This document shows, in pieces, positions 1-64,000 of a stretch of 64,000 nucleotides of DNA. Position numbers and translations under genes: made by a program. The stretch covers positions 143,477 through 207,476 of the forward strand of contig CAZIZK010000001.1 of NCBI GenBank assembly GCA_964544225.1, written 5' to 3'. Position 1 is the stretch's first letter. Each line of letters begins with the position of its first letter. The notes under the pieces were generated by a model. That model saw only the letters and a program-made list of their open reading frames with translations. It searched no databases and had not been told where the DNA came from. The DNA comes from an uncultured Candidatus Saccharibacteria bacterium (lineage in GTDB: Bacteria; Patescibacteriota; Minisyncoccia; Phycocordibacterales; UBA9973).

Positions 1-433
1 CCATCTTATGAGTGTCGTCACGCTTCTTAATAGCGATACCTTCGTTCTTTGAAGCGAGGATTAGCTCTTCAGCCAATTTGTCTGCCATAGGCTGACCCTT
101 CTTACCACGAGCTGCATCGATCATCCAACGCATTGCTAGTGCCTGACGGCGTTCTGGACGAACTTCACGAGGAACCTGGTAGTTTGCACCACCGATACGA
201 CGTGAACGTACTTCGATAAGTGGACCTGCATTCTTTATAGCTGTGTCGAATACTTCAAGAGGGTTTGGGTTACCTGTCTTCTCCTTCACAATGTCAAAGG
301 CTGTGTAGACTATCTTGCGAGCAGTCTCCTTCTTGCCATCTAGCATTATGTTGTTGATGAACTTACCCAACTTTTGAGAGTTGTAAGTAATATCTGGATC
401 AACTATATTTCTGTTTTTTACTTTTCTTCGCAT
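1..433 (-). CDS. rpsG: 30S ribosomal protein S7 (3' end truncated by window edge)
   Basis: Reverse-strand translation from ATG at 433 gives MRRKVKNRNIVDPDITYNSQ...RRIGGANYQVPREVRPERRQALAMRWMIDAARGKKGQPMADKLAEELILASKNEG, classic S7. It sits immediately downstream of rpsL (str operon order). Confidence 0.85.
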   Translation of the reverse strand, partial: MRRKVKNRNIVDPDITYNSQKLGKFINNIMLDGKKETARKIVYTAFDIVKEKTGNPNPLEVFDTAIKNAGPLIEVRSRRIGGANYQVPREVRPERRQALAMRWMIDAARGKKGQPMADKLAEELILASKNEGIAIKKRDDTHKM

Positions 434-450
434 AATATATTATTTAAAAA

Positions 451-879
451 TTATTTCTTTGCAGCAGCTTCCTTTGGACGCTTGTTACCGTAACGTGAAC
501 GAGCCTTGCGACGCTTCTCGACACCTGTGGCATCAAGACGACCACGAACTATGTGGTAACGTACTCCGATCAAGTCCTTTACACGACCACCACGTAGCAT
601 AACTACAGAGTGTTCTTGTAGATTGTGACCTTCACCTGGGATATAAGCTGTTACTTCCATACCGTTTGTCAAACGTACACGGGCGATCTTACGCAAAGCT
701 GAGTTCGGCTTCTTTGGAGTGGTTGTTGTAACTTTTGTACATACTCCACGCTTGAATGGTGATGGATAATAGATAGGCTTGTTTTTGATAGCGTTAAAGC
801 CACGAGCAAGAGCCACCGCCTTTGATTTCTTGGTGATCTTGGTTCTTCCTTTTTTTACTAATTGATTTATTGTTGGCAT
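451..879 (-). CDS. rpsL: 30S ribosomal protein S12, with an approx. 13-aa insertion in the N-terminal region
   Basis: ORF translation [12 protein letters not shown]...[67 protein letters not shown] matches S12 throughout. Confidence 0.95.
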
Positions 880-958
880 GTTTAATTTATGTAAAACAAA
901 ATAGCCCGTAAAAGACTAGTAGGGATACTTTACTACAAAGCTTCTAAAATTGCAAGCA

Positions 959-1651
959 TTAGTGCAACCCTGTTAATACCGAGAAGAACCAGAGGATAAA
1001 TGGTGAGAAGAATTTCCAAACAGTTAGGATAAATAGCAATAATACGAACATCCCCCATTTCTCCAAAAAGTCCTCTATATATCGCCATTTTGCGGGTAGA
1101 AAGCTGAACAATATCTTGGATCCATCCAGTGGTGGTATGGGGATAAGGTTGAACATTGCCAATACTATATTGATCAGAACGATCGACATACTGATACGGT
1201 AAAACGGGTGCATAACAGAACCCACAAATTCAGGTATCCCCAGGTGCGGTGCAAGGCGTATAAGTAATCCAAATATTATAGCCAAAGATAGGTTCGCTAA
1301 GACCCCAGCAATAGATACCCAGAATGTCCCCCATTTCTTATTGGTCAGGTTGTCGGGGTTATAAGGCACAGGGCGGGCCCAGCCTATAACAAAGCCAGCG
1401 TTGGATAGTATCAAAAGTAGCGGAAGGATAATAGACCCAAATAAATCAAGGTGTTTTATAGGGTTCAGGGTCAGCCTGCCCTGTAGGCGGGCTGTCTGGT
1501 CACCATATAGGTACGCAACATAACCGTGGGCAAATTCGTGCACCACTACAGACATAATCAATACTATTACATAAAATAATCCGTCGATCGCTTGCATAAG
1601 TGTTACGTATATGATAGCATGGCGTTTATATATGGCAAAAGTTTGTGACAT
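959..1651 (-). CDS. site-2 protease family (peptidase M50) membrane metalloprotease; start codon uncertain (1672, 1651 or 1597)
   Basis: HEXXH zinc motif in a TM helix (VVVHEFAHGYVAYLYGD), multiple TM segments, and the M50-type LDG motif (PIPPLDGSKI). The 5' end overlaps the divergent rpmB start. Confidence 0.75.
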   Translation of the reverse strand: MSQTFAIYKRHAIIYVTLMQAIDGLFYVIVLIMSVVVHEFAHGYVAYLYGDQTARLQGRLTLNPIKHLDLFGSIILPLLLILSNAGFVIGWARPVPYNPDNLTNKKWGTFWVSIAGVLANLSLAIIFGLLIRLAPHLGIPEFVGSVMHPFYRISMSIVLINIVLAMFNLIPIPPLDGSKILFSFLPAKWRYIEDFLEKWGMFVLLLFILTVWKFFSPFILWFFSVLTGLH

Positions 1652-1877
1652 AACAGGAAAGGGTTCAATCATGGCTGGGGGCTACTCCAACGTAGTTCGT
1701 GCTACCAAGTTCAACCCAACAGGCAAGGTTCGTAAATACCCGAACCTACAAAAGAAGCGCATTTATGTGCCAGAGCTAAAGAAGTACTTTACCCTTACAG
1801 TATCGACTCATGGGATAAAGACAATCAACAAGAACGGTGCCTTCTCTGCCCTAAAGAAAGCAGGTATCATAAAATAA
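1632..1877 (+). CDS. rpmB: 50S ribosomal protein L28
   Basis: MAKVCDITGKGS...RKYPNLQKKRIYVPELKKYFTLTVSTHGIKTINKNG is the canonical L28 N-terminus and body. Start chosen at the in-frame ATG at 1632, not the longer upstream ORF start. Confidence 0.85.
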   Translation: MAKVCDITGKGSIMAGGYSNVVRATKFNPTGKVRKYPNLQKKRIYVPELKKYFTLTVSTHGIKTINKNGAFSALKKAGIIK

Positions 1878-1889
1878 TCTTAAAATAAT

Positions 1890-1917
1890 AAAAGCCCTTC
1901 ATTACGAAGGGCTTTTA
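1890..1917. terminator. bidirectional intrinsic terminator between convergent rpmB and the ComEC-MBL gene
   Basis: Hairpin aaaaGCCCTTCattacGAAGGGCtttt flanked by A and T runs on both sides. Confidence 0.7.
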
Positions 1918-2778
1918 TTATTGGCAATTTATAACAATAGCGTTGCTTAAACACTCAATAGTGCCTTCATTATATGTTGCTAGGTATGGGATATTTAGTG
2001 AAGATAGTTTATCTAGGACTTCTGAGTGTGGGTGGCCGTATTGGTTATTGAGTCCTGCAGATATGATAGCCACTTGGGGTGATGTGGCCTTTAAGTATTC
2101 TAAAGAGGAAGAAGTGCGTGAGCCATGATGGCCAAGTTTTAACACATCTACATCCAAAACCTCTTTACCTTTATTCATTAGATAGAACTCTTTGCTAATA
2201 GGTGAATCGGCGGTCAGCATTATACTAGTGTTGCCATACACCAACTTACCAACTATCGATCCGTCATTGGTCTCCATATATTTCACATCACGATCTGGAT
2301 AAAGTATATCGAAATAAACATTGTGAACTGGGTCAAGCATGATACGCATACCAGCGCGACCATATATGTACGGAATATTTTTATTATTTATACTGTCTTG
2401 TAACTTTTTGTATATCTGACTCTTTGATACTCCGCCCGACTCGATAACAGTGCCCACTTGGTAAGTCTCGATAACATTTACAAGGCCACCTATATGGTCC
2501 GCATCTGGGTGTGTGCCTATCACTACATCGATACTCTTGTCGCCATATGGCATGACACTCGCAAGAGTCGGCAGAACTTTCGAGCCTCTACCCCCATCCA
2601 CCAATAACTGTGCGCCGTTGGGCGCCTCGATATATACACTGTCACCTTGGCCAATATCGAGGAACTCGACTTTCAATAAACGTTCCCGAGTATTTTGATA
2701 ATAGAAAATAAAAATCCCCAACACAAAAATGAAGAGGATTAGTATTCCTAAATATTCCTTTTTAATTCTCCTATTCAT
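1918..2778 (-). CDS. ComEC/Rec2-type metallo-beta-lactamase domain protein (C-terminal module of ComEC encoded as a separate gene), N-terminal TM anchor
   Basis: MBL motifs HPDADHIGG and LKLGHHGSRTSSS plus a VAIISAG...GHP tail typical of the ComEC C-terminal domain. N-terminal hydrophobic helix LGILILFIFVLGIFIFYY. Confidence 0.75.
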   Translation of the reverse strand: MNRRIKKEYLGILILFIFVLGIFIFYYQNTRERLLKVEFLDIGQGDSVYIEAPNGAQLLVDGGRGSKVLPTLASVMPYGDKSIDVVIGTHPDADHIGGLVNVIETYQVGTVIESGGVSKSQIYKKLQDSINNKNIPYIYGRAGMRIMLDPVHNVYFDILYPDRDVKYMETNDGSIVGKLVYGNTSIMLTADSPISKEFYLMNKGKEVLDVDVLKLGHHGSRTSSSLEYLKATSPQVAIISAGLNNQYGHPHSEVLDKLSSLNIPYLATYNEGTIECLSNAIVINCQ

Positions 2779-2779
2779 A

Positions 2780-4312
2780 TTATTCGAATTCGGTTGTTGC
2801 CGGAGGCTTTGGAGTCATGTCGATAAGTACACGAACAATATCTTTGTGTTGAGTTAGGGCACTGATGATTTCATTCATTACTTCCTCGGGGAAATAGTAC
2901 CCATTTGCTGTCATGAAGTCGACAGTCTGCACTGCACGGATAGCTATAGAGTGGCCGTAGACACGCTCGTCACCCTTTACACCTACAGAGTCGATACCGA
3001 GTATCGCTACTATTAGCTGTGATATCTCTTTGTTTAGATTATATTTCTCCAATATTTCTGTAACAGTCTTGTCGGCTTCGCGAACAATATCTAGGCGCTC
3101 TTTGGAAACTGGAGTACCCACGATGCGTAGGAATAATCCAGGCCCAGGGAAAGGGTTGCGCTCGTAAACTTCTTTTGGAAGGCCTAGAGTCTTACCCAAT
3201 TCACGAACTTCGTATTTAAATAAATGCCTGAAGGGGTGCAGGTCCGCCACATCCCAAGACAAGCCTACATTATGATGAGTCTTTATCAATACACTCTGGC
3301 CGGCCTCGCCACTCTCGATCAGGTCAGTAGCCAAAGTCCCCTGGACTATGAAGCCGGCATTGGCTTGCTTGATCTCGTTGTCAAAAATCTTCTTATAAAC
3401 TTCGCGGAATTTCGTACGCTTCTCTTGTGCGTCGATAGTTGTGGCAATATTATCGATAAATTCATTACCAGCATCAATAACTTTCAGGTTCGTAACACCA
3501 GTACTTTCCATATTCTTCTTTAGTTGTTCCACTTCACCAATACGCATACCACCTGTGTCTATGGCTACACATGTCAGGCGGTCACCCAAAACAGGGGCAA
3601 GTAATGCTGCAAGAGTTGTAGAGTCTACCCCACCGGACACACCCAATACTACGTTTTGCTTTTCAGATTTATTTACTATATCCATTACTTCATTCTGGAT
3701 CTCTTTGATCAAGTCTGTTGGATTCCAGTCAGGGGCTATGTGTGCAGTGTCTAGGAAATTCTGGATCATCTTCTTACCTTCGGTAGTATCTACGACTTCT
3801 GGGTGGAACTGTATACCCATTACCGAGTTGGCAGTGTTGGTCATAGCAGCGATACCTTTTGTTGTAGCGATAGATGTAAAGCCTGCTGGAAGCTCGGTAA
3901 CAGTGTCACCATGACTTGCCCAGACTTGTGTCTCTTTATTTACACCTATAAACAGTGGGTGTGTAGTATCTACACTTACCATAGCGGGGCCGTATTCACG
4001 GTGGCCATGTGGCCTATCAACTGTGCCACCAAGTTTATGTGCCAATAGTTGCATGCCATAACACACACCAAGGATTGGATATGAGGCCCCAGTAATATCA
4101 ATAGTTTCAGGAAGCTGTGGTGCCCCTTCGTTGTGAACGCTAAAGTTACTGCCGGAAAGTATCACAGCCTTTGGGCGGTTTGACTTGAGCCAGTTTGAGG
4201 CTTTGTCGGGTGGGAGGATGGCACTGCGTACAGATAGCTCACGAAGTGTACGCCCTATAACAAGGGTATATTGGGAGCCATAGTCAACAATTAGAACTTG
4301 GATGTCTTGCAT
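2780..4312 (-). CDS. guaA: GMP synthase (glutamine-hydrolysing)
   Basis: GATase-1 region (VLIVDYGSQYT, GVCYGMQLL, FHPEV), ATP-PPase P-loop SGGVDSTT, and C-terminal dimerisation region. Start set at MQDIQVLIV (4312); the ORF extends upstream to 4369. Confidence 0.9.
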   Translation of the reverse strand: MQDIQVLIVDYGSQYTLVIGRTLRELSVRSAILPPDKASNWLKSNRPKAVILSGSNFSVHNEGAPQLPETIDITGASYPILGVCYGMQLLAHKLGGTVDRPHGHREYGPAMVSVDTTHPLFIGVNKETQVWASHGDTVTELPAGFTSIATTKGIAAMTNTANSVMGIQFHPEVVDTTEGKKMIQNFLDTAHIAPDWNPTDLIKEIQNEVMDIVNKSEKQNVVLGVSGGVDSTTLAALLAPVLGDRLTCVAIDTGGMRIGEVEQLKKNMESTGVTNLKVIDAGNEFIDNIATTIDAQEKRTKFREVYKKIFDNEIKQANAGFIVQGTLATDLIESGEAGQSVLIKTHHNVGLSWDVADLHPFRHLFKYEVRELGKTLGLPKEVYERNPFPGPGLFLRIVGTPVSKERLDIVREADKTVTEILEKYNLNKEISQLIVAILGIDSVGVKGDERVYGHSIAIRAVQTVDFMTANGYYFPEEVMNEIISALTQHKDIVRVLIDMTPKPPATTEFE

Positions 4313-4410
4313 AAATTGATTATATGTTGAAAATGCATTATCAGCAAATTGTTTATGGGTCATTGACAATACACTTTTGTAAGGATAGACTGCAAGAAAA
4401 CAAAACAGTT

Positions 4411-4773
4411 ATGAATAAAGATATGTTTTTTCAAGCAACATTTAAGGTTACAGATAATGTTGCTCACCAATTCCAAGAATGGATGGAGAAAGATCACTTC
4501 CCCAAAATGCATGCAACAGGGTGTTTCGCTGGAGAAGTAGGTGCAATTCAAAAGTTTCTGGATATGGAGTCGGCACCGGGGTGCGTACTTATAACTTATA
4601 TACACAGACCAAAAAGCATGGATGCGTGGAAAAGATATAATATGACCCCAGCATACAGAGTAGCTCTGAAAGATGAGTTTAAAAATAAATGGGGGACGTG
4701 GATAAATATCTACATATACACCGTTGTAATGATGGTTGGATATGAAAAAGATATCCCCCATCAGATTAATTAA
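4411..4773 (+). CDS. hypothetical protein
   Basis: ORF from MNKDMFFQ; composition is protein-like and it is divergent from guaA. No recognisable motif. Confidence 0.35.
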   Translation: MNKDMFFQATFKVTDNVAHQFQEWMEKDHFPKMHATGCFAGEVGAIQKFLDMESAPGCVLITYIHRPKSMDAWKRYNMTPAYRVALKDEFKNKWGTWINIYIYTVVMMVGYEKDIPHQIN

Positions 4774-4845
4774 TTAATTATCTCCGTTGAAAGGTTCCTG
4801 AGCTTGCTTAGGGACCTTTTTTATTTAAGTGGTATAATACAAAAT

Positions 4846-5439
4846 ATGAAAAAGTACGAAATAAAAAGTTTTAATATTGGGGAGTTAAAGGGTATAAGTA
4901 GCAAGAATATCGAGGAACACTTGAAACTATACGCGGGGTATGTAAACAATGCCAACTTGATAATAGAAAAGATTGGCGAGTATATGGATGAACCCGAAAA
5001 GAACATGTATGTGATAAGCGAACTGCAACGCCGGTTCTCATTTGAGTTCAATGGTATACGTAATCATGAGTACTATTTTGCTTCACTTGCAGGTGGTGCA
5101 CACCCTCTTCCAGAAGGCTCAACTCTAAAAGCACAGATTGAAAAGCAGGCTCCCTCATTTAATACATGGCTTGCGGGATTCAAGATGCTTGCACTGACAA
5201 GGGGTGTAGGCTGGGCCGTACTATACTGGGACAAAGAAAATGCTCAGTTAACTCATGCATGGGTAGATGAACAACACCTAGGCCAACTCAATGGACTCTC
5301 CCCAATACTTATGCTCGACATGTGGGAACATTCATTCGTTGCCGACTATCAGCCATCTGGCAAGAAGCAGTATGCTGAAGACTTCTTCACCAACTTGAAC
5401 TGGGAAGTAATAGAACAGAATTTCAAAAACGCACAATAA
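4846..5439 (+). CDS. Fe/Mn superoxide dismutase
   Basis: SOD family features: N-terminal EEHLKLYAGYVNN region, HEYYF, C-terminal DMWEHSFVADYQ (compare the DVWEHAYY signature). Start is the ATG at 4846, 8 nt after a TGGTATAAT extended -10. Confidence 0.85.
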   Translation: MKKYEIKSFNIGELKGISSKNIEEHLKLYAGYVNNANLIIEKIGEYMDEPEKNMYVISELQRRFSFEFNGIRNHEYYFASLAGGAHPLPEGSTLKAQIEKQAPSFNTWLAGFKMLALTRGVGWAVLYWDKENAQLTHAWVDEQHLGQLNGLSPILMLDMWEHSFVADYQPSGKKQYAEDFFTNLNWEVIEQNFKNAQ

Positions 5440-5451
5440 TAAACTCCACTT

Positions 5452-5542
5452 CAAAAACATTCAAAAATAAATCTCTTATCCCTCTACGCTCGCAAGCTCG
5501 CTCCGGCGCGCCCACACCTAAGATTTATTTTTGAATGTTTTT
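5452..5542. repeat. perfect 22-bp inverted repeat flanking a 46-nt GC-rich core (long hairpin / MITE-like element / bidirectional terminator) between convergent sod and the comEC N-terminal gene
   Basis: Left arm aaaaacattcaaaaataaatct (5453-5474) is the exact reverse complement of the right arm agatttatttttgaatgttttt (5521-5542). The core gctcgcaagctcgctccggcgcgccca is strongly GC-rich in an AT-rich genome. Confidence 0.6.
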
Positions 5543-5672
5543 TTCGTTACGTAACCAGTACAGAACACGAAATAGTTCTTGAAAAAAGACTTGCGCAGGA
5601 GTTTAGAAAATAAACGAACAAAGTGAGTATTATTTTCTTGAACGACGAGCAGAGGAAATTTTCACCAGAAAA

Positions 5673-7013
5673 TTATACGTGCTTTTTGAAAGAAGCTATT
5701 TCGTATTCGGTGCTGGTTTTAAAAACCCAATAAATAATCAATACATAAATCGCCACGAATAATATGAGTGATAATTTTGTAATATTTAAATTGGCATATG
5801 GTAATGATGCGAATATTTCAGTGACTTTAAAAGTGTAGGCACTGCCTATGTGTGTAACATAAGAAAAAGGTAATGCCAGCGTGTTCGATAGAAGGGCTGT
5901 GCTTCCAGCGATAAAACCAAGAAGCATAAGGTATGGGATAAATGGCAATATAAGTGCATTGGCAAACAGTGACACCACCGAGAAACTTCCCATAACATAC
6001 ATAATGTACGGCACGACCATAATACTTGCCGACACAGTAGATACTATCACCTCGCGGAATCCTTTGAAATTCGGTACCCACATAAAATACTTCATGACTT
6101 TTACAGGAACCATAATGATCCCAAATGTTGCAAGTACTGATAGATGAAATGAAACATCGAAAATACTCATAGGGTTATAAACAAGCATCACAAGGCATAC
6201 GAACAATAATGCCCGCAATGCATCGTATGTGCGCCCTGTGGAACGTGCCAACAATGCTATTACAGCCATAGCCCCTGCACGCACCGCTGTAGCCGAGGCA
6301 CCTGCCATAAGGACAAACAACAATATCGCAATCCCAGCAGAAACATAAGCAATCGTTCCATACACAACGAGGCCAATAGTCCTCATCACAGCCTCGGCGA
6401 CGACCATGACATTGTACCCAGACAGTGCCACTATGTGTATTGTGCCTGTGGTGACAAAAATCTCTTTGTCCTCGTTACTTATGCCACCCTTTGCCCCGAG
6501 CAATAATCCATCCAGAAATCCTGCATCACGCATGGGTAAAATATTAAAAAGTGAATCCTCGAATTTATTTCGGATAAAAAATAAACCTTTCTTTAACCTA
6601 CTACCACCCTCACCCACCTTTTCAAATTTAGCATTTTTGATAATAAAAAAAGTATCATAAACTTTTAGATACTTTACATAGTCGAACTCTTTCCCTGTAT
6701 TGGTTATAAAATTCTCAGGCAGTGTTAAGACCCCTTCGACCCTAACTACGTCACCGTATTTATATTTGAAAGATTCATTGTCTTTGTATACAGGAACAAT
6801 AATATTAAAATCGGTACCCACTGGGGTAACTGTATACCGTACCTGAGTGTCCCTTGTGTCTGGGTAGTCAGACACCTGTGCTGTAAAAGTAACACTACTG
6901 CCTACTGATTTATAGAATTTATCAGGAGGTGTAGGTAAAAAGTAAAAACCCCGAATTATTATAATAAGTATAAGTATACAAACTATTACAATTTCTTTTG
7001 TGTAGCTGCGCAT
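5673..7013 (-). CDS. ComEC/Rec2 N-terminal module (DUF4131-like plus polytopic competence domain) encoded separately from its MBL domain
   Basis: N-terminal TM helix plus an OB-like soluble region, then 8-10 TM helices with ComEC competence-domain character (IHIVALSGYNVMVVAEAV, FHLSVLATFGII). Confidence 0.7.
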   Translation of the reverse strand: MRSYTKEIVIVCILILIIIIRGFYFLPTPPDKFYKSVGSSVTFTAQVSDYPDTRDTQVRYTVTPVGTDFNIIVPVYKDNESFKYKYGDVVRVEGVLTLPENFITNTGKEFDYVKYLKVYDTFFIIKNAKFEKVGEGGSRLKKGLFFIRNKFEDSLFNILPMRDAGFLDGLLLGAKGGISNEDKEIFVTTGTIHIVALSGYNVMVVAEAVMRTIGLVVYGTIAYVSAGIAILLFVLMAGASATAVRAGAMAVIALLARSTGRTYDALRALLFVCLVMLVYNPMSIFDVSFHLSVLATFGIIMVPVKVMKYFMWVPNFKGFREVIVSTVSASIMVVPYIMYVMGSFSVVSLFANALILPFIPYLMLLGFIAGSTALLSNTLALPFSYVTHIGSAYTFKVTEIFASLPYANLNITKLSLILFVAIYVLIIYWVFKTSTEYEIASFKKHV

Positions 7014-7444
7014 GTTGTAGCTATAACATCGGCACGTTCATTGTGTACATGGCCCGAATGGCCCTTTACCTTTGCCCAAGATAGTTTACCCTCATATGCT
7101 CGAGTAAGGGCTAGTAATTCCTGCCATAGGTCCTGATTCAATACCGGCTTCTTGTCGGCCTTCTTCCAGCCGTTCTTCTCCCAGTTGAATACCCACATAG
7201 TAATGCCACCGAGTACATAGGCTGAATCGGCATGGATAACAACATGATTGATCTTATGAGAAATAATATATTTAACCGATTCGATAACTGCCTGAAGCTC
7301 CATCCTGTTATTGGTTGTTTGTTTATCGTGGCCACCGAGCTCGTGTATAACATTGTCCCCTGATACAACCACCGCACCGAAGCCACCAGGACCCGGATTG
7401 CCTAGTGAACTGCCGTCTGTAAATATTTCTGTTTTTTCTTGCAT
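6986..7444 (-). CDS. rnhA: ribonuclease HI
   Basis: IFTDGSSLGNPGPGGFG, NNRMELQAV, HADSAYV and KVKGHSGHVHNERAD are the RNase H catalytic D/E/D/D motifs. Confidence 0.9.
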   Translation of the reverse strand: MQEKTEIFTDGSSLGNPGPGGFGAVVVSGDNVIHELGGHDKQTTNNRMELQAVIESVKYIISHKINHVVIHADSAYVLGGITMWVFNWEKNGWKKADKKPVLNQDLWQELLALTRAYEGKLSWAKVKGHSGHVHNERADVIATTCAATQKKL

Positions 7445-7536
7445 TGTTTTATTGTACCAGAAATTGTGTGTAATATAAAAAAAGACGACCTCGCGTGAGC
7501 AAGGCCGTTTAAAATGGGTTTAATAAAAAATTAATT

Positions 7537-7881
7537 TTACCAAGACGTGAGGTCAGGGGAAAGTTTTTGATTTAAAATTCTTTTAATCTCAAACAGGTTT
7601 AACCCAGGGATTATTGTTTTCCCTTTCAAAAATGATTCTGTCGCCTTAAGTTGCTTTTTGGAATCTATTTTTTCTAAATTAGATTCGAAAGCTTTTTTTA
7701 CGATTTCAAATTCAGCAGTTTTTCTTTTACCTTGCTCAGACAGAATATAAAGGATTTTAATCATTTCTTCAAGACGTTTTGGTACATCTTTCATTAAACT
7801 CTCTGCGGGAGTAGTTTGTTGTTTGATTGCCATTTTAGCCTTGTTTCTGTTGCGAATAATAATTTCATGTTGTCTTGGCAT
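7537..7881 (-). CDS. hypothetical protein
   Basis: 114-aa ORF tightly upstream of recJ on the same strand; no recognisable motif. Confidence 0.4.
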   Translation of the reverse strand: MPRQHEIIIRNRNKAKMAIKQQTTPAESLMKDVPKRLEEMIKILYILSEQGKRKTAEFEIVKKAFESNLEKIDSKKQLKATESFLKGKTIIPGLNLFEIKRILNQKLSPDLTSW

Positions 7882-7925
7882 TTTTAAAAAATAAGTGTTT
7901 GTTTGCCTACATATTAGACGAGAAT

Positions 7926-9581
7926 CTATACTATGTCAACAATGCGTAAACGGAGCTCAGTACGGCCAGCAAAAGTGCTCTTTTCAAAGGTTGCTATCAG
8001 GTTTATACGGCTACCCGCTGTGATCTTTGTATTGTATGAATCACGAGTTTTAAAGAAGGCTATAGCTTTTACTATCCTCCCCATTTCATTAATAAAGGTG
8101 ATCTCTAAGTGGTTCGCCTCTTTGCCAAACTCCTTTACACTATTAACCGGAACGTTACGAAACATGAACACCGGCTTTGGGTTACCCACACCGTATGGGG
8201 CCATACTTTCTATTACTTTATAATTGTCATTTGTTACGTCATCTATAGATATATCGGCCTCTACATTGTATGGCGACACCACCTCGCCATCCATAGCGAA
8301 AGTCTTATGAGCTTCTACCAACCTCTCCTCGAGAAAATGCACCTCTTCATGTGACACTGCGAAGCCCCCAGCCATTGCATGACCCCCGTGCTCTATAAGG
8401 CTACCTTCTGGCAAGGCTGACATCAGATCCACCAAGTTCAGATTGCCATACCCACGGCATGAGCCTTTTATAACATCGGCACCCTCCATACCCCATACAA
8501 ATGCCGGCTTTTTATATTCATCAACAATCTTTGATGCAACTATACCGAGTACCCCTACTCGCCATGCAGGGTTGCCGATAACCACTACACTCCTCTGTTC
8601 CCTCTTTGCCATTACTTTATTTACTTCTTTCATTATCTGCGCCACTGTATATTTGCGCTCGTCGCTTAACTTCATCAAGTGTTTGGTCAATACTCCTGCC
8701 TCAGTAATATCAGTCGTAGCCAACAATTCAAATGCACGCATAGGACTATCCATGCGTGAAGCAGCGTTAATCTTTGGAGCCAGAGTAAATGTAATATCAT
8801 CCTCTACCAGATTACTTATATCAAGCTTAACAGAACGCCAGAACTGTTGCAGCCCTGCACGATGATTCTTCTTTAATACTTTCAATCCATAGTATGCGAG
8901 GACCCTGTTCTCATCCAACAGGGGCACCTGGTCAGAAAGTGTAGCAATACCTGCCATATCAAGTAGCCACTTCTCCCAACCTTTTTGGATATTCCAATAT
9001 TCACCATATTTAATAACCAATGCCTGGACCAATTTAAAAGCGAGCCCTGCGCCACAGAGCATCTTGTCGGGATAATTACACCCCTCCTTCTTTGGATTAA
9101 GTATTGCAAATGCGGGTGGAACAATATCGTGTGGTAAATGGTGGTCGGTAATGATCACATCGATACCTGCACTTTGGGCATTTGTAACTTCAGCCACAGC
9201 TGTAATACCTAGGTCAAAAGTGATCAGTAGATCCACCTTTTCATTTATGAATTTATCAATAGCATCACTGTTCAGTCCATAACCTTCGCTGTGCCTGTCG
9301 GGTATATAGATACTAAAGTTCTCGTATTTTATCTTCTTGAAAAAGTCGTGCATGATCACTGCTGCGGGGATACCATCGCAGTCGTAGTCGCTGTATATTA
9401 CTATCTTCTCACCCGCTTCGGTTGCCTCGTAAATACGGACGACGGCCTTCTCCATATCATGCATTAGGTATGGGTCGTATGTATGGTCCTCGTAAGATGG
9501 GTTTAGGAATTTGTCATAGTCGGCAGGCAGTATTCCTCGGTTCTTCAATAATAAGTCTAATAGTTCGGTATGATTTGGCAT
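7926..9581 (-). CDS. recJ: single-stranded-DNA-specific exonuclease RecJ
   Basis: DHH motifs (IVIYSDYDCDGIPAAV, ITDHH) and DHHA1 (GGHAMAGG), with a C-terminal OB-like domain. Start set at MPNHTELLD (9581) so it does not overlap the divergent HIT gene. Confidence 0.9.
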   Translation of the reverse strand: MPNHTELLDLLLKNRGILPADYDKFLNPSYEDHTYDPYLMHDMEKAVVRIYEATEAGEKIVIYSDYDCDGIPAAVIMHDFFKKIKYENFSIYIPDRHSEGYGLNSDAIDKFINEKVDLLITFDLGITAVAEVTNAQSAGIDVIITDHHLPHDIVPPAFAILNPKKEGCNYPDKMLCGAGLAFKLVQALVIKYGEYWNIQKGWEKWLLDMAGIATLSDQVPLLDENRVLAYYGLKVLKKNHRAGLQQFWRSVKLDISNLVEDDITFTLAPKINAASRMDSPMRAFELLATTDITEAGVLTKHLMKLSDERKYTVAQIMKEVNKVMAKREQRSVVVIGNPAWRVGVLGIVASKIVDEYKKPAFVWGMEGADVIKGSCRGYGNLNLVDLMSALPEGSLIEHGGHAMAGGFAVSHEEVHFLEERLVEAHKTFAMDGEVVSPYNVEADISIDDVTNDNYKVIESMAPYGVGNPKPVFMFRNVPVNSVKEFGKEANHLEITFINEMGRIVKAIAFFKTRDSYNTKITAGSRINLIATFEKSTFAGRTELRLRIVDIV

Positions 9582-9609
9582 ACATACGATTGTATCATAT
9601 ACTATAAAT

Positions 9610-9921
9610 ATGAACGAAGAATGTATATTTTGTAAAATAGTAAGTGGCATTATACCAGCAGATAAAGTGTATGAAGACGATGATTTTGTATCATTCCTAG
9701 ATATTCACCCTGTAGAAGTTGGCCATGCATTATTGATACCAAAAGCACACTACCAGTGGATGACAGACGCACCTAACGAAGTCATATCTAAAATATTTAT
9801 ATTGGCAAAAGAAATGATGATCAAGATGAAAAATGAACTGCCATGTGATTACGTCCAAGTAAGTATCGTCGGTAAAGATGTACCACATTTCCATATACAC
9901 CTAATACCTAAAAAATTATAA
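9610..9921 (+). CDS. HIT-family (histidine triad) hydrolase
   Basis: CIFCKI N-terminus and the histidine-triad motif HFHIHLIP. Confidence 0.85.
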   Translation: MNEECIFCKIVSGIIPADKVYEDDDFVSFLDIHPVEVGHALLIPKAHYQWMTDAPNEVISKIFILAKEMMIKMKNELPCDYVQVSIVGKDVPHFHIHLIPKKL

Positions 9922-9924
9922 ATA

Positions 9925-9949
9925 AAAAATGCCCCATAGGGCATTTTTT
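9925..9949. terminator. bidirectional intrinsic terminator (HIT gene / pgk convergent pair)
   Basis: aaaaaTGCCCcataGGGCAttttt hairpin; overlaps the pgk stop codon. Confidence 0.7.
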
Positions 9950-11063
9950 ATTTTAAAGCTTTCAGTCCTACTAACGTCCCCTTGGATAAGAATTCGAGTG
10001 TAGCCCCACCACCGGTGGATACAAAGGTAAATTTATCCCCGAGCTTTTTATGCTCTATGAATACTGAAGTGTCTCCGCCACCTATGATGACTTTAGCTTT
10101 TGTATTGATCAATAATTTAATCAGTGCATCAGTACCTTCGGTATAACCATGTTCATACCAACCCATAGGGCCGTTCCACAATACCAACTTGGCCTTCTTC
10201 ACCAAAGTCTCGATAGACGCAATACTTGGTAAGCCAATATCTAAAATTGCATCGTCTTTACTCATCTCGGTTATTGTTATTGTCTTCTTTTTGTTACCAC
10301 GTGACACAACTACTGTGTCTGGAAGTATTAACTTTTTACTTTTTAGAAATGGTTTCAGTGGTAATGAATCATGATCTATTACAGACTTGCCTACTTCATA
10401 CCCCTCGGCTTTAAAAAAATTGTTAGACAATGCTCCACCTACGAACACATTGTCGGCAGTCTTTAGATACTTCTTTATTAATGGCAACTTTGTCTCGGTC
10501 TTTGCACCACCAAATATAACTAGGAATGATCCAGTAGGTTTGAGTACACGAGACAGGTTCTTTACCTCGTTCTCCATCTGTAACCCTACAAAGGCCGGTA
10601 AATATGTTGGCAAGCCAACAATAGATGCGTCGGCTCGGTGAGACACAGGGAATGCGTCGTTCACATATATATCACCTAGGAATGCTAGGTTACGAGTGAA
10701 AGCTTTGTCATTAGCCTTCTCGCCAGCGTCGGAACGCAAGTTCTCTAGCAATATTACATCACCATTTTGCATAGTATTTATAGCCTTTTGTGCTAATTGT
10801 CCACAAATATCCTTAACGAATTTAACTTTGATAAATTTGTTTACAATTTTAGCAACAGGTGCCAGTGAGTCGGATGGATTGCGACCCAAATGACTGATCA
10901 ATATTACCTTTGCACCCTTCTTTACTAACAATTCGATAGTGGGTAATGCTTTACGAATACGGAAATCGTCCATTACTTTGCCGTTATTTATCGGCACGTT
11001 GAAGTCGACTCGCACTAATACCCTCTTGCCCTTTATATTCTTTAGTTCTTTTACTGATTTCAT
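9948..11063 (-). CDS. pgk: phosphoglycerate kinase
   Basis: RVDFNVP and GGGA-type motifs across the length (VRVDFNVPINNGKV, FGGAKTETKL, GGGDTSVFI). Confidence 0.95.
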   Translation of the reverse strand: MKSVKELKNIKGKRVLVRVDFNVPINNGKVMDDFRIRKALPTIELLVKKGAKVILISHLGRNPSDSLAPVAKIVNKFIKVKFVKDICGQLAQKAINTMQNGDVILLENLRSDAGEKANDKAFTRNLAFLGDIYVNDAFPVSHRADASIVGLPTYLPAFVGLQMENEVKNLSRVLKPTGSFLVIFGGAKTETKLPLIKKYLKTADNVFVGGALSNNFFKAEGYEVGKSVIDHDSLPLKPFLKSKKLILPDTVVVSRGNKKKTITITEMSKDDAILDIGLPSIASIETLVKKAKLVLWNGPMGWYEHGYTEGTDALIKLLINTKAKVIIGGGDTSVFIEHKKLGDKFTFVSTGGGATLEFLSKGTLVGLKALK

Positions 11064-11084
11064 GATATGTTTTTCAAAAAATAA

Positions 11085-11846
11085 TTATTTGGTATCTGAG
11101 TCTATAATAATTTTACCAAAATCCTTTACACTCAGACATGCACGGCCTACTAACAAACCATCAACACCTCCATGCATCATAAAATCGCGAGCATTGTCTT
11201 TGTTTACAGAACCACCATAAAGTATACGTGTAGCATGAGCCACTTTCGTATCACTCATGTCTGATACGACTTTCCTGATGAAAAGACTCATCTCCATACT
11301 CTCTACTGCTGTAGCCTCCCTTGTAGCAGATTTACCTATTGCCCAGATCGGCTCATAAGCGATAACCACCTTTTTAATATTTGATTTTGGTACACCAGCT
11401 AGTGACTCATGCAATTGCTTCTTTACGAATTGTAAATACTCACCACTACCATCGCGGTGTGACTCACCTACACACAATATAGGTGTAAGGTTAGACTTCA
11501 ACAAAGCATTTACCTTCTTAGATATAAACATACTGTCCTCCCCCATAGCTCGACGCTCAGAGTGGCCAACTATCACATACTTTACATTTAATTCTTTGAG
11601 CATTTTTACAGAAACTTCACCAGTAAAAGCACCAGTTGCTTCTGGATACACATTCTGTGCACCAAGTATGGCACGAGTTGTAGACAAAGTTTTCAATACT
11701 GGCAAGAAGGTATAAGGTGCACACATTACCACATCTACATTCTTTGTCTTATTTGCTACCTTCTTTACACTAGCAAATAAAGAACGGGCTTTTACAACCC
11801 CCTCTGGGTTCAACTTCCAATTACCTACTATAAGCTTTTTATTCAT
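11085..11846 (-). CDS. tpiA: triosephosphate isomerase
   Basis: LIVGNWKLN, VGHSERR and YEPIWAIGKSAT motifs; start at MNKKLIVGNWK. Confidence 0.9.
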   Translation of the reverse strand: MNKKLIVGNWKLNPEGVVKARSLFASVKKVANKTKNVDVVMCAPYTFLPVLKTLSTTRAILGAQNVYPEATGAFTGEVSVKMLKELNVKYVIVGHSERRAMGEDSMFISKKVNALLKSNLTPILCVGESHRDGSGEYLQFVKKQLHESLAGVPKSNIKKVVIAYEPIWAIGKSATREATAVESMEMSLFIRKVVSDMSDTKVAHATRILYGGSVNKDNARDFMMHGGVDGLLVGRACLSVKDFGKIIIDSDTK

Positions 11847-11888
11847 GTGTATATTATAACACAAGAAATAAATGGTATTTATACCATA

Positions 11889-13148
11889 TTATGAATCAAG
11901 AGGGTTGGATCCTTCGATAAGAATTGGGTCTGGGGGGTTCCCATCACCAGAAGACGAGGCATGTCCGCTATTATCATTATCAACAACTACAGTAATTAGC
12001 TTGGAAACAGTTGTATTACCTGTATTATCATAGGCTTTAGCAGACAATTCATGGCTACCATCAGTGGTTGTAGTAGTGTCCCACACTATAGAGTATTGCG
12101 GTGTTGTGTCTACTCCAATAAGAGTATCGTCACTATAGAACTCCACCTTTGCAATACCACTAGTATCATTGGCAAAAGCATTCACAGACACTGTATAAGA
12201 AACTGTTGCCCCTGGCGCAATATTGGTAATCTTGGCGGCAGGAGGTGTTGCATCTGGGATAATACTGGTTGGAATTTCGGGTGTTGGTTCTACTGCCTGT
12301 AATGCTTCGGCTTGGGCCTGGGCTACTGCCAAGTCGGACTGGGCTTGTTCAACCACTTGTTGCTGATTTGTTATCTGACTAGGTGTAACTACAGGGGTGT
12401 TACTACTTGTACTTGATTGTGAAGTAATTGAATCCAGGCTTGCAGTTATCTTGTTCAATTCAGAAACAGAACTATTCACAATAGCTTTGTATTCATTAAT
12501 CTGGGCCTGTGACAAGTTAGAGTTTGTGGTAGTTAGGCTATCTACTGTCGACTTTAATTCCTGGATAAATTGATTTACAAAAGTAATATTATTTTCTGTA
12601 CTTGAAATAAGTGTAGATAGTGATACGCTTGAATTCGTAACTTTTGAACCGAGCTTAACTTCGGCATTGTAAGTATTTAATATATTCTTCCAAGAAGACA
12701 TTACACTCTCGACATTCTTGCGCATAGCGTTGATATTGTCATCTAAGGTGGAATCTTTAAAATTGATCTTGATTTGTGGTGTTGCTGTTTTAGCTTTATC
12801 AAATAATTTATCAGATTGTTTATCTAATAAATTACGAGTAGAGTTGTATTTGGCTTCGAGCATCTTCACAGCATCCTTCTCTGCTTCTCCACGTGTCACT
12901 AGAACATCTAGAGCTTTCGTTTCTTCCTCCACACGAGTAGTTGCTACTTGAAGCTTTGCTAATGCTTCAGCCTTTGGAGTGTGGGCCAATTCCTTCTTCT
13001 TTACCTCTTCTTGCTGTTGTGAAAATATTCGATTAGGAACGATAACATACTTGTGAACAAAGTAATAAACAACGATAGGAATAATTATCACGAAGCATAT
13101 AGCTGTGATTATAAATGGATTCATCTTACTTTTATTTGTATCGTTCAT
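11889..13148 (-). CDS. membrane-anchored coiled-coil protein with C-terminal Ig-like (Big-type) domain; pilus-operon member of unknown role
   Basis: Single N-terminal TM helix (FIITAICFVIIIPIVVYYFV), a long Q/S/T-rich coiled-coil, and a C-terminal beta domain (VSYTVSVNAFANDTSGIAKVEFYSDDTLIGVDTT...SHELSAKAYDNTGNTT) resembling bacterial Ig-like domains. It sits between tpiA and the PilX-like gene with 20-23 bp gaps. Confidence 0.55.
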   Translation of the reverse strand: MNDTNKSKMNPFIITAICFVIIIPIVVYYFVHKYVIVPNRIFSQQQEEVKKKELAHTPKAEALAKLQVATTRVEEETKALDVLVTRGEAEKDAVKMLEAKYNSTRNLLDKQSDKLFDKAKTATPQIKINFKDSTLDDNINAMRKNVESVMSSWKNILNTYNAEVKLGSKVTNSSVSLSTLISSTENNITFVNQFIQELKSTVDSLTTTNSNLSQAQINEYKAIVNSSVSELNKITASLDSITSQSSTSSNTPVVTPSQITNQQQVVEQAQSDLAVAQAQAEALQAVEPTPEIPTSIIPDATPPAAKITNIAPGATVSYTVSVNAFANDTSGIAKVEFYSDDTLIGVDTTPQYSIVWDTTTTTDGSHELSAKAYDNTGNTTVSKLITVVVDNDNSGHASSSGDGNPPDPILIEGSNPLDS

Positions 13149-13167
13149 GTATTTATATTATACACAA

Positions 13168-14637
13168 TTAACGAATCTCTTCCCAAGATATTGTAGAGTA
13201 TTTGTCAGAAGTTAAAGGGAATGATGGTGGTGGTGCATACAATAACTTTGCATCGTATATAATAGTACGATTTGTATAACCTGTTCCATTGGTATAAGCG
13301 AATCCGTAACGCTGGTTCGTACCGATCATGCCATACAATGTTATTAGATCACGATCATCATAAGGAGAACAACTAGAGCTATAATAATACCTACCTACCC
13401 TACCATTCACTGCCATTAATGCTGCGTCAATACGTAGATCATCTTCACTCACCATACCTACATTTATATTGTTCTGTCCGATCAAAGATATTACATCTTG
13501 TCCGTCATAATTTGTATACAATAAATCTTTATTTACAGTTATGCTCTTGCGAGTACTTGGGTTGTCAGGGAATACTCCGGCCGCAACAGTTATGCGTGCA
13601 GTATTTATCTTGCCATCTACCCAAACATTGTCCTCGACAAATATTAAACCATTTGCAGGGTTTGCATAGTTGGCAACAAATGTCTCGCTATTACTTGCAG
13701 TACTGATACTCCAACTACCCCAGTCTGTGGTATTGCTAGAGTTACTTGAACAAGAGCTCGATGGTGAGACCAGCTTCTTTACTTTGTAAACATCGTAAGT
13801 GTCATTATTTTTGAATATTATATGATAACCGAGGAATCCAGATGGTGAGAAGTATTTACCACCAGATGTAGCATTGGTCTTTATAGTAGACAAGTCATTG
13901 GTCATACCAGTAAAGTCGGCTTGGGGTACTGGGAACTGGCGTCCAGCGAGGAATACATCAGATCGTGTGGCAACACTACTGTTCGGTGCTTCGGCTGACC
14001 TGAAAGTATCATTAACACCGCTTGATGGTGGAGCGTTCACGTGAGTGTGTACACCGAACTCCACATTACCACTATGGTCCGGATCATCGTACGAGGACAC
14101 AGCACTAGTAACCAAGTTGTGAGCTATACCATCGAACCGAATACCATTGTTGGAATGTATTGGCCCAAAAACTTCTGTCCCCTGTCCGAAACGCATTGCA
14201 TCGTTTGCCACAACAGCATATCGTGCAAAAGAAGCAATGGCTAATTTGGTTTGTATTGTCTTCTTTGTATTAGGAAAAGCATTGGTATAGCCCTGAGACT
14301 TTATCGTAACAATAGTAGACCCAACCGCTGGTGGTGTAATAGTAAGAATAAATTGACCTATTGCCACACCATCTTTGTCATAAAAAGTATGCGTATAAGG
14401 CCCAGGCATTCCTGTCCCATCCTGGAAGTCATTTGGTGCATGTGCCAAATGCCAACGATAATAATCAATACCCGCTTCAGCCACCTGAAGTGCTTGCTCA
14501 CGCGAATATGCCACACGAGCAATGTTTACCGAAGATGCGGCCCAAGCCACATATACCACCACCAAAGACAGTGCAATCATGGAAAACACAATTACATTTA
14601 GAAGTATGGCACCTTTTTTATAATTTAATTTATTCAT
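13168..14637 (-). CDS. PilX-N-terminal-like pilus assembly / minor pilin protein
   Basis: N-terminal hydrophobic helix followed by REQALQVAEAGIDYYRWHL, characteristic of the PilX N-terminal family; large Ser/Thr-rich beta-rich remainder. Confidence 0.6.
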   Translation of the reverse strand: MNKLNYKKGAILLNVIVFSMIALSLVVVYVAWAASSVNIARVAYSREQALQVAEAGIDYYRWHLAHAPNDFQDGTGMPGPYTHTFYDKDGVAIGQFILTITPPAVGSTIVTIKSQGYTNAFPNTKKTIQTKLAIASFARYAVVANDAMRFGQGTEVFGPIHSNNGIRFDGIAHNLVTSAVSSYDDPDHSGNVEFGVHTHVNAPPSSGVNDTFRSAEAPNSSVATRSDVFLAGRQFPVPQADFTGMTNDLSTIKTNATSGGKYFSPSGFLGYHIIFKNNDTYDVYKVKKLVSPSSSCSSNSSNTTDWGSWSISTASNSETFVANYANPANGLIFVEDNVWVDGKINTARITVAAGVFPDNPSTRKSITVNKDLLYTNYDGQDVISLIGQNNINVGMVSEDDLRIDAALMAVNGRVGRYYYSSSCSPYDDRDLITLYGMIGTNQRYGFAYTNGTGYTNRTIIYDAKLLYAPPPSFPLTSDKYSTISWEEIR

Positions 14638-14641
14638 AGTA

Positions 14642-15271
14642 TTACAAGTTGTCTTTTAAGTTACGAACACTAATCTGCGTTGTTACAGTTACTGGTACTG
14701 GTGACCTATTTGGGTCCACATCGACTATCATATTGACCTTGATCAATCGTATAAATGAAATATTTACAGGTTGAGTAAGTGGTGATGTTGTTCCGGTATA
14801 ATTAGTATCATAATAAGTAAAGACAGGGGTCGCACCATTACGAAGGTTGTGGACCAATTCAGTAAAAGTCTCGTTCGCTGTTGTGTATACAAGCGGGTTA
14901 CCTGTTGGAATTATCACTCCCTTTTTCAAAGTGGTGCCTTGGATAAAATATCTAATCCTTTCTTTTAATCCATCATCATTAATATCTGTAAAGAAAACAA
15001 AGCTATTATCATCTGCAATTTCAATAGGGTATGAACCTAAAGATGAAGGAGACATCGAGCGGATCTCTGAAGACATAGGTTGTAGAACATGCCGAGCATC
15101 ATCGTAAGCAGTCAAACCTCCAGAGAATACACTATTGTAATAAAAAGCGTTACGAGCAAATAACCCTATGACACCTACCATCATAACCAATACAGCAATA
15201 CCAATAACGAGCTCAATAATATTGAAACCACGGTTTGTTTGTATTTTATTTTTAAAAATATTTTTATACAT
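14642..15271 (-). CDS. prepilin-type N-terminal cleavage/methylation domain minor pilin
   Basis: Class-III signal: short basic leader MYKNIFKNKIQTNRG | FNIIELVIGIAVLVMMVGV, with Glu at +5 after the Gly cleavage site. Confidence 0.7.
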   Translation of the reverse strand: MYKNIFKNKIQTNRGFNIIELVIGIAVLVMMVGVIGLFARNAFYYNSVFSGGLTAYDDARHVLQPMSSEIRSMSPSSLGSYPIEIADDNSFVFFTDINDDGLKERIRYFIQGTTLKKGVIIPTGNPLVYTTANETFTELVHNLRNGATPVFTYYDTNYTGTTSPLTQPVNISFIRLIKVNMIVDVDPNRSPVPVTVTTQISVRNLKDNL

Positions 15272-15274
15272 ATA

Positions 15275-17077
15275 CTATGGTGATATAACAAACTCCTCCT
15301 TCTGCCAAGCAGATGCGACATTAACAATACGTGAAGTATCTAGATATCCTGTCTTTGTTATAGATATAGTATAGTTCCCTGTAGCCAGACCCGAGAAAGA
15401 TACTTGTCCGGGTGGAACACAGTCTGATGTGTAAGTAAAAGATACGTCAGATATAGATGGTGTATAGCTTGAGTCAGCAGTGGAAAGAAATATTTTGTAT
15501 TTCAAATATCTATTACCATTATGAGTCGAGCCTATGTCTTGGTTTGAAGTAGTAAAATATGTTGATGATGTTCCATCTGGGCCTACAAAGTTCCATGTAG
15601 CATTGTCATTATTGGTAGCAACTTGGAACCTAACACTCTGAGAACCTGTCTGGGGGGGTTGAGTAGCGCTCTTCCAAGTGATCTGTCGGAAATTACTACC
15701 TGCCCCAGTATCAAAGGAAGATGATGTAAGTATCGCACTTGCTACATATGAACCAGAGACCATCTTTAAAGTTACATCCCCCGGTGAAGTGGAGACATCC
15801 ACATTACCATCTGAAGAGTAGTACATAATACTATCCCCAATGCTCGCCTGACCATCACCCCCTGACCAATCTGTCTGGTTAAAGAAGCCCTGACTTGTAA
15901 TAGAGTTAGTTGAGTAACTACTAGGCCCAGTGACAGATACTGTCGCGTCAGATATAGGCAAGCCTGTGGCTTGGTCACGTACGACTACTAACAGCCTCCT
16001 ACCGTTCTTTGTTTCTGTAATTATTTGTATATTCTGGCTTGAGTTTGGTGGCACACCGAGTGACAATAATGGATTAGTACCAATAATGTCACGAGTACTA
16101 TCGGAACCTGTAATATTGTAAGTATCCCACTCTATGTTACTGAGAGTCGAATTACCAGAACCATTTGTGGTAAAACCTTGTGAGTATTTAATAACATTTG
16201 GACTAGTACCAATAAGTTTTGTTCCAAAAAAATCAAAACCAAAACTTGATGATGCCACGCATTGATTGTTTACAGCTGATGCATATACTGTACTAACTTT
16301 GTCGATAGTAAATGAGACTTGGGTAACTTGCTGTAACACCACTGTCGCATCGGGTTTGCTAGGATTCGGGTTACCTGAAGCCCCTACAGGATGTGTCCTA
16401 TCGCTTGAGTACCCGCTCTTACTAATATATATACGATACTGACCAGAAGATGGTGGCGCATCTACGATAGTTAGCATCCCACTAACATCGGTCTTATCCA
16501 CTATATTTATATTCGGTATAACGCTCGTGTTTACCACATTTACATCAGCAAGTGATACAGGTAAGCCCGAGGAGTCAAACACTCGAACAACCAATGCCCC
16601 ATTTGTAGAAGCTGTTTCTAGGTTCTTTGGAGCTATCTTTGTAGTAAAAGATACTGGGGTAAAATCCTTACATGAAGCACACAAGACTTCTACTTCGATC
16701 AATTTCATATCAGCTGGGGATAGATCATTTGGTGAACCACCAAGTGTGCCGTCGAAAGGATCATCAATATTACGCACAACAATATTAACTGTGTATGTTT
16801 TACCATCGCGAACAATACTCTGGCTTTGTGGTAATAATCCAGCAGGCACACCTCCGACAGTACCTACACTTGTATAAGGCAAGTTACGAGCTATTTCGAA
16901 TTGTTCATTTATCAAATTTGTTACAACCTCTTTGTTGCGTATCACATTCATAAGCGCAAGTATCTTCGAGAAGCCTCCATAAATACCAACAGATACACCC
17001 ACAAATATCGCAACAGCAATCAGTGTCTCGACTAGTGTGTATCCTTGGTTTTTATTTTTACTGGAAAATGAATACAT
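15275..17077 (-). CDS. giant (600 aa) prepilin-leader pseudopilin / pilus-associated adhesin
   Basis: Leader MYSFSSKNKNQG | YTLVETLIAVAIFVGV (Glu +5), followed by about 560 aa of Ser/Thr/Gly/Asn-rich beta-type domains. Confidence 0.7.
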   Translation of the reverse strand: MYSFSSKNKNQGYTLVETLIAVAIFVGVSVGIYGGFSKILALMNVIRNKEVVTNLINEQFEIARNLPYTSVGTVGGVPAGLLPQSQSIVRDGKTYTVNIVVRNIDDPFDGTLGGSPNDLSPADMKLIEVEVLCASCKDFTPVSFTTKIAPKNLETASTNGALVVRVFDSSGLPVSLADVNVVNTSVIPNINIVDKTDVSGMLTIVDAPPSSGQYRIYISKSGYSSDRTHPVGASGNPNPSKPDATVVLQQVTQVSFTIDKVSTVYASAVNNQCVASSSFGFDFFGTKLIGTSPNVIKYSQGFTTNGSGNSTLSNIEWDTYNITGSDSTRDIIGTNPLLSLGVPPNSSQNIQIITETKNGRRLLVVVRDQATGLPISDATVSVTGPSSYSTNSITSQGFFNQTDWSGGDGQASIGDSIMYYSSDGNVDVSTSPGDVTLKMVSGSYVASAILTSSSFDTGAGSNFRQITWKSATQPPQTGSQSVRFQVATNNDNATWNFVGPDGTSSTYFTTSNQDIGSTHNGNRYLKYKIFLSTADSSYTPSISDVSFTYTSDCVPPGQVSFSGLATGNYTISITKTGYLDTSRIVNVASAWQKEEFVISP

Positions 17078-17081
17078 ATTT

Positions 17082-18299
17082 CTAGTTTATATTATCTAAG
17101 ATAGAATACATAGGGGTAATCATAGATATTGCAAAGAATCCTACGGCACCACCAATAAACAGCATCAATACTGGCTCGATAATTGTGGAAAGGTCTTTTG
17201 TCTTTGAATCTACTTCTGTTTCGTAAAAATTTGAAATGTCTACGAGCATGGCTGACAAGTTACCCGTTTCCTCCCCTACTTCCATCATCTCACCCACCAT
17301 CACTGGATAGAGTTTTGTATTAGCTTTGAATACTTCAGACAAAGTGCGTCCTTTTTCAATAGCGACAATAGCATCATTTACAACCTTTTGAAAATTAACA
17401 TTTTGCAAAACTTCTTTTGTGATAGTTAACGCTCGTGACATAGGAACCCCAGATGCCAATAGCGATGACAGTGTGCGTGTAGTGCGTGCAGTGTTTACCT
17501 CCTTTACCAACTTACCTATTACAGGTAAGTACAATATAGCTGTGTCGATATATTTCTGAGTCTTTGGGATCTTGGCAAATACAACAAGGCTACCTACTGA
17601 ACCAAAAATAATAACAAAGAACAATAATGTATGATTCTTCACTGTGTCAGACAGCCAAATAATGAATTTTGTAGAGGATGGTAGTTCAGCCCCGATACTG
17701 GCAAATGTCGCGGTTAGTGATGGCACCACGTATATCAACATCAGTACTCCTATTAGGATAATAGCTATCATAATGATAGATGGATAAGTCATGGCACTCT
17801 TGATCTTCTTATTTAAATCGTAAGTCTTTTGCAATGTGCTACCTATCTCAGACAGAGTCTTTGATAATGCTCCGGACTCTTCACCAGCACGTACCATCGA
17901 TACAAAAAGTTTTGAAAAAACTTTTGGATACTTCTCGAGTCCGTCTGAGAATGTGCTCCCTTTATTTATATTATCTACCAGACTTTCCAATATCTTTTTC
18001 AAATTTTTATTATTAGACTGTTTGATCTGTACAGTTAGTGCACGGTTCAGGGGTAAGCCTGCCTGCAACATTCCACTTAAGTTACGAGTAAACATGATCT
18101 TGTCGCGCAGTTTAATACCAGTACCAAAACTAATATTGTTTAATTTATACAATAAACCATTTTGATTTACCAATTCGGTAACTATAGGTGTCTCACCACT
18201 TTCACGAATCTGCTTTGCAGCAGAAAACTTGTCAGGGGCATCTATAATACCCTCTTTGATCTCGCCTTCTTTTGTTTGTGATTTGTATTTAAATTTCAT
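17082..18299 (-). CDS. pilC: type IV pilus assembly platform protein PilC (GspF family)
   Basis: Two GspF-like repeats with three TM segments, and a cytoplasmic N-domain typical of PilC. Confidence 0.9.
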   Translation of the reverse strand: MKFKYKSQTKEGEIKEGIIDAPDKFSAAKQIRESGETPIVTELVNQNGLLYKLNNISFGTGIKLRDKIMFTRNLSGMLQAGLPLNRALTVQIKQSNNKNLKKILESLVDNINKGSTFSDGLEKYPKVFSKLFVSMVRAGEESGALSKTLSEIGSTLQKTYDLNKKIKSAMTYPSIIMIAIILIGVLMLIYVVPSLTATFASIGAELPSSTKFIIWLSDTVKNHTLLFFVIIFGSVGSLVVFAKIPKTQKYIDTAILYLPVIGKLVKEVNTARTTRTLSSLLASGVPMSRALTITKEVLQNVNFQKVVNDAIVAIEKGRTLSEVFKANTKLYPVMVGEMMEVGEETGNLSAMLVDISNFYETEVDSKTKDLSTIIEPVLMLFIGGAVGFFAISMITPMYSILDNIN

Positions 18300-18311
18300 C
18301 CTGTTTAAAAA

Positions 18312-20063
18312 TTACTCCGAGATAACACGCAACACTTCTTCTGTACTTGTTACACCTTGAACAGATAGGAATATTCCATCTTCGATCATACTTAGCATAC
18401 CTTCTTCTTTTGCTTGTTTCTCGATAGCTTCATCAGAGGCGCCCTTTAATATCAATTCTTTAATAGCAGGGGTCACCTTCATAACTTCATGTATACCAAT
18501 ACGGCCTTTGTATCCGTCAGGCGACTCGGTACTTGGCTTTGCGCGATAGAAAGGTATCTTGTCTATTGTGGCATCATCGGGAACAATCTTTTCAAATTTT
18601 AAGAATTTTAATATTCTTTCCAAGTCTACTACCTTTGACAGATTTGCTTTTTCTGCCTCACTCAGGAAATATTGTTCCTTTTCCTCTGTTAGTCTGCGTA
18701 CTAGACGCTGGGCGATAACAGTCTTTACTGTAGATACAATAAGGAATGGCTCTACACCCATATCGATCATACGAGGAATAGCCCCGGCAGATGAGTTGGT
18801 GTGTATGGTAGACAATACGAGGTGACCAGTAAGAGCTGCGTTGATACCAAGTGATGCTGTCTCTCCATCACGGATTTCCCCCACCATGATTATGTCAGGG
18901 TCCTGACGAAGAAGTGTACGCAAACCGTTAGAAAATGTCAGACCAATTTCAGACTTTGTTTGAGTCTGGTTTATACGTGGCATCTGGTATTCGATAGGGT
19001 CCTCTATCGTAGATATGTTTACCTCTGGAGTATTGAGGATATCCATCATTGTATATAGTGTAGTTGTCTTACCAGAACCAGTCGGCCCTGTGGCAAGCAA
19101 CATACCAGTGCGTTGCTTCATACCTTCGTGGATACGTTCTAGAGCTTCACCGTGAAAGCCAAGTCCCTCGAGAGAGAAGCCTTTTGAATTCTCACGCAAT
19201 AGACGGATAACAGTCTTCTCGCCATAGTATGTAGGTAGTGTTGATACACGGAAAGACACGCGACCTTGATCATTCTCTATCTTAAAACGTCCGTCTTGGG
19301 GCAACCTCTTTTCATCGAGCTTTAGATTTGAAAGGACTTTGATACGCGCAGTAATACCAGAAGCTGTATCTTTTGGTAGTGTCATAGCATCATGAAGGAT
19401 ACCGTCGATACGGTAGCGCACGATAACTGTTGTTTCCTCGGGTTCTATGTGCACGTCAGATGCACCCTGCAGTATCGCGTGAGATATAAGCGTGTCGACT
19501 ATCTTCACTATTGGCAGGTCCTCGGCCAGTTCTTTTAGGTCCTTCTCGCTCTGGGGTTCACCACTTGTATCATTAATAGCTTTGAGAGACACACTTTCCT
19601 TTTTTATTATGTCTTCAAAGTCAGCTTCGAGACTCTTCTTGTACAATGCCAATGCTTCCTTTATAGAGTCCGAGCTTGTAAGACGTGGAAGGATCTTTAC
19701 CCCCACCTTCTTCTTTATAGAGTCGATCACTGCCAAGTTCTCCACATCAAGCATCGCTACTTCCAAACCCTTATCACTTTGCTTATAAGCAATGATATTG
19801 TTATTGCGAGCGATAGGCTCAGGGATGAGTGACAGGACTGCAAAGTCGATCTTCTCCCCCTTTAGGCTTACAAAAGGTATACCCAGTACTACTGATTGCA
19901 TAGAACGATAATCCTTCTCGGTTAGTTTGCCTTCGGATATCAATATATCACCGACACTTTGACTAGTGTCATGCGATTTCTTTACGGCCATTTCAAGATC
20001 AGTTTTACTTAGAAGTCCTGATTCGCGAATTAGTTGTAAGATTTTATCTTCATCTATTTCCAT
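18312..20063 (-). CDS. pilB: type IV pilus assembly ATPase PilB (GspE family)
   Basis: Walker A GPTGSGKTTTLY, Asp/His boxes, and a C-terminal GspE ATPase core with an N-terminal GSPII_E-like domain. Confidence 0.95.
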   Translation of the reverse strand: MEIDEDKILQLIRESGLLSKTDLEMAVKKSHDTSQSVGDILISEGKLTEKDYRSMQSVVLGIPFVSLKGEKIDFAVLSLIPEPIARNNNIIAYKQSDKGLEVAMLDVENLAVIDSIKKKVGVKILPRLTSSDSIKEALALYKKSLEADFEDIIKKESVSLKAINDTSGEPQSEKDLKELAEDLPIVKIVDTLISHAILQGASDVHIEPEETTVIVRYRIDGILHDAMTLPKDTASGITARIKVLSNLKLDEKRLPQDGRFKIENDQGRVSFRVSTLPTYYGEKTVIRLLRENSKGFSLEGLGFHGEALERIHEGMKQRTGMLLATGPTGSGKTTTLYTMMDILNTPEVNISTIEDPIEYQMPRINQTQTKSEIGLTFSNGLRTLLRQDPDIIMVGEIRDGETASLGINAALTGHLVLSTIHTNSSAGAIPRMIDMGVEPFLIVSTVKTVIAQRLVRRLTEEKEQYFLSEAEKANLSKVVDLERILKFLKFEKIVPDDATIDKIPFYRAKPSTESPDGYKGRIGIHEVMKVTPAIKELILKGASDEAIEKQAKEEGMLSMIEDGIFLSVQGVTSTEEVLRVISE

Positions 20064-20081
20064 ATATAAATATTATACCAG

Positions 20082-20140
20082 AAAAAAATAAACATTATAC
20101 TATGTAATACACAGTATAATGTTTATTTTTATTTTTATTT
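20082..20140. terminator. bidirectional hairpin terminator separating the upstream surface-protein genes from pilB; overlaps the pilB extended -10
   Basis: Perfect 12-bp stem aaacattatact / agtataatgttt (20090-20101 / 20113-20124) with an 11-nt loop and A/T runs on both sides. On the minus strand TGGTATAAT lies 8 nt upstream of the pilB ATG. Confidence 0.65.
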
Positions 20141-20141
20141 T

Positions 20142-21743
20142 TTAGAAAGGTTTAAATATAGGTTTTATAGTTGTGCTGGATGCATTGGTACAGAATTTTA
20201 TTTTGAGTGATTTTGGATTAACATTTTGTGCGCTACCAGTAATTGTCAGAGTAATTTCTTCTAAAACTCCGGCACCAGGAGATGCAACAAGTAATGCATT
20301 GTATTCTGGTGTAGTAAGGGAAAGCTGTGCATCTACTGTATTGTGTGGGCCAGAACCATATGTAAATCCACCTGAAGGTGATATCGTAAATGTTCCCGAA
20401 TACGCACTACCTGAAACAGAAGCATCACTGATAAAACCATAGAGTGGATTCAATGTTAGAGTAACAGCACCTATGTATGTACCGAAACCATTATTGGCAA
20501 CAATAGCCCCAGGTGAACCTCCACATGAGGTTGCACCACTAACTGTATAATTCGGTAAACATACATTAGCTCGAGCTTGTCCAGAAGTGGCAGTACCCAT
20601 ATATGAACCGGAACCATTAGTACAAGAAAGTACATAATTTGTATTTTTGTCTTGATAATTTGTATCTAATTCTGTTCCAGGGGACGTACCACTAACACCA
20701 AAACTATAAGATGTCATCAAATCAGTTGTTTCCGCATCAATAGTACAAGAAGGAGTTGGGTCATTTGTAGACCAAGATATTATAGGACTACCGCCGGGGG
20801 CGACACAACTATTGTTGTAGCTCGCGCCCGCTGTCAGTGGTACGGCCGTAACACTAGCATTACCCGATGCATTGCGTGATCCGTCAGTACAAGTGAGGGT
20901 AAATACGGTTGTTGCATTAATAGGTACGTGAATATTTGAATATGTTCCGGAACTGGTGCTAACAGTCTTTACATTTGTCCAGTCAGTATCGGTGCCTGTA
21001 CCACTACCAGTACATGAAGTAGGAGTAAAGTCAGATACAGACCAAGTAAAGTCTACAGTGTCACCAGACAATATACTTGAGGAAGAAGGTGTTAATGTAA
21101 GTGTGGATGGTAAATCTATAAAAAATACTCCACCATTTGCAGGGTTATAACTGGAACCCGAGTCACCAGACATATCTACCCACCCCACAACGTCGTCACC
21201 CCACCAGTACCCAGAGGCAACATATACTGTTTGCCCAGTAAAACCTGTTCCCCAAGAAGTGTCTACAACATTTGTTGATCCAAAAGGTGCACTATATGTA
21301 GTACCCGTTGTTGCACCTAGTGATATCCACCCCTCCCATTTGTCTGTGCCTGTGGCTGTAGAATTCTTTGCGGAAATTGCTCGCCCCCAGCCACCAGCAC
21401 CCCAAGTGTTAGAGAAAGAAGAGAGCGTGCATCCTGTAGCCCCTGGTGGACAAGTCCCCCAGTCAGTAGGGTTAAAGCTGATCCAGCCCACATTGTTGTT
21501 CCAAGCATAGCCACTGACAATAGTACCATTCTTGTTCACTCCATAAGACACACTGCCACATGTAGAAGCGTCGCTCGGATTAGTACAATTATTAAAGCTG
21601 ATCCAGCCTATGTTCTCGCTCCAAGCTTTGCCAAATACGTTGTCAGAGGTACTAGCCTGTGCATGACCAGTAAAAATATTAAAAGAGAGCAAGCAGAAGA
21701 TTGCTATAAAGAAAGTAGATTTGATAATCTGGAAAAATTTCAT
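20142..21743 (-). CDS. secreted Cys/Thr/Gly-rich repeat protein (putative cell-surface protein)
   Basis: Signal peptide MKFFQIIKSTFFIAIFCLLSFNIFTGHAQA. Repeated Trp motifs (ENIGWISFNNCTNP, NNVGWISFNPTDWG, EGWISLG, VGWVDM), many Cys, and long Thr/Ser/Gly tracts. Start set at MKFF (21743). Confidence 0.55.
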   Translation of the reverse strand: MKFFQIIKSTFFIAIFCLLSFNIFTGHAQASTSDNVFGKAWSENIGWISFNNCTNPSDASTCGSVSYGVNKNGTIVSGYAWNNNVGWISFNPTDWGTCPPGATGCTLSSFSNTWGAGGWGRAISAKNSTATGTDKWEGWISLGATTGTTYSAPFGSTNVVDTSWGTGFTGQTVYVASGYWWGDDVVGWVDMSGDSGSSYNPANGGVFFIDLPSTLTLTPSSSSILSGDTVDFTWSVSDFTPTSCTGSGTGTDTDWTNVKTVSTSSGTYSNIHVPINATTVFTLTCTDGSRNASGNASVTAVPLTAGASYNNSCVAPGGSPIISWSTNDPTPSCTIDAETTDLMTSYSFGVSGTSPGTELDTNYQDKNTNYVLSCTNGSGSYMGTATSGQARANVCLPNYTVSGATSCGGSPGAIVANNGFGTYIGAVTLTLNPLYGFISDASVSGSAYSGTFTISPSGGFTYGSGPHNTVDAQLSLTTPEYNALLVASPGAGVLEEITLTITGSAQNVNPKSLKIKFCTNASSTTIKPIFKPF

Positions 21744-21845
21744 ATACAAATACATTATACTATATTCTAGAATGGTATCAATAAAAAAATGCATCATACC
21801 CGAAGATACAATGCATTTGAATATAGGAATTGCTATCGGAGGGTT

Positions 21846-23603
21846 TTAATCTCGGATGGACAATTTTGTTTGGTATGTTTTTTCGTTACTTTGAACAGTA
21901 ACGATGTACACACCAGTAGAAAGATCAGGCAAAGTTAAAGTGTTAGAGAGTAAAGTACCCTCAAAAACTTGTTTGCCAGAATATGAAAAAATATAAATTT
22001 TAGCTCCTGATACAGAATTGATGGTAAGAGTACCATTACTTGTAGCAGGATTCGGATATACATTTAAAGTGTTTGCTGAGTTCGTATGAACACCAGTATT
22101 TTGCGTTTGCAATGTTTGCGGATCAGAGTATTCACCCCATCCTGCAATATTGTGTGCACGTACTTTAATTGTATATGTGGAATTGGATTTTAGATTGGTT
22201 AGAGTGTAGTTATTCACTTTACCCAAATCAATCGTATTCCAATCAGCATTGTCAGCAGTTTTGTAAACAACTTCGAATCCATCGGCAACCGCACCGCCTG
22301 TTGGTAATGGGTTAGACCATTCAAGTGTTCCGTTCCAAACAACTGTTAGGTTAGGTTTAAAAGGTGCACGAGCAACTTTCACTAAATAACTGTAGACATC
22401 TGGGTTTTTTGACAAACCAGAAAGAAGGAAACCTCCATCAGACATCTCATTGATCTTTAAAACCAAAAACTGCTCGCCATCAATCGCTTCTTTTAACAGA
22501 AACATTGTGTCGGTTAGTGTTTTCGTTACGAGTATTTGGCAATACTTGTATTGATCGTTTTGATTGTTTAGTTGATACCCTAGTGAGGTCAGGTAGTAGA
22601 ATCGATTTACATCACTGTATTTCAACTCCGTCCTCATGCCACGGTTGTTTTTTAGAAATGGTATGACTATATCAGTTTTTTGCAAACCTGAGTTAGATAT
22701 AACTACCTTTCTTACTACATCCGTATTCAAACCGTTACCATAAATTACAAATTCAAATGAATCTTTGGCACAAAGCCTTGCACTTAATTTCTCATAGAAA
22801 TAATCACCCTTTCGAAGAGTTGGCAATGGTGTTACGTAATGCCACTTTTCCATTATCTGTAAACTAACAACTCCAATAGTCTGGTTGTTAAATTTTGACA
22901 AACAATAGAAGTCGTACTGATAAGATTCTGATGAAGTCCACATAAAAAATGTGTCCTTCCTTGTAACAAGAATGATTTCATCTTGAAAAATATTCAAGCT
23001 AATTGGAGAATAAGATATAGGTACATCTGCTGACTCCAGCATTTCACCTGTCTTCTTATTCACTGTAAACAAAACCCCCGAAAAAGCTACAATAAAATAC
23101 TCATTAGACTCTACAACCTTACCGGTTATTTGAATCATGTTTATATTTTTGACTTTATCTGAGATTACCTTAAAGCTTTCATAATTCTTCTGCCAAACAA
23201 CTTTACCTTCTTCTGAGATTAATGTCAGCTGTGGAACAGCTTCTATCCTTGATTTAAAAGTGTCTTTTGTTGTTATCAACTTTGATAAAACAAGAAGTCC
23301 AGAATTCGGAATATGGATCTTATCCAATAAATTTCCGATAGTAGTATCGCAAGAAACTATTTTTTTATTACCAAGATTTTCATCAAAAGTAAAAAAAGAC
23401 AGTTCACCCTGTGATATAGAATTGGATGGTATGGAAGTATAAATAACCCCAGATACACCCAAATTAGTCGTGGTAGCCTCAAAAGAGGTTCCACCAAACC
23501 CTTGTAGGGTTGAGATCTTCAAGCCCATGTCTTGGGCTGTAGCTACGCTAGGTGCACTTGCAATAGCAAGAGCCACTACTAGCAAAAACGTATACTTTTT
23601 CAT
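21846..23603 (-). CDS. secreted protein with fibronectin type III domain and T9SS-type C-terminal sorting domain
   Basis: Signal peptide MKKYTFLLVVALAIASAPSVATAQ. FN3-like segment (PLPTGGAVADGFEVVYKTADNADWNTIDLGKVNNYTLTNLKSNSTYTIKVRAHNIAGWGEYS). Final approx. 75 aa (NVYPNPATSNGTLTINSVSGAKIYIFSYSGKQVFEGTLLSNTLTLPDLSTGVYIVTVQSNEKTYQTKLSI) match the Por/T9SS CTD consensus (YPNP, GxY..V...K..K..). Confidence 0.7.
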   Translation of the reverse strand: MKKYTFLLVVALAIASAPSVATAQDMGLKISTLQGFGGTSFEATTTNLGVSGVIYTSIPSNSISQGELSFFTFDENLGNKKIVSCDTTIGNLLDKIHIPNSGLLVLSKLITTKDTFKSRIEAVPQLTLISEEGKVVWQKNYESFKVISDKVKNINMIQITGKVVESNEYFIVAFSGVLFTVNKKTGEMLESADVPISYSPISLNIFQDEIILVTRKDTFFMWTSSESYQYDFYCLSKFNNQTIGVVSLQIMEKWHYVTPLPTLRKGDYFYEKLSARLCAKDSFEFVIYGNGLNTDVVRKVVISNSGLQKTDIVIPFLKNNRGMRTELKYSDVNRFYYLTSLGYQLNNQNDQYKYCQILVTKTLTDTMFLLKEAIDGEQFLVLKINEMSDGGFLLSGLSKNPDVYSYLVKVARAPFKPNLTVVWNGTLEWSNPLPTGGAVADGFEVVYKTADNADWNTIDLGKVNNYTLTNLKSNSTYTIKVRAHNIAGWGEYSDPQTLQTQNTGVHTNSANTLNVYPNPATSNGTLTINSVSGAKIYIFSYSGKQVFEGTLLSNTLTLPDLSTGVYIVTVQSNEKTYQTKLSIRD

Positions 23604-23715
23604 ATTTTATTTTCAAATAGAGTTTGATTACATTATCCCATATAAAAGCAAATAAAGTCAAGCAAATGCCTGACTTTATCCACAGTAGCCAAGAAGGCTA
23701 TATTTTATAAGGTTA

Positions 23716-24858
23716 TTATAGGGTATATGTAATCTTTACAGCACCTTGTGCACCTTGACCTCCCAGAGGCCAGTCACTAGGTGCAGACTTTCCATAAGGC
23801 CATTGATTCAATCCCTCACCATACCTACCAACAGTAAATATGTATACCTCACCAGGATTAACAGTAACATCGAATTTGACATACCCTGCCCCACCGCCAC
23901 CAGCATGACCATCTTGACCCTCAAAAAGAGGATCATTGAGATAAGAATCTCCAGAATATCCTCCTGTTCCCCCAAAGCCTGAACCTCCTACACCATATAT
24001 GGTAGGAGTTGTACCATCTGATCCATAAGAACCTACATTCATAACAGAACTACCGCAAGTAACACCAACCATTGAACCAGGATCACCACCAGCACCGCCA
24101 GATACGCCAGACACTCCAGCACTAGCCCCTCCCTCCCCACCGGATCCACCTGTGCCTCCAGTAAATAAAGAAGGACACCCGCTACCTGTTGGGCTACTAC
24201 TACTAGTTGCATTACCACCATTACCACCATTAGTTTGTGTTACATATGTAAATTTTGAATATGTTGGTGTTGTATATGTACCACCAGCACCTCCTATTGT
24301 GCCTGAACCTTTTTTGCCACCTTTTGCAATGACTTTATTAGCAAAACTTCCTGACCAATAAAATGTAGTATCACCTCCATCTGAATTAACACTTGAATCA
24401 TTACCACCACCTCCACCCCAGATCTCAACAGTCATAGCTGTTACATTGGTTGGTATATATATCTCTGCATCACTCTGATATACAATAGACAATGTATCTC
24501 CTGCACACAATTCCAGCACTCCATCGCTGTCAGCACACACCTTTTGACTACCGGTTGAAATCAAAGTATCTGCTTTTATACTCCCCTCAATATCTGCGCC
24601 CCCAGCAACAGCAAGCCCAGTAGATAATATGTAGCCTATAACATCAAGCTTGTAAGGGCTAGTTGCCGCAGCGGTACTTGCAATAGCCAGTGTCCCTGCC
24701 TTTGCTTGGTCAGAAGCAGAAGTATCAATAGGTGCCGATGCGGTGCCATTGTCAACAGGACTTGCAGTAGGTGCTGTCCATGTTGCCCCGGCAAATGATA
24801 TACCCACGGCCAATACTAGGCCTAGTATGATTGATTTGATTTGATTTTTATAATTCAT
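23716..24858 (-). CDS. secreted glycine-rich protein (paralogous N-terminal module with the next gene)
   Basis: Signal peptide. N-terminal module KAGTLAIASTAAATSPYKLDVIGYILSTG...VCADSDGVLELC, then Gly-rich low-complexity repeats (GGNGGNATSSS, GGTGGSGGEGGASAGVSGVSGGAGG). Confidence 0.5.
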   Translation of the reverse strand: MNYKNQIKSIILGLVLAVGISFAGATWTAPTASPVDNGTASAPIDTSASDQAKAGTLAIASTAAATSPYKLDVIGYILSTGLAVAGGADIEGSIKADTLISTGSQKVCADSDGVLELCAGDTLSIVYQSDAEIYIPTNVTAMTVEIWGGGGGNDSSVNSDGGDTTFYWSGSFANKVIAKGGKKGSGTIGGAGGTYTTPTYSKFTYVTQTNGGNGGNATSSSSPTGSGCPSLFTGGTGGSGGEGGASAGVSGVSGGAGGDPGSMVGVTCGSSVMNVGSYGSDGTTPTIYGVGGSGFGGTGGYSGDSYLNDPLFEGQDGHAGGGGAGYVKFDVTVNPGEVYIFTVGRYGEGLNQWPYGKSAPSDWPLGGQGAQGAVKITYTL

Positions 24859-24884
24859 AATAGATTTATTCTAATTAATAATAA

Positions 24885-25274
24885 TTAACATATAATAAGT
24901 GTTCCTGTAGTGTCTGCGCATACGTTACTTGTGCCAGATGAAGACAATGCATCGTTGGTAACAGTACCTGTAATAGACATATTTCCACCAACACCACTCG
25001 CCTTTATCACAGATACGCCTGTACTATATATAGAGCCTCGGACATCTAGCTTGTAACCCACAGTCAGTATAGGTGCAGTAGTAGAACCATCACCCACTTT
25101 TAACCCCCCAGCTTTGAACTCATCTGTAGTAGTGGTAGAAGTATCTTCGTGGATAAGCCCTATACCATTATCACTCGGAGGGGTTGCTGGTCGTGAAGCC
25201 AATACGTATTGGAAAGTCACCGCCAAGAGCGACCCGATGATAATTATTTGTAATAATGCTGTGTATTTCTTCAT
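24885..25274 (-). CDS. small secreted protein, paralogue of the N-terminal module of the 23716-24858 protein
   Basis: Signal peptide; KAGGLKVGDGSTTAPILTVGYKLDVRGSIYSTG...VCADTTGTLIIC aligns with the neighbour's N-terminus, including the conserved Cys pair. Confidence 0.5.
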   Translation of the reverse strand: MKKYTALLQIIIIGSLLAVTFQYVLASRPATPPSDNGIGLIHEDTSTTTTDEFKAGGLKVGDGSTTAPILTVGYKLDVRGSIYSTGVSVIKASGVGGNMSITGTVTNDALSSSGTSNVCADTTGTLIIC

Positions 25275-25279
25275 ATATT

Positions 25280-25612
25280 TTACGAATTAAGGAAGTCTAA
25301 TGTCTTTTGCTTCTGTTCGGGGGTCTGCACTGGAACCTTCTTTGCCTGCTTTTCCAAAGCTTTGCCTATTGCCTGCTTTTCCTTTAGTGTTGTGTCTGTC
25401 TGCACCTGAGTGTCGAGCCATGCTGCCGACTCAGATATCCTCTTTGCGCGGTCATACTCCATCTTCTTCTCTTTGCCTTTGTTCACCACTATATATACGA
25501 TACCAGCACATACAATAATAGACAGTACTATCATCAATACCTTCTTTGTATCAGGCTTTGGAATCTTCCATTTACTTTTTACTTCAGGATTATCCGAAAT
25601 AATATTATTCAT
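25280..25612 (-). CDS. small single-TM membrane protein, Lys/Gln-rich
   Basis: One TM helix (VLMIVLSIIVCAGIVYIVV) and a charged coiled C-terminus. Confidence 0.4.
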   Translation of the reverse strand: MNNIISDNPEVKSKWKIPKPDTKKVLMIVLSIIVCAGIVYIVVNKGKEKKMEYDRAKRISESAAWLDTQVQTDTTLKEKQAIGKALEKQAKKVPVQTPEQKQKTLDFLNS

Positions 25613-25630
25613 ATATTTATTTTACTACAA

Positions 25631-25659
25631 TTGACCAAAATAAAGAAATCAGGTATTAT
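25631..25659 (+). promoter_or_regulatory. sigma70-type promoter upstream of nusA
   Basis: TTGACC, a 17-nt spacer, then TATTAT. The 15-nt block AAATCAGGTATTATG is identical to one in the rny promoter. Confidence 0.5.
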
Positions 25660-25724
25660 GTGGATATCAAGTCCGTTCTCGAAACCGGGCTTTTTTTATA
25701 AAAAATTTAATAACAACTAAATAT

Positions 25725-26966
25725 ATGTTAGATCTAAAAACAATGAAATCAGCTCTTGAACAGCTGGAAGAAGAGCGTAAAATACCAAAAGACAAGATAA
25801 TCGATGCTATCGAGCAAGCTTTGGCCGCCGCCTACAAGAAGGATTACGGAAAGAAAGGCCAGATCATCCGATGTCACTTCAATATGGAGACAGGCGATAC
25901 CGAATTCTACCAAGTAAAGATAGTGGTGGACGAATCTTTGGTGCGTGTAGTTACCGATGAGGATGAGGAGATAGCCGAGGATGACGAGCGTACTCGCTAC
26001 AATGAAGAGCACCACATCATGGTAGAGGATGCAAAACGTATCAAGACAGATGCGAGTCTCGAAGATGAGATCACTTTCCCACTTGAGACTATGGACGACT
26101 TCGGTCGTATTGCAGCCCAGACAGCAAAGCAAGTAATAATCCAAAAGATCCGCGAGGCAGAGCGTGGCGCAATAATCGAGGAATACGGTAGCAAAGAAGG
26201 CGAGATAATCAATGGATTTATCGATAAAGTAGAACGCGGTATGGTGTATGTCAGCTTCAACCGTGCCATGGGTATTATGCCTCCGGAGGAGCAGATTCCT
26301 GGCGAGTTCTATCGTCGTGGTGACCGTGTCCGTGCATACCTATACGCAGTAGAGGAGACTCCTCGTGGAGTGAATTTGAAACTCTCACGTTCCCACCCAC
26401 AATTCATCGAAGGCCTATTTAAAGTTGAAGCTCCAGAGATAGCGAGTGGCGTTGTAGAGATCAAGTCTATCGCCCGCGAAGCCGGTGCCCGATCAAAGAT
26501 AGCTGTATATTCAAACGATGAACATATCGACCCAGTAGGTTCATGTGTTGGTCAGCGTGGATCACGTGTGACAACAGTCATGAGTGAGCTTGGTGGTGAG
26601 AAGATCGATATTATCCCTTGGTCAAACGACCCTATGGAATATGTATCTAGTGCTGTATCTCCAGCCAAAGTATTGAGTATCGATATAAATGAAGACGAAC
26701 ACAAAGCAGTGATCGAAGTTGCAGATGACCAGCTATCTCTTGCTATTGGTAAGGGTGGCCAGAACGTGCGCCTAGCGGCAAAGCTAACAGGATGGAGGAT
26801 CGATATAAAGGGCATGCCTGCAGAAGGAGCTGTAAGTGGACAAACTGACATGGCAGATGAAGATGATACAATATCAGAAGATGTTGATCTAGAAGACGGC
26901 ATCGTAGATGATGGAACAGATGCAGTAGTATCTGTAGAAAGTGATGAAGAAGTAAAGGAAGAATAA
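25725..26966 (+). CDS. nusA: transcription termination/antitermination factor NusA with acidic C-terminal tail
   Basis: NusA N-domain, S1 and two KH regions (VEIKSIAREAGARSKIAV, GSCVGQRGSRV, KGGQNVRLAAKLTGWRIDI), plus an Asp/Glu-rich tail. Confidence 0.9.
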   Translation: MLDLKTMKSALEQLEEERKIPKDKIIDAIEQALAAAYKKDYGKKGQIIRCHFNMETGDTEFYQVKIVVDESLVRVVTDEDEEIAEDDERTRYNEEHHIMVEDAKRIKTDASLEDEITFPLETMDDFGRIAAQTAKQVIIQKIREAERGAIIEEYGSKEGEIINGFIDKVERGMVYVSFNRAMGIMPPEEQIPGEFYRRGDRVRAYLYAVEETPRGVNLKLSRSHPQFIEGLFKVEAPEIASGVVEIKSIAREAGARSKIAVYSNDEHIDPVGSCVGQRGSRVTTVMSELGGEKIDIIPWSNDPMEYVSSAVSPAKVLSIDINEDEHKAVIEVADDQLSLAIGKGGQNVRLAAKLTGWRIDIKGMPAEGAVSGQTDMADEDDTISEDVDLEDGIVDDGTDAVVSVESDEEVKEE

Positions 26967-26991
26967 TTATTAAATTAATTTTTTAAATTTT

Positions 26992-27576
26992 ATGGCAAAC
27001 ATAGATCACAAACCAAGTAAGTACATGCTAAATCTTCAGCACGTATTACCTGCATTCGTAGATAAAGAAAAGAAAGTTATAAACGGAATTGTAGAGATCA
27101 ACTCTGGTTCAATAAATAAATACGAATTGATTACAGAAAGTGGCCAATTGAAGCTGGATCGTGTTGGGTACTCTTCACTTGCATACCCAGTAGCATATGG
27201 TGCAATCCCTAAGACTTGGGATCAAGATGGTGATATGCTCGACTTTGTTATAGCAAATGTAACAGAGCCACTGATCCCAGGCTCACTTGTAGAACTACGC
27301 GTAATAGGAATAATGAAATTCGAAGACGGTGGTGAGCGTGATGACAAAGTTATCACAGTATTGTCAGACGACAAGAGAATGGATCATATCACTTCATACG
27401 AAGAGCTTGGTCCACACTGGCAAAAGGAAACTGAGCACTATTTCGAATATTACAAACACCTAAAGAAGCCAGGTACTTGTAAGCCTCTTGGATTCTTTGA
27501 TAAAGATGAGGCAATAAAAATAATTGAAGAGTGTGAAGAAAGATACCAGACTGATTACGCATCAAAAGTAGAATAA
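26992..27576 (+). CDS. ppa: inorganic pyrophosphatase (family I)
   Basis: DQDGDMLDFV plus GERDDK active-site aspartate clusters, beta-barrel PPase length and layout. Confidence 0.85.
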   Translation: MANIDHKPSKYMLNLQHVLPAFVDKEKKVINGIVEINSGSINKYELITESGQLKLDRVGYSSLAYPVAYGAIPKTWDQDGDMLDFVIANVTEPLIPGSLVELRVIGIMKFEDGGERDDKVITVLSDDKRMDHITSYEELGPHWQKETEHYFEYYKHLKKPGTCKPLGFFDKDEAIKIIEECEERYQTDYASKVE

Positions 27577-27583
27577 TAAAAAA

Positions 27584-27612
27584 GAAAACACCATTATGGT
27601 GTTTTCTTTTTT
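27584..27612 (+). terminator. intrinsic terminator after ppa
   Basis: GAAAACACCattatGGTGTTTTCtttttt. Confidence 0.65.
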
Positions 27613-27677
27613 ATTCAAATGCACTAGGCAAGACCTAGCGCATTTAGTATTTGGTAAAAATAATGTAATATATACTT

Positions 27678-28274
27678 ATGCAAAATCAACGTAAAACAAT
27701 CCGAAATGGTGAGCCGTTTATAATAGCCGAAGGTAAGTTGGGGGCTATTGTTGGCTTCCCTATGCTTGTAGATTCTGGAAGTGGGCACAAGGAAAAGACC
27801 TTTGAGAGATTTGTTCGTCCACCAGGCACAAGAATTATAGCTATTAAAGATAATAAAATATTTCTTCAATGTGAACACCGTTTAGAAGTAAAGAATGAGT
27901 TCGACTGGCGACTCCCCGGTGGCAAGGTTGTGGACAGCTTTGCAGAATATAAAGATTATATAGATATAAACAAAGATATGCCTACTGAGATGATCCTTTC
28001 TGCAGGAAGAAAGGAGTTACGTGAGGAAGCAAAGCTTGATTCTGAAAAACTTTCTTTATTTAAAAAGTCTTCTTGTGGAGCATCTGTCGAGTGGGACCTA
28101 TACTACATAATAGCCGAAGATGTTACTGATTATGCAAATGATCACAACGAAGGCGAGGAGATAGTGGATGGCAAATGGTTTACACACGAAGAAGTGTTGG
28201 CGATGTGTAACTCAGGAGCTATAGATGAGGATAGGACTGTCGCTGTATTGTATCAGTATATAAACAAAAAATAA
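27678..28274 (+). CDS. NUDIX hydrolase
   Basis: Nudix box GGKVVDS...AGRKELREEAKL. Confidence 0.75.
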   Translation: MQNQRKTIRNGEPFIIAEGKLGAIVGFPMLVDSGSGHKEKTFERFVRPPGTRIIAIKDNKIFLQCEHRLEVKNEFDWRLPGGKVVDSFAEYKDYIDINKDMPTEMILSAGRKELREEAKLDSEKLSLFKKSSCGASVEWDLYYIIAEDVTDYANDHNEGEEIVDGKWFTHEEVLAMCNSGAIDEDRTVAVLYQYINKK

Positions 28275-28290
28275 TAAATTCACTCCACCA

Positions 28291-28328
28291 CCCCCAGATA
28301 GAGACTGAGTCTCTGTCTGGGGGTTTTT
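28291..28328 (+). terminator. intrinsic terminator after the NUDIX gene
   Basis: cccccagatagagac tga gtctctgtctggggg ttttt hairpin with T-run. Confidence 0.65.
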
Positions 28329-28420
28329 GATTGTATTGATTATTGGTATACTATATATGTACAGGTATATAGTCATGTATACGTGTATCGTTTAGAAATT
28401 AATAATTAAAATTTACATTT

Positions 28421-29293
28421 ATGAAGAAATATATTTACTTAGGTTTACTTGTAGCATTTGCTATGGTGGGTGCGAGTTTTGCACATGCCGAGGATGGCAA
28501 CGAAGGTGGTGACGACATGGGTCGCCCAGTTATGCAAGGTGAGTTTAGAAAGGGTGATGATATGCGTCCTGGTACAAGACCAGTAATGATGAAGGGTGAG
28601 TTCAGAGGTGAAGATAGAAATGAGGATGAGAACGAGAATGAAAACGGTGATGACAACGAAGGTATGAGAAAGGGTATCGTAGGTGAAAGAGGCTTCGGTA
28701 AGTTCGAAGGGTCTGACAATCGTTCAGATATGAAGAACCTTACGAAAGAAGAGAAGACTACTTTAAAAGAAAAGTTCAAGATGGAAAAGGAAAAGGCAAA
28801 GGACCTAGCTGAACACATGAAAGAAATAATGAAGAAGGATAATAGTGGTGATAGAGTAAAGGCGTTCCTACGATTCGACGCAGCTATCGCCCGTATGGAT
28901 ACACTAGTGTCACGTGTAGAGTCTCGTATTGCAAAGGTAACAGCTGAAGGCACAGATGCAACTACTGCTACAGCAGAAGTTACAAAAGCAAAGGCAAGTA
29001 TCGCGGATGCAAAGACAAAGTTCGAAGAACTGAAGACAAAGCTTCAGACAATAGAATCTACAAGTACAGATTCAACCGATGACAATAATGAAAGCGATGA
29101 TGCATCTGATGATTCTGACAACAGAAAGACAAACAATAATGCATTCAAAGCTGAAACAGCTCCCCTAGTAAAAGCTATAAAAGACGATCTTGTGAGTGCT
29201 CAGAAGTCACTCATGCAAGCAGTAAAGGTATTGCGTGGTCTTGCTCCTGTAAAAACAGAGGCTGGCACAACTACAACAACTACAAACCAATAA
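28421..29293 (+). CDS. secreted acidic low-complexity protein
   Basis: Signal peptide MKKYIYLGLLVAFAMVGASFAHA, D/E/N-rich repeats (GEFRKGDDMRPGTRPVM x2), coiled-coil, poly-Thr tail. Confidence 0.5.
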   Translation: MKKYIYLGLLVAFAMVGASFAHAEDGNEGGDDMGRPVMQGEFRKGDDMRPGTRPVMMKGEFRGEDRNEDENENENGDDNEGMRKGIVGERGFGKFEGSDNRSDMKNLTKEEKTTLKEKFKMEKEKAKDLAEHMKEIMKKDNSGDRVKAFLRFDAAIARMDTLVSRVESRIAKVTAEGTDATTATAEVTKAKASIADAKTKFEELKTKLQTIESTSTDSTDDNNESDDASDDSDNRKTNNNAFKAETAPLVKAIKDDLVSAQKSLMQAVKVLRGLAPVKTEAGTTTTTTNQ

Positions 29294-29317
29294 TTATTAA
29301 CTAAATAAAATAAAAAT

Positions 29318-29608
29318 ATGGAACCAAACACAACAAACAATACAATAACAAAAAACTCTCATGGTGCATTGATAGGATCAATAATTATAGTTGTTATATT
29401 AATTATTGGTGGTATGTATGTATTCAAAATGACAAAGAGTAACTATGCTGCGCAACAAGACCGCCAAGCTCTACAGCAAATGCAAGAGCAAGATGCTGTT
29501 GTTCAGAGTTTAGAAACACAAGGCGCAAGCGATGATCTAGACTCAATAGATGCAGATCTAAAAGCTACAGACATCAACTCTATAGACAGTACAACAACTG
29601 TTCAATAG
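29318..29608 (+). CDS. small single-TM protein
   Basis: TM helix LIGSIIIVVILIIGGMYVF with a Gln-rich acidic tail. Confidence 0.4.
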   Translation: MEPNTTNNTITKNSHGALIGSIIIVVILIIGGMYVFKMTKSNYAAQQDRQALQQMQEQDAVVQSLETQGASDDLDSIDADLKATDINSIDSTTTVQ

Positions 29609-29623
29609 ACATAAGAGGCAGGA

Positions 29624-29660
29624 AACAAATAGCGCCCTAGGGCGCTATTTGTTTTTTTTG
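29624..29660 (+). terminator. intrinsic terminator
   Basis: aaacaaatagcgccc ta gggcgctatttgttt ttttt. Confidence 0.65.
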
Positions 29661-29695
29661 ACAAAAAAGCTTTTAGAATATAGACTGTGTAAACT

Positions 29696-30757
29696 ATGAC
29701 AAAAACAAATATAAAAAAGTTAGAAAAGAGTGAGGTAGAGATAGAAGGTTCAATCCCAAGTGACAAATTCGCCACTTATGAGGACAAGGCCCTCGAACGT
29801 ATCGGCAAGCGCATGGAGATCCCAGGCTTCCGTGTTGGTCATGCACCAAAAGACATGATAAAGAAGAACCTAAACCCTATCATGCTACTAGAGGAGATGG
29901 CCGAGCTTGCTATACATGAAGCATACCCACAGATACTAGAGGACAACAAGATCGACGCTATTAGTCAGCCACAAGTACAGATCACAAAGATAGCCGAGGG
30001 TAATGACTTGGAATTCAAGATCCGTACAGCAACACTTCCAGAAGTTAACCTTCCAGATTACAAAAAGATAGCAAAGGATGAGATAAAGAAGGCAGGTGAG
30101 ATAAAAGCTGAGGTGAAAGATGAAGATATAGATAAAGTATTGAAAGATTTACAAAAGATGCGCGCACATGAGGGGTTGCACAAGCACGAAGGCGACGATG
30201 CAGAAGAACACAATCATCCAGAGATCACTGACGATATGCTTCCAGAACTAAATGATGAATTTGCAAAAAGCTTCGGTGACTTTGCAAACCTTGAAGCATT
30301 GAAGAACAAGATTACTGAGAATGTGAAGATGGAGAAGGAAGTAGAAGCAAAGGACAAGCGTCGCCTAGCGATAATCGAAGGTATCATTGCTGACACAAAG
30401 TGTGACATGCCAGAAATATTGGTAAATGCCGAGATAGATAAATTGTTCTACAAGCTCGAAGCAGATATACAAAATGTTGGTTTCAAAGTAGAGGATTATT
30501 TGAAGCAGATCGGCAAGAGTGTCGAAGAATTGAGGAAGGAATGGTATGGCGAGGCCGAGAAGCGTGCAAAGCTTCAGATGGTACTATACACAATATCAAA
30601 AAATGAAAGTTTGAAGCCTTCAGATGAGGAGGTAAAGAAGGAAGCCGAAGCAATAACAAAGATGTATAAAGATGCCGACCCAATCCGTGCCGAAGCTTAT
30701 GTAGAGCAAATGCTCACAAATGAAAAAGTTTTTACATTCCTAGAAGAGCAGAAATAA
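29696..30757 (+). CDS. tig: trigger factor, short form lacking the central PPIase (FKBP) domain
   Basis: N-terminal ribosome-binding domain (GFRVGHAPKDMIKKN signature region) joined to a C-terminal chaperone arm domain. At 353 aa it is shorter than the usual approx. 430 aa and no FKBP segment is identifiable. Confidence 0.8.
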   Translation: MTKTNIKKLEKSEVEIEGSIPSDKFATYEDKALERIGKRMEIPGFRVGHAPKDMIKKNLNPIMLLEEMAELAIHEAYPQILEDNKIDAISQPQVQITKIAEGNDLEFKIRTATLPEVNLPDYKKIAKDEIKKAGEIKAEVKDEDIDKVLKDLQKMRAHEGLHKHEGDDAEEHNHPEITDDMLPELNDEFAKSFGDFANLEALKNKITENVKMEKEVEAKDKRRLAIIEGIIADTKCDMPEILVNAEIDKLFYKLEADIQNVGFKVEDYLKQIGKSVEELRKEWYGEAEKRAKLQMVLYTISKNESLKPSDEEVKKEAEAITKMYKDADPIRAEAYVEQMLTNEKVFTFLEEQK

Positions 30758-30774
30758 AATATTGTTCACATAAA

Positions 30775-30812
30775 AAGAAAGAACCGAGAGCGAAAGCTCC
30801 GGTTCTTTTTTT
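30775..30812 (+). terminator. intrinsic terminator after tig
   Basis: aagaaccgagagc gaaa gctccggttctt ttttt. Confidence 0.6.
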
Positions 30813-30832
30813 GTTTGTTTCTCAAATTGATT

Positions 30833-31309
30833 TTACAAGATATTGTAGTCGTATATATACGCACCATTTAAATCTTGTTTTGTTGGCATCGTTTCTCTTT
30901 GGATCAATACCGGTGCAGGGCCTTTGCTGTAGTCCCAATTGTTTAGGTATGCTCTGATAGCATTACCTGAAAAATTTGCGATTACCATCTGTTGGCCAGT
31001 AGCTGGGTCAATAGCAATACTACCGTCCTTCATAAAAACTTTTGTTTTTGTATCAAGTGCATCAGGTTTACTGATAACATACAGAACAAAAGAATTATTT
31101 AGGGGCAAACGGTGTTTTGGATCAAATGAAGAATAATAATACCCTCCTCCGAATCCAACACCAATACTTGCATTAACCCAAACACCGTTCGGGCCAACAG
31201 TAACTGATACACCACCACCAACTCTTGGCTGAGGACCTGGGTCCTTAACACAACTTGAGAATGCAATAGCGACCGCAGTGGCCACCATTGCGAAAATTAA
31301 ATTTTTCAT
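30833..31309 (-). CDS. putative lipoprotein
   Basis: Signal peptide with lipobox-like AFSSC, then a Gly-rich beta domain. Confidence 0.45.
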   Translation of the reverse strand: MKNLIFAMVATAVAIAFSSCVKDPGPQPRVGGGVSVTVGPNGVWVNASIGVGFGGGYYYSSFDPKHRLPLNNSFVLYVISKPDALDTKTKVFMKDGSIAIDPATGQQMVIANFSGNAIRAYLNNWDYSKGPAPVLIQRETMPTKQDLNGAYIYDYNIL

Positions 31310-31433
31310 TGTTCATCTATATTTGTATATATTATACCATGTTTTGACCCATAAAGTCAAGTAGAAAATAAACCCTATTTTGCTATACTATACTCATATT
31401 TAGCCTTATTATTTAATCTTTTAATACAAATTT

Positions 31434-32018
31434 ATGTTAATCCCAACAGTTATTGAAAAGTCACAGTTTGGTGAACGAGCGTACGATATATACTCTCGCC
31501 TACTCAACGAGCGTATTATATTCCTAGGTGGCCCAATAGACGACCACACTGCGAACCTCATCATCGCCCAGATGCTACACCTAGAACACGAGGACCCAAA
31601 GAAGGATATCATGCTATATATCAACTCCCCTGGCGGATCTGTTACAGCAGGCCTCGCAATTGTCGACACTATGAACTTTATAAAGCCAAATGTATCTACT
31701 ATATGCGTAGGTATTGCTGCATCTATGGGTGCGGTCATCCTATCCAACGGTACCAAAGGCAAGCGCTTTGCCCTACCGAACTCTGAAGTCATGATCCACC
31801 AGGTTATGGGAGGTGCTGAGGGTCAAGCAAGCGATATAGAGATCAGTGCAAAGCATATATTGAGGACAAAGGATACTTTGATCAAGATATTGGCAAAGAA
31901 TACAGGTAAAACTCCTCAGGTGGTGGAAAAGGACTCTGACCGCGACTATTGGATGCTAGCCGAAGAAGCAAAGAAGTACGGCGTCGTAGACGAGATCATA
32001 ACAAAAGGCAAGAAATAA
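31434..32018 (+). CDS. clpP: ATP-dependent Clp protease proteolytic subunit
   Basis: Catalytic Ser/His/Asp context [27 protein letters not shown]; ClpP N-terminus [17 protein letters not shown]. Confidence 0.95.
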
Positions 32019-32032
32019 TCACAAAAGCTCTC

Positions 32033-32060
32033 AACCGAGAGCTTTTGTTTTATGAAAGCT
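32033..32060 (+). terminator. intrinsic terminator after clpP
   Basis: aaaagctctc aacc gagagctttt gtttt. Confidence 0.65.
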
Positions 32061-32087
32061 ATAATACCTAGACAATAATAGCTAAAT
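32059..32087 (+). promoter_or_regulatory. sigma70-type promoter upstream of rny, followed by an approx. 160-nt leader
   Basis: TAGACA, a 17-nt spacer, then TATTAT. Shares AAATCAGGTATTATG with the nusA promoter. Confidence 0.45.
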
Positions 32088-32254
32088 CAGGTATTATGAA
32101 GTTATCGACATTTAAAAGTTTAGTTACATCCGTTTCTTTAATACGACACATTTTGAAAATGACTACTTCCGTAAATAAAATCAATGAAATCAAAGGTTTT
32201 TTCCACAATATAGACGTGCTCAAAAATTAGTATTACTGATCGGGTATTACCCGT

Positions 32255-33781
32255 ATGAGTTTAACAGCAATAATCATATCCACGCTTGCCCTACTTGTAG
32301 GAGTTGGTGTTGGATATTATTTGCGCCTTGTTATCTCTCTTGGCAAGAAGGGCTCTATGGAGCTCGAGATCAAGCAGATGATGATGGCCGCAAAAGAGGA
32401 TGCTCAGAAGATCATCGACGAAGGCAAGAAAAAGGCCGAGGAGAGGATCGCTGAACTCCACAAAGAAGAGAAGCAGAAGGAGGAAGAGTGGAAGCAGACA
32501 GAAAGTAGGTTAATTAAAAAGGATGCTTTGCTCGATGGTCGCCAAGTTGAAATAGATCGCGAAGCGGAAGCTATCAAGATCCGTATCGAAGAAGTAAAGA
32601 AGATAAAGGACCGCGTAGACGGCATGGAAGCCGAGAAGGAGAAAGAATTGGAAAAGGTTGCTCGCCTATCTATCGAAGATGCAAAGGATCAATTGTTTAA
32701 AGTTATCGAAGCTAACTACGAGGAGGACTTGCTAGTTCGCATGCAAAAGATGGAGACAACAAATGCAGAAAAGTTGGATCGCCGTGCAAAGGATATCCTA
32801 TCTACATCTATCAACCGCCTCGCAGCATCAACAGCGAGTGAGATGATGACTTCATCTGTAAACATACAATCAGATGAGATGAAGGGTAAGATCATTGGTA
32901 AGGAGGGCCGTAACATTCGTGCATTCGAGCGTGCAGCAGGTGTAGAACTGATAGTCGATGAGACTCCAGGCATGATAGTGATATCATCATTCGACCCAGT
33001 ACGTCGCCAAGTAGCCCGCGTAGCGTTGGAGAACTTGATACTCGACGGCCGTATCCAGCCAGCAAAGATCGAGGAGATGGTGGAGAAAGCCCAAGGTGAT
33101 ATAAATAAAATAATAAAAGAAAAGGGTGAACAGGCCGTATACGAATGTGGTATCTACAACCTAGACCCACGCATCGTAGCTATTGTCGGCCGACTATACT
33201 TCCGTACTAGTTATGGCCAGAACGTTTTGCAACACTCTATCGAGATGGCACACATCGCTGGGATGCTCGCTGAAGAGCTGGGTGCAGATATCCAGATAGC
33301 AAAGGCAGGTGCACTGGTACACGACATCGGTAAGGCTCTGGACCATGAAGTTCAAGGTACACATATCGACATTGGTATCCGTATCTTGCAGAAGTTCGGT
33401 GCGGACCCACGTATAATCGTAGCGATGAAGTCTCACCACGACGACTGCCCACATGAATCTATAGAAGCAGTAATAGTGCAGACAGCCGACCATATATCTG
33501 GAGGCCGCCCAGGTGCACGCCGTGACTCTGTGGAGAATTATATAAAGCGTCTACAGGATCTGGAAGCTCTGACAAAGACATTCGACGGTGTAGAGAAGTC
33601 GTATGCCCTTGCAGCCGGCCGTGAAATACGCATATTCGTAAACACTGACAAGGTAGATGACGTCAGTGCAAAAGAAATGGCCCGTGATATCGCAAAGAAG
33701 ATCGAGCAAGAACTCACCTACCCAGGGGAGATAAGGGTAACTCTAATAAGAGAAAACAGAGTAATAGAGTACGCGAGATAA
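32255..33781 (+). CDS. rny: ribonuclease Y
   Basis: N-terminal TM helix, coiled-coil, KH domain (GKIIGKEGRNIRAFE) and HD domain (HSIEMAHIAGMLA...HDIGK). Confidence 0.95.
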   Translation: MSLTAIIISTLALLVGVGVGYYLRLVISLGKKGSMELEIKQMMMAAKEDAQKIIDEGKKKAEERIAELHKEEKQKEEEWKQTESRLIKKDALLDGRQVEIDREAEAIKIRIEEVKKIKDRVDGMEAEKEKELEKVARLSIEDAKDQLFKVIEANYEEDLLVRMQKMETTNAEKLDRRAKDILSTSINRLAASTASEMMTSSVNIQSDEMKGKIIGKEGRNIRAFERAAGVELIVDETPGMIVISSFDPVRRQVARVALENLILDGRIQPAKIEEMVEKAQGDINKIIKEKGEQAVYECGIYNLDPRIVAIVGRLYFRTSYGQNVLQHSIEMAHIAGMLAEELGADIQIAKAGALVHDIGKALDHEVQGTHIDIGIRILQKFGADPRIIVAMKSHHDDCPHESIEAVIVQTADHISGGRPGARRDSVENYIKRLQDLEALTKTFDGVEKSYALAAGREIRIFVNTDKVDDVSAKEMARDIAKKIEQELTYPGEIRVTLIRENRVIEYAR

Positions 33782-33792
33782 TATTCACAATT

Positions 33793-33827
33793 AAAATTCC
33801 CCACAGGTCCGACCTGTGGGGAATTTT
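33793..33827. terminator. bidirectional palindromic terminator (AAAATTCCCC...GGGGAATTTT family)
   Basis: aaaattccccacaggtccgacctgtggggaatttt. Confidence 0.7.
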
Positions 33828-33838
33828 AATTGAAACTA

Positions 33839-34096
33839 TTAATTCATACCTTTGTCTTTCAAAACAGCATCGAGGCCACTTTTTGCACCATGATCTAAGT
33901 TCTTAAACTGACCATATATTTCTTGATGAATTGTGTCTATCTTCTTTTTATCAGCTTCATGTGTTGAACCTTGCTGAGGCTGTTGGTTTTCTGGTGCTTT
34001 GTTTATTTTGCCACTAGAAGTCACCCATTCAGGCTCTATTGATACACTCTCCTTCTGTATTCTCTTTCTCATGCCCATTCTTTCCATGAATCCCAT
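33839..34096 (-). CDS. hypothetical small protein
   Basis: 85-aa ORF between two terminator-flanked regions; charged and Gln-rich. Confidence 0.3.
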   Translation of the reverse strand: MGFMERMGMRKRIQKESVSIEPEWVTSSGKINKAPENQQPQQGSTHEADKKKIDTIHQEIYGQFKNLDHGAKSGLDAVLKDKGMN

Positions 34097-34158
34097 ATAT
34101 TTATATAAAAATTTAATCTAATAACCTGACCTTTTTATATTATATCACCTACCTATTT

Positions 34159-34551
34159 TTATTCCACTTCCCTCTTTAGAACTATTAGATGTAGGTGGAA
34201 ATGAGTAGGAATGGTTATACCTTTTGGTAAATTTTCATAAAAAACATCATAATTGTCCTTTATATAAGTGTTTTTTAGCTCTTTTAATTCATTTAGCTCG
34301 TCTTCATTGAGTAAATTCCAGTCAAAAACCACATCACGCTTTGTAGAGAGCATGTGACTAACAGTCGCAACAGCATCGTATGGGAACTTATTCTCCTTTA
34401 TAACCCAGTAATTGAATTCCTTCACCATATCTTCCCTCCAATCCTTATAAGGGTCTGGTGTGATACCCTTTTCTTTCATTTCTTCAGAAAACTTTATGTA
34501 TTTCTCCATTGTTTCGGGACTTCGGAGGAATGTTTTAGTAACTTTTGTCAT
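34159..34551 (-). CDS. hypothetical protein with C-terminal HIT-like H-x-H-x-H motif
   Basis: 130 aa ending ...GITIPTHFHLHLIVLKREVE, a histidine-triad-like pattern; the rest is unrecognised. Confidence 0.4.
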   Translation of the reverse strand: MTKVTKTFLRSPETMEKYIKFSEEMKEKGITPDPYKDWREDMVKEFNYWVIKENKFPYDAVATVSHMLSTKRDVVFDWNLLNEDELNELKELKNTYIKDNYDVFYENLPKGITIPTHFHLHLIVLKREVE

Positions 34552-34760
34552 ATATAAGGGGTATTATATCACACAATTCTGTGTAAAAAATATTAAATCA
34601 TACAATATATTCATTATTTGTAAAGTGTTGCAAACCCTTGTGGTAAAAAAAGCATTGGTATATAATGGTATTACTCCTGTTTATCAGGGATCGTTTGAAA
34701 ACGGTCGAATTATTATTCAATAGCTTCTTGTATTTTGCAAGAAATGCAAGACTAATTAGA

Positions 34761-35033
34761 ATGAATAAACAAGCATTAGTAGAATTGGTTCACGGCAAGA
34801 TCGGTGGTACAAAGGTACAAGCCGAAGAAGTTGTGAGCGGTATGTTCGATGCTATCGTTGCAACTTTGAAAAAGGGTGACGAAGTATCTATCGCAGGATT
34901 AGGAATCTTCTCAGTTAAGGCACGCGCAGCCCGCATGGCTCGCAACCCAAAGACTGGCGAGCAAGTAAAAGTTGCTGCTACAAATGTTCCAAAGTTCCGC
35001 GCTGCAAAAGCACTAAAGGACGCTGTTAAATAA
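34761..35033 (+). CDS. hup: DNA-binding protein HU
   Basis: MNKQALVELV...GLGIFSVKARAARMARNPKTGEQVKVAATNVPKFRAAKALKDAV matches the HU/IHF fold, including the signature arm. Confidence 0.9.
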   Translation: MNKQALVELVHGKIGGTKVQAEEVVSGMFDAIVATLKKGDEVSIAGLGIFSVKARAARMARNPKTGEQVKVAATNVPKFRAAKALKDAVK

Positions 35034-35179
35034 AATATTATCTGTGTACGGTATACACATATAATCATAGCGATAAAAACCACTCTTTCTCTATCATGAG
35101 TGGTTTTTATTTTTTCGTGTATCGCCATATTTTTCATGAAATAATCATAATGCATATGGTATAATTTATAAAAAATAAA

Positions 35180-36256
35180 TTGAACATTATGACAAAAATC
35201 ACTTTCACAGGAGACCGTACATTGATGCAGGCTTTACAATTAGCTGTGCATGATTATTTTGAAAAGAACAAAATTGCCAAAACTGGCAATTGGAAGCTCT
35301 ACTTAAAAACCATATTTTGGTTTTTACTATTAATTACAAGCTATGCTTGGCTTGTATTCTTTACACCTGAATCAACATGGTCACAAATAATGCTATCTAT
35401 AGTCATTGGTGGATCACTTGCAGGTATAGGATTCAACGTTGCACACGATGCAGCACATGGATCATATTCCAAAAAAGAGTGGGTAAATCAGCTTTTCTCT
35501 TACAGCTTTGAAGTTATGGGCACAAGTTCTAAATTCTGGAAGGTAAAGCATAACGTAGCACATCATACATTTACTAACATAGATGGACACGATGAAGACT
35601 TTGATGTTGAACCCTTACTTAGAATGTCTCCAAATCAAAAAAGGTATTGGTTCCATCGCTTACAATTTCTGTATGCGCCTATATTGTATTTATTTGTATA
35701 TATTATGTGGGTATGGAAAAATGACTTTGAAAGAAAAAGTGAGTTAAAAATTGCTAGTTCAAAAATTAAATCTTTCTCAAAAAGAGATAGGTTGATATTT
35801 TTTATTAGTAAAGGGTGGTGGTTTGCTGCATTTATTCTGGCTCCATTGATTCTAATCGGATTCTGGAAAGGCTTATTCTTATCAGCCATAATTATTTTTA
35901 CTTGTGGATTGATATTGGGATTAGTTTTCCAACCAGCTCATGTGGTTACAAAAACTATTTTTCCAATACCAAGTGAAGACGGTAAGATAGAAAGTGGCAA
36001 AGCAGAACATCAAATAGACACTACTTGTGATTTTGCGACAAAAAACCCTATCGTTTCATGGCTAGTTGGTGGATTGAACTTTCAAGTGGAACATCACTTG
36101 TTCACAGAAATATCACATATCCATTATCCGAAAATTCACAAAATTGTAAAAAATGTTTGTAATGAGTACGGTAAACCTATCACAGAGTTTAAAAGTTTTA
36201 CAGGGGCAATCCTTTCACACTTTTATCTTCTATATAAATTAGGAAGGATACCCTGA
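35180..36256 (+). CDS. membrane fatty-acid (acyl-lipid/acyl-CoA) desaturase
   Basis: Three His boxes (AHDAAHGSYS, KHNVAHHTFTNIDGHDED, QVEHHLF) and four or more TM helices. Confidence 0.85.
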   Translation: MNIMTKITFTGDRTLMQALQLAVHDYFEKNKIAKTGNWKLYLKTIFWFLLLITSYAWLVFFTPESTWSQIMLSIVIGGSLAGIGFNVAHDAAHGSYSKKEWVNQLFSYSFEVMGTSSKFWKVKHNVAHHTFTNIDGHDEDFDVEPLLRMSPNQKRYWFHRLQFLYAPILYLFVYIMWVWKNDFERKSELKIASSKIKSFSKRDRLIFFISKGWWFAAFILAPLILIGFWKGLFLSAIIIFTCGLILGLVFQPAHVVTKTIFPIPSEDGKIESGKAEHQIDTTCDFATKNPIVSWLVGGLNFQVEHHLFTEISHIHYPKIHKIVKNVCNEYGKPITEFKSFTGAILSHFYLLYKLGRIP

Positions 36257-36281
36257 TTTATAAAAATAAATAAAACATTAC

Positions 36282-36312
36282 AAAAGGCTCCCCTATTGGA
36301 GCCTTTTTTATT
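36282..36312 (+). terminator. intrinsic terminator after the desaturase gene
   Basis: aaaaggctcc cctatt ggagcctttt ttattttt. Confidence 0.65.
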
Positions 36313-36356
36313 TTTATTGTATTTAAAGTAAAATATGCTATGATATATCAATATTT

Positions 36357-36427
36357 CGGGGTGTAGTACAGTGGTAGTATACTCGGTTTGGGACCGAGAG
36401 ATCAGAGTTCGATTCTCTGCACCCCGA
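36357..36427 (+). tRNA. tRNA-Pro (anticodon TGG), no encoded CCA
   Basis: Hand-folded cloverleaf: acceptor cggggtg/caccccg, D-arm gtac-agtggta-gtat, anticodon stem ctcgg/ccgag with loop tttggga, T-arm cagag-ttcgatt-ctctg. 71 nt. Confidence 0.8.
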
Positions 36428-36452
36428 CAGACAGTTGTTTCGTTTAAAATAT

Positions 36453-36523
36453 GCGGGATTAGTTTAATGGTAGAACTGCAGTTTTCCAAACTGCTGGCAG
36501 GAGTTCGATTCTCCTATCCCGCA
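36453..36523 (+). tRNA. tRNA-Gly (anticodon TCC), no encoded CCA
   Basis: Acceptor gcgggat/atcccgc, anticodon stem gcagt/actgc with loop tttccaa, T-arm aggag-ttcgatt-ctcct. 71 nt. Confidence 0.85.
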
Positions 36524-36530
36524 CAAAAAA

Positions 36531-36950
36531 CTATAATATCACATTATCTATTACCCTCACCCGTGCATTGCGACTCTGCATATCTAGGTAAACTATAAAT
36601 ACATCAAACTGCCATGGGGTATTCCCTACTCTTTTGTGTATTAGATAGGTCTGGATTGTCCTTGATAGCCTCTTTAGCTTCCAAGGGTGTAGATTGTCCT
36701 CGGGCCTAGGCTTGTTACTATCGGCAGGACCATCCCACCCTGGCCACCCTTCCTTTATAAATGGGCGGGAAACAGACTTTACCTCTATAAAATAGATCTT
36801 GTCCTCCTTTTTAGCAATTATGTCTATTTCACCCCACTTTTTCGTATAATTCCTCTCTTCAATAGTAAATCCATGTTTCATGAGAAACGTACAGGCGACA
36901 TCTTCGCCTAACTTCCCTACTTTCTGTTTATCAGAAGTAAAGTTCTTCAT
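36531..36950 (-). CDS. YraN/UPF0102 family endonuclease-like protein
   Basis: GKLGEDVACTFLMKHGFTIEERNY...GEIDIIAKKEDKIYFIEVKS is the UPF0102 pattern. Confidence 0.75.
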   Translation of the reverse strand: MKNFTSDKQKVGKLGEDVACTFLMKHGFTIEERNYTKKWGEIDIIAKKEDKIYFIEVKSVSRPFIKEGWPGWDGPADSNKPRPEDNLHPWKLKRLSRTIQTYLIHKRVGNTPWQFDVFIVYLDMQSRNARVRVIDNVIL

Positions 36951-37073
36951 GTTTATATTATACCCCTATAATAACAATATATCCATATTGTTACATGTGT
37001 AACCAGGTAAAGTGTGCCACGTGAAACATAATTTATGTTAATTACCCTAAAAACTTCATTTGTCCGATAAAAT

Positions 37074-37191
37074 CCTTACAAAATAAGGGTTTTATAGAAA
37101 ATAGTCTTTTAAATAGTCTTTTTTAAATATGTCTCTTATAAACAATGCACACATAGTTATCCACATTTTCCTTATAAAATAAGGGTTTTAT
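37074..37191 (+). repeat. two copies of a 22-nt hairpin repeat (ccttaYaaaataagggttttat) flanking a tandem aaatagtctttt duplication, in the tRNA-flanked intergenic region
   Basis: 37074-37095 and 37170-37191 differ by one nucleotide. Each folds as ccctta-N5-taaggg followed by ttttat (mini-terminator-like). Confidence 0.5.
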
Positions 37192-37197
37192 GTGTGT

Positions 37198-37227
37198 AAA
37201 AAGACGCCCCATAAAGGGCGTCTTTTT
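37198..37227. terminator. bidirectional intrinsic terminator downstream of tRNA-Arg (minus strand)
   Basis: aaaagacgccc cataa agggcgtcttttt. Confidence 0.65.
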
Positions 37228-37240
37228 AGATTGTATTCTG

Positions 37241-37312
37241 TGCATCCAGAGGGATTCGAACCCCCAATGACGGTTCCGAAGACCGTAGTGATATCCATTT
37301 CACCATGGATGC
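37241..37312 (-). tRNA. tRNA-Arg (anticodon TCG), no encoded CCA
   Basis: Reverse complement folds as acceptor gcatcca/tggatgc, D-arm gtga-aatggata-tcac, anticodon stem acggt/accgt with loop cttcgga, T-arm ggggg-ttcgaat-ccctc. 72 nt. Confidence 0.75.
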
Positions 37313-37461
37313 AAGCTTATTTATTAATACAAAATTTAGTATACACTAAATAACACTATTTTAAAAGAACCCTTGTAAAATATACTTATAATTAAAATTG
37401 CAATAATAAACAAAAAGTAGTATAATCTAAGTCAGTTTTATATATGCATTATTAATTTAAT

Positions 37462-37532
37462 GCGGGATTGGTTTAGTGGTAGAACACGTCCTTGCCAAGG
37501 ATGAGACAGGAGTTCGATTCTCCTATCCCGCA
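37462..37532 (+). tRNA. tRNA-Gly (anticodon GCC), no encoded CCA
   Basis: Acceptor gcgggat/atcccgc, anticodon stem cgtcc/ggatg with loop ttgccaa, T-arm aggag-ttcgatt-ctcct. 71 nt. Confidence 0.85.
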
Positions 37533-37549
37533 CAAAATATAGTAACTCT

Positions 37550-39088
37550 ATGAGTGAAAACCTAAAAATAAATACGAGTAACATCCCGGATTATGTTACA
37601 CATGTAACAAATACACTCGAAAAAGCTGGTTTTGAGGCTTTCATCGTGGGTGGTTGTGTTCGTGATCTTATAATAAATAGGGTTCCAAAGGATTGGGATA
37701 TAACAACCAACGCTAATCCAGAGGAAATAATAGGTTTGTTTGAAAAGACTGTATACGAGAATACTTTCGGTACTGTTGCCGTATGTATACCTAAAATCAA
37801 TAAAATATCCGAAGATGTTTCAGGTGAAACATTAGAATCTGTTACACATGTAACAAAAGAGGCAGAAAGTAAGTATTATATCGTAGAAGTAACTCCATAC
37901 AGGAAAGAAGGGAAGTATACCGACAACAGGCACCCAGATAGCGTCCAATTCTCCCAAAACATAGGGGATGACCTCCAAAGGCGTGACTTTACTATCAATG
38001 CTATGGCTTTTAATAGTAAAGGACAGTTAATTGACCTTTATAAAGGACAAGAAGACCTAAAGGACAAGGTTATACGCACAGTGGGGGACCCAGATACAAG
38101 GTTCCAGGAAGATGCCTTGCGCCTGCTCCGAGCTATCCGATTTGCCACCGAGCTTGATTTTGCAGTTTCATATGAAACTATGGAGTCTATAGTAAGGAAT
38201 GCCGACTTGCTAGCCAATATATCAAAGGAGAGGGTGAGGGATGAATTCGTAAAGATAATAGCCAGTCGTAATGGGGCACAAGGTGTAGCCATGCTACAGA
38301 AGCTAGGCTTGATGAAACATATAATCCCCGAACTTGCAGAGGGTATAGGTTGTGACCAGGGTGGCGCACATATATATGATGTGTTTGAACACCTACTAGG
38401 TGCACTAGGCCACGCTATCGATAAGGGTTACTCGGTCCAGATCCGCCTGGCGGCACTGTTACACGACATAGGCAAGCCACGAACTCGCAGACCAGGGGTA
38501 AAGAAGGCGTACACATTCTACGGCCATGAAGTGGTGGGTGCCCGTATGACAAAGAAGATACTGGAAGGGTTAAAGTTCGATAAGCAAACTATAGACTTTG
38601 TTACCAATATGGTGCGCCGACACATGTTCTTCTCTGACACTGAGCAGATTACACTATCTGCAGTACGCAGGGTAATACAGAATGTAGGTCCGGAACATAT
38701 CTGGGAACTGATGGAGATCCGTGAGTGCGATAGGGTAGGTATGAAGAAGAACGAGGCTCCATACCGACTACGCAAGTACCACGCCATGATCGAAGAAGCT
38801 CTGCGTGACCCAATAAGTGTTAAACAGCTGAAAGTAGATGGCAAAATACTGATGGAAGAATTGGGTATCAAAGCCGGCCCACGTATGGGCTGGATACTCA
38901 ATGCATTACTAGAGGAAGTGCTAGATGACCCAAATAAAAATACCCGCGAGTACTTAGACGGCAGGGTAGGTGAGTTGGATAAATTGTCAGATACTGAGCT
39001 ATCAGCACTGGGTGAAAAAGCTAAAGAAAAGAAAGAGGAATTGGAAGGGGAAGAGGTAGCCAAACTTCACAAGAAGCATAAAGTATAA
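37550..39088 (+). CDS. cca: CCA-adding tRNA nucleotidyltransferase with HD domain
   Basis: Pol-beta-type head (FIVGGCVRDLI...DWDITT), tRNA-NT body (RRDFTINAMAF, ERVRDEF) and HD motif (LLHDIGKP). Confidence 0.9.
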   Translation: MSENLKINTSNIPDYVTHVTNTLEKAGFEAFIVGGCVRDLIINRVPKDWDITTNANPEEIIGLFEKTVYENTFGTVAVCIPKINKISEDVSGETLESVTHVTKEAESKYYIVEVTPYRKEGKYTDNRHPDSVQFSQNIGDDLQRRDFTINAMAFNSKGQLIDLYKGQEDLKDKVIRTVGDPDTRFQEDALRLLRAIRFATELDFAVSYETMESIVRNADLLANISKERVRDEFVKIIASRNGAQGVAMLQKLGLMKHIIPELAEGIGCDQGGAHIYDVFEHLLGALGHAIDKGYSVQIRLAALLHDIGKPRTRRPGVKKAYTFYGHEVVGARMTKKILEGLKFDKQTIDFVTNMVRRHMFFSDTEQITLSAVRRVIQNVGPEHIWELMEIRECDRVGMKKNEAPYRLRKYHAMIEEALRDPISVKQLKVDGKILMEELGIKAGPRMGWILNALLEEVLDDPNKNTREYLDGRVGELDKLSDTELSALGEKAKEKKEELEGEEVAKLHKKHKV

Positions 39089-39100
39089 AACAGCAAAATA

Positions 39101-39135
39101 AAAAGCCTGGTTATACAGACCAGGCTTTTTGTTTT
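39101..39135 (+). terminator. intrinsic terminator after cca
   Basis: aaaagcctggt tatacag accaggctttt tgtttt. Confidence 0.7.
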
Positions 39136-39257
39136 GATTCACACTTTTTTATTTTTTTCGGTTATTTTAAATATTAAAAAACCAATTAGATACAAAAGTG
39201 TATATCCTAAAGCACACAACATTAGCATGACTATAGGACTTACTTGATGGTTCATAA

Positions 39258-39605
39258 CTACATTCTTTCTATTTGTATGCACAAATCAGCATCTTTAATA
39301 CTTACAGTTACTTTTTTTGTGCCCATGTCTAAACAATAAGGAACACCTGATGTTTTATACAAAAATTTCAGGTTTATAATATTTTGCTCACTAAGCAAAA
39401 CTTTACCAAAACTTGAGTCTATATTCTGATAATTTAGGATATAGCTCTCTTGATTTATAGAAAACCAACACATAGTGGGGTATTTCGACATGTCTTTACG
39501 AAGTATCTTATTTTGAAATATCATCAAAATAGCCTTTAATGCAGAAGCATATCCTTGCGGAATTTTTTTGTTCATATTCATGATTGAAAATTTATATTTA
39601 TCCAA
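39258..39605 (-). CDS. hypothetical protein
   Basis: 115-aa ORF; no motif recognised. Confidence 0.3.
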   Translation of the reverse strand: MDKYKFSIMNMNKKIPQGYASALKAILMIFQNKILRKDMSKYPTMCWFSINQESYILNYQNIDSSFGKVLLSEQNIINLKFLYKTSGVPYCLDMGTKKVTVSIKDADLCIQIERM

Positions 39606-39640
39606 ACTTTACCCCTATTTTAATAGCATGTCAACAACAC

Positions 39641-39671
39641 AAAATCCCCTAGGTATTGCCTAGGGGATTTT
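39641..39671. terminator. palindromic terminator (AAAATCCCC...GGGGATTTT family)
   Basis: aaaatcccctaggtattgcctaggggatttt. Confidence 0.65.
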
Positions 39672-39686
39672 GTTAAAAAAATGAAT

Positions 39687-40292
39687 TTATTTTACAGGAA
39701 CAGTAACTGTAAGTTCCACAACTTCATTTGCAAATTTCTGAACTATGCCGAAATCTTTCATGTTTATGTTGAAATTAGATACGTATTGCATGCCATCTTT
39801 CTTTGCTGGCAAAGTAACATTTTTTGTAACACCATGAACTGTTAGCAATCCTGAGATGTTGGTATTAGTGAAAGAAGTAATCTTGAATGTTGCTTTTGGG
39901 TAGACAGCTACATCAAAGAAGTCTGCGCTCTTTAGATGATTTTGCAATTTTTCACTATCTGGAGCTTGTAGTGTGGTCATATCAACCTCGATACTACCAG
40001 TCAACTTGTTGTCTGTAAATGCTAAATTAGAATTGATTGTTCCAAAGCTTCCAACGTGTGACTTATCAGGGCCAAAACCTTTAAAAGATATCTTTACATT
40101 GGCATTATCAACCATTAGTCCAACCTTGTTTGTATTTGTAGTATCTGTCTTTATTTCAGATGGATCTTCGCTAACACTAGTAACATCAGTAACAACAGCG
40201 GTAGGGATACTAGTATCTGGCTGTGGACGATTTGCCCACCATATTACGCCTGCTAAAACTAAAATAACTAAAACAATGATTATTTTCTTCAT
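39687..40292 (-). CDS. YceI-like periplasmic protein
   Basis: Signal/TM anchor then a YceI-like beta-barrel (FDVAVYPKATFKITSF...LTVHGVTKNVTL). Confidence 0.75.
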   Translation of the reverse strand: MKKIIIVLVILVLAGVIWWANRPQPDTSIPTAVVTDVTSVSEDPSEIKTDTTNTNKVGLMVDNANVKISFKGFGPDKSHVGSFGTINSNLAFTDNKLTGSIEVDMTTLQAPDSEKLQNHLKSADFFDVAVYPKATFKITSFTNTNISGLLTVHGVTKNVTLPAKKDGMQYVSNFNINMKDFGIVQKFANEVVELTVTVPVK

Positions 40293-40412
40293 AAGAATAT
40301 TTAAAAAATTATTAATATATGTTTATTATACTATAAAAAATAGGGGATTCTCATGCTGGACAAAATACACCTTTTGTGTTATACTAGATACAAATATATA
40401 ATACCTTAAAAA

Positions 40413-40910
40413 ATGAAAAATCTAAAAAACTTCGTCTTGGCAGTCGAGATATTCCTGTCAAAAAAAGTGTTTGCCTACCTATTTCTAGGCTTTTCAGTTG
40501 TAACACTGTTCTATGTAGTAAAATCCTGGACAAATACTCCAGAAATGCAACAGTTGTTGTGGCTAAGTCTTACAAAAATGTGGTTAGCAATTCCTTTTTT
40601 AGCATTTCATGTTATGCAACTAATTGCATATCATGAAAAAAGCCAGTACCCTGGTATCAATCCAAAAATAAGTATATTTAGCAGTAGGACCATCGCGTTC
40701 AGCTATCTAGCATATATTTCTGGAATAGGTTTATTTTTTGCTGTATTTCTCGGATGTAAAGCATATAATTTTTACATCAACATAGACAACGAAGAAAGAA
40801 AACCTATTATTACGTGGTTCATCTGGGATTGTGTTGCAGTTATAACGATAAGTTTGATTGCATACAATATGTCAAATCATGTAACCATGGAGGATATCCT
40901 AGGTTATTAA
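40413..40910 (+). CDS. hypothetical polytopic membrane protein
   Basis: Four or five predicted TM helices; no motif. Confidence 0.4.
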   Translation: MKNLKNFVLAVEIFLSKKVFAYLFLGFSVVTLFYVVKSWTNTPEMQQLLWLSLTKMWLAIPFLAFHVMQLIAYHEKSQYPGINPKISIFSSRTIAFSYLAYISGIGLFFAVFLGCKAYNFYINIDNEERKPIITWFIWDCVAVITISLIAYNMSNHVTMEDILGY

Positions 40911-40955
40911 AAAACATTTCAAATTTGATAAAGCTCCAGCTACTGGGGCTTTTTT

Positions 40956-41750
40956 TTATTTTAGCTCGAGGATGATAGGGCAGTGGTCGGACCCCATGTA
41001 GTCAGAGAGCATTTTTGACTCAACAACTTTCTTCATCAGATTTGCAGATACAAAGAAATAATCAATACGCCAACCCACATTTCGGGTACGTGAAGCTGTC
41101 TTCTGATCCCAATACGTATACATGTCCTTTGCATTTGGATAAAGTGTTCGAAATGTATCGACATAGCCGGCCTTGATCACCTTTGTTATCCATGCACGCT
41201 CGATAGGAAGGAAGCCTGTGTTCTCCTCGTTTGCTTTTGGCCGAGCAAGATCTACTTCGGTATGTGCAGTGTTCACATCACCAGTAAATATTATTGCATA
41301 ACCCAATTTCTTTTTCTTCTCTATAAATTTCAGGAATGCTTCGTAGAATTTCAATTTGTATTCCAGGCGGTGTGGACCCTGACCACCGTTCGGGTAGTAG
41401 CCATTGATCAGAACTGTCTTACTCTTTGTACTACCTAAACCTTTGTTGAAATACAATATAACTAGTCGGCCTTCTTGGTCCAACTCTTTGATACCCATTC
41501 CGTATTCCACTTTGTCGGGCATCACCTTTGTATACACCGCCACACCACTATAACCTTTACGTTCAAGTGAAGGGGATAGGTAGAAATGATAATCTTTGAA
41601 ATTTATTATCTCTTTTGGTAGCTGATCCATCTCGCTCTTTGTCTCTTGAAGGCAGACAATGTCGGGCGTGTATTTAGTAAACAGTGACTCAAAGTGCCCC
41701 TGCTTCACAGTAGCCCGTAATCCATTTGTATTCCAAGATATGATTTTCAT
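40956..41750 (-). CDS. xth: exodeoxyribonuclease III
   Basis: MKIISWNTNGLRA, QETK, DVNTAHTEVD and SDHCPI are ExoIII/APE motifs. Confidence 0.9.
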   Translation of the reverse strand: MKIISWNTNGLRATVKQGHFESLFTKYTPDIVCLQETKSEMDQLPKEIINFKDYHFYLSPSLERKGYSGVAVYTKVMPDKVEYGMGIKELDQEGRLVILYFNKGLGSTKSKTVLINGYYPNGGQGPHRLEYKLKFYEAFLKFIEKKKKLGYAIIFTGDVNTAHTEVDLARPKANEENTGFLPIERAWITKVIKAGYVDTFRTLYPNAKDMYTYWDQKTASRTRNVGWRIDYFFVSANLMKKVVESKMLSDYMGSDHCPIILELK

Positions 41751-41767
41751 AAAAACATTATACCTTT

Positions 41768-42727
41768 TTATTTCTTCCCGTGGAATTTCTTGTGGATTTC
41801 ACGAAGTTGTTTGTCAGTCACGTGCGTATATATCTGTGTAGTTGCAATATTGGCATGGCCGAGCATCATCTGCACGCTACGTATATCGGCGCCGTTCTCT
41901 AGTAAGTCAGTGGCAAAGCTGTGGCGGATAACGTGCGGAGTCACCTTCTTTGATATACCAGCAACGATAGCATAGTGTGCAACTATACGCTCTATGGATC
42001 GGGGAGTCAGGCGCCCTGTACCTTTTTTATTATTAGACTGTTGGATAAACATAGGTTCGTCCATGTCACGGCGGTTCTTTAGATAGCTACGTATGGCATC
42101 TTTTGCAGAATCAGACAGGAAGACCACACGCACCTTCTCGCCCTTACCACGGATAGAGAACTCGTCTTTCGACAAATCTAGATCACGGTTCAGCGAACAT
42201 AGTTCGGATAGACGAAGCCCTGTCGAGAAGAACAGTTCAAGTATCGCTTTGTCGCGTAGGCACTTCAAAGCTTCTGAGTTTGAATCCTTATTTACTTTTG
42301 AGTCCAACTTATTTAGTACCTGGCTCGGTGCATTCAAAAGCCGAGATAACTCGTCGCCAGATATGAGGTCCAGGTGCCTGCCAGTAACTTTAGCAAGCTC
42401 GATCCTATCTGGGGCAAGCGATGTAACACCACGTTTCATCAGATATTTCAGAAATGCGCGCAATGCAATGAGGTGATAGTTCTGAGTGTTCTTCTTTAGT
42501 GTGGCACTTTGCTGGCCTTTTACCTTTACCCCTGGGAGCCTGTTGATATGTAGGCGGAATTCGCGAACAGTATTGTCAGTTATGTCCTTTGGGACTGTAA
42601 TTTTACCAACTTCGAAGAAGCGAGTAAGGTAGTGGTCATAATTACGAACAGTCAGGAGGCTGTTGCCTTTCTCGATCTCTACATGTTCGAGGAACTCACG
42701 TTTCAATTGTTCAATAGATGTTGCCAT
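41768..42727 (-). CDS. tyrosine recombinase XerC/XerD-like
   Basis: C-terminal catalytic block HVIRHSFATDLLENGADIRSVQMMLGHANIATTQIYTHV (R..HxxR...Y) and an N-terminal SAM-like domain. Confidence 0.85.
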   Translation of the reverse strand: MATSIEQLKREFLEHVEIEKGNSLLTVRNYDHYLTRFFEVGKITVPKDITDNTVREFRLHINRLPGVKVKGQQSATLKKNTQNYHLIALRAFLKYLMKRGVTSLAPDRIELAKVTGRHLDLISGDELSRLLNAPSQVLNKLDSKVNKDSNSEALKCLRDKAILELFFSTGLRLSELCSLNRDLDLSKDEFSIRGKGEKVRVVFLSDSAKDAIRSYLKNRRDMDEPMFIQQSNNKKGTGRLTPRSIERIVAHYAIVAGISKKVTPHVIRHSFATDLLENGADIRSVQMMLGHANIATTQIYTHVTDKQLREIHKKFHGKK

Positions 42728-42808
42728 ATCAATGTCGTAAAACAATTATAGCATGAAAATAGTCTGCCAGGGCAGGCTATTGCAATTTTTAGCAATATAT
42801 GCTATTAT

Positions 42809-43075
42809 GTGCCCATGTTAACAACAAAGAAAAAGCAGAATATCATTAAGAAAAACCAAGTTCATGACACTGATACTGGTTCTCCTGAGGTTCAGATCGC
42901 TATGCTTTCAGAGCGTATTGACGAACTAGCTACTCACTTAAAGAAGCACAAGAAGGATAATCACTCACGACGCGGACTTATAAAGATGGTTGCTGACCGC
43001 CGTGGTCACCTAAAGCACCTCGAGAAGTCTGACAAGACTCGTCACACACAAGCTCTCAAGAAAATTAAAGCTTAA
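42809..43075 (+). CDS. rpsO: 30S ribosomal protein S15
   Basis: DTGSPEVQIAMLSERIDELATHLKKHKKDNHSRRGLIKMVADRRGHLKHL is classic S15. Confidence 0.9.
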   Translation: MPMLTTKKKQNIIKKNQVHDTDTGSPEVQIAMLSERIDELATHLKKHKKDNHSRRGLIKMVADRRGHLKHLEKSDKTRHTQALKKIKA

Positions 43076-43163
43076 ATGAAAAACTCCTGCAAGGGAGTTT
43101 TTCATTTTGTGGTACAATTACCTTATCGGGGTAATATTTTATATTTAAAGATTACAAATAATT

Positions 43164-43667
43164 ATGATAATCAAACACAAAGAACAACGCGTAGGGGTAT
43201 TCATTGATACATCGAACTTATACCACAGCGCAAAGAATTTATATAAGAAGAAGGTCAATTTCGGCCAAGTATTAAAAGACGCAGTAGCAGACAGAAAGCT
43301 CGTGCGTGCAACAGCATATGTGATCACCAGCGAAGGTGGCGACGAGAAGAACTTTTTCGACGCATTGACCAAGCTCGGTATAGAAACAAAGACAAAAGAA
43401 CTCCAGATATTCGCTGGTGGTGCAAAGAAGGGCGACTGGGATGTGGGTATCACAGTCGATGTTATAAAGATGTCACAGAGACTTGACGCAGTAGTATTGG
43501 TAACCGGCGACGGTGACTATGTACCACTTGTAGAATACCTGCAAGCACAACTCGTACAGGTAGAGGTGGTGTCTTTTGGTAAGTCTACTTCTATGAAGCT
43601 AAAGGAGGTGGCCGACGACTTCATCGACTTGTCAAAGAACCCTCGCAAATACTTAATAGGTAGGTAA
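43164..43667 (+). CDS. NYN-domain (LabA-like) protein
   Basis: RVGVFIDTSNLY ... LVTGDGDYVPLV are NYN/PIN-like acidic motifs. Confidence 0.75.
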   Translation: MIIKHKEQRVGVFIDTSNLYHSAKNLYKKKVNFGQVLKDAVADRKLVRATAYVITSEGGDEKNFFDALTKLGIETKTKELQIFAGGAKKGDWDVGITVDVIKMSQRLDAVVLVTGDGDYVPLVEYLQAQLVQVEVVSFGKSTSMKLKEVADDFIDLSKNPRKYLIGR

Positions 43668-43675
43668 ATACATTT

Positions 43676-44539
43676 ATGGAAGCATTGTTACCTGTCACAT
43701 ACACACATGACATATCCGACATACATTCGGGTGGATTTTCTGTACAAGATGAGGTGACACTAGGGATAGAGGCCGGGACTCTATCTGTGCAGATAAACAC
43801 TTTGCACGAGTTAGTAACACTGCATCGAATAAATATAGGAAAGAATTTAGAAAAGTATAAAGAATTATGCATAATAAAAAGTGAGGAATATGCTGAAGTG
43901 AAACCAGGTGTGTTCGTACACAATACTGCTACCGTAGATGACCAAGTAGTTTTCAATACAACAAATGGAATCATAGTAGTAGAGGAAGGTGTGCACATAA
44001 ATCCATTTACATATCTAGCTGGCCCACTACGCATAGACAAACACGCAACAATAAACCCACTTACCAATATTTCTGGAAGTTATATTGGTAAGTTCTGCAA
44101 AGTGGGTGGTGAAGTAGCAAACAGTGTTATAGAAGAGTACAGCAACAAAGGCCATTATGGATATGTGGGTGACAGCTTCATAGGTAGCTGGGTGAACTTG
44201 GGTGGGGGGACATCGACTTCAAACCTAAAGAATACTTATGGTACTATAAAAATGAATGGTGTTGATACAGGCGAACAATTCCTCGGATCTATCATTTGTG
44301 ATTATGTGAAGACTGCAGTGAACACCAGCATATATACTGGCAAAGTAATAGGGGTAGGGAGTCATATATATGGAACTGTTACAAGTGATGTGGAAAATTG
44401 TGTAAATTATTATTCCAAAGATAACATAACAAATATACCGATAGAAGTAATAGAAAAAACTGCAAAAAGGATGATGGCGCGCCGTGGGGTAGAATACACA
44501 AATGATGATAAGGAAAAATTAGAATTAATTTATAAATAA
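43676..44539 (+). CDS. left-handed beta-helix (hexapeptide-repeat) protein of unknown function
   Basis: Repeated [IVL]G-x-x-x-x-[IV] hexapeptide pattern through the C-terminal two thirds; it starts 9 bp after the NYN gene. Confidence 0.45.
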   Translation: MEALLPVTYTHDISDIHSGGFSVQDEVTLGIEAGTLSVQINTLHELVTLHRINIGKNLEKYKELCIIKSEEYAEVKPGVFVHNTATVDDQVVFNTTNGIIVVEEGVHINPFTYLAGPLRIDKHATINPLTNISGSYIGKFCKVGGEVANSVIEEYSNKGHYGYVGDSFIGSWVNLGGGTSTSNLKNTYGTIKMNGVDTGEQFLGSIICDYVKTAVNTSIYTGKVIGVGSHIYGTVTSDVENCVNYYSKDNITNIPIEVIEKTAKRMMARRGVEYTNDDKEKLELIYK

Positions 44540-44546
44540 AAATATT

Positions 44547-45488
44547 ATGACAAAAGTTTTAATAATGGGTGCGTGTGGTCAGATAGGGGTAGAGTTAACA
44601 TTGGCACTCAGGAAGATCCATGGCGATGCCAATGTGATAGCAAGCGATATAAAGGAGAACCACCCACTACTTGCATCTGGGCCATTCGTACAACTCGACG
44701 CAACTGATGCTGTGAAGACCAAGGGTATAGTAGAGGAGAACGGTATCACTGAAATATATTTACTAGCAGCACTACTTTCTGCCACAGGTGAGCAGAACCC
44801 AAAGCTCTGCTGGGATCTAAACATGGCAAGCCTTCGCCAAGTGCTGGACCTGGGAGTAGAGAAGAATTTGAAGATATTCTGGCCTTCATCTATAGCAGTA
44901 TTCGGCGCTACAACACCGAGAGATAATACAGCTCAGAAGACTATAATAGAACCAACAACTATGTATGGTGTTACTAAATACGCAGGTGAACTACTATGCC
45001 AATACTATGCGAACCGTTATAGTTTGGATGTACGTTCTGTTCGCTACCCAGGGCTCATAAGTTGGAAGTCAGCCCCAGGTGGTGGAACTACCGATTACGC
45101 TGTTGAGATATTCTACGAAGCGATAAAGAATAATAAATACACAAGCTTCCTCTCAGAAAATAGCTACCTACCTATGATGTATATGGACGATGCCATCCGT
45201 GCAACTATCGAGCTAATGCAGGCAGATAAGAGCAAGCTATCTACACACATGTCATACAACTTATCTGCGATAAGCTTCTCTCCAAAAGAAATTGCCGAAG
45301 AAGTAGCGAAGCATATGCCAGGTTTTGAAATATCATATGCACCAGACCACAGGCAAAAAATTGCCGACGGTTGGCCAGCAAGTATAGACGACACTTTGGC
45401 CCGCACCGACTGGGGCTGGAAGCATGAATTTGATCTAGCCAAAATGACTGAAGTAATGTTGATAAATTTAAAAGAGAAATTAAAGTAA
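44547..45488 (+). CDS. tdh: NAD-dependent L-threonine 3-dehydrogenase (GalE-like short-chain type)
   Basis: N-terminal Rossmann fold MTKVLIMGACGQIGVEL and epimerase/dehydratase fold; gene context immediately upstream of kbl. Confidence 0.75.
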   Translation: MTKVLIMGACGQIGVELTLALRKIHGDANVIASDIKENHPLLASGPFVQLDATDAVKTKGIVEENGITEIYLLAALLSATGEQNPKLCWDLNMASLRQVLDLGVEKNLKIFWPSSIAVFGATTPRDNTAQKTIIEPTTMYGVTKYAGELLCQYYANRYSLDVRSVRYPGLISWKSAPGGGTTDYAVEIFYEAIKNNKYTSFLSENSYLPMMYMDDAIRATIELMQADKSKLSTHMSYNLSAISFSPKEIAEEVAKHMPGFEISYAPDHRQKIADGWPASIDDTLARTDWGWKHEFDLAKMTEVMLINLKEKLK

Positions 45489-45511
45489 AGAGTTAATTTA
45501 AATCTTTACTT

Positions 45512-45602
45512 GGCATATCTTTTCTTTGGGTACGGATTTTTTGAAGCTTAAAAAATCCTGAAGTTTGCTCGCCGTCGCTCGCAAAACCCCCTCGAAAAGA
45601 TA
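45512..45602 (-). repeat. MITE-like / REP-like repeat, copy B (inverted relative to copy A at 53643-53730), in the tdh-kbl intergenic region
   Basis: Reverse complement aligns at approx. 85% identity with 53643-53730 (shared gggggttttg.g.gcgacggcga.caaacttcagga...aaaaaatc.gtaccc). Imperfect approx. 15-bp terminal inverted repeats (atcttttcgaggggg / acccaaagaaaagat). Confidence 0.65.
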
Positions 45603-45647
45603 CGCCTGCGATGATTTAAATTGGTAAAAATTTTATAATATAAAAAT

Positions 45648-46856
45648 ATGTATACAAAAAAGATAAAAGATTTTATAGAAGGTGATTTGCAAGCAATAAA
45701 AAATGCTGGCAAGTTCAAGGTGGAGAAGGTGATAGATGGTGCCCAAGGTACACATGTAAATGTCGGGGGTAAAGATTTGATAATGTTCGCTTCGAATAAT
45801 TATCTAGGTATGGCCAACCACCCAACACTGGTTGAAGCTGCAAAGAAAGGTTTGGATCAATACGGCTTTGGCACAGCATCAGTCCGCTTCCTATCCGGTA
45901 CACAGACAATCCACCACGAGCTGGAGCAGAGGATTGCCAAATTCATCGGCACCGAAGATGCCATAGTTTACTCTACGAACTTCATGGCGAACCTAGGGCT
46001 CTTTGCAACATTGGTAAATGAAAGTTTTGGTGCGACTGAGCCATGGAAAGATGTCATATATAGTGATGCCAACAATCATGCATCTATCATAGACGCATTT
46101 AAACTTTGCAAAAAAGAAAATCTGGATAAAAGGATCTACAAAGGTGGTGACCTAGATATGCTGGCACAAATGTTGGAAGAAGATAAAGATAAAAATTATA
46201 GAAATAAAATAATAGCAACCGATGGCATATTCAGCATGGAGGGGACAATGACTAACCTACCAAAGTTAATCGAGCTTGCAAACAAATACGAGGCATTACT
46301 GTTCGTAGACGATGCGCACGGTGTGGGTGTAGTGGGCGAACATGGCCGTGGAACTGCCGAGGCACAAAATGTATTAGGGCAAATCGATATTATCAGTGGA
46401 ACCTTCGGCAAGGCTCTCGGTGGTGCTGTCGGTGGATACATTGGTGGAAGTAGTGCACTTGTAGAACTACTTCGCCAGAAATCTCGCACATACCTTTTCT
46501 CCAACGCATTGCCAGCAAGTGTGGCACTAGCGGGTATCGCATCATTAGATTTACTCGAATCAAACAATAATCTAACAAATAACGTAAAAGAGTCTGCACT
46601 ATATTTCCGCCAGAAATTAGAAGAGAACGATCTTCCAACACTACCAGGCAATCATGCTATCGTGCCACTGATGATAGGTGATGCGAGCCGTGCAAGCGAA
46701 TTATCAAAGAAATTGTACGAAGAGGGTATCTATGCTGTTTCACTCTCATTCCCGGTTGTACCAGAGGGTGAAGCCCGCATCCGCTTCCAACTATCGGCCC
46801 TACATACAAAAGACGATATCGACAAAGCAATCGAAGCAATAAAAAAAGTTTGGTAA
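45648..46856 (+). CDS. kbl: 2-amino-3-ketobutyrate CoA ligase (glycine C-acetyltransferase)
   Basis: PLP-dependent AOS family: SNNYLGMANHP, DDAHGVGVVG, PLP-lysine context GTFGKALGGAVGGY. Confidence 0.85.
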   Translation: MYTKKIKDFIEGDLQAIKNAGKFKVEKVIDGAQGTHVNVGGKDLIMFASNNYLGMANHPTLVEAAKKGLDQYGFGTASVRFLSGTQTIHHELEQRIAKFIGTEDAIVYSTNFMANLGLFATLVNESFGATEPWKDVIYSDANNHASIIDAFKLCKKENLDKRIYKGGDLDMLAQMLEEDKDKNYRNKIIATDGIFSMEGTMTNLPKLIELANKYEALLFVDDAHGVGVVGEHGRGTAEAQNVLGQIDIISGTFGKALGGAVGGYIGGSSALVELLRQKSRTYLFSNALPASVALAGIASLDLLESNNNLTNNVKESALYFRQKLEENDLPTLPGNHAIVPLMIGDASRASELSKKLYEEGIYAVSLSFPVVPEGEARIRFQLSALHTKDDIDKAIEAIKKVW

Positions 46857-46871
46857 ACAATTAATTAAAAT

Positions 46872-46904
46872 AAAATTCCCCTAGGCCTTACCTAGGGGAA
46901 TTTT
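46872..46904. terminator. bidirectional palindromic terminator (family)
   Basis: aaaattcccctaggccttacctaggggaatttt. Confidence 0.7.
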
Positions 46905-47481
46905 ATTTAGCTTTTTTCTTAAAATATTTTCTTAAAGCAAGAATTGTCATACCACTATCAAAAATACAGAAGTATGTAACAAATAAATAATCTTTAAAAT
47001 TATGACCTGTGGTAGATAATAGTGCTACTATACTTGCAAGAGCAAACAAACCCCAGAAAGGGATATTTTCACTTTCTGGTTTTTTAATCGCACGGACAAC
47101 AGTAGGCAGTGAACCAATAGAATGGGCAATAAGTCCTATAAAAAGATTTAAAACCGGAATATCGGTAAAAACCCACAGGATAAAACTAATTATTAAAAGG
47201 ATTGTTGAAATAGTTTCAGTTTTACCCCAAAGATTTTCTGCTCTCCTAAAAATAGCTCCAACAAATACAAGTAGGGAACCAAGAAGAGTAACCCAAGCAA
47301 GCACAGTGGTGGAAACTTGGTTACCAAGCTTAAGTACACTTGCAAGATTATTTACGGCCAAACAAAGAAATACTGTTCGGGTAAATAAATTTGGGCGATA
47401 CCCACCCCTAAAAATAGCTTTAAATCCAATAAGATAGGAAGCGGAAGCAAGAAGTCCAATTAAAATATAAGTTGAATTCAT
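46903..47481 (-). CDS. hypothetical polytopic membrane protein
   Basis: Six predicted TM helices; no motif. Confidence 0.4.
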   Translation of the reverse strand: MNSTYILIGLLASASYLIGFKAIFRGGYRPNLFTRTVFLCLAVNNLASVLKLGNQVSTTVLAWVTLLGSLLVFVGAIFRRAENLWGKTETISTILLIISFILWVFTDIPVLNLFIGLIAHSIGSLPTVVRAIKKPESENIPFWGLFALASIVALLSTTGHNFKDYLFVTYFCIFDSGMTILALRKYFKKKAK

Positions 47482-47555
47482 AAAAATTATTATACCAAAA
47501 TTAAAAGAAATAGTATTGTATTGACATTGTCATTACAGAGGTATATACTATAAAT

Positions 47556-47864
47556 ATGAATAATACACAAACAGTACAAATTAGAATAGATGCAAAGACA
47601 AAGTTAGCAGCCCAGAAAACTTTCAAGGCTCTAGGTATGGACATGTCTTCTGGAGTAAAGATATTTTTAACTCAAGTGGTCAAGGACCAGTGTTTTCCTT
47701 TTGTACCAAGTACAAAGAAGAATATTGCTTTACGCAAAGAAATAGACAAAGAAATAGCAGAAATAAAAAAGGGTGGGGTTAAAGGTTATAAAAATGCAAA
47801 AGAATTACACGAGTCTATCTTAGGAAAAAAGGAATACTCAAAATATGCTAGTTTACAAAAGTAA
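47556..47864 (+). CDS. type II antitoxin, RelB/DinJ family
   Basis: N-terminal RHH-like segment (VQIRIDAKTKLAAQKTFKALGMDMSSGVKIFLTQVV) typical of DinJ. It overlaps the downstream toxin gene by 20 nt. Confidence 0.65.
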   Translation: MNNTQTVQIRIDAKTKLAAQKTFKALGMDMSSGVKIFLTQVVKDQCFPFVPSTKKNIALRKEIDKEIAEIKKGGVKGYKNAKELHESILGKKEYSKYASLQK

Positions 47865-48123
47865 AAATTATACAAAATCCCTAAAAAAGATTTTAAGAGG
47901 TGGAAAAATTCACATTCTGGAAATAGAAATGGTTATTGATTTGTTAGCAGAAGGAAAAACTCTCCCAATCAAATATCAAGACCATTATCTGACAGGAGAA
48001 TTTACTGGATGTCGTGAATGCCACATAAGGCCAGACTTGCTCCTAATATATAAAATTGAAAAAAATATTCTAATCCTCACACTCATCGATATAGGTAGCC
48101 ACTCCAAACTTTTCGGTAAATAA
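47845..48123 (+). CDS. type II toxin, YafQ/RelE family mRNA interferase
   Basis: QDHYLTGEFTGCRECHIRPDLLLIYKIEKNILILTLIDIGSHSKLF matches the YafQ/RelE core, including the conserved His. Confidence 0.75.
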   Translation: MLVYKSKNYTKSLKKILRGGKIHILEIEMVIDLLAEGKTLPIKYQDHYLTGEFTGCRECHIRPDLLLIYKIEKNILILTLIDIGSHSKLFGK

Positions 48124-48155
48124 AATTCCCATAGGTCCGACCTATGGGAATTTTT
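48122..48155. terminator. bidirectional palindromic terminator (family) between the yafQ-like gene and glmS
   Basis: aaaattcccataggtccgacctatgggaattttt. Confidence 0.7.
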
Positions 48156-50001
48156 ATTCTACTGTTACGCTTTTTGCGAGGTTGCGGGGTTTGTCTACAT
48201 CGGCACCGCGGAGTATGGCTGTGTGGTAGGCGAGTAGCTGGAGGGGGATGACAGAGAGTATCGGCATCCATTCGTCAGGCACATTTGGAATTTCAATTAC
48301 ATGGTCAAATATTTTATACGCTTCAATATTACCTGCGCGAACTATACCCACAGTCAGTGCGCCACGAGCTTTGACTTCTTGAACATTGGATATCACTTTC
48401 TCTAACAAGTTCTCGTTTGTAGCGACAACTATTACAGGAAAGTCCTTCTCCACTAGTGCTATCGGGCCGTGCTTCATCTCGGCAGCGGGGTAACCCTCGG
48501 CATGGATGTATGATATTTCTTTCAGCTTCAGTGCACCTTCCAGTGCCACAGGGAACAATGCACCACGCCCTAGGAACAATGCATTGTCTTTGTCTTTCAA
48601 AATGTTAGCGATCTCTTTTACTTTATCTTCTTGTTTCAAAACTTCTTCCACCTTGTCGCCAATATTTTCCAAAGACTCTACGAGTTTCACATAGTCAGCT
48701 TCGGCGAGTGTGCCACGAGTCTTTGCAAGTAGTAGTGCAAGCAATGACAGTATCACAACCTGTCCAGTAAAAGCTTTTGTACTTGCCACACCTATCTCGG
48801 GACCCACGTGTATGTATGAACCTGCGTCAGTTGTACGCGCTATCGATGAGCCAACAACATTACATATGCCATAAGTCACTGCCCCCATCTCCTTTGCCAA
48901 TGCGAGTGCTGCGAGCGTGTCGGCAGTTTCACCTGACTGTGAAATGGCTATTACTATGTCGTGCTTGTTTAGTATTGGGTTGCGGTATCGGAACTCTGAA
49001 GCATACTCTACCTCCACAGGCATGCCAGCTAGTTGCTCCACAAGATATTCACCCACCAAGCCTGATATCCAAGACGTTCCACAAGCAACTATTATAAGTC
49101 GGCGAGCTATCACTAATTGCTCACTGATCTCCTCCAAGCCTCGCAAGTGCACAGAGTGGTCAGGAAGTATGTGTCCGCGAAGTGCGTCAGATATTGTATG
49201 CGCTTGTTCAAATATTTCTTTTTGCATGTAGTGATCGTATCCACCTTTCTCCAACATCTCAGCTTCGAGAGTCAGCTTCTCGATGAACGGTGTCTGTGGC
49301 ACACCCGCGATCGATGAAACATTGTATTCACCACTGCGCTTCAACACAGCTATCTGATTGTCATCGAGATATATTACGTTCTTTGTATATTCGGCTATCG
49401 GTGATGCATCAGATGCTATGAAGAATTCTTGCTCGCCTATACCTACTACAAGTGGACTACCACGACGTGCCACGATCAGTGTGTCGGTATCATGCTCGTC
49501 CATAACGATGATCGCATATGCGCCGATGACTTGGGTGAGGGCTTCACGCACAGCTTCGAATAGTGATAGATTGTCTTTTACTTTTACAACTTCGATCAGG
49601 TGGGCTAGGACTTCGGTGTCAGTGTCGGAATTAAATGTATGCCCCTCTTTTTCCAGAGCTTGTTTTAATACTGCATAGTTTTCGATAATGCCGTTGTGGA
49701 TCAGAGCGATGGATTTAGATTCGGATAGATGTGGGTGCGAATTGCGGTCAGAAGGTTCGCCGTGTGTTGCCCAGCGTGTATGGCCTATACCTATCGTACC
49801 TTTGACATTACTGTTGTCAGTTAGTTTCAACAGTTCTGCAACTTTACCGTTCTTCTTGTACACACGCATACTACCTGTGCCTGCATCTTCTACTAGTGCT
49901 ACACCCGCAGAATCATAACCACGGTATTCTAAGCGTTGCAAACCCTTTATTATAATAGGGAAGGCTTCGCGCTTCCCGATGTATCCTACTATTCCACACA
50001 T
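48154..50001 (-). CDS. glmS: glutamine--fructose-6-phosphate aminotransferase
   Basis: N-terminal MCGIVGYIG (Ntn Cys), two SIS domains, and the C-terminal ...VDKPRNLAKSVTVE. Confidence 0.95.
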   Translation of the reverse strand: MCGIVGYIGKREAFPIIIKGLQRLEYRGYDSAGVALVEDAGTGSMRVYKKNGKVAELLKLTDNSNVKGTIGIGHTRWATHGEPSDRNSHPHLSESKSIALIHNGIIENYAVLKQALEKEGHTFNSDTDTEVLAHLIEVVKVKDNLSLFEAVREALTQVIGAYAIIVMDEHDTDTLIVARRGSPLVVGIGEQEFFIASDASPIAEYTKNVIYLDDNQIAVLKRSGEYNVSSIAGVPQTPFIEKLTLEAEMLEKGGYDHYMQKEIFEQAHTISDALRGHILPDHSVHLRGLEEISEQLVIARRLIIVACGTSWISGLVGEYLVEQLAGMPVEVEYASEFRYRNPILNKHDIVIAISQSGETADTLAALALAKEMGAVTYGICNVVGSSIARTTDAGSYIHVGPEIGVASTKAFTGQVVILSLLALLLAKTRGTLAEADYVKLVESLENIGDKVEEVLKQEDKVKEIANILKDKDNALFLGRGALFPVALEGALKLKEISYIHAEGYPAAEMKHGPIALVEKDFPVIVVATNENLLEKVISNVQEVKARGALTVGIVRAGNIEAYKIFDHVIEIPNVPDEWMPILSVIPLQLLAYHTAILRGADVDKPRNLAKSVTVE

Positions 50002-50187
50002 ATGTATCTATCCTAAATGATATTGCAGAAGTAAGCAAGAAAATTGTAGTGTTTCATTACCTTTATAAAAAGGCTGTTTTGTGTTATAAATGACTTATTA
50101 AAAGGTAATTGCTTGTATCCAGACAATTAGAGTTGAAACCTCAATACAACGTTTCAAACCTAGAGTCTGGGGACAAGCTTATATATT

Positions 50188-52314
50188 ATGAATACACAAG
50201 AGTTCGAAGTAGAGATCGGTGGCAAGAAAATTGTCGCTATGTTTAGTGACCTAGCTGACCAAGCAAATGGCTCAGTAATATTAAAGTCTGGTGGAACAGT
50301 TGTGATGGCGACAGCCGTGATCAGTCGTGATGGCAAATCAAATCCTGGGTTCTTCAACCTAACAGTTGAATATTTAGAAAAGTTCTACGCATCTGGCAAG
50401 ATCCTAGGCAGTCAGTTCATGCGTCGCGAGGGCAGACCAAGTGACCAGGCAATACTTGCTGCACGTGTTATCGACCGTACTATCCGCCCACTTTTTGACC
50501 ACCGTATAAAGAACGCAGTTCAAGTAATCATCACAGTTATCGCTATTGGTGACACTGACCCAAAGATGCTAGGTATCAATGCTGCGTCTGTAGCACTACA
50601 TATGTCCGACATTCCATGGGCAGGTCCTATCGGTGCTGTACATATAAGTAATACAAAAGACAATTCATCTCTAGCAGTTAACAACTACATCCCAAGTTCT
50701 GACGAGCCAGTCTACACACTGGACCTTATGGTATGTGGTAAGGATAGTACTATCAACATGATCGAAGCTATGACATTCGAACTATCTGAAGACACAGTTG
50801 GCCAGGCCTTTGACCTTGCAAGTGCCGAGATAACAAAGTGGGAGAACTTCCAAAAAGAATTACATGCAAAGATGGGCAAGGAGAAACTGGTCTTCGCAAC
50901 TGCAGAAACAACAGAGGAGATAAAGAGTCTCTTTAATGAAAAGATAGTTCCAATCCTCGACTCTGGATTATTTAGCAAGACAGATAGCAAGAAGACAATC
51001 GAACACGCTGAACACGAATGGAAAAAGATTTGTGAAGAAAAGTATGCCGAGGATCAAGCCATGAAGTTCATCGCCGAGGATTACATAGAAACATATATCG
51101 ACAAGGCACTACACACTGCAGCGCTCGAAAAAGATATGCGTCCAGATATGCGAGGACTCGATGAAGTTCGCGCCCTATCAGGTGTGGCTGGTGGTATATC
51201 CGATGTGTTACACGGCTCTGGAATATTCTACCGTGGGCAAACTCATGTTATGAGTGTCCTAACTCTTGCAGGACCAGAGAGCATGCACACTATCGACGGT
51301 GTAGAATTTAGTGCAAAGAAGAGGTTCATGCATCATTATAATTTCCCTCCATATTCTGCAGGTGAAACAGGACGCGTAGGTGGTATCAACCGTCGTGAGA
51401 TGGGTCATGGATTCCTCGCCGAGAAAGCTCTGCTTCCAGTACTTCCAGATAAAATAAACTTCCCATACACTATCCGTGTTGTTTCAGAATCGACAGCTTC
51501 AAATGGATCAACATCACAGGCATCTATCTGTGCTGCGACAATAGCACTTATGGATGGTGGTGTACCTATCAAGGCACCAGTGGCTGGTATATCTGTCGGA
51601 GTAATGATGGATGAAAACGATAGTACTAAATACAAATTGATAACAGATATCCAAGGTCCCGAGGATCACTACGGTGATATGGACTTTAAAGTCGCAGGAA
51701 CAGCGGTAGGTATCACAGCAATACAATTAGATATAAAGGTAGACGGTGTTCCAGTACAAGTACTGAAGGACGCACTAGTAAAAGCAAAGCAAGCTCGCCT
51801 ACACATACTTGAATCTATAAAGAATGTTATCAATACTCCACGTGCCGACATATCACCAAAGGCTCCGAAGATCGTAGTAACAAAAGTAAAGACAACTCAG
51901 ATAGGCCTGATCATTGGCCCAGGTGGTAAGAATGTAAATGCTATCCGTGAAGAAACAGGTGCTGAGATAAGTATCGAGGAAGATGGAACAATATACATAA
52001 CAGGCAAGGACGGTGCAGCAGATCGTGCAAAGAAGATTATCGAGGATATGACTCATGAGTACAAGCCAGGTGACACTGCGCAGGGTACAGTGGTAAAGAT
52101 CACTGACTTCGGTGCGTTCGTAAAGATAGGCCGTGATACAGAAGGGTTGGTACATGTTTCCGAGATTGCACCATTCCGTATTGAAAAAGTTTCAGATATA
52201 CTAAAGGAAGGGCAGACTGTGCCGATCAAGATATTGAAGCTCGATGAGAAGGGCAGACTAGCTTTCTCTATCAAAGAAGCTGACAAAGATTTCTTCAAAC
52301 CAAAAGCAGAATAA
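50188..52314 (+). CDS. pnp: polyribonucleotide nucleotidyltransferase (PNPase)
   Basis: Two RNase PH domains, KH (IGLIIGPGGKNVNAIREETGA) and S1 (GDTAQGTVVKITDFGAFVKI). Confidence 0.95.
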   Translation: MNTQEFEVEIGGKKIVAMFSDLADQANGSVILKSGGTVVMATAVISRDGKSNPGFFNLTVEYLEKFYASGKILGSQFMRREGRPSDQAILAARVIDRTIRPLFDHRIKNAVQVIITVIAIGDTDPKMLGINAASVALHMSDIPWAGPIGAVHISNTKDNSSLAVNNYIPSSDEPVYTLDLMVCGKDSTINMIEAMTFELSEDTVGQAFDLASAEITKWENFQKELHAKMGKEKLVFATAETTEEIKSLFNEKIVPILDSGLFSKTDSKKTIEHAEHEWKKICEEKYAEDQAMKFIAEDYIETYIDKALHTAALEKDMRPDMRGLDEVRALSGVAGGISDVLHGSGIFYRGQTHVMSVLTLAGPESMHTIDGVEFSAKKRFMHHYNFPPYSAGETGRVGGINRREMGHGFLAEKALLPVLPDKINFPYTIRVVSESTASNGSTSQASICAATIALMDGGVPIKAPVAGISVGVMMDENDSTKYKLITDIQGPEDHYGDMDFKVAGTAVGITAIQLDIKVDGVPVQVLKDALVKAKQARLHILESIKNVINTPRADISPKAPKIVVTKVKTTQIGLIIGPGGKNVNAIREETGAEISIEEDGTIYITGKDGAADRAKKIIEDMTHEYKPGDTAQGTVVKITDFGAFVKIGRDTEGLVHVSEIAPFRIEKVSDILKEGQTVPIKILKLDEKGRLAFSIKEADKDFFKPKAE

Positions 52315-52324
52315 AAAAATATAA

Positions 52325-53224
52325 ATGGATGAAAATAATTCACAAAACAATATTGGTCCAGATGGTGCACCTGTAATACATACGTATGCAGGTGACATGG
52401 CCTCTATGGTGCGTGACCACGAAGCAAGTGTTATCAAGATAGCCATGGCCGAGCAAAGGCGTCGCGAACAAGAAGCTGCAAAAGTACAACATGCTCGCGC
52501 GAGCAAGCGTAGCACCTTCTTTGCTGTTGGTGCTGTAGTATTAGTATTGCTTACAATAGTTGGAGTGAAGTTACTAAAAGCAAAGATCGCTATCGACTCG
52601 GTGCACCCTGAAGTATTGACTCGTATACCAACATTTATACCTACCGATACAGACTCGGTAATAGATGCTGACAGGTTCACTGGTAAAGAAGACCTGACTT
52701 TAGTCTTCAACAAAGAGCGTAGCCAAGCTGGTAAAACAGGCGAGGTAAGATCCATATTCATGACCCTCGGTATAGGTGACACAAAAGAAGTCATGAAGAC
52801 AGGTGAATTTATCAAACTATTGCAAAGCAGTATTCCAGGCTCGATGGCTCGCACACTCGACGAATCTATGATGATGGGTATATACACCGATCAGAACTCG
52901 AACACTCACCCATATTTTATTTTTAAAAATAACAACTTCGACACAGCTTATGCTAGCTCACTTGCCTGGGAGAACACATTGCTCGATGAATTCTTTCCAT
53001 TGTTTGGTATCGATGTCAGTGGTGACAATAAACAACTTTTAGAAAATAGGTTTACAGACAAGCTGATAGAGAATATTGATACACGTATATTGTCTGACAA
53101 TTCTAGTAATGTCTTGATATACTCACTATTCCTAAACAAGGACTATTATATGATCACCGACTCTGAGCTGGTTATAAAAGAAATGCTAAAGCGCCTCAGG
53201 TCTATCAACACTACTGCTCGGTAG
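52325..53224 (+). CDS. hypothetical single-TM membrane protein
   Basis: TM helix STFFAVGAVVLVLLTIVGV after a charged N-terminus; starts 11 bp after pnp. Confidence 0.4.
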   Translation: MDENNSQNNIGPDGAPVIHTYAGDMASMVRDHEASVIKIAMAEQRRREQEAAKVQHARASKRSTFFAVGAVVLVLLTIVGVKLLKAKIAIDSVHPEVLTRIPTFIPTDTDSVIDADRFTGKEDLTLVFNKERSQAGKTGEVRSIFMTLGIGDTKEVMKTGEFIKLLQSSIPGSMARTLDESMMMGIYTDQNSNTHPYFIFKNNNFDTAYASSLAWENTLLDEFFPLFGIDVSGDNKQLLENRFTDKLIENIDTRILSDNSSNVLIYSLFLNKDYYMITDSELVIKEMLKRLRSINTTAR

Positions 53225-53259
53225 GTTGCGTGTTTGTGTGTGAATGATAATATGTATGT

Positions 53260-53610
53260 ATGATAAACATAGATAAACAAAAGGAAACTTTACAAGAAGA
53301 GAAGGTAAATTTAGAGAACGAACTCTCTGGCATGGGCTCTATTAAAAACGAAATAGGTGTATGGGTTGCGAGGCCAGAGGCCGAGACAGCTCCAGAAGCT
53401 GATGAGAACGATATGGCTTCCCGTGGTGAGGACTTTGAACTAAAGAGTTCTACAACAGAAATATTGGCAAAGAGACTCTCTGCAATAGAAACTGCAATTG
53501 CAAATATCGAATCAGGTATATATGGCAAGTGCTCTGTATGTGGTAACGATATTGAAGACGACAGACTAGAAGCAAACCCAAGCGCACAGACTTGCAAAGC
53601 CTGCATGTAA
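53260..53610 (+). CDS. DksA/TraR-family C4 zinc-finger protein
   Basis: Coiled-coil N-terminus and C-terminal CSVCGNDIEDDRLEANPSAQTCKAC (CxxC-17-CxxC). Confidence 0.7.
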   Translation: MINIDKQKETLQEEKVNLENELSGMGSIKNEIGVWVARPEAETAPEADENDMASRGEDFELKSSTTEILAKRLSAIETAIANIESGIYGKCSVCGNDIEDDRLEANPSAQTCKACM

Positions 53611-53642
53611 AATAAAATATGTTTCAAAAAAACATTAAATAG

Positions 53643-53730
53643 TTCTTGGAAAGGGGGTTTTGGGCGCGACGGCGACCAAACTTCAGGAGATTTTTACCAA
53701 AAAATCGACGTACCCTTGAAAAGAAGCTAT
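53643..53730 (+). repeat. MITE-like / REP-like repeat, copy A
   Basis: ttcttggaaagggggttttgggcgcgacggcgaccaaacttcaggagatttttaccaaaaaatcgacgtacccttgaaaagaa; imperfect TIRs ttcttggaaaggg / cccttgaaaagaa; internal AT hairpin gattttt-acc-aaaaatc. Confidence 0.65.
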
Positions 53731-53759
53731 TTGATGTTTTTTTCTGTTATAATTAAATT

Positions 53760-55331
53760 ATGTCATTTTCCCGAGTATATGCTGCACAGCCATATTTACT
53801 CAAAGGTAAATTGGTAACAGTCGAAGTGGATATTACAAAGAATACCCTTCATGCATTTACTATGGTTGGCCTACCGGACAAAGCCGTCGATGAAGCAAAG
53901 GACCGCATGGCCTCTGCACTAAAGAACTCGGGCTTCAACTCTCCAAAAAGTCAGAATCAAAAAATAGTTATATCACTCTCACCAGCAGACCTGAAGAAGG
54001 AGGGTGCGTATTTCGACCTGGCTATCGCATTGGCGTATTTATTGTCTGCCGAAGAAATAGATTTCAATGCCGAGGGTCGTATATTCCTAGGTGAGTTAGC
54101 CCTCAATGGTGAACTGCGCCCGATTCGTGGGGCACTACCCCTGGCCCAAGAAGCAAAGAGGCTCGGTTATAAAGAGATATTTCTTCCACGTGCCAATGCT
54201 GTTGAAGCAGCACTTGTAAGTGGTATTGATGTATATGGTGCAGACACATTGAATGATGTTGTAGATCATATCCACCAAGTCAAATATGATAAGAAGGGTA
54301 ACCCTCTGGAGCCAGAAAGGAAGAAGTTAATAAAAGAAAAGGAAGCAGTAATAGAGAAAGTTGTAAAAGATTTCAAGACAGATTTCCAAGATATCCGTGG
54401 ACAGGAAAGCGCAAAGAGGGCACTAGAAATTGCGGCCGCAGGTGGCCACAATATTGCACTGTCAGGCCCACCAGGTACCGGCAAGACCATGCTTGCCCGC
54501 GCATTTTCACACATACTACCCGACTTGGACAACGAAGATATACTGGAGATCACAGGCATCCACTCGATAGTTGGCTTACTCGACGGTGCACTCGTCACCG
54601 AGCCACCTCTACGTTCACCGCACCATACAGCAAGCTATGTATCGATTATCGGTGGTGGGGCAAATGTGAAGCCAGGCGAAGTGACTCTAGCTCACAAAGG
54701 TGTATTGTTCCTCGATGAATTTCCAGAATTTGAAAAGAAAGTTCTAGAAAGTTTACGCCAGCCACTGGAAGACAACATGGTGTCGATATCACGTGCTCGT
54801 GGTTCTGCTACTTTCCCTTAGAACTTTATACTCATTGCTGCCATGAACCCATGCCCGTGTGGACACAAAGGCAACAAGCAAAAAGCCTGCATTTGTAAAC
54901 CAAACGATATTGATAGATACAATAGAAAATTGTCTGGCCCCATCATGGACCGTATCGATATATGGGTTACAGTCGGTGCGGTAGAGTACGACGCACTTTC
55001 CGAGACAGCGCCAAGTGGTACAAGTACAAATATAATAAAGGAGCGTGTCCGTATTGCCCGCGATATCCAAGGCAAGAGGTTAAAGCAAGCAACCCGCAGG
55101 ATAAAACTAAATAGCGAGATGAATGTAAAAGATCTGAACACTTTCGCCCCAATTTCAAAAGATGTAAAAGATGTTTTGAACCAAAGTGCCGAGAAGCTCC
55201 AGCTGTCGGCCCGCGCATATCACCGCACTATCAAACTTGCCCGTACTATTGCCGATATTGAACACAGTGCTGAGATAGAGATCCCTCATATCCTCGAAGC
55301 CCTGCAATACAGGCCAAAGATAAATCAATAG
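53760..55331 (+). pseudogene. comM: YifB/ComM-family Mg-chelatase-like AAA+ ATPase, interrupted by a single in-frame TAG at 54819-54821
   Basis: ORFs 53760-54821 and 54843-55331 are in the same frame. Translation ...[25 protein letters not shown]... is colinear with intact homologues (TFPARF.LVAAMNPCPCG). Walker A GPPGTGKT and the CPCG zinc motif are present. Confidence 0.75.
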
Positions 55332-55365
55332 TAGACAAAATGGGTAAGGGGAGTAGAATATAAAT

Positions 55366-55641
55366 ATGATAAGAGAAATGTATAATCCACCAACAGGGGG
55401 ACCAAGAGAGGTGCCAAAAGAAGCTCCGAAATATATTGTGAACCCATCTGAATTGGCAGAAGTTCAGAAACAGGCACACATACTACTAGGTAGGATATAT
55501 GCAATGGGGAGGAATGACGCAGAAAGATCAGTGATAGATGGTGTGGTAGGTGATTATCAATCCGGCAAAATAAACTACACTGAAGCTTTAAACCAATTCA
55601 ACAAAATTCAAGAAACAAAAGACAGAGGAGATTACAATTAA
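55366..55641 (+). CDS. hypothetical small protein
   Basis: 91-aa ORF; no motif. Confidence 0.3.
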   Translation: MIREMYNPPTGGPREVPKEAPKYIVNPSELAEVQKQAHILLGRIYAMGRNDAERSVIDGVVGDYQSGKINYTEALNQFNKIQETKDRGDYN

Positions 55642-55658
55642 AAAAAATACCTCTAAAT

Positions 55659-55689
55659 AAAAATCCCAAGAAAATTTCTTGGGATTTTT
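55659..55689. terminator. bidirectional palindromic terminator
   Basis: aaaaatcccaagaaaatttcttgggattttt. Confidence 0.65.
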
Positions 55690-55691
55690 AT

Positions 55692-55985
55692 TTATGCTTT
55701 CTTTTTTGTTGTAGTCTTCTTCTTTACTTTCTTTGATACAGGTTTTTCTGAATGAGGGGCTGTCTCTAGTGTTATTATCGGTGGGGTTAAGTTTACAGAT
55801 TTTTTCTTTTTCTTTACAGCAACCTTCTTCTTTGTTGTTGCTTTTTTTACAGGTTTTTTTACAGTCTTTTTTACAGTAGAAGATTTGGCCGCTGCCGCAT
55901 GAGCAGTATTGACCTCAAGTGGTAACCCTGACATGAAGAAAAATACAGGAACCAAAAGTATTAAAATAAATATTTTTCTCATCAT
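55692..55985 (-). CDS. small secreted lysine-rich protein
   Basis: Signal peptide MMRKIFILILLVPVFFFMSG; about 40% Lys with KKxxKK repeats. Confidence 0.4.
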   Translation of the reverse strand: MMRKIFILILLVPVFFFMSGLPLEVNTAHAAAAKSSTVKKTVKKPVKKATTKKKVAVKKKKKSVNLTPPIITLETAPHSEKPVSKKVKKKTTTKKKA

Positions 55986-55991
55986 AAAAAT

Positions 55992-57260
55992 TTAATTGTT
56001 AAAGCTATAGCTTGTACTTCCTTTTTTAATTTTAGCATAAGGGTTTTTGAATCCTCCGCGCATAGACAAGTGTACGTGATTACCAGTAGATGAACCTGTG
56101 GTTCCTACGAGTCCTATCAAGTCACCCTGCTTTACAGTTTGACCAGACACAGCTATTACTTTGCTCATGTGTCCAAACAAAGCTTGCGAACCATCGTTGA
56201 AGTTTACAACTACGTACTGACCGTATCCACCATTGTATCCGACACCATCAGCGATCAACACTGTCCCGTCTTTTATTGAATATATAGGTGTGCCTTTTGG
56301 TGCTGCTATATCTACCGCATTGTCATCGTGTAGACCTTGGGATATTCTTCCAGCTCCTTCGGGTAGTGGCCATATATATCCACCAACAGCAGAACCAGAA
56401 GGGGCTTGGTTTACAGAAGGAGCCTTTTCTTCAACTTCTGGAGTTTTATCTTGCTCAGGTTCTGGAACTTTGGCAACATCTGGCTTTTGAGCTATTGGCT
56501 TGTTGCTAGTTGATAGGGCTTTCTGGTCAGCTTTTGCTATAGCCTTTGCGTCTAAGCCTACAAGGATGATACTGAGCCCTGGTTTAACCTCTGTAGATTT
56601 GGACATTACGTTGTATTCGAGGATATTAGCAACAGAAATTCCATATTTCTTAGATATACTTTCGGCTGTCTCACCCTTTTTAACTGTATACATAACTCCA
56701 GAAAGGGGTATTATAACGAGTGTTTGTCCCACTTTTGTCAGCTCAGAACGTTTTATATCACTATTGGCATATATTATAGCTATTTTTGACACCTTGTTTG
56801 CACGGGCAATACTGTCTAGGGTGTCTCCAGCCTTTACTGTATATACACCAATCCTTGAATCACTAGAAGAGTAGCCTTTGACATCCGCCTCAGTACCCAT
56901 TGGGCCTGTCTTTGACTCTAGAGCTTCGTCCCCCACAATAGTCACGTCTACTATATTTGAGCCGGGCTTCAATTCTGAAGTAAGGGAAGGTTCCATGAGC
57001 TGTATAGTCTGTGAATTGTGAACAACATCATCAGATGTATCCTCGGCAGCCATGGTCTTGTTACCAAATATATCTCCAATAAATGAAAAGAGTCCCGCAT
57101 GCGCCTGCACAGGGACTACTAATATAGACAATATCAACACCAAAGAAGAAAAGGCCTTTGTAACATTAGGCTTGTAAAATATAGATATTTTAGTAGGAAT
57201 GGCTTGTCCACGGCTGGAGGATGAGCGCATTTCTACTTTTGTATTAGAGTTTATTTTCAT
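55992..57260 (-). CDS. LysM-domain M23-family peptidoglycan endopeptidase
   Basis: Two LysM repeats (YTVKAGDTLDSIARANKVS; YTVKKGETAESISKKYGISVANILEYN) and a C-terminal M23 domain (GQYVVVNFNDGSQALFGHMSKVIAVSGQTVKQGDLIGLVGTTGSSTGNHVHLSM). Confidence 0.8.
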   Translation of the reverse strand: MKINSNTKVEMRSSSSRGQAIPTKISIFYKPNVTKAFSSLVLILSILVVPVQAHAGLFSFIGDIFGNKTMAAEDTSDDVVHNSQTIQLMEPSLTSELKPGSNIVDVTIVGDEALESKTGPMGTEADVKGYSSSDSRIGVYTVKAGDTLDSIARANKVSKIAIIYANSDIKRSELTKVGQTLVIIPLSGVMYTVKKGETAESISKKYGISVANILEYNVMSKSTEVKPGLSIILVGLDAKAIAKADQKALSTSNKPIAQKPDVAKVPEPEQDKTPEVEEKAPSVNQAPSGSAVGGYIWPLPEGAGRISQGLHDDNAVDIAAPKGTPIYSIKDGTVLIADGVGYNGGYGQYVVVNFNDGSQALFGHMSKVIAVSGQTVKQGDLIGLVGTTGSSTGNHVHLSMRGGFKNPYAKIKKGSTSYSFNN

Positions 57261-57451
57261 AATTTATTGGGTCTTGCGGTGTGTCAGACGTGTACGATCT
57301 GTTCGGTATTTACTGTATTTATAAGGGTAAAACCTTATATTCATAAATGGTAACCCAAAGGGGGTATATGGTCAACCCAGATATGCACAGTTTTGTCCAC
57401 ATGGTCAAAAATCCTGAAAATACCCTTATTTCCCCCTATAAAGCCTTATTT

Positions 57452-57481
57452 TTGACACTTTTTATAAATACGTGGTATAAT
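57452..57481 (+). promoter_or_regulatory. sigma70 promoter with extended -10, 8 nt upstream of the ATG (leaderless-type)
   Basis: TTGACA, an 18-nt spacer, then TGGTATAAT, followed by ttttct and ATG(57488). Confidence 0.55.
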
Positions 57482-57487
57482 TTTTCT

Positions 57488-59278
57488 ATGGTAAAAGAAA
57501 AACTCCAAAGCCTAGGTGGTGGTGATTGGGAAGACCAGCTCGCTAAACTAGCAGACAAAGTAAATCCAGAAATAATAAAAAAAGAAGATGGGTTGAAAAA
57601 CATAGACCTATTAAGAAAGGTTCCTCTTGGGGTTGCAAATGTTTATGAGGATAATGAAGGTAACTTGGCTACCTACTCAAATGAAAAACCTCAAAAAATC
57701 ACAATCGAAGACAAAGTTGTTAACAATATAAAGCTAAACAACAGTGAGATCAAAACAGGAAGTAAAATACACATAAATGATAGGGAAGAAATTCAGATAG
57801 ATGGCATAGCTACCGACGGTGACCATAACCTGATTTACTACCGCACAATAAAGAAGTCACCGATGGGGGACGTAAAGATATCGGATTCAAAAAAAGAGGA
57901 GGAGTTCCTACAGATGGTAAGCAGTAAGGGTGGCGTGTTTATAAAAGACTATACGGTAAAAGCAAGGGGTGAGAAGATAGAGTCCGCAAATTTAAATGAC
58001 CAAAACGGTTCTAGTAATGAACAGCCTAAAAGTGATACAATTGTGAATATGGTAAAAGAAACTCCAAAAATAGAACCTGTGACTAATCCTGTAAACGATA
58101 CAGAGAATTTTGTTGATACTAAAAAAGATGATATAGAGAATCTTTTAGACGAGCATAAAAAATATTTGAATAATAAATTTAATAATGCAAAAACAGAAGA
58201 AGAAAAAACAAAATTAGAAAAGAAAATAAAATATTTTAATGATTCTCCTTATACTCAATTAAAATCAAACATAGAATATAGTATAAAAAATCTAGAAGAG
58301 AAAATAGAAAATTCAAAAACAAAAGGGGAGGGAAATTCTTTGAAAAGAGTATTGTCTCGCCTTCAGGTTGAATTGGCTTTAGTAGATGAAGCCATAAAAG
58401 AAGAGGAGTTGAAAAATAAGGAAGATAAAAAAACTATTAAACCAAAGGGAGATGCAGAAAATGCTACTAGAAAAGTAGGTCTGCGTCCAATGACACACAC
58501 ACTAAAGACTCCAGATGGAAGTATCTACGAGCTTAGAGATTTAACTGGAACACAGATAGAATTATTTAAAGCTATCCTTTCTGACATAGGGACTAGCCAA
58601 ATATCTCGTGAAGAAATAATTGCCTTAAATGAAAGGATGGATGAAGGGGTAAAGCTTCCAAAAGAAAGCCTTGCTGATCTTCTGTATGCATTTGATATAA
58701 AAAATCCAAAGAAAGAAACTCATGAAGAAATAGCCGCGAATCTTGGTATCCCAACAGAACTACCAGGGTTGGCAGAGGCCCAAGCAGAGCTTGATATTGA
58801 AAAACAAAAGAAAGAAATCATTGATTGGTTTAATAGTGAGATGAAGAAAAGGGATCAGGCTCACCAAGAAAGTGTAGATACTATAAAGGCAAGAATCGCC
58901 GAAATTATGGCTATGCCAGACGATGAGGTCGTAGAAGAAGTAGCAGGTGAGAGTGAGTCTAATTTAAATATTTTGTCAGATGAGGAATTAAATAAAGAGG
59001 AAGCTAAACCTTTTATTCCCGAAGGTATGTGGACAAGAACTCCAGATAAGATTTCACATATAAATGAGAAAAATGAGGTATTTAAATTAGGAGATGAAGT
59101 ATATCAGACCCCAGCACAAGGCAATGCTCCTATTTATGAATACTTAGGTAGTATTACAGGTTTCGATGAAAACTATGCTTACATAACATCTAGGAATGAT
59201 ACAGAAGACAAGAGACCTATTAATACTGATGTTCTGACTAAAAAGGTTCCTGATGGTATGGAAATATCTGGTAAATAA
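57488..59278 (+). CDS. large hypothetical soluble protein (coiled-coil-rich)
   Basis: Start placed at MVKEKLQS after the strong promoter; 596 aa, K/E-rich, no recognised domain. Confidence 0.5.
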   Translation: MVKEKLQSLGGGDWEDQLAKLADKVNPEIIKKEDGLKNIDLLRKVPLGVANVYEDNEGNLATYSNEKPQKITIEDKVVNNIKLNNSEIKTGSKIHINDREEIQIDGIATDGDHNLIYYRTIKKSPMGDVKISDSKKEEEFLQMVSSKGGVFIKDYTVKARGEKIESANLNDQNGSSNEQPKSDTIVNMVKETPKIEPVTNPVNDTENFVDTKKDDIENLLDEHKKYLNNKFNNAKTEEEKTKLEKKIKYFNDSPYTQLKSNIEYSIKNLEEKIENSKTKGEGNSLKRVLSRLQVELALVDEAIKEEELKNKEDKKTIKPKGDAENATRKVGLRPMTHTLKTPDGSIYELRDLTGTQIELFKAILSDIGTSQISREEIIALNERMDEGVKLPKESLADLLYAFDIKNPKKETHEEIAANLGIPTELPGLAEAQAELDIEKQKKEIIDWFNSEMKKRDQAHQESVDTIKARIAEIMAMPDDEVVEEVAGESESNLNILSDEELNKEEAKPFIPEGMWTRTPDKISHINEKNEVFKLGDEVYQTPAQGNAPIYEYLGSITGFDENYAYITSRNDTEDKRPINTDVLTKKVPDGMEISGK

Positions 59279-59415
59279 ACCTTTTCCTTTAATTTTTAAA
59301 AAGGTGTATTGGGCACTCAAAAAAGAAAATTACCTAGAAAAGACCTATATATTAGAGAAGTTAAAGGGGAGCTAGTTTACTTACCTATTGTTTATAAATA
59401 ATATATAATAAACCT

Positions 59416-61617
59416 ATGTCAGAAAAACCATCTTACAATAAAAAAACAAAAAAAGAACTATTAGAAGAGGCTCAAAAAGATCTTCAGAATTTGGAAGATC
59501 GCAGAAAAGAATCGGATGCAGAACTAACAAAAGCTTTTAATGAAAAGCTAGAGAGTATTGGGGGTTCAAAGAAAGAAGATAAAAAGAATGACGATTCTAA
59601 AGAGGGTGCATCTGAAGATACTAAGGTGGAAGAAGCACCTACACCAGATGGCACAAAAGACACCTCAGGTCCTGATGATAAAGGTAAAGAAGGTAAAGAA
59701 CCAACTCCAGAAGAAAAGGGGGTAGAGGAGTCTCGTAGTAAATACCTAGAAGCATTAACTAAATACAACAAAGAACGTGGTGCATGGAGAAAGGTAATAA
59801 CTACACTTGGTATAAAAGAGGGCTACAAGAACAGTAAACTTGCAAATGTAGAAAAAGTAAAGGCTGAATATGATAAGGCTCGTGTAGAACTAGGTAAAAA
59901 GATGAATGCCGACAAGAAAGCTGAGTTAGAAAAAATGGGCCTACATGGCGAAGAAATAAATAAACAACTTTTTGAATACAGAAACGGTGAAATATTTAAA
60001 ATAATACACTTGGATGAATACAAGAAACTCCAAGACGAGCGTGCAGAGAAGCTACCCCCAGAAAGAAAGACTCTATTAAAGAAGGCTTGGAATGCTTCTT
60101 GGAAAGTTTTCAGTGCCTATTCAGACTTGGGTAAAAAAGGAGGGACATTATTTAAAATACCAATACCAAAAAGTGGAGGCAAGAAATTTGATGTTACTTG
60201 GGGCTTCTTAGCAAAATCAGCAGGCACAGCTGCATTCTTCACATTAACTGCAGGTGGAGGCTGGGCAATGTGGGGAGCAAGAGCAACGAAAGGTTTAACT
60301 AGCGGTATTACAGCAGGTATAACAAATAAATTTATAAAAAATAAACAGGAAAAGAATCTAGATAGATTTAAAATAGATATAGGTAATAAAAAGAGTGACT
60401 TGCAAAACAAATTCACTTCTGGAAATATTAGTCTAGTTGAATATGAAAAGGAATTTGAAAAGATAAATAAGATGGTTGAAAGAAAAGAGCGTATCCAGAT
60501 GGCAACACGTGCTGCCGCAAGTGTACTTGTGGGCGTAGGAACTTCTTATGGAATGTCACATGCTATGGATAACGGTACAGAAACAACAGGTCATAATACA
60601 AAAACAGTAGAAACCAAAACAACTACGGTTGAACAAACTACTCCTGAACCAGCAACTTCAGAACCAGCACCTGTGACAGATAGTATTCCAAAAGAAGCAA
60701 TGATTGATGCGGAGCATAATGTAGGTATTACTTATGCACTCAAGTCACAATTAGAAGCTAATAGTGACTTAGCACACAAGCTAGGCTACGACGTAGCGCC
60801 AAACAAGGCCCAGTTCCTCGCTGACTTGGGTAAGAAGCTTGGCTATATAAATGAGCACGGCGATGTACGTGTACAAGCTGACATGGGTGCAGCGTATGTA
60901 TTGAACTCAGATGGAAGTGTTACTGAATATCAGAACGGTGTAAAAATAGAAGGCCATAATGCAGGTGACACATTTGAAGGGAAAGATGTTCAAGAAAAAT
61001 ACGAATACTATAATGAAAATAAAGTTCCTAGCCCAAAGAGTGGCAAGAGTGTATTCGATGGCCCTGCTACAAGTATCGCACCGAGTGGTGCTCGTGTAGA
61101 GGGTAGCCCAGATGAATTTGCAGGGCAAGCTACTGGTATTGGTGGTGCACCTTTGGATGCAAATAATCCTGATTCATGGGTTCTGGATAGTAGAGGTTCC
61201 GGAGGTAGGTTGAATCAAGAATTAATAACCGAAAACAAGAAATTGTTGAGTACAAATGGTGCTGCTGAAGAAATGGCTCGCCGTGCCGGAGTAAATAATA
61301 TTGCAGGCACCCAAGATGCAAACACAATAAATTTAGAAAGTACCGAACAATTTCTAAATGAAAAACAAAATATTTTAAATAAAACATTCTATAATATTGC
61401 TAGTTGGAGTAATGATTACAATCATGCCCGATGGGATCATGTCAAATTAATAAATATGGATGAGTTAGCTAGACCAGAACATGAATTTGCATCTAGAGGT
61501 GAAGCAAAGAGTGTGGCTAGATTAATCACAAAAGCAAGAGACGCTGGTATAGATTATCATGGTAAGACAGCCGACCAATTGGTAAACGAAATAGTAAAGA
61601 AGGGATTAGTAAAATAA
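59416..61617 (+). CDS. large hypothetical protein with two central TM helices
   Basis: Charged coiled-coil N-terminus, Gly-rich hydrophobic segments (SAGTAAFFTLTAGGGWAMWGA; AAASVLVGVGTSYGMSHAM), and a C-terminal soluble domain of unknown type. Confidence 0.5.
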   Translation: MSEKPSYNKKTKKELLEEAQKDLQNLEDRRKESDAELTKAFNEKLESIGGSKKEDKKNDDSKEGASEDTKVEEAPTPDGTKDTSGPDDKGKEGKEPTPEEKGVEESRSKYLEALTKYNKERGAWRKVITTLGIKEGYKNSKLANVEKVKAEYDKARVELGKKMNADKKAELEKMGLHGEEINKQLFEYRNGEIFKIIHLDEYKKLQDERAEKLPPERKTLLKKAWNASWKVFSAYSDLGKKGGTLFKIPIPKSGGKKFDVTWGFLAKSAGTAAFFTLTAGGGWAMWGARATKGLTSGITAGITNKFIKNKQEKNLDRFKIDIGNKKSDLQNKFTSGNISLVEYEKEFEKINKMVERKERIQMATRAAASVLVGVGTSYGMSHAMDNGTETTGHNTKTVETKTTTVEQTTPEPATSEPAPVTDSIPKEAMIDAEHNVGITYALKSQLEANSDLAHKLGYDVAPNKAQFLADLGKKLGYINEHGDVRVQADMGAAYVLNSDGSVTEYQNGVKIEGHNAGDTFEGKDVQEKYEYYNENKVPSPKSGKSVFDGPATSIAPSGARVEGSPDEFAGQATGIGGAPLDANNPDSWVLDSRGSGGRLNQELITENKKLLSTNGAAEEMARRAGVNNIAGTQDANTINLESTEQFLNEKQNILNKTFYNIASWSNDYNHARWDHVKLINMDELARPEHEFASRGEAKSVARLITKARDAGIDYHGKTADQLVNEIVKKGLVK

Positions 61618-61639
61618 TTATTAATTAATATAAAATTAT

Positions 61640-61954
61640 ATGGCATTAGATACACAAACACATGATATATTGGCAAAAGCATTGGGGGTAGATAATCTAC
61701 CCGAGGACCAAAAGGCAACCATGATCGAGACAGCGGGTGCAATAATCTACCAAGCAGTATTAACACGTGCAATGGAGGAGATGCCCGAGGAGGCTCTCGA
61801 CGAGTTCGAGAAGATAATAAATGCGGAACCAACTCCAGAACTAGTATTTGCATTCTTCCGTAGTAAGATACCAAACTTTGACGCAATGATAGAGGAAGAG
61901 GCAAAGAATTTCATCGAAGACGGTCAGAATATAATGAGTCAGATAGGAGAATAG
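61640..61954 (+). CDS. hypothetical small acidic protein
   Basis: 104-aa ORF beginning 23 bp after the preceding gene. Confidence 0.35.
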   Translation: MALDTQTHDILAKALGVDNLPEDQKATMIETAGAIIYQAVLTRAMEEMPEEALDEFEKIINAEPTPELVFAFFRSKIPNFDAMIEEEAKNFIEDGQNIMSQIGE

Positions 61955-62052
61955 TAAGATAATTACGAATTTCAAATTACGAATTACGAATAAATTAGCA
62001 TAAAAAATCCTAGAGCAAAGCTCTGGGATTTTTTATGCTAGAATAGTGTGAT

Positions 62053-63969
62053 ATGAATACGAATTATTTAGATGAACTCAATGCCAAACAGCGCGAAGCA
62101 GCCGAATATATAGAGGGCCCACTACTAATAGTAGCCGGTGCTGGTGCAGGCAAGACAAAGACTCTAACATATCGTATCGCGAACCTGATCAATCATGGCG
62201 TAGCCCCGGACAAAATATTAGCGGTAACATTTACCAACAAGGCAGCTCGTGAAATGCGCGAGCGCACTTTAAAGATGTTCGAGGGGCGCAACTACAACAG
62301 TATCCCTACTATATCTACATTCCACTCACTCGGGGTAAAGATCATAAAGGAGAATGCCCATATGCTAGGCCTGACCAAACACTTTGCTATAGCGGACGAA
62401 AGCGATGCATTGAGCATCATAAAAGACGCTTTGAAGAGTTTGGACTTGGATATCAAACAATACGAACCGAGGAAGATAAAGTCTATAATATCCAAATCAA
62501 AAGGTGATTTCATAACCCAGAGCAAGTTCGCCGAGGATGCAGTATCACACTTTGCCCAGCTTGTAGCCCGCATATGGAAGATGTATGAAGAAGGTTTGAA
62601 GAAGGAGATGGCCCTGGACTTCGACGACCTGTTGCTGGAGACAGTTATGCTACTAAAGAAGTACCCCGAGCTTCGCGATACTTATCAAAAAAGGTGGGAG
62701 TATATTCATATAGACGAGTATCAGGATACGAACGAAGTTCAATATGAACTGACTAAATTATTGGTGAGTGAAAAGCACAATATTTGTGTGGTAGGTGACA
62801 CTGATCAGAATATCTATAGCTGGCGTGGTGCCAATATAAAGAACATGCTTCACTTCGAGAAGGATTATACAGAGGCAAAGATAGTCATGCTCGAACAGAA
62901 CTACCGCTCTACTAAGACAATCATCGAAGCCGCAAATGAAGTAATAAAGAAGAACGTATTTCGTGCAGACAAGAACTTGTTTACCGACAATCATGTGGGT
63001 GAGGCTATCACTATCTACGAAGCGTACGACGAAGTTTACGAAGCCAACTTTGTCGCCAACACAATATATGAATTGCTGGAGAGTGGTAAAGCTGAACCAA
63101 GCAATATCGCCGTGCTCTACCGTGCCAACTTTCAATCCCGAATATTAGAAGAGGCGATGCTGGGTAAACAAATACCGTATCAAGTATTGGGGGTAAAGTT
63201 CTTCGAGCGCAGAGAAGTGCGCGACATGCTTTCATATATACGTGCCTCACTAAACAAGGAAAGCTTGTCCGATATTAAACGTATCATCAATGTCCCAGCC
63301 CGAGGTATAGGCAAGGTAACTATTGCAAAATTGTTTGCGAACCAATTCACCGACTTGCCAGCTACAATGCAAATAAAGATAAATAAATTCTATACACTAC
63401 TGGACTCTATCCGACAAATGAGCGAGGGTAGCCCTGTAAGTGAAGTTATCAAATATACACTCGAAGCAAGTGGCCTGGATAAAGAACTAGCCGAAGGTGG
63501 AGAAGAAGGTTTAGAAAGATTGGAAAATATCAAAGAGTTGGTGTCTCTGGCTACCAAGTATGATGCATATGGTGAAGAGGGGTTGGATATGTTGCTCACC
63601 GATGCGGCCCTTGCAAGCGACCAAGACAGCCTGAACCAACCTGTAGATGGGGTACGCCTTATGACAGTGCACGCATCTAAAGGGCTCGAGTTCAAATACG
63701 TATTTATCACAGGCCTCGAGCAGGACTTGTTCCCTCATCAACGATCTGGCAATTCAAAGAACGCAGGCGAGAGCGAGGAGGAACGCAGACTATTCTATGT
63801 AGCGCTCACTCGTGCTGAACACAAACTATACCTATCATACGCACAACTCCGTACAATATTCGGCATGAAGCAGGTGAACAGCCCTAGCGAGTTCCTGTCT
63901 GATATCCCAGGCCACCTTACTACACTCGAATCAGGTGGTGGTAATGGGGAAAAAATTGTATATTTATAA
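62053..63969 (+). CDS. pcrA: ATP-dependent DNA helicase PcrA/UvrD family
   Basis: SF1 motifs: GPLLIVAGAGAGKTKTL (Walker A), DEYQDTN, VGDTDQNIYSWRGA, NYRST, and the C-terminal 2A domain with VHASKGLEF. Confidence 0.9.
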   Translation: MNTNYLDELNAKQREAAEYIEGPLLIVAGAGAGKTKTLTYRIANLINHGVAPDKILAVTFTNKAAREMRERTLKMFEGRNYNSIPTISTFHSLGVKIIKENAHMLGLTKHFAIADESDALSIIKDALKSLDLDIKQYEPRKIKSIISKSKGDFITQSKFAEDAVSHFAQLVARIWKMYEEGLKKEMALDFDDLLLETVMLLKKYPELRDTYQKRWEYIHIDEYQDTNEVQYELTKLLVSEKHNICVVGDTDQNIYSWRGANIKNMLHFEKDYTEAKIVMLEQNYRSTKTIIEAANEVIKKNVFRADKNLFTDNHVGEAITIYEAYDEVYEANFVANTIYELLESGKAEPSNIAVLYRANFQSRILEEAMLGKQIPYQVLGVKFFERREVRDMLSYIRASLNKESLSDIKRIINVPARGIGKVTIAKLFANQFTDLPATMQIKINKFYTLLDSIRQMSEGSPVSEVIKYTLEASGLDKELAEGGEEGLERLENIKELVSLATKYDAYGEEGLDMLLTDAALASDQDSLNQPVDGVRLMTVHASKGLEFKYVFITGLEQDLFPHQRSGNSKNAGESEEERRLFYVALTRAEHKLYLSYAQLRTIFGMKQVNSPSEFLSDIPGHLTTLESGGGNGEKIVYL

Positions 63970-64000
63970 TATGATACACAAAGCTAAAAAGTCACTAGGG

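Follow-up and report, generated by a model that had tools for sequence, protein, structure and literature searches.

Streptococcus sanguinis builds an adhesive pilus with modular type IV pilins, in which functional modules (vWA in PilB, lectin in PilC) sit on the C-terminus of a canonical pilin domain. In the GspI-GspJ-GspK and PilV-PilW-PilX sets, several pilin-like proteins are encoded together, one of which lacks Glu5. In Thermus, the pilin that binds DNA at the pilus tip is ComZ, which in Thermus thermophilus is encoded at the locus pilA1-pilA2-pilA3-comZ-pilA4 (structure PDB 6QVI; Salleh et al. 2019, PMC6561018). ComZ combines a GspK-like pilin domain with a very large beta-solenoid-type insertion, and proteins of this type would be confined to the fibre tip because of the size of that insertion. 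Finally, Nanosynbacter lyticus TM7x (Saccharibacteria), a member of the same superphylum as the organism studied here, has two systems, T4P-1 and T4P-2, whose large minor pilins are PilX1 and PilX2; those minor pilins that bear large accessory domains have been proposed to be its host-binding tip proteins, and some of its minor pilins resemble T2SS pseudopilins (PMC11623550).

We analysed a 64-kb stretch of DNA (the window) from a Paceibacteria (Candidate Phyla Radiation) bacterium. All the reading frames listed in a preliminary description of this DNA were found at its coordinates on the minus strand (Table 1), and its proposal that the genes are a type IV pilus module of a host-dependent organism was borne out, the lineage being Paceibacteria. 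We consider it probable that the region consists of a conserved five-gene Paceibacteria pilus operon, a separate neighbouring tpiA-pgk unit, and lineage-specific additions. Promoters and terminators are motif predictions throughout.

Table 1. Features of the pilus region and its surroundings, in window coordinates.
Feature	Position	Strand	Description
p551, p585, p380, p129	20142..25274	(-)	putative secreted/surface proteins, mostly lineage-specific
intrinsic-terminator hairpin	20085..20129	(-)	predicted; ends p551 unit; upstream edge of pilus block
-10 box of pilB, TGGTATAAT	20072..20080	(-)	predicted, extended; leaderless-type; ends 8 nt before ATG
pilB	18312..20063	(-)	type IV pilus assembly ATPase, MshEN domain at N-terminus
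pilC	17082..18299	(-)	platform protein of inner membrane, T2SSF x2
p600 (600-aa)	15275..17077	(-)	predicted modular type IV pilin, leader G/YTLVE
p209 (209-aa)	14642..15271	(-)	predicted small type IV (minor) pilin, leader G/FNIIE
p489 (489-aa)	13168..14637	(-)	predicted PilX_N/GspK-type cap pilin, ComZ-like at fold level
-10 box of p419, GTGTATAAT	13157..13165	(-)	predicted; 8 nt before ATG
p419 (419-aa)	11889..13148	(-)	lineage-specific membrane-anchored Big_7 Ig protein (predicted)
-10 box of tpiA, TGTTATAAT	11853..11861	(-)	predicted, extended; 6 nt before ATG 11846
tpiA	11085..11846 (ORF to TTG 11864)	(-)	triosephosphate isomerase
pgk	9948..11063	(-)	phosphoglycerate kinase
intrinsic-terminator hairpin after pgk	9920..9953	(-)	predicted; MFE -17.8 kcal/mol, z -3.98; downstream block edge
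recJ, 114-aa ORF, rnhA, comEC	5673..9650	(-)	conserved downstream neighbours by Pfam; context, outside pilus operon
recJ	7926..9650	(-)	Pfam match
rnhA	6986..7444	(-)	Pfam match
comEC	5673..7013	(-)	Pfam match

The genes pilB, pilC, p600, p209 and p489 form what we predict to be a tight five-gene type IV pilus operon. Intergenic gaps from pilB to pgk are, in gene order, 12, 4, 3, 4, 19, 24 and 21 nt, or 42 nt between p419 and tpiA if the latter starts at ATG 11846. The gaps had previously been given as 4-23. Within the five pilus genes (13168-20063), gaps are 3-12 nt in the window and have medians of 12, 11, -10 and 8 nt in relatives, where terminator-like hairpins occur at 0-6% of the internal junctions. 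PilB is an extension ATPase of the PilB/GspE family (PF00437, E 7.5e-121), matching the PilB model TIGR02538 at E 7.7e-156 and 520 bits, below the equivalog cut-off of 675.65 bits; it carries an N-terminal MshEN domain (PF05157, E 3.5e-13), as the ATPases of type IVa and MSHA pili typically do. PilC is a PilC/GspF-type platform with two T2SSF stretches (PF00482, E 3.7e-59) and NCBIfam matches to GspF and PilC (E 1e-98 to 1e-86). We found no major pilin, PilD, PilM/N/O or PilT among the remaining ORFs of the window, as had been noted before, and the major pilin, PilD and PilM/N/O (and PilT) must lie elsewhere in the genome. In this the window differs from locus one of TM7x, which also encodes PilM/N/O, PilT and PilD.

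Prepilin motifs occur at only two sites in the whole window, in p600 and p209, which both have the class III signal peptide of pilins with an E5 that is invariant in both families, as in GspI-J-K and PilV-W-X. For p600, Pfam matches to N_methyl and CarboxypepD_reg (E 4.5e-11) were identified, and an AF2 model (pLDDT 81) places a helix at 15-64 and strands at 85-148, followed by about four tandem Ig/CnaB-like beta-sandwich domains (160-600), for which Foldseek returned Ig domains of Gram-positive surface adhesins and sortase pilins (E 2e-11 to 1e-5). The model thus points to a modular type IV pilin, with a pilin domain followed by about four independent Ig-like domains. It resembles the S. sanguinis pilins by architecture, but carries four Ig/CnaB/transthyretin-like beta-sandwiches as its modules, and no ligand-binding domain was recognised among them. 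More than 2545 homologues were found in Paceibacteria (51-100% identity), and E17 and four Cys residues are invariant in the family. The small p209 has the sequence features of a canonical small pilin; of 80 related loci, 79 have it, almost always with a G/(F, L, V, I, M or Y)xxxE leader, and a search of the PDB with its family profile gave matches to the N-terminal ends of PilA, geopilin and MshA (E 7e-5 to 4e-3). From its position and conservation only, we infer that it is a minor rather than a major pilin.

The third pilin-like protein, p489, has a conserved Asn at +5 and no Glu5. It was previously called PilX-N-like. PilX_N (PF14341) matches 19 of the 69 diverse family members, the best of them at E 7.4e-9, and five of 32 close members; for the window protein alone, no match reached any Pfam threshold. 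The assignment as a cap pilin of PilX_N/GspK type, with a PilX_N domain and no Glu at +5, therefore applies at the family level. The AF2 model is of medium quality (pLDDT 65, with residues 135-246 not resolved) and has a helix at 6-66, a sheet at 81-134 and the last strand at 480-488. The models of p600 and p489 thus agree with the earlier view of both as pilin-like proteins, the predicted structures having the N-terminal helix and four-strand sheet of the pilin fold. Against PDB folds, the only significant match of the p489 model was ComZ (6qvi; E 2e-5, prob 1.0), with a low TM-score of 0.25 from this medium-quality model. We consider p489 to be probably a Glu5-less pilin with a large beta-rich (solenoid-like) insertion, which would be ComZ-like at the level of fold only. 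Sequence similarity to ComZ was not detectable: ComZ was not among the matches when two profiles were run over the whole set of PDB sequences at E up to 10. The two lysines of ComZ could not be placed on p489, which is mildly acidic (pI 6.1), so that its charge lends no support to DNA binding. The gene order is also reminiscent of Thermus, as p489 adjoins other minor pilin genes, and in six related loci (two named Wolfebacteria) lies directly upstream of a gene for a canonical major-pilin-like protein of 142-149 aa, as comZ does of pilA4. In contrast to Thermus, the minor pilin genes here lie in the same operon as pilB and pilC, and the host lineage is reported to have no PilQ secretin (PMC6744442).

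As a set rather than protein by protein, p600, p209 and p489 can be likened to GspI, GspJ and GspK. Only three pilin-like genes are present, with no counterpart of GspH/FimU or PilY1, and two of the three proteins have 2-3 times the size of canonical minor pilins. The large extra domains of p600 and p489, the latter matching ComZ only, are of the kind expected of tip-located binding proteins, in keeping with the earlier suggestion. They differ in fold, as predicted solenoid and tandem Ig domains, from the beta-jelly roll and beta-propeller accessory domains of TM7x, whose pilins have been tested genetically (PMC11623550).

We identified p489 homologues (more than 4101, from Paceibacterota wherever named) in a family of 1304 representatives of 50%-identity clusters. 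Median identity of p489 across 69 genomes is 60%, near the 64.5% of PilB; the 80 related loci were selected for their similarity to p489, so that this protein may look more conserved than it is. Among GTDB species genomes, 580 of 600 pattern matches encode a relative, and the pilus operon is present in at least 580 species-level genomes. These distributions suggest that the five-gene operon is conserved across uncultured ultrasmall Paceibacteria.

In contrast, p419 and the upstream genes appear to be mostly lineage-specific additions. In p419 we identified a Big_7 Ig domain (E 1e-15), an N-terminal membrane helix, a helical region and a Ser/Thr-rich linker. Only three full-length relatives were found among 5.8 billion proteins; the gene is present in only two of 81 loci, with the Ig domain alone in a third. 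We therefore do not count it as part of the conserved module, and interpret it as a narrow, lineage-specific insertion between p489 and tpiA with its own predicted -10 box. The translations of p551 (true start probably 21743), p585, p380 and p129 have signal-peptide-like N-termini, as previously described; p585 contains fn3 and a T9SS-type C-terminal domain, and p380 and p129 are paralogous. We found no homologues of these four in the related loci, except for the N-terminal domain of p551 (seven loci) and the N-terminus of p380 (one locus). Terminator-like hairpins part p380 from p585, p585 from p551, and p551 from pilB. Thus the upstream four, mostly lineage-specific and with two of them and pilB set off by such hairpins, do not belong to a conserved ensemble with the operon. 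The strong hairpin reported before pilB is present (20-22 bp stem and T-run; MFE -22.9 kcal/mol, z -9.35), and 51% of the 69 related loci examined also have a clean terminator-like hairpin before pilB; in the window, two more terminator-like hairpins occur among the upstream genes (21787-21818 and 23648-23683).

The preliminary description took tpiA-pgk for the apparent distal end of a pilus operon. We regard as improbable a single polycistronic operon from pilB to pgk in which the two glycolytic genes are functionally coupled to expression of the pilus. Both genes are assigned by Pfam (pgk, PF00162, E 4.1e-115; tpiA, PF00121, E 5.8e-76, with profile position 1 on ORF residue 10), and the true start of tpiA is likely ATG 11846, not TTG 11864. 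From pilB to pgk the genes share one strand with short gaps, the strong terminators of the window lie solely before pilB and after pgk, and the hairpins in between are weak and non-significant, that after p419 having -5 kcal/mol and z -0.25. Among relatives, tpiA follows p489 on the same strand in 57 of 71 (80%; median gap 37 nt), with a median of 7 nt between tpiA and pgk (55 relatives; 21 nt in the window), and 84% have no clean terminator-like hairpin at the p489-tpiA junction. However, internal promoters are predicted, as p419 and tpiA each have a perfect TATAAT that precedes the ATG by 6-8 nt. Of 50 window genes, 10 have this motif at -12 to -16, where 0.24 would be expected (P ~1e-13), and the predicted tpiA box has the same architecture as that at pilB. 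A TGnTATAAT-type box (up to one mismatch) precedes tpiA in 53 of 61 relatives (87%), compared with 50% at pilB (perfect TATAAT in 31%) and 8-31% at internal genes; the TATAAT before tpiA is perfect in 22 of the 61, with the TG extension in 20 of these. A terminator-like hairpin separates p489 from tpiA in 16% of relatives, strong in 10 and reaching -31.7 kcal/mol. Moreover, the synteny breakpoint among relatives falls exactly at this junction, where one locus has tpiA-pgk inverted as a pair and p419, with its own predicted box, is inserted in the window. Loci without downstream tpiA had no recJ, rnhA or comEC match downstream either.

Since tpiA has its own predicted leaderless-type box and synteny breaks at its junction with p489, tpiA-pgk is predicted to be a separate transcription unit, a conserved neighbour of the pilus operon within one terminator-bounded block. 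Because this block is shared, read-through from the pilus promoter into tpiA-pgk is possible, and one long mRNA could still arise, as no significant terminator lies between p489 and pgk in the window. A functional fusion with the pilus machine is unlikely, and we are not aware of any biochemistry that would connect TpiA or Pgk with the assembly of pili.

A second explanation, which we find doubtful, is that the region serves DNA scavenging, with p489 as the DNA receptor, ComEC for import, RecJ and RNase H for degradation, and sugar carbon passing through TpiA and Pgk into lower glycolysis, the genes being kept together by selection for co-regulation. Where the flank is long enough, 71-81% of relatives retain the order pilB...p489-tpiA-pgk-recJ-rnhA-comEC (recJ in 48/59, rnhA in 40/56 and comEC in 42/56), compared with only 32% for nusA upstream. 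[quoted passage not shown] However, predicted boxes at tpiA, recJ and rnhA and a median pgk-recJ gap of 594 nt argue for separate units, and the unrelated housekeeping genes nusA and ppa are also syntenic, so that inherited gene order suffices as an explanation. The six loci with a major pilin gene retain the pilus operon without the tpiA-pgk-recJ-rnhA-comEC neighbourhood, and T4P-2 pilus mutants of Saccharibacteria retained wild-type competence (PMC11623550).

It is very unlikely that the operon builds a short T2SS- or Com-like pseudopilus for protein secretion or cell-wall transport instead of an extended surface pilus, since the near-equal scores that PilB obtains with the GspE model (E 4e-150) and the PilB model (E 8e-156), the best PilC score being to GspF, the likeness of the three pilins to GspI-J-K, and weak matches of the p600 N-terminus to ComGE and GspJ are set against the MshEN domain of PilB, the lack of a secretin or other T2SS-specific genes in the window, tip modules of at least 450 residues that make most sense if exposed, and the pili observed on cells of the radiation, where type IV pilus genes are widespread (PMC6744442, PMC11623550).

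Under our preferred reading of a conserved pilus operon beside a separate tpiA-pgk unit, the operon would supply an extension ATPase (PilB), a membrane platform (PilC) and three pilin-like proteins forming a priming and tip complex comparable to GspI-J-K or PilV-W-X. In this complex, p489 would be the Glu5-less cap bearing a ComZ-like beta-solenoid, p600 a modular pilin whose Ig-like domains form a displayed stalk, and p209 a small connector pilin. Tip location, assembly order, ligand and actual transcription are what we infer here: PilC would be the platform on which the complex is built first, PilB would provide the power, and polymerisation of a major pilin whose gene lies elsewhere would then push the complex outward, so that p489 and p600 would come to lie at the tip. 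There, the pilus of these bacteria could bind extracellular DNA and/or the surface of host cells.

The row of genes from pgk to pilB, its coordinates and its minus-strand orientation, as set out in a preliminary description of this DNA, were reproduced exactly by our ORF listing, with 3-24 nt between neighbouring genes. Four ORFs lie between pilC and tpiA and are named here by their lengths in amino acids (p600, p209, p489 and p419), and four ORFs for secreted or surface proteins (p551, p585, p380 and p129) lie upstream of pilB, with N-termini that resemble signal peptides, as had been proposed. A six-frame motif scan of the 64 kb identified prepilin leaders only in p600 and p209. Pfam scans of the other ORFs identified no PilD, PilT, PilM/N/O or major pilin, in agreement with their previously noted absence from the pilus locus.

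Genes and predicted signals, in window coordinates
Feature	Position	Strand	Remarks
Lactamase_B gene	1918-2778	-	free-standing; ~3 kb from comEC
comEC (446 aa) with rnhA	5673-7444	-	28-nt overlap
Hairpin after pgk	9920-9953		-17.8 kcal/mol, z -4.0; strong
pgk	9948-11063	-	PF00162, E 4e-115
tpiA	11085-11864	-	PF00121, E 6e-76
-10 box, tpiA	11853-11861		
p419	11889-13148	-	N-terminal membrane helix, helical region, Big_7 Ig domain
-10 box, p419	13157-13165		
p489	13168-14637	-	no Pfam match
p209	14642-15271	-	leader G|FNIIE
p600	15275-17077	-	leader G|YTLVE, N_methyl, CarboxypepD_reg
pilC	17082-18299	-	T2SSF, two stretches
pilB	18312-20063	-	T2SSE E 8e-121, MshEN
-10 box, pilB	20072-20080		
Hairpin before pilB	20085-20129		-22.9 kcal/mol, z -9.4; strong
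Further -10 box	21754-21762		
p585	21846-23603	-	
p380 and p129	23716-25274	-	
Four tRNA genes	36357-37533		
Tyrosine recombinase	41768-42745	-	phage-integrase family
comM/yifB homologue	53760-55331	+	in-frame TAG, 54819-54821

Searches with p489 (E <1e-3) recovered over 4101 homologues, of which the top 120 (62-100% identity) belong to Candidatus Paceibacterota wherever the source gives a name. More than 2545 homologues were found for p600, several of them annotated merely as prepilin-type N-terminal domain proteins. In GTDB, sampled at one genome per species, at least 580 p489 relatives were confirmed, and an exhaustive profile search placed 1304 representatives of 50%-identity clusters in the family, 349 of them at E below 1e-30. 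Thus, from the spread of p489 and p600 homologues, the species scan and the cluster count, sequence comparison places the window in a Paceibacteria genome of the Candidate Phyla Radiation and indicates that the pilB-pilC-p600-p209-p489 cassette is a class-wide feature.

Synteny was surveyed by tblastn of the window proteins against the best 80 of the at least 580 p489 loci, whose MAG labels are Paceibacteria/Paceibacterota, Nomura-, Zambryski-, Taylor-, Vogel-, Giovannoni- and Wolfebacteria, together with many MAGs deposited under the title Saccharibacteria. The order pilB-pilC-p600-p209-p489 was found in essentially all of the 80 loci, with successive median gaps of 12, 11, -10 and 8 nt. Where the flanking sequence is long enough, tpiA lies downstream on the same strand in 57 of 71, and pgk (52/65), recJ (48/59), rnhA (40/56) and comEC (42/56) also lie downstream, while nusA is found upstream of pilB, in divergent orientation, in 20 of 63. 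Loci without downstream tpiA likewise miss recJ, rnhA and comEC, and in one locus (L073) the tpiA-pgk pair is inverted together, so that synteny breaks exactly between p489 and tpiA. In six loci (L055, L066, L069, L070, L071 and L081), two of them named Wolfebacteria, tpiA is replaced directly after the p489 homologue by a canonical major-pilin-like gene of 142-149 aa (GFTLIELLVVIGIIAILAGVVIVALNP...), which lies ~1.5-1.8 kb past the start of that homologue. All of these except L055 also carry ~1.7 kb of unmatched sequence between p600 and p209, room for an extra gene. In the window itself, ComEC carries no metallo-beta-lactamase domain, which agrees with reports on this radiation.

The preliminary description had taken tpiA-pgk as the distal end of one pilus operon. 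No significant hairpin was found in the pilB-pgk block between its two flanking terminators, a candidate at the p419/tpiA junction (-5 kcal/mol, z -0.25) being rejected as not significant. Perfect TATAAT boxes, mostly TGnTATAAT, end 6-8 nt before the ATG of pilB, p419 and tpiA, and none was seen when the junctions of the tightly packed internal genes of the block were read. TATAAT starting at -12 to -16 was identified for 10 of 50 window genes, versus 0.24 expected (Poisson P ~1e-13), the other boxed genes starting at 40413, 41750(-), 45648, 47481(-), 53760 and 59416, and Shine-Dalgarno motifs are almost absent from the window. From the spacing of the boxes, transcripts are therefore predicted to begin at or beside the start codon, as leaderless-type mRNAs, and this predicted promoter signature is genome-wide.

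In relatives, a -10 box with at most one mismatch precedes rnhA in 78% (perfect TATAAT in 24%), recJ in 70% (8%), pilB in 50% (31%), and pilC, p600, p209, p489 and pgk in 8-31% (0-8%). Clean terminator-like hairpins were identified upstream of pilB in 51% of related loci, after pgk in 28%, at the p489/tpiA junction in 16%, at the tpiA/pgk junction in 2% and within the pilus operon in 0-6%. Both the predicted -10 box that tpiA itself has in 87% of relatives (perfect in 36%) and the break in synteny argue against its inclusion, with pgk, in the pilus operon; glycolytic genes in a pilus operon are an attractive idea, and probably a wrong one. The best reading of these motif-based predictions is of three units, namely the pilus operon with its five genes, p419 as a lineage-specific unit, and tpiA-pgk, which is independent of the pilus promoter; all three share one terminator-bounded block in which read-through is possible.

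Of the related loci, only two were found to carry p419, namely the identical Logan contig and, at 38% identity, the nearest relative, and 5.8 billion proteins yielded just three full-length relatives, the remaining matches being to the Big_7 domain alone. A role for p419 as a conserved pilus component, such as a PilN/O analogue, was rejected given its absence from 78 of 80 related loci. The secreted proteins encoded upstream, which had been grouped with the pilus genes in one ensemble, do not belong to the module, as the related loci lack them, except for a p551-like N-terminal domain in seven, and terminator-like hairpins intervene (p380/p585, p585/p551 and p551/pilB).

Individually, p585 combines an fn3 domain with a C-terminal sorting domain of T9SS type A (Por_Secre_tail; E 1e-9 in Pfam and 3.5e-11 in NCBIfam), and no homologue of it was found in the 80 related loci. 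The Paceibacteria group is not known to have either an outer membrane or type IX secretion, and p585 may have been acquired horizontally or may reuse a beta-sandwich. The paralogous p380 and p129 resemble each other in their N-terminal region and in the motif CAD..G.L..C at the C-terminus; p380 has a long Gly-rich segment besides, and neither has a Pfam match. Elsewhere in the window, the tyrosine recombinase gene adjoins an Exo_endo_phos nuclease gene ~4.5 kb from the tRNA cluster, and may be XerC/D-like or a mobile-element remnant. The comM/yifB homologue, a Mg-chelatase-like competence helicase, has its single in-frame TAG in a conserved stretch, which could represent a nonsense mutation, a pseudogene or an assembly error.

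The proposal that the 600-aa and 489-aa proteins are pilin-like was borne out by AF2 models, each with an N-terminal helix and four strands. The p209 family has a prepilin-type G|xxxxE leader, with E5 invariant in all members examined, and in the PDB the family profile aligns with PilA, geopilin and MshA at their N-terminal helices. In the p600 model (pLDDT 81), a helix (15-64) and four strands (85-148) are followed by beta-sandwich domains to residue 600, for which Foldseek identified Ig/CnaB-type domains of Gram-positive surface adhesins and sortase pilins (best TIE 6fwv, 2e-11; then PitA, BcpA, SpaA and SdrD). As modelled, p600 is a modular type IV pilin with Ig-like domains.

In p489, Asn occupies position +5 after a conserved Gly, and Glu5 is missing; PilX_N was detected in 5 of the 32 close family members and in 19 of the 69 diverse ones (best E 7e-9). 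The p489 model (pLDDT 65) consists of a helix (6-66), a four-strand sheet (81-134), a conserved region without resolved structure (135-246), short strands (270-460) and a conserved last strand (480-488). Its only significant matches in the PDB were three chains of the Thermus thermophilus competence pilin ComZ (E 2e-5 to 9e-5, probability 0.97-1.0, TM 0.21-0.25), and PilA2, the partner pilin of ComZ, was among the weak fold matches. To our knowledge, ComZ is the only structurally characterised DNA-binding tip pilin. It is a GspK-like pilin with a ~380-residue beta-solenoid between its penultimate and last strands, which binds DNA and has been argued to cap the competence pilus (PMC6561018). 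The predicted order of secondary structure in p489 fits this topology of a solenoid inserted in a pilin sheet. Searches of profiles A1 and A4 of the p489 family against all PDB sequences (E <=10) returned nothing relevant for a sequence-level link to ComZ or any solved structure, and because sequence similarity is not detectable we propose, with moderate confidence, a relationship at the level of fold.

Median identities across 69 genomes, from loci selected by p489 similarity, a choice that may raise the p489 value, were 60% for p489, 64.5% for PilB, 61% for NusA, 47% for PilC and 45% for both TpiA and Pgk. Exposed adhesins do not usually evolve so slowly, and sequence conservation of p489 approaching that of the motor ATPase suggests a conserved or invariant ligand or role. 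Within residues 135-246 (pLDDT <50), HSNxGIRFDG and DDPDHSGNxEFGVHTHV are highly conserved in close relatives. An invariant cluster of His, Asp and Arg (149-199) in the close subfamily raised the idea that the putative solenoid might be a tip-borne enzyme, a glycan- or DNA-processing hydrolase. We regard this as a low-probability variant; an enzymatic His/Asp site was rejected, as DDPDH...HTH is invariant only in that subfamily, and the wider family keeps HSN.GIRFDG but loses the His/Asp cluster.

By analogy with GspI-J-K and PilV-W-X, we infer that p600, p209 and p489 would build a priming complex on PilC, of which p489, lacking Glu5, would form the cap. Driven by PilB, a major pilin encoded elsewhere would then polymerise and carry the putative p489 solenoid and the p600 Ig stalk to the pilus tip. 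The ligand there may be either DNA, which is what ComZ binds, or a component of the host surface, as with Saccharibacteria PilX2 (PMC11623550). DNA uptake by type IV pili and ComEC has already been proposed in this radiation, in which ComEA was reported in only 31% of genomes (PMC6744442). For the receptor that is often absent p489 is a candidate, to which its pI (6.1) lends no support. The fuller reading, in which p489 serves at the tip as a ComZ-type DNA receptor replacing ComEA and the tpiA-pgk/recJ/rnhA/comEC neighbourhood reflects a DNA-as-nutrient pathway, appears rather unlikely.

Both type IV pili in the Candidate Phyla Radiation and, in Saccharibacteria, minor pilins with large accessory domains were already known. 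Our literature searches found no description of a class-wide pilB-pilC-p600-p209-p489 operon of Paceibacteria, of a tandem-Ig modular pilin or of a conserved but transcriptionally separate tpiA-pgk neighbour, no experimental work on Paceibacteria pili, and nothing relevant on ComZ in Patescibacteria, a ComZ-like fold of p489, or leaderless mRNAs in this radiation, including the Paceibacteria signature. Among uncultured bacteria, Paceibacteria rank with the most abundant and diverse, and are thought to be host-attached and to scavenge nucleotides. The analysis defines a compact five-gene operon in hundreds of their species-level genomes, and the strong leaderless-type promoter signature offers a means of delimiting transcription units in this and related genomes. 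Within the operon, p489 and p600, now annotated only as hypothetical or prepilin-domain proteins, are concrete candidates for the pilus tip, and the conservation of p489, close to that of the motor ATPase, makes it a good target for biochemistry.

Follow-up and report, generated by a model that had tools for sequence, protein, structure and literature searches.

The 64,000-nt window analysed here (positions are counted from its first letter) carries a multi-copy, non-coding intergenic palindrome of about 120 nt (range 73-194, median 121 nt), built as a 25-30-bp AT-rich stem capped by an asymmetric three-way junction of two hairpins, the AT-rich P2 and the GC-rich P3. Three copies lie in the window and, in total, about 80 further true copies were found beyond it, in Patescibacteria MAGs and in metagenomes. 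The initial annotation had recognised the first two as copies of a dispersed element, a proposal that the third window copy and the relatives bear out. The family is previously undescribed, and a literature search by sequence and keywords found no description of the repeat. On balance, we favour the reading that these copies represent a new family of REP/ERIC/Correia-like non-autonomous intergenic repeats of Patescibacteria/CPR genomes, whose conserved head would be recognised as a single strand.

Copy A, whose orientation on the + strand (GGTAC...CTGAAG...AAAACCCC) is called forward (fw) throughout, forms a full hairpin at 45493-45624 (covariance model score 103.8 bits). It lies 4 nt past the stop codon of an SDR-type tdh-like gene (44547-45488) and 23 nt ahead of the start of kbl (45648-46856), in a spacer of 159 nt. 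Copy B (53626-53743, 79.7 bits) is fw on the - strand and lies 15 nt past the stop of a dksA/yteA-like gene (53260-53610) and 16 nt ahead of the start of comM/yifB (from 53760), in a spacer of 149 nt. The placement of the two copies in tdh-kbl and dksA-like-comM spacers of about 150 bp each, as first described, was thus correct. As all four flanking genes are on the + strand, the two copies are oppositely oriented relative to transcription. In copy A the three-way-junction core (45528-45591) has the order GGG, TAC, P2, CTGAAG, P3, A, CCCCC, with P2 at 45534-45558 and P3 (TTTGC-TC-GC-CGTC-GC-TC-GCAAA) at 45564-45585; the core of copy B occupies 53653-53715 on the - strand, with P2 at 53689-53706, P3 at 53659-53680 and a bulged C at 53726.

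Copies A and B have in common a core of about 65 nt. The identity of roughly 85% that had been proposed for them holds for this core, where the best blocks reach 88% over 43 nt ungapped and 92% over 37 nt, but not for the full span first noted, in which 45512-45602, taken as its reverse complement, aligns with 53643-53730 and 71 of 95 columns (75%) are identical. We found the GC-rich segment CTGAAGTTTG[C/G]TCGCCGTCGC...CAAAACCCCC in both copies, and also the internal AT hairpin with a kept stem and a different loop, GGATTTTTT-GAAGCTT-AAAAAATCC in A and GATTTTT-TGGT-AAAAATC in B, both as initially reported. From A to B, the P3 stem changes from TTTGC/GCAAA to TTTGG/CCAAA, a compensated change, and the outer stems differ in sequence while the pairing is intact in each copy. 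What had been taken for terminal inverted repeats of about 15 bp are indeed complementary arms, but merely the inner part of the longer arms that close the two full hairpins. Likewise, the GC contrast to the surroundings exists but is modest rather than sharp: 63% for P3 plus junction, 48-51% for the whole core, 32-33% for the spacers and 40% for the window.

The third copy, copy C (5568-5703, - strand), is divergent or degenerate and was revealed by a refined covariance model, R2 (17.9 bits, E 0.06). It shares arms and P2 with copy B, its P3 is swapped for a longer AT-rich arm, and it keeps the same overall shape as copies A and B, with a bulged C at 5695. It stands between the convergent genes 4804-5439 (+) and 5673-7013 (-), and the stop codon of the latter, a 446-aa ORF, is inside the repeat, so that the element provides the last codons of that gene. 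We also noticed that the comM/yifB gene directly 3' of copy B, which encodes an Mg-chelatase-like AAA ATPase, is split into two ORFs, 53760-54821 and 54843-55331, corresponding to TIGR00368 positions 8-336 and 345-499; a frameshift, a pseudogene and an assembly error are all conceivable causes.

The window contains other repeats as well. A second, unrelated family of terminator-like palindromes, AAAATTCCCC(T/A)NAGG-loop-CCTNNGGGGAATTTT, is present at 33794-33828, 39636-39672, 46868-46904 and 48118-48154; terminator-like palindromes at 46872-46909 and 48117-48154 bracket a 192-aa ORF and a relB/parE-type toxin-antitoxin pair (47556-48123; Pfam). A four-tRNA cluster extends over 36357-37532, in which two tRNA genes have an identical 31-nt 3' end, and a 42-nt inverted repeat, TTGTTACATGTGTAACCAGG..., at 36988-37029 and 37815-37856 flanks part of it.

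Relatives were retrieved with one core 21-mer, CTGAAGTTTGNTCGCCGTCGC, and the fetched loci (L numbers), 8-kb stretches around the copies, amount to about 0.5 Mb in all. Among species-representative genomes the 21-mer gave 34 stretches, 31 of which were full copies in at least 22 MAGs titled Paceibacterota, Nomurabacteria, Saccharibacteria or Patescibacteria group, with up to 5 exact matches in one MAG. A metagenome scan with the same 21-mer added 48 loci, nearly all true copies, while the viral scan gave no copies and the phage and plasmid collections no similarity to the repeat. Run over the fetched loci, the covariance model called 93 sites, including clusters of three or four per locus (four in 13 kb in L055, three in 6.3 kb in L040, three in L036). 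The density, excluding the copy behind each fetch, is about 1 per 30 kb and equals that of the window. Three Bacteroidota matches (L003, L009 and L018) and L075 contain the 21-mer by chance, on the antisense strand of the DTTLRDGEQTSGV motif of leuA-like (2-isopropylmalate-synthase-like) genes, which calls for caution in pattern-based censuses of the repeat; the match in L064 was rejected as a GC-rich chance match.

The closest relative of the window is the MAG CAZXCN01 (L022), with about 80% nucleotide identity over 5 kb. Its copy A is identical to ours, arms included, and the flanking genes are just 75-87% identical. Loci titled Saccharibacteria (L010, L012, L015, L016, L020, L022, L023, L027 and L028) and loci titled Paceibacterota or Nomurabacteria (L004, L005, L017, L026 and L036) are syntenic housekeeping loci with 67-87% nucleotide identity, and the two groups of titles are equally far from the window, at about 70-72% in shared genes. 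Some of these MAG labels are therefore probably too coarse or wrong, and since labels of this kind are unreliable for the purpose, we do not claim a spread across phyla.

The common fold is strongly supported by the covariation over copies that the initial annotation had proposed as a check. A covariance model was built from 39 copies (alignment A2). On the given structure 92-93% of cells are paired, and changes on both sides are found in 15 (A2) to 20 (alignment A4) of 26 pairs. None of 500 shuffles was as good on the structure measures, sliding the partners by 1-3 columns made the signal collapse, and folding z-scores range from -3 to -5.6. Covariation supports every helix. In P2, double changes occur across the family in 6 of 9 pairs (GGGTTTTTT/AAAAAACCC, GGACTCTTT/AAAGAGTCC, GGACCATTT/AAATGGTCC), and insertions are tolerated in its loop, a GC-rich hairpin in L043 8093-8223 and an AT-rich insertion in L035 3554-3673. 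The distal stem of P3 covaries (GC/GC, GCAC/GTGC, GGCT/AGCC, GCGC/GCGC), the CGTC loop and the TC..TC internal loop staying constant, and in L055 (6105-6225 and 2719-2839) the whole of P3 is exchanged for an unrelated 36-nt GC-rich hairpin, GACGTTGGACAYCTGC-TTT-GCAGATGTCCAACGTC. In copies A and B the junction is closed by GG(G)/CC(C) and has the order TAC, P2, CTGAAG, P3 and one A; the unpaired bases TAC and CTGAAG are near-invariant in the family. Most copies also have a single bulged base (C > T > A), which in the fw reading occupies a fixed place in the 5' arm, 12-13 bp away from the junction.

Below the junction, the arms are complementary in every copy (773 Watson-Crick pairs in 31 copies) and differ in sequence. 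They follow only a loose consensus, AAAAATTTTAAAA(T)AT-C-AAC-TTTTTT ... AAAAAA-GTT-ATATTTTAAAATTTTT, the information of which has dropped to about zero some 27 nt away from the core; compared in pairs, distal arms share 38% identity. Conservation of the arms is limited to subfamilies. One of them, subfamily B, with arms AAATAG-C-TTCTT / AAGAACTATTT in copy B, also includes copy C, L012 and L027; a long-arm subfamily, GAATTACGAAACT...AGTTTCGTAATTC, is found in L065 (two copies), L032, L036 and L081. Subfamilies coexist in one genome; copies B and C have their arms in common, and L065 has its two long-arm copies. The existence of subfamily-specific arms indicates that the arms travel with the element, diverge fast and stay complementary, and together with the loose consensus (AAAATAT-C-AAC TTTTT) it rules out the idea that arms are unrelated between copies. 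In the orthologous pair L006 and L011, all 4 arm differences are compensated and about 45 nt of core are identical, the flanking genes being 75% identical. Template-switch 'quasipalindrome correction' is a generally known process and could contribute to such perfect, fast-evolving arms, so that arm covariation alone is no proof of selection for structure.

The two strands of the element are not equivalent. Among the arms of 62 non-redundant copies, isolated mismatches in the fw reading are A.C in 40 cases and G.T in 11 (p = 6e-5), and the counts for core plus inner stem are 39 and 13. A.C mismatches on the fw strand mean G.U or G.T wobbles on the reverse (rv) strand, which folds better in 30 of 31 copies and also in window copy C. 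It follows from these counts that the ability to fold is maintained on one specific strand, the one reading GGGGTTTTGCGAGCGACGGCGAGCAAACTTCAGGA. Neighbours sense to fw (12:5), sense to rv (5:2) and convergent (9:2) all go with the same bias; it is therefore a property of the element itself and not of flanking transcription, and simple co-transcription as an mRNA hairpin fails to explain it. On the rv strand, the TC/TC internal loop of P3 reads as tandem GA/GA with a GACG loop, that is, as a tandem G.A motif. Two of these features, the invariance of the unpaired junction bases and the wobble bias towards one strand, indicate a sequence- and strand-specific constraint.

We also compared the occupancy of orthologous sites. 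These are often filled across species at 67-82% flank identity, for example murA-miaA in six loci and ftsZ-trxB in ten, and at shared sites arm changes are compensated and cores are about 92-100% identical, part of this core conservation being ascertainment, as copies were retrieved by the 21-mer. On the other hand, L067 has only 1 nt between the two genes that flank the L040 copy at 1794-1903, and in place of the copy at L055 9314 it has just a small unrelated hairpin. Another site holds a copy in L067 and L025 but none in L055 and L040, and has a plain terminator in L022 and in the window (43076-43107). Presence or absence is thus an indel of the whole hairpin, arms included, in genomes whose flanks are 65-76% identical, a distance at which an insertion looks the same as a deletion. 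Insertion into existing terminator hairpins, considered as an explanation of the variable arms, was rejected on account of empty orthologous sites without a hairpin, such as the L067 genes 1 nt apart. At ftsZ-trxB the main P3 type is found in L014 and variant 3 in L036, and variant 3 also occurs at unrelated sites; different P3 types at the same site argue for turnover or gene conversion. From these comparisons we infer that the element is mobile, and its retention at sites with a conserved core points to constraint after insertion and hence to a host-level or RNA function.

The MITE hallmarks with which the repeat had been credited were not recovered. Flanks at the hairpin boundaries of 61 non-redundant copies are identical as 2-mers in 6 cases, as 3-mers in 1 and as 4-mers in 0, so the suggested search for target-site duplications was negative; the termini are not conserved across the family as a whole, and no transposase-bearing relative was present in the approximately 0.5 Mb of loci. 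The alternative suggestion of a REP-like structured element fared better, considering that copies are intergenic, occur in both orientations and lie beside gene 3' ends.

A more far-reaching reading, which we judge rather unlikely, is that the repeat is more than selfish DNA and represents a new class of structured nucleic acid in streamlined CPR bacteria. One defined strand would form a three-way junction with tandem G.A pairs on a long bulged stem, as RNA or as ssDNA, and be selected at dozens of intergenic sites per genome; it might be the target of a conserved host protein, a processing or ribozyme module, or the substrate of a domesticated HUH- or recombinase-type enzyme. A serious rival to the favoured reading, though in our judgement also rather unlikely, is that of a multi-copy structured non-coding RNA gene or module, with the strand GGGGUUUUGCGAGCGACGGCGAGCAAACUUCAGGA... 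(GGGGUUUUGCGAG polarity) as the functional RNA, protein-binding, regulatory or catalytic, and the copies as selected paralogues. Such an RNA would account for a wobble bias that favours one strand whatever the neighbouring genes, for the near-invariant unpaired TAC and CTGAAG, and for syntenic retention with a core conserved far above the flanking coding DNA. It would also suit P3, whose TC..TC loop gives destabilising U.C/C.U on one strand and the classic stabilising tandem G.A on the other, and is kept in distant relatives (L030 7254, variants 2 and 3). Small riboswitches and ribozymes built round a three-way junction have a similar architecture: like purine-riboswitch-like aptamers and the hammerhead, the repeat combines P1 and two 5-9-bp hairpins with conserved junction strands, and its CUGAAG is similar to the hammerhead CUGANGA.

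However, an RNA gene of this kind would have no space or signal for its own promoter and terminator, with hairpins touching stop and start codons. Near copies A and B, sigma-70 promoter-like matches are no more common than chance would give and read in the opposite sense, none facing the rv direction. Of the 30 copies with co-directional neighbours, 19 have their favoured strand antisense to the genes on either side. Sites that vary in presence or absence and whose subfamilies turn over also speak against selected paralogues, as does the exchange of P3 for unrelated hairpins (L055 6105 and 2719; copy C), and the 25-30-bp closing stem would lock any switch. Rfam 15, whose families include hammerhead, twister, riboswitches, 6S, SRP and Y RNA, returned tRNAs only for the window at gathering score, and only miRNA-hairpin noise, with no family, for four copies at E <= 5-10. 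Small three-way-junction RNAs differ from the repeat in these respects (no Rfam match at E <= 10, the long closing stem) and also in its many copies in both orientations. The hammerhead itself was considered, as CUGAAG with GAAAC looks core-like in some variants, and was rejected: mapping of the core fails, A9 and G12 being absent in the main type, G8 varying (CTGAAA in L058 and L076) and the junction having extra bases. We saw no tRNA-like, T-loop or anticodon-loop features in the repeat, and GTAC, AAGCTT and CTGAAG, considered as restriction or methylation sites, were judged uninformative.

The position of the copies relative to genes bears on another alternative, an ordinary cis-acting hairpin evolved in place, which would act as an intrinsic terminator in both directions or as a stabiliser between cistrons, the likeness between copies then coming from shared constraint. 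Among the 62 non-redundant copies, 30 have co-directional neighbours (19 fw, 11 rv), 13 convergent and 3 divergent ones. The hairpin base is at a median of 2 nt inside the neighbouring stop codon (-2; interquartile range -8 to +10), and the next start codon is at a median of +11.5 nt from the base. A location just past stop codons, with enrichment between convergent and depletion between divergent genes, speaks for it; the consensus arms, which have an A run at the start and a T run at the end, and the plain terminator that the window has at 43076-43107 where relatives have the element, fit as well. Nevertheless, we consider this explanation improbable. Convergence cannot produce a 65-nt core of such near identity at unrelated sites and in unrelated genomes, the stem beside the T run is AT-rich, unlike the real terminators of the window (AAAATTCCCCTAGG...CCTAGGGGAATTTT), with no GC-rich stem directly before the U tract, and the terminator scan did not call the element. 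Moreover, ending transcription between tdh and kbl, at the place of copy A, would be counter-productive.

No ORF was found within the repeat. The 105 flanking proteins belong to 135 different Pfam families, all housekeeping, and neither these proteins nor the 0.5 Mb of loci included a transposase, a Y1 transposase or any linked gene. We also observed that the miaA ORF is open through the whole element in L006 (2323-3366) and L011 (4038-5006). The rv core frame is without a stop (GVLRATASKLQDFLSFKKSVP), so genes may be called too long, or the repeat may now and then be recruited to form the end of a coding sequence, in the manner of Rickettsia palindromic elements.

A folded ssDNA recombination site like integron attC, used by a tyrosine recombinase, seems very improbable to us. 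attC sites are imperfect palindromes of 60-140 nt, folded as single strands, with the strand chosen by extrahelical bases, and the repeat is similar in length, in its strand-specific folding and in the bulged base at a fixed position of one arm, beside which a weak AAC...GTT can be read; in addition, one copy abuts a Xer-like integrase gene (L040). But this neighbour occurs once among 105 flanking genes, outside any integron integrase context, and copies are single and dispersed among housekeeping genes rather than in cassette arrays. In the repeat the centre, which is the 'variable terminal structure' of attC, is conserved and the R'/R'' ends vary, the reverse of attC, and RYYYAAC/GTTRRRY is absent at the termini.

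Finally, a chance resemblance, or a piece of a flanking gene common to both sites, has practically no probability left, given that a core 22-mer with <=3 mismatches has exactly 2 sites in the window against 0 in 100 shuffles, that the covariance model built from relatives reaches scores above 100 bits (103.8 bits for A, with 79.7 bits for B and 17-19 bits for the next window match) and that dozens of copies stand at unrelated intergenic sites.

Under the favoured reading of a REP/ERIC/Correia-like non-autonomous element, the conserved asymmetric head would be recognised by a trans-acting protein encoded elsewhere. This factor would act on one strand, which may be ssDNA during spread or homogenisation through a single-stranded intermediate, or RNA. 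Once in place, a copy would be transcribed along with the genes next to it, and the host would meet its long stem as a hairpin between cistrons or in a 3' UTR, which could shield a 3' end or be processed by an RNase III-type enzyme.

The genomes of CPR/Patescibacteria measure about 1 Mb; they are strongly streamlined and considered to contain few repeats and little mobile DNA. In such hosts, a structured repeat of 120 nt that recurs about once per 30 kb, and in places once per 3 kb, is notable. Species that share just about 70% identity in their genes keep it in the same intergenic positions, with a near-invariant branched head and a strand-specific folding constraint. It can serve as a marker family for uncultured CPR lineages and as a concrete sequence for seeking the recognising protein, and it is a candidate for a cis element that punctuates operons and takes part in mRNA processing in organisms whose gene regulation is almost unknown. 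For annotation, it accounts for several odd 150-nt spacers and for ORF ends running into the repeat.

On the features tested, the family fits the formal definition of none of the MITEs, REP/REPINs, ERICs, attC sites or Rfam families, and its resemblances are distributed among several of them. Classical MITEs are likewise multi-copy, dispersed and polymorphic for presence or absence, but the conserved part of the repeat is its asymmetric centre and the termini vary. ERIC/IRU sequences are enterobacterial imperfect palindromes of about 127 bp, best conserved centrally, intergenic in either orientation, without an ORF, present in many species and very variable in copy number. The repeat is alike in length (median 121 nt), in central conservation, in its intergenic location in operons or after genes, in its occurrence in either orientation, in its conservation over many species with very different copy numbers per genome, and in its lack of an ORF. 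It is unlike them in host clade, in the branched three-way junction of its head and in sequence, as blastn against 5,426 complete E. coli genomes gave no match to it. A TA duplication has been reported for Yersinia ERICs and was not seen at the boundaries of our copies.

REPs and REPINs involve recognition of a single-stranded hairpin of one strand, can be long-lived at a site, and have neither target-site duplications nor an ORF. REPs are GC-rich palindromes of 20-40 nt, one end of which bears an unpaired GTAG or CGTC tag; a REPIN consists of two REPs in inverted orientation, and its arms are the conserved part. By contrast, our repeat is a single hairpin of about 120 nt, in which the arms vary and the asymmetric head is conserved; its GTAC is located 5' of P2 and its CGTC is the P3 loop, so neither is a foot tag. 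No RAYT gene was seen among the flanking genes in the 8-kb stretches around copies. The gene context is nonetheless the one described for REPs in PMC3733652, that is, extragenic palindromes mainly between unidirectional or convergent genes, downstream of coding regions. Correia elements (NEMIS/CREE) have conserved 26-bp terminal inverted repeats and a TA target duplication, unlike the repeat, which has neither conserved termini nor target-site duplication. Together with other bacterial MITEs, they otherwise resemble it as non-autonomous repeats of 100-150 bp that are polymorphic for presence or absence and are co-transcribed into long hairpins, as our repeat would be, and Correia hairpins are described as bound by, and cut or protected by, RNase III (PMC2649163).
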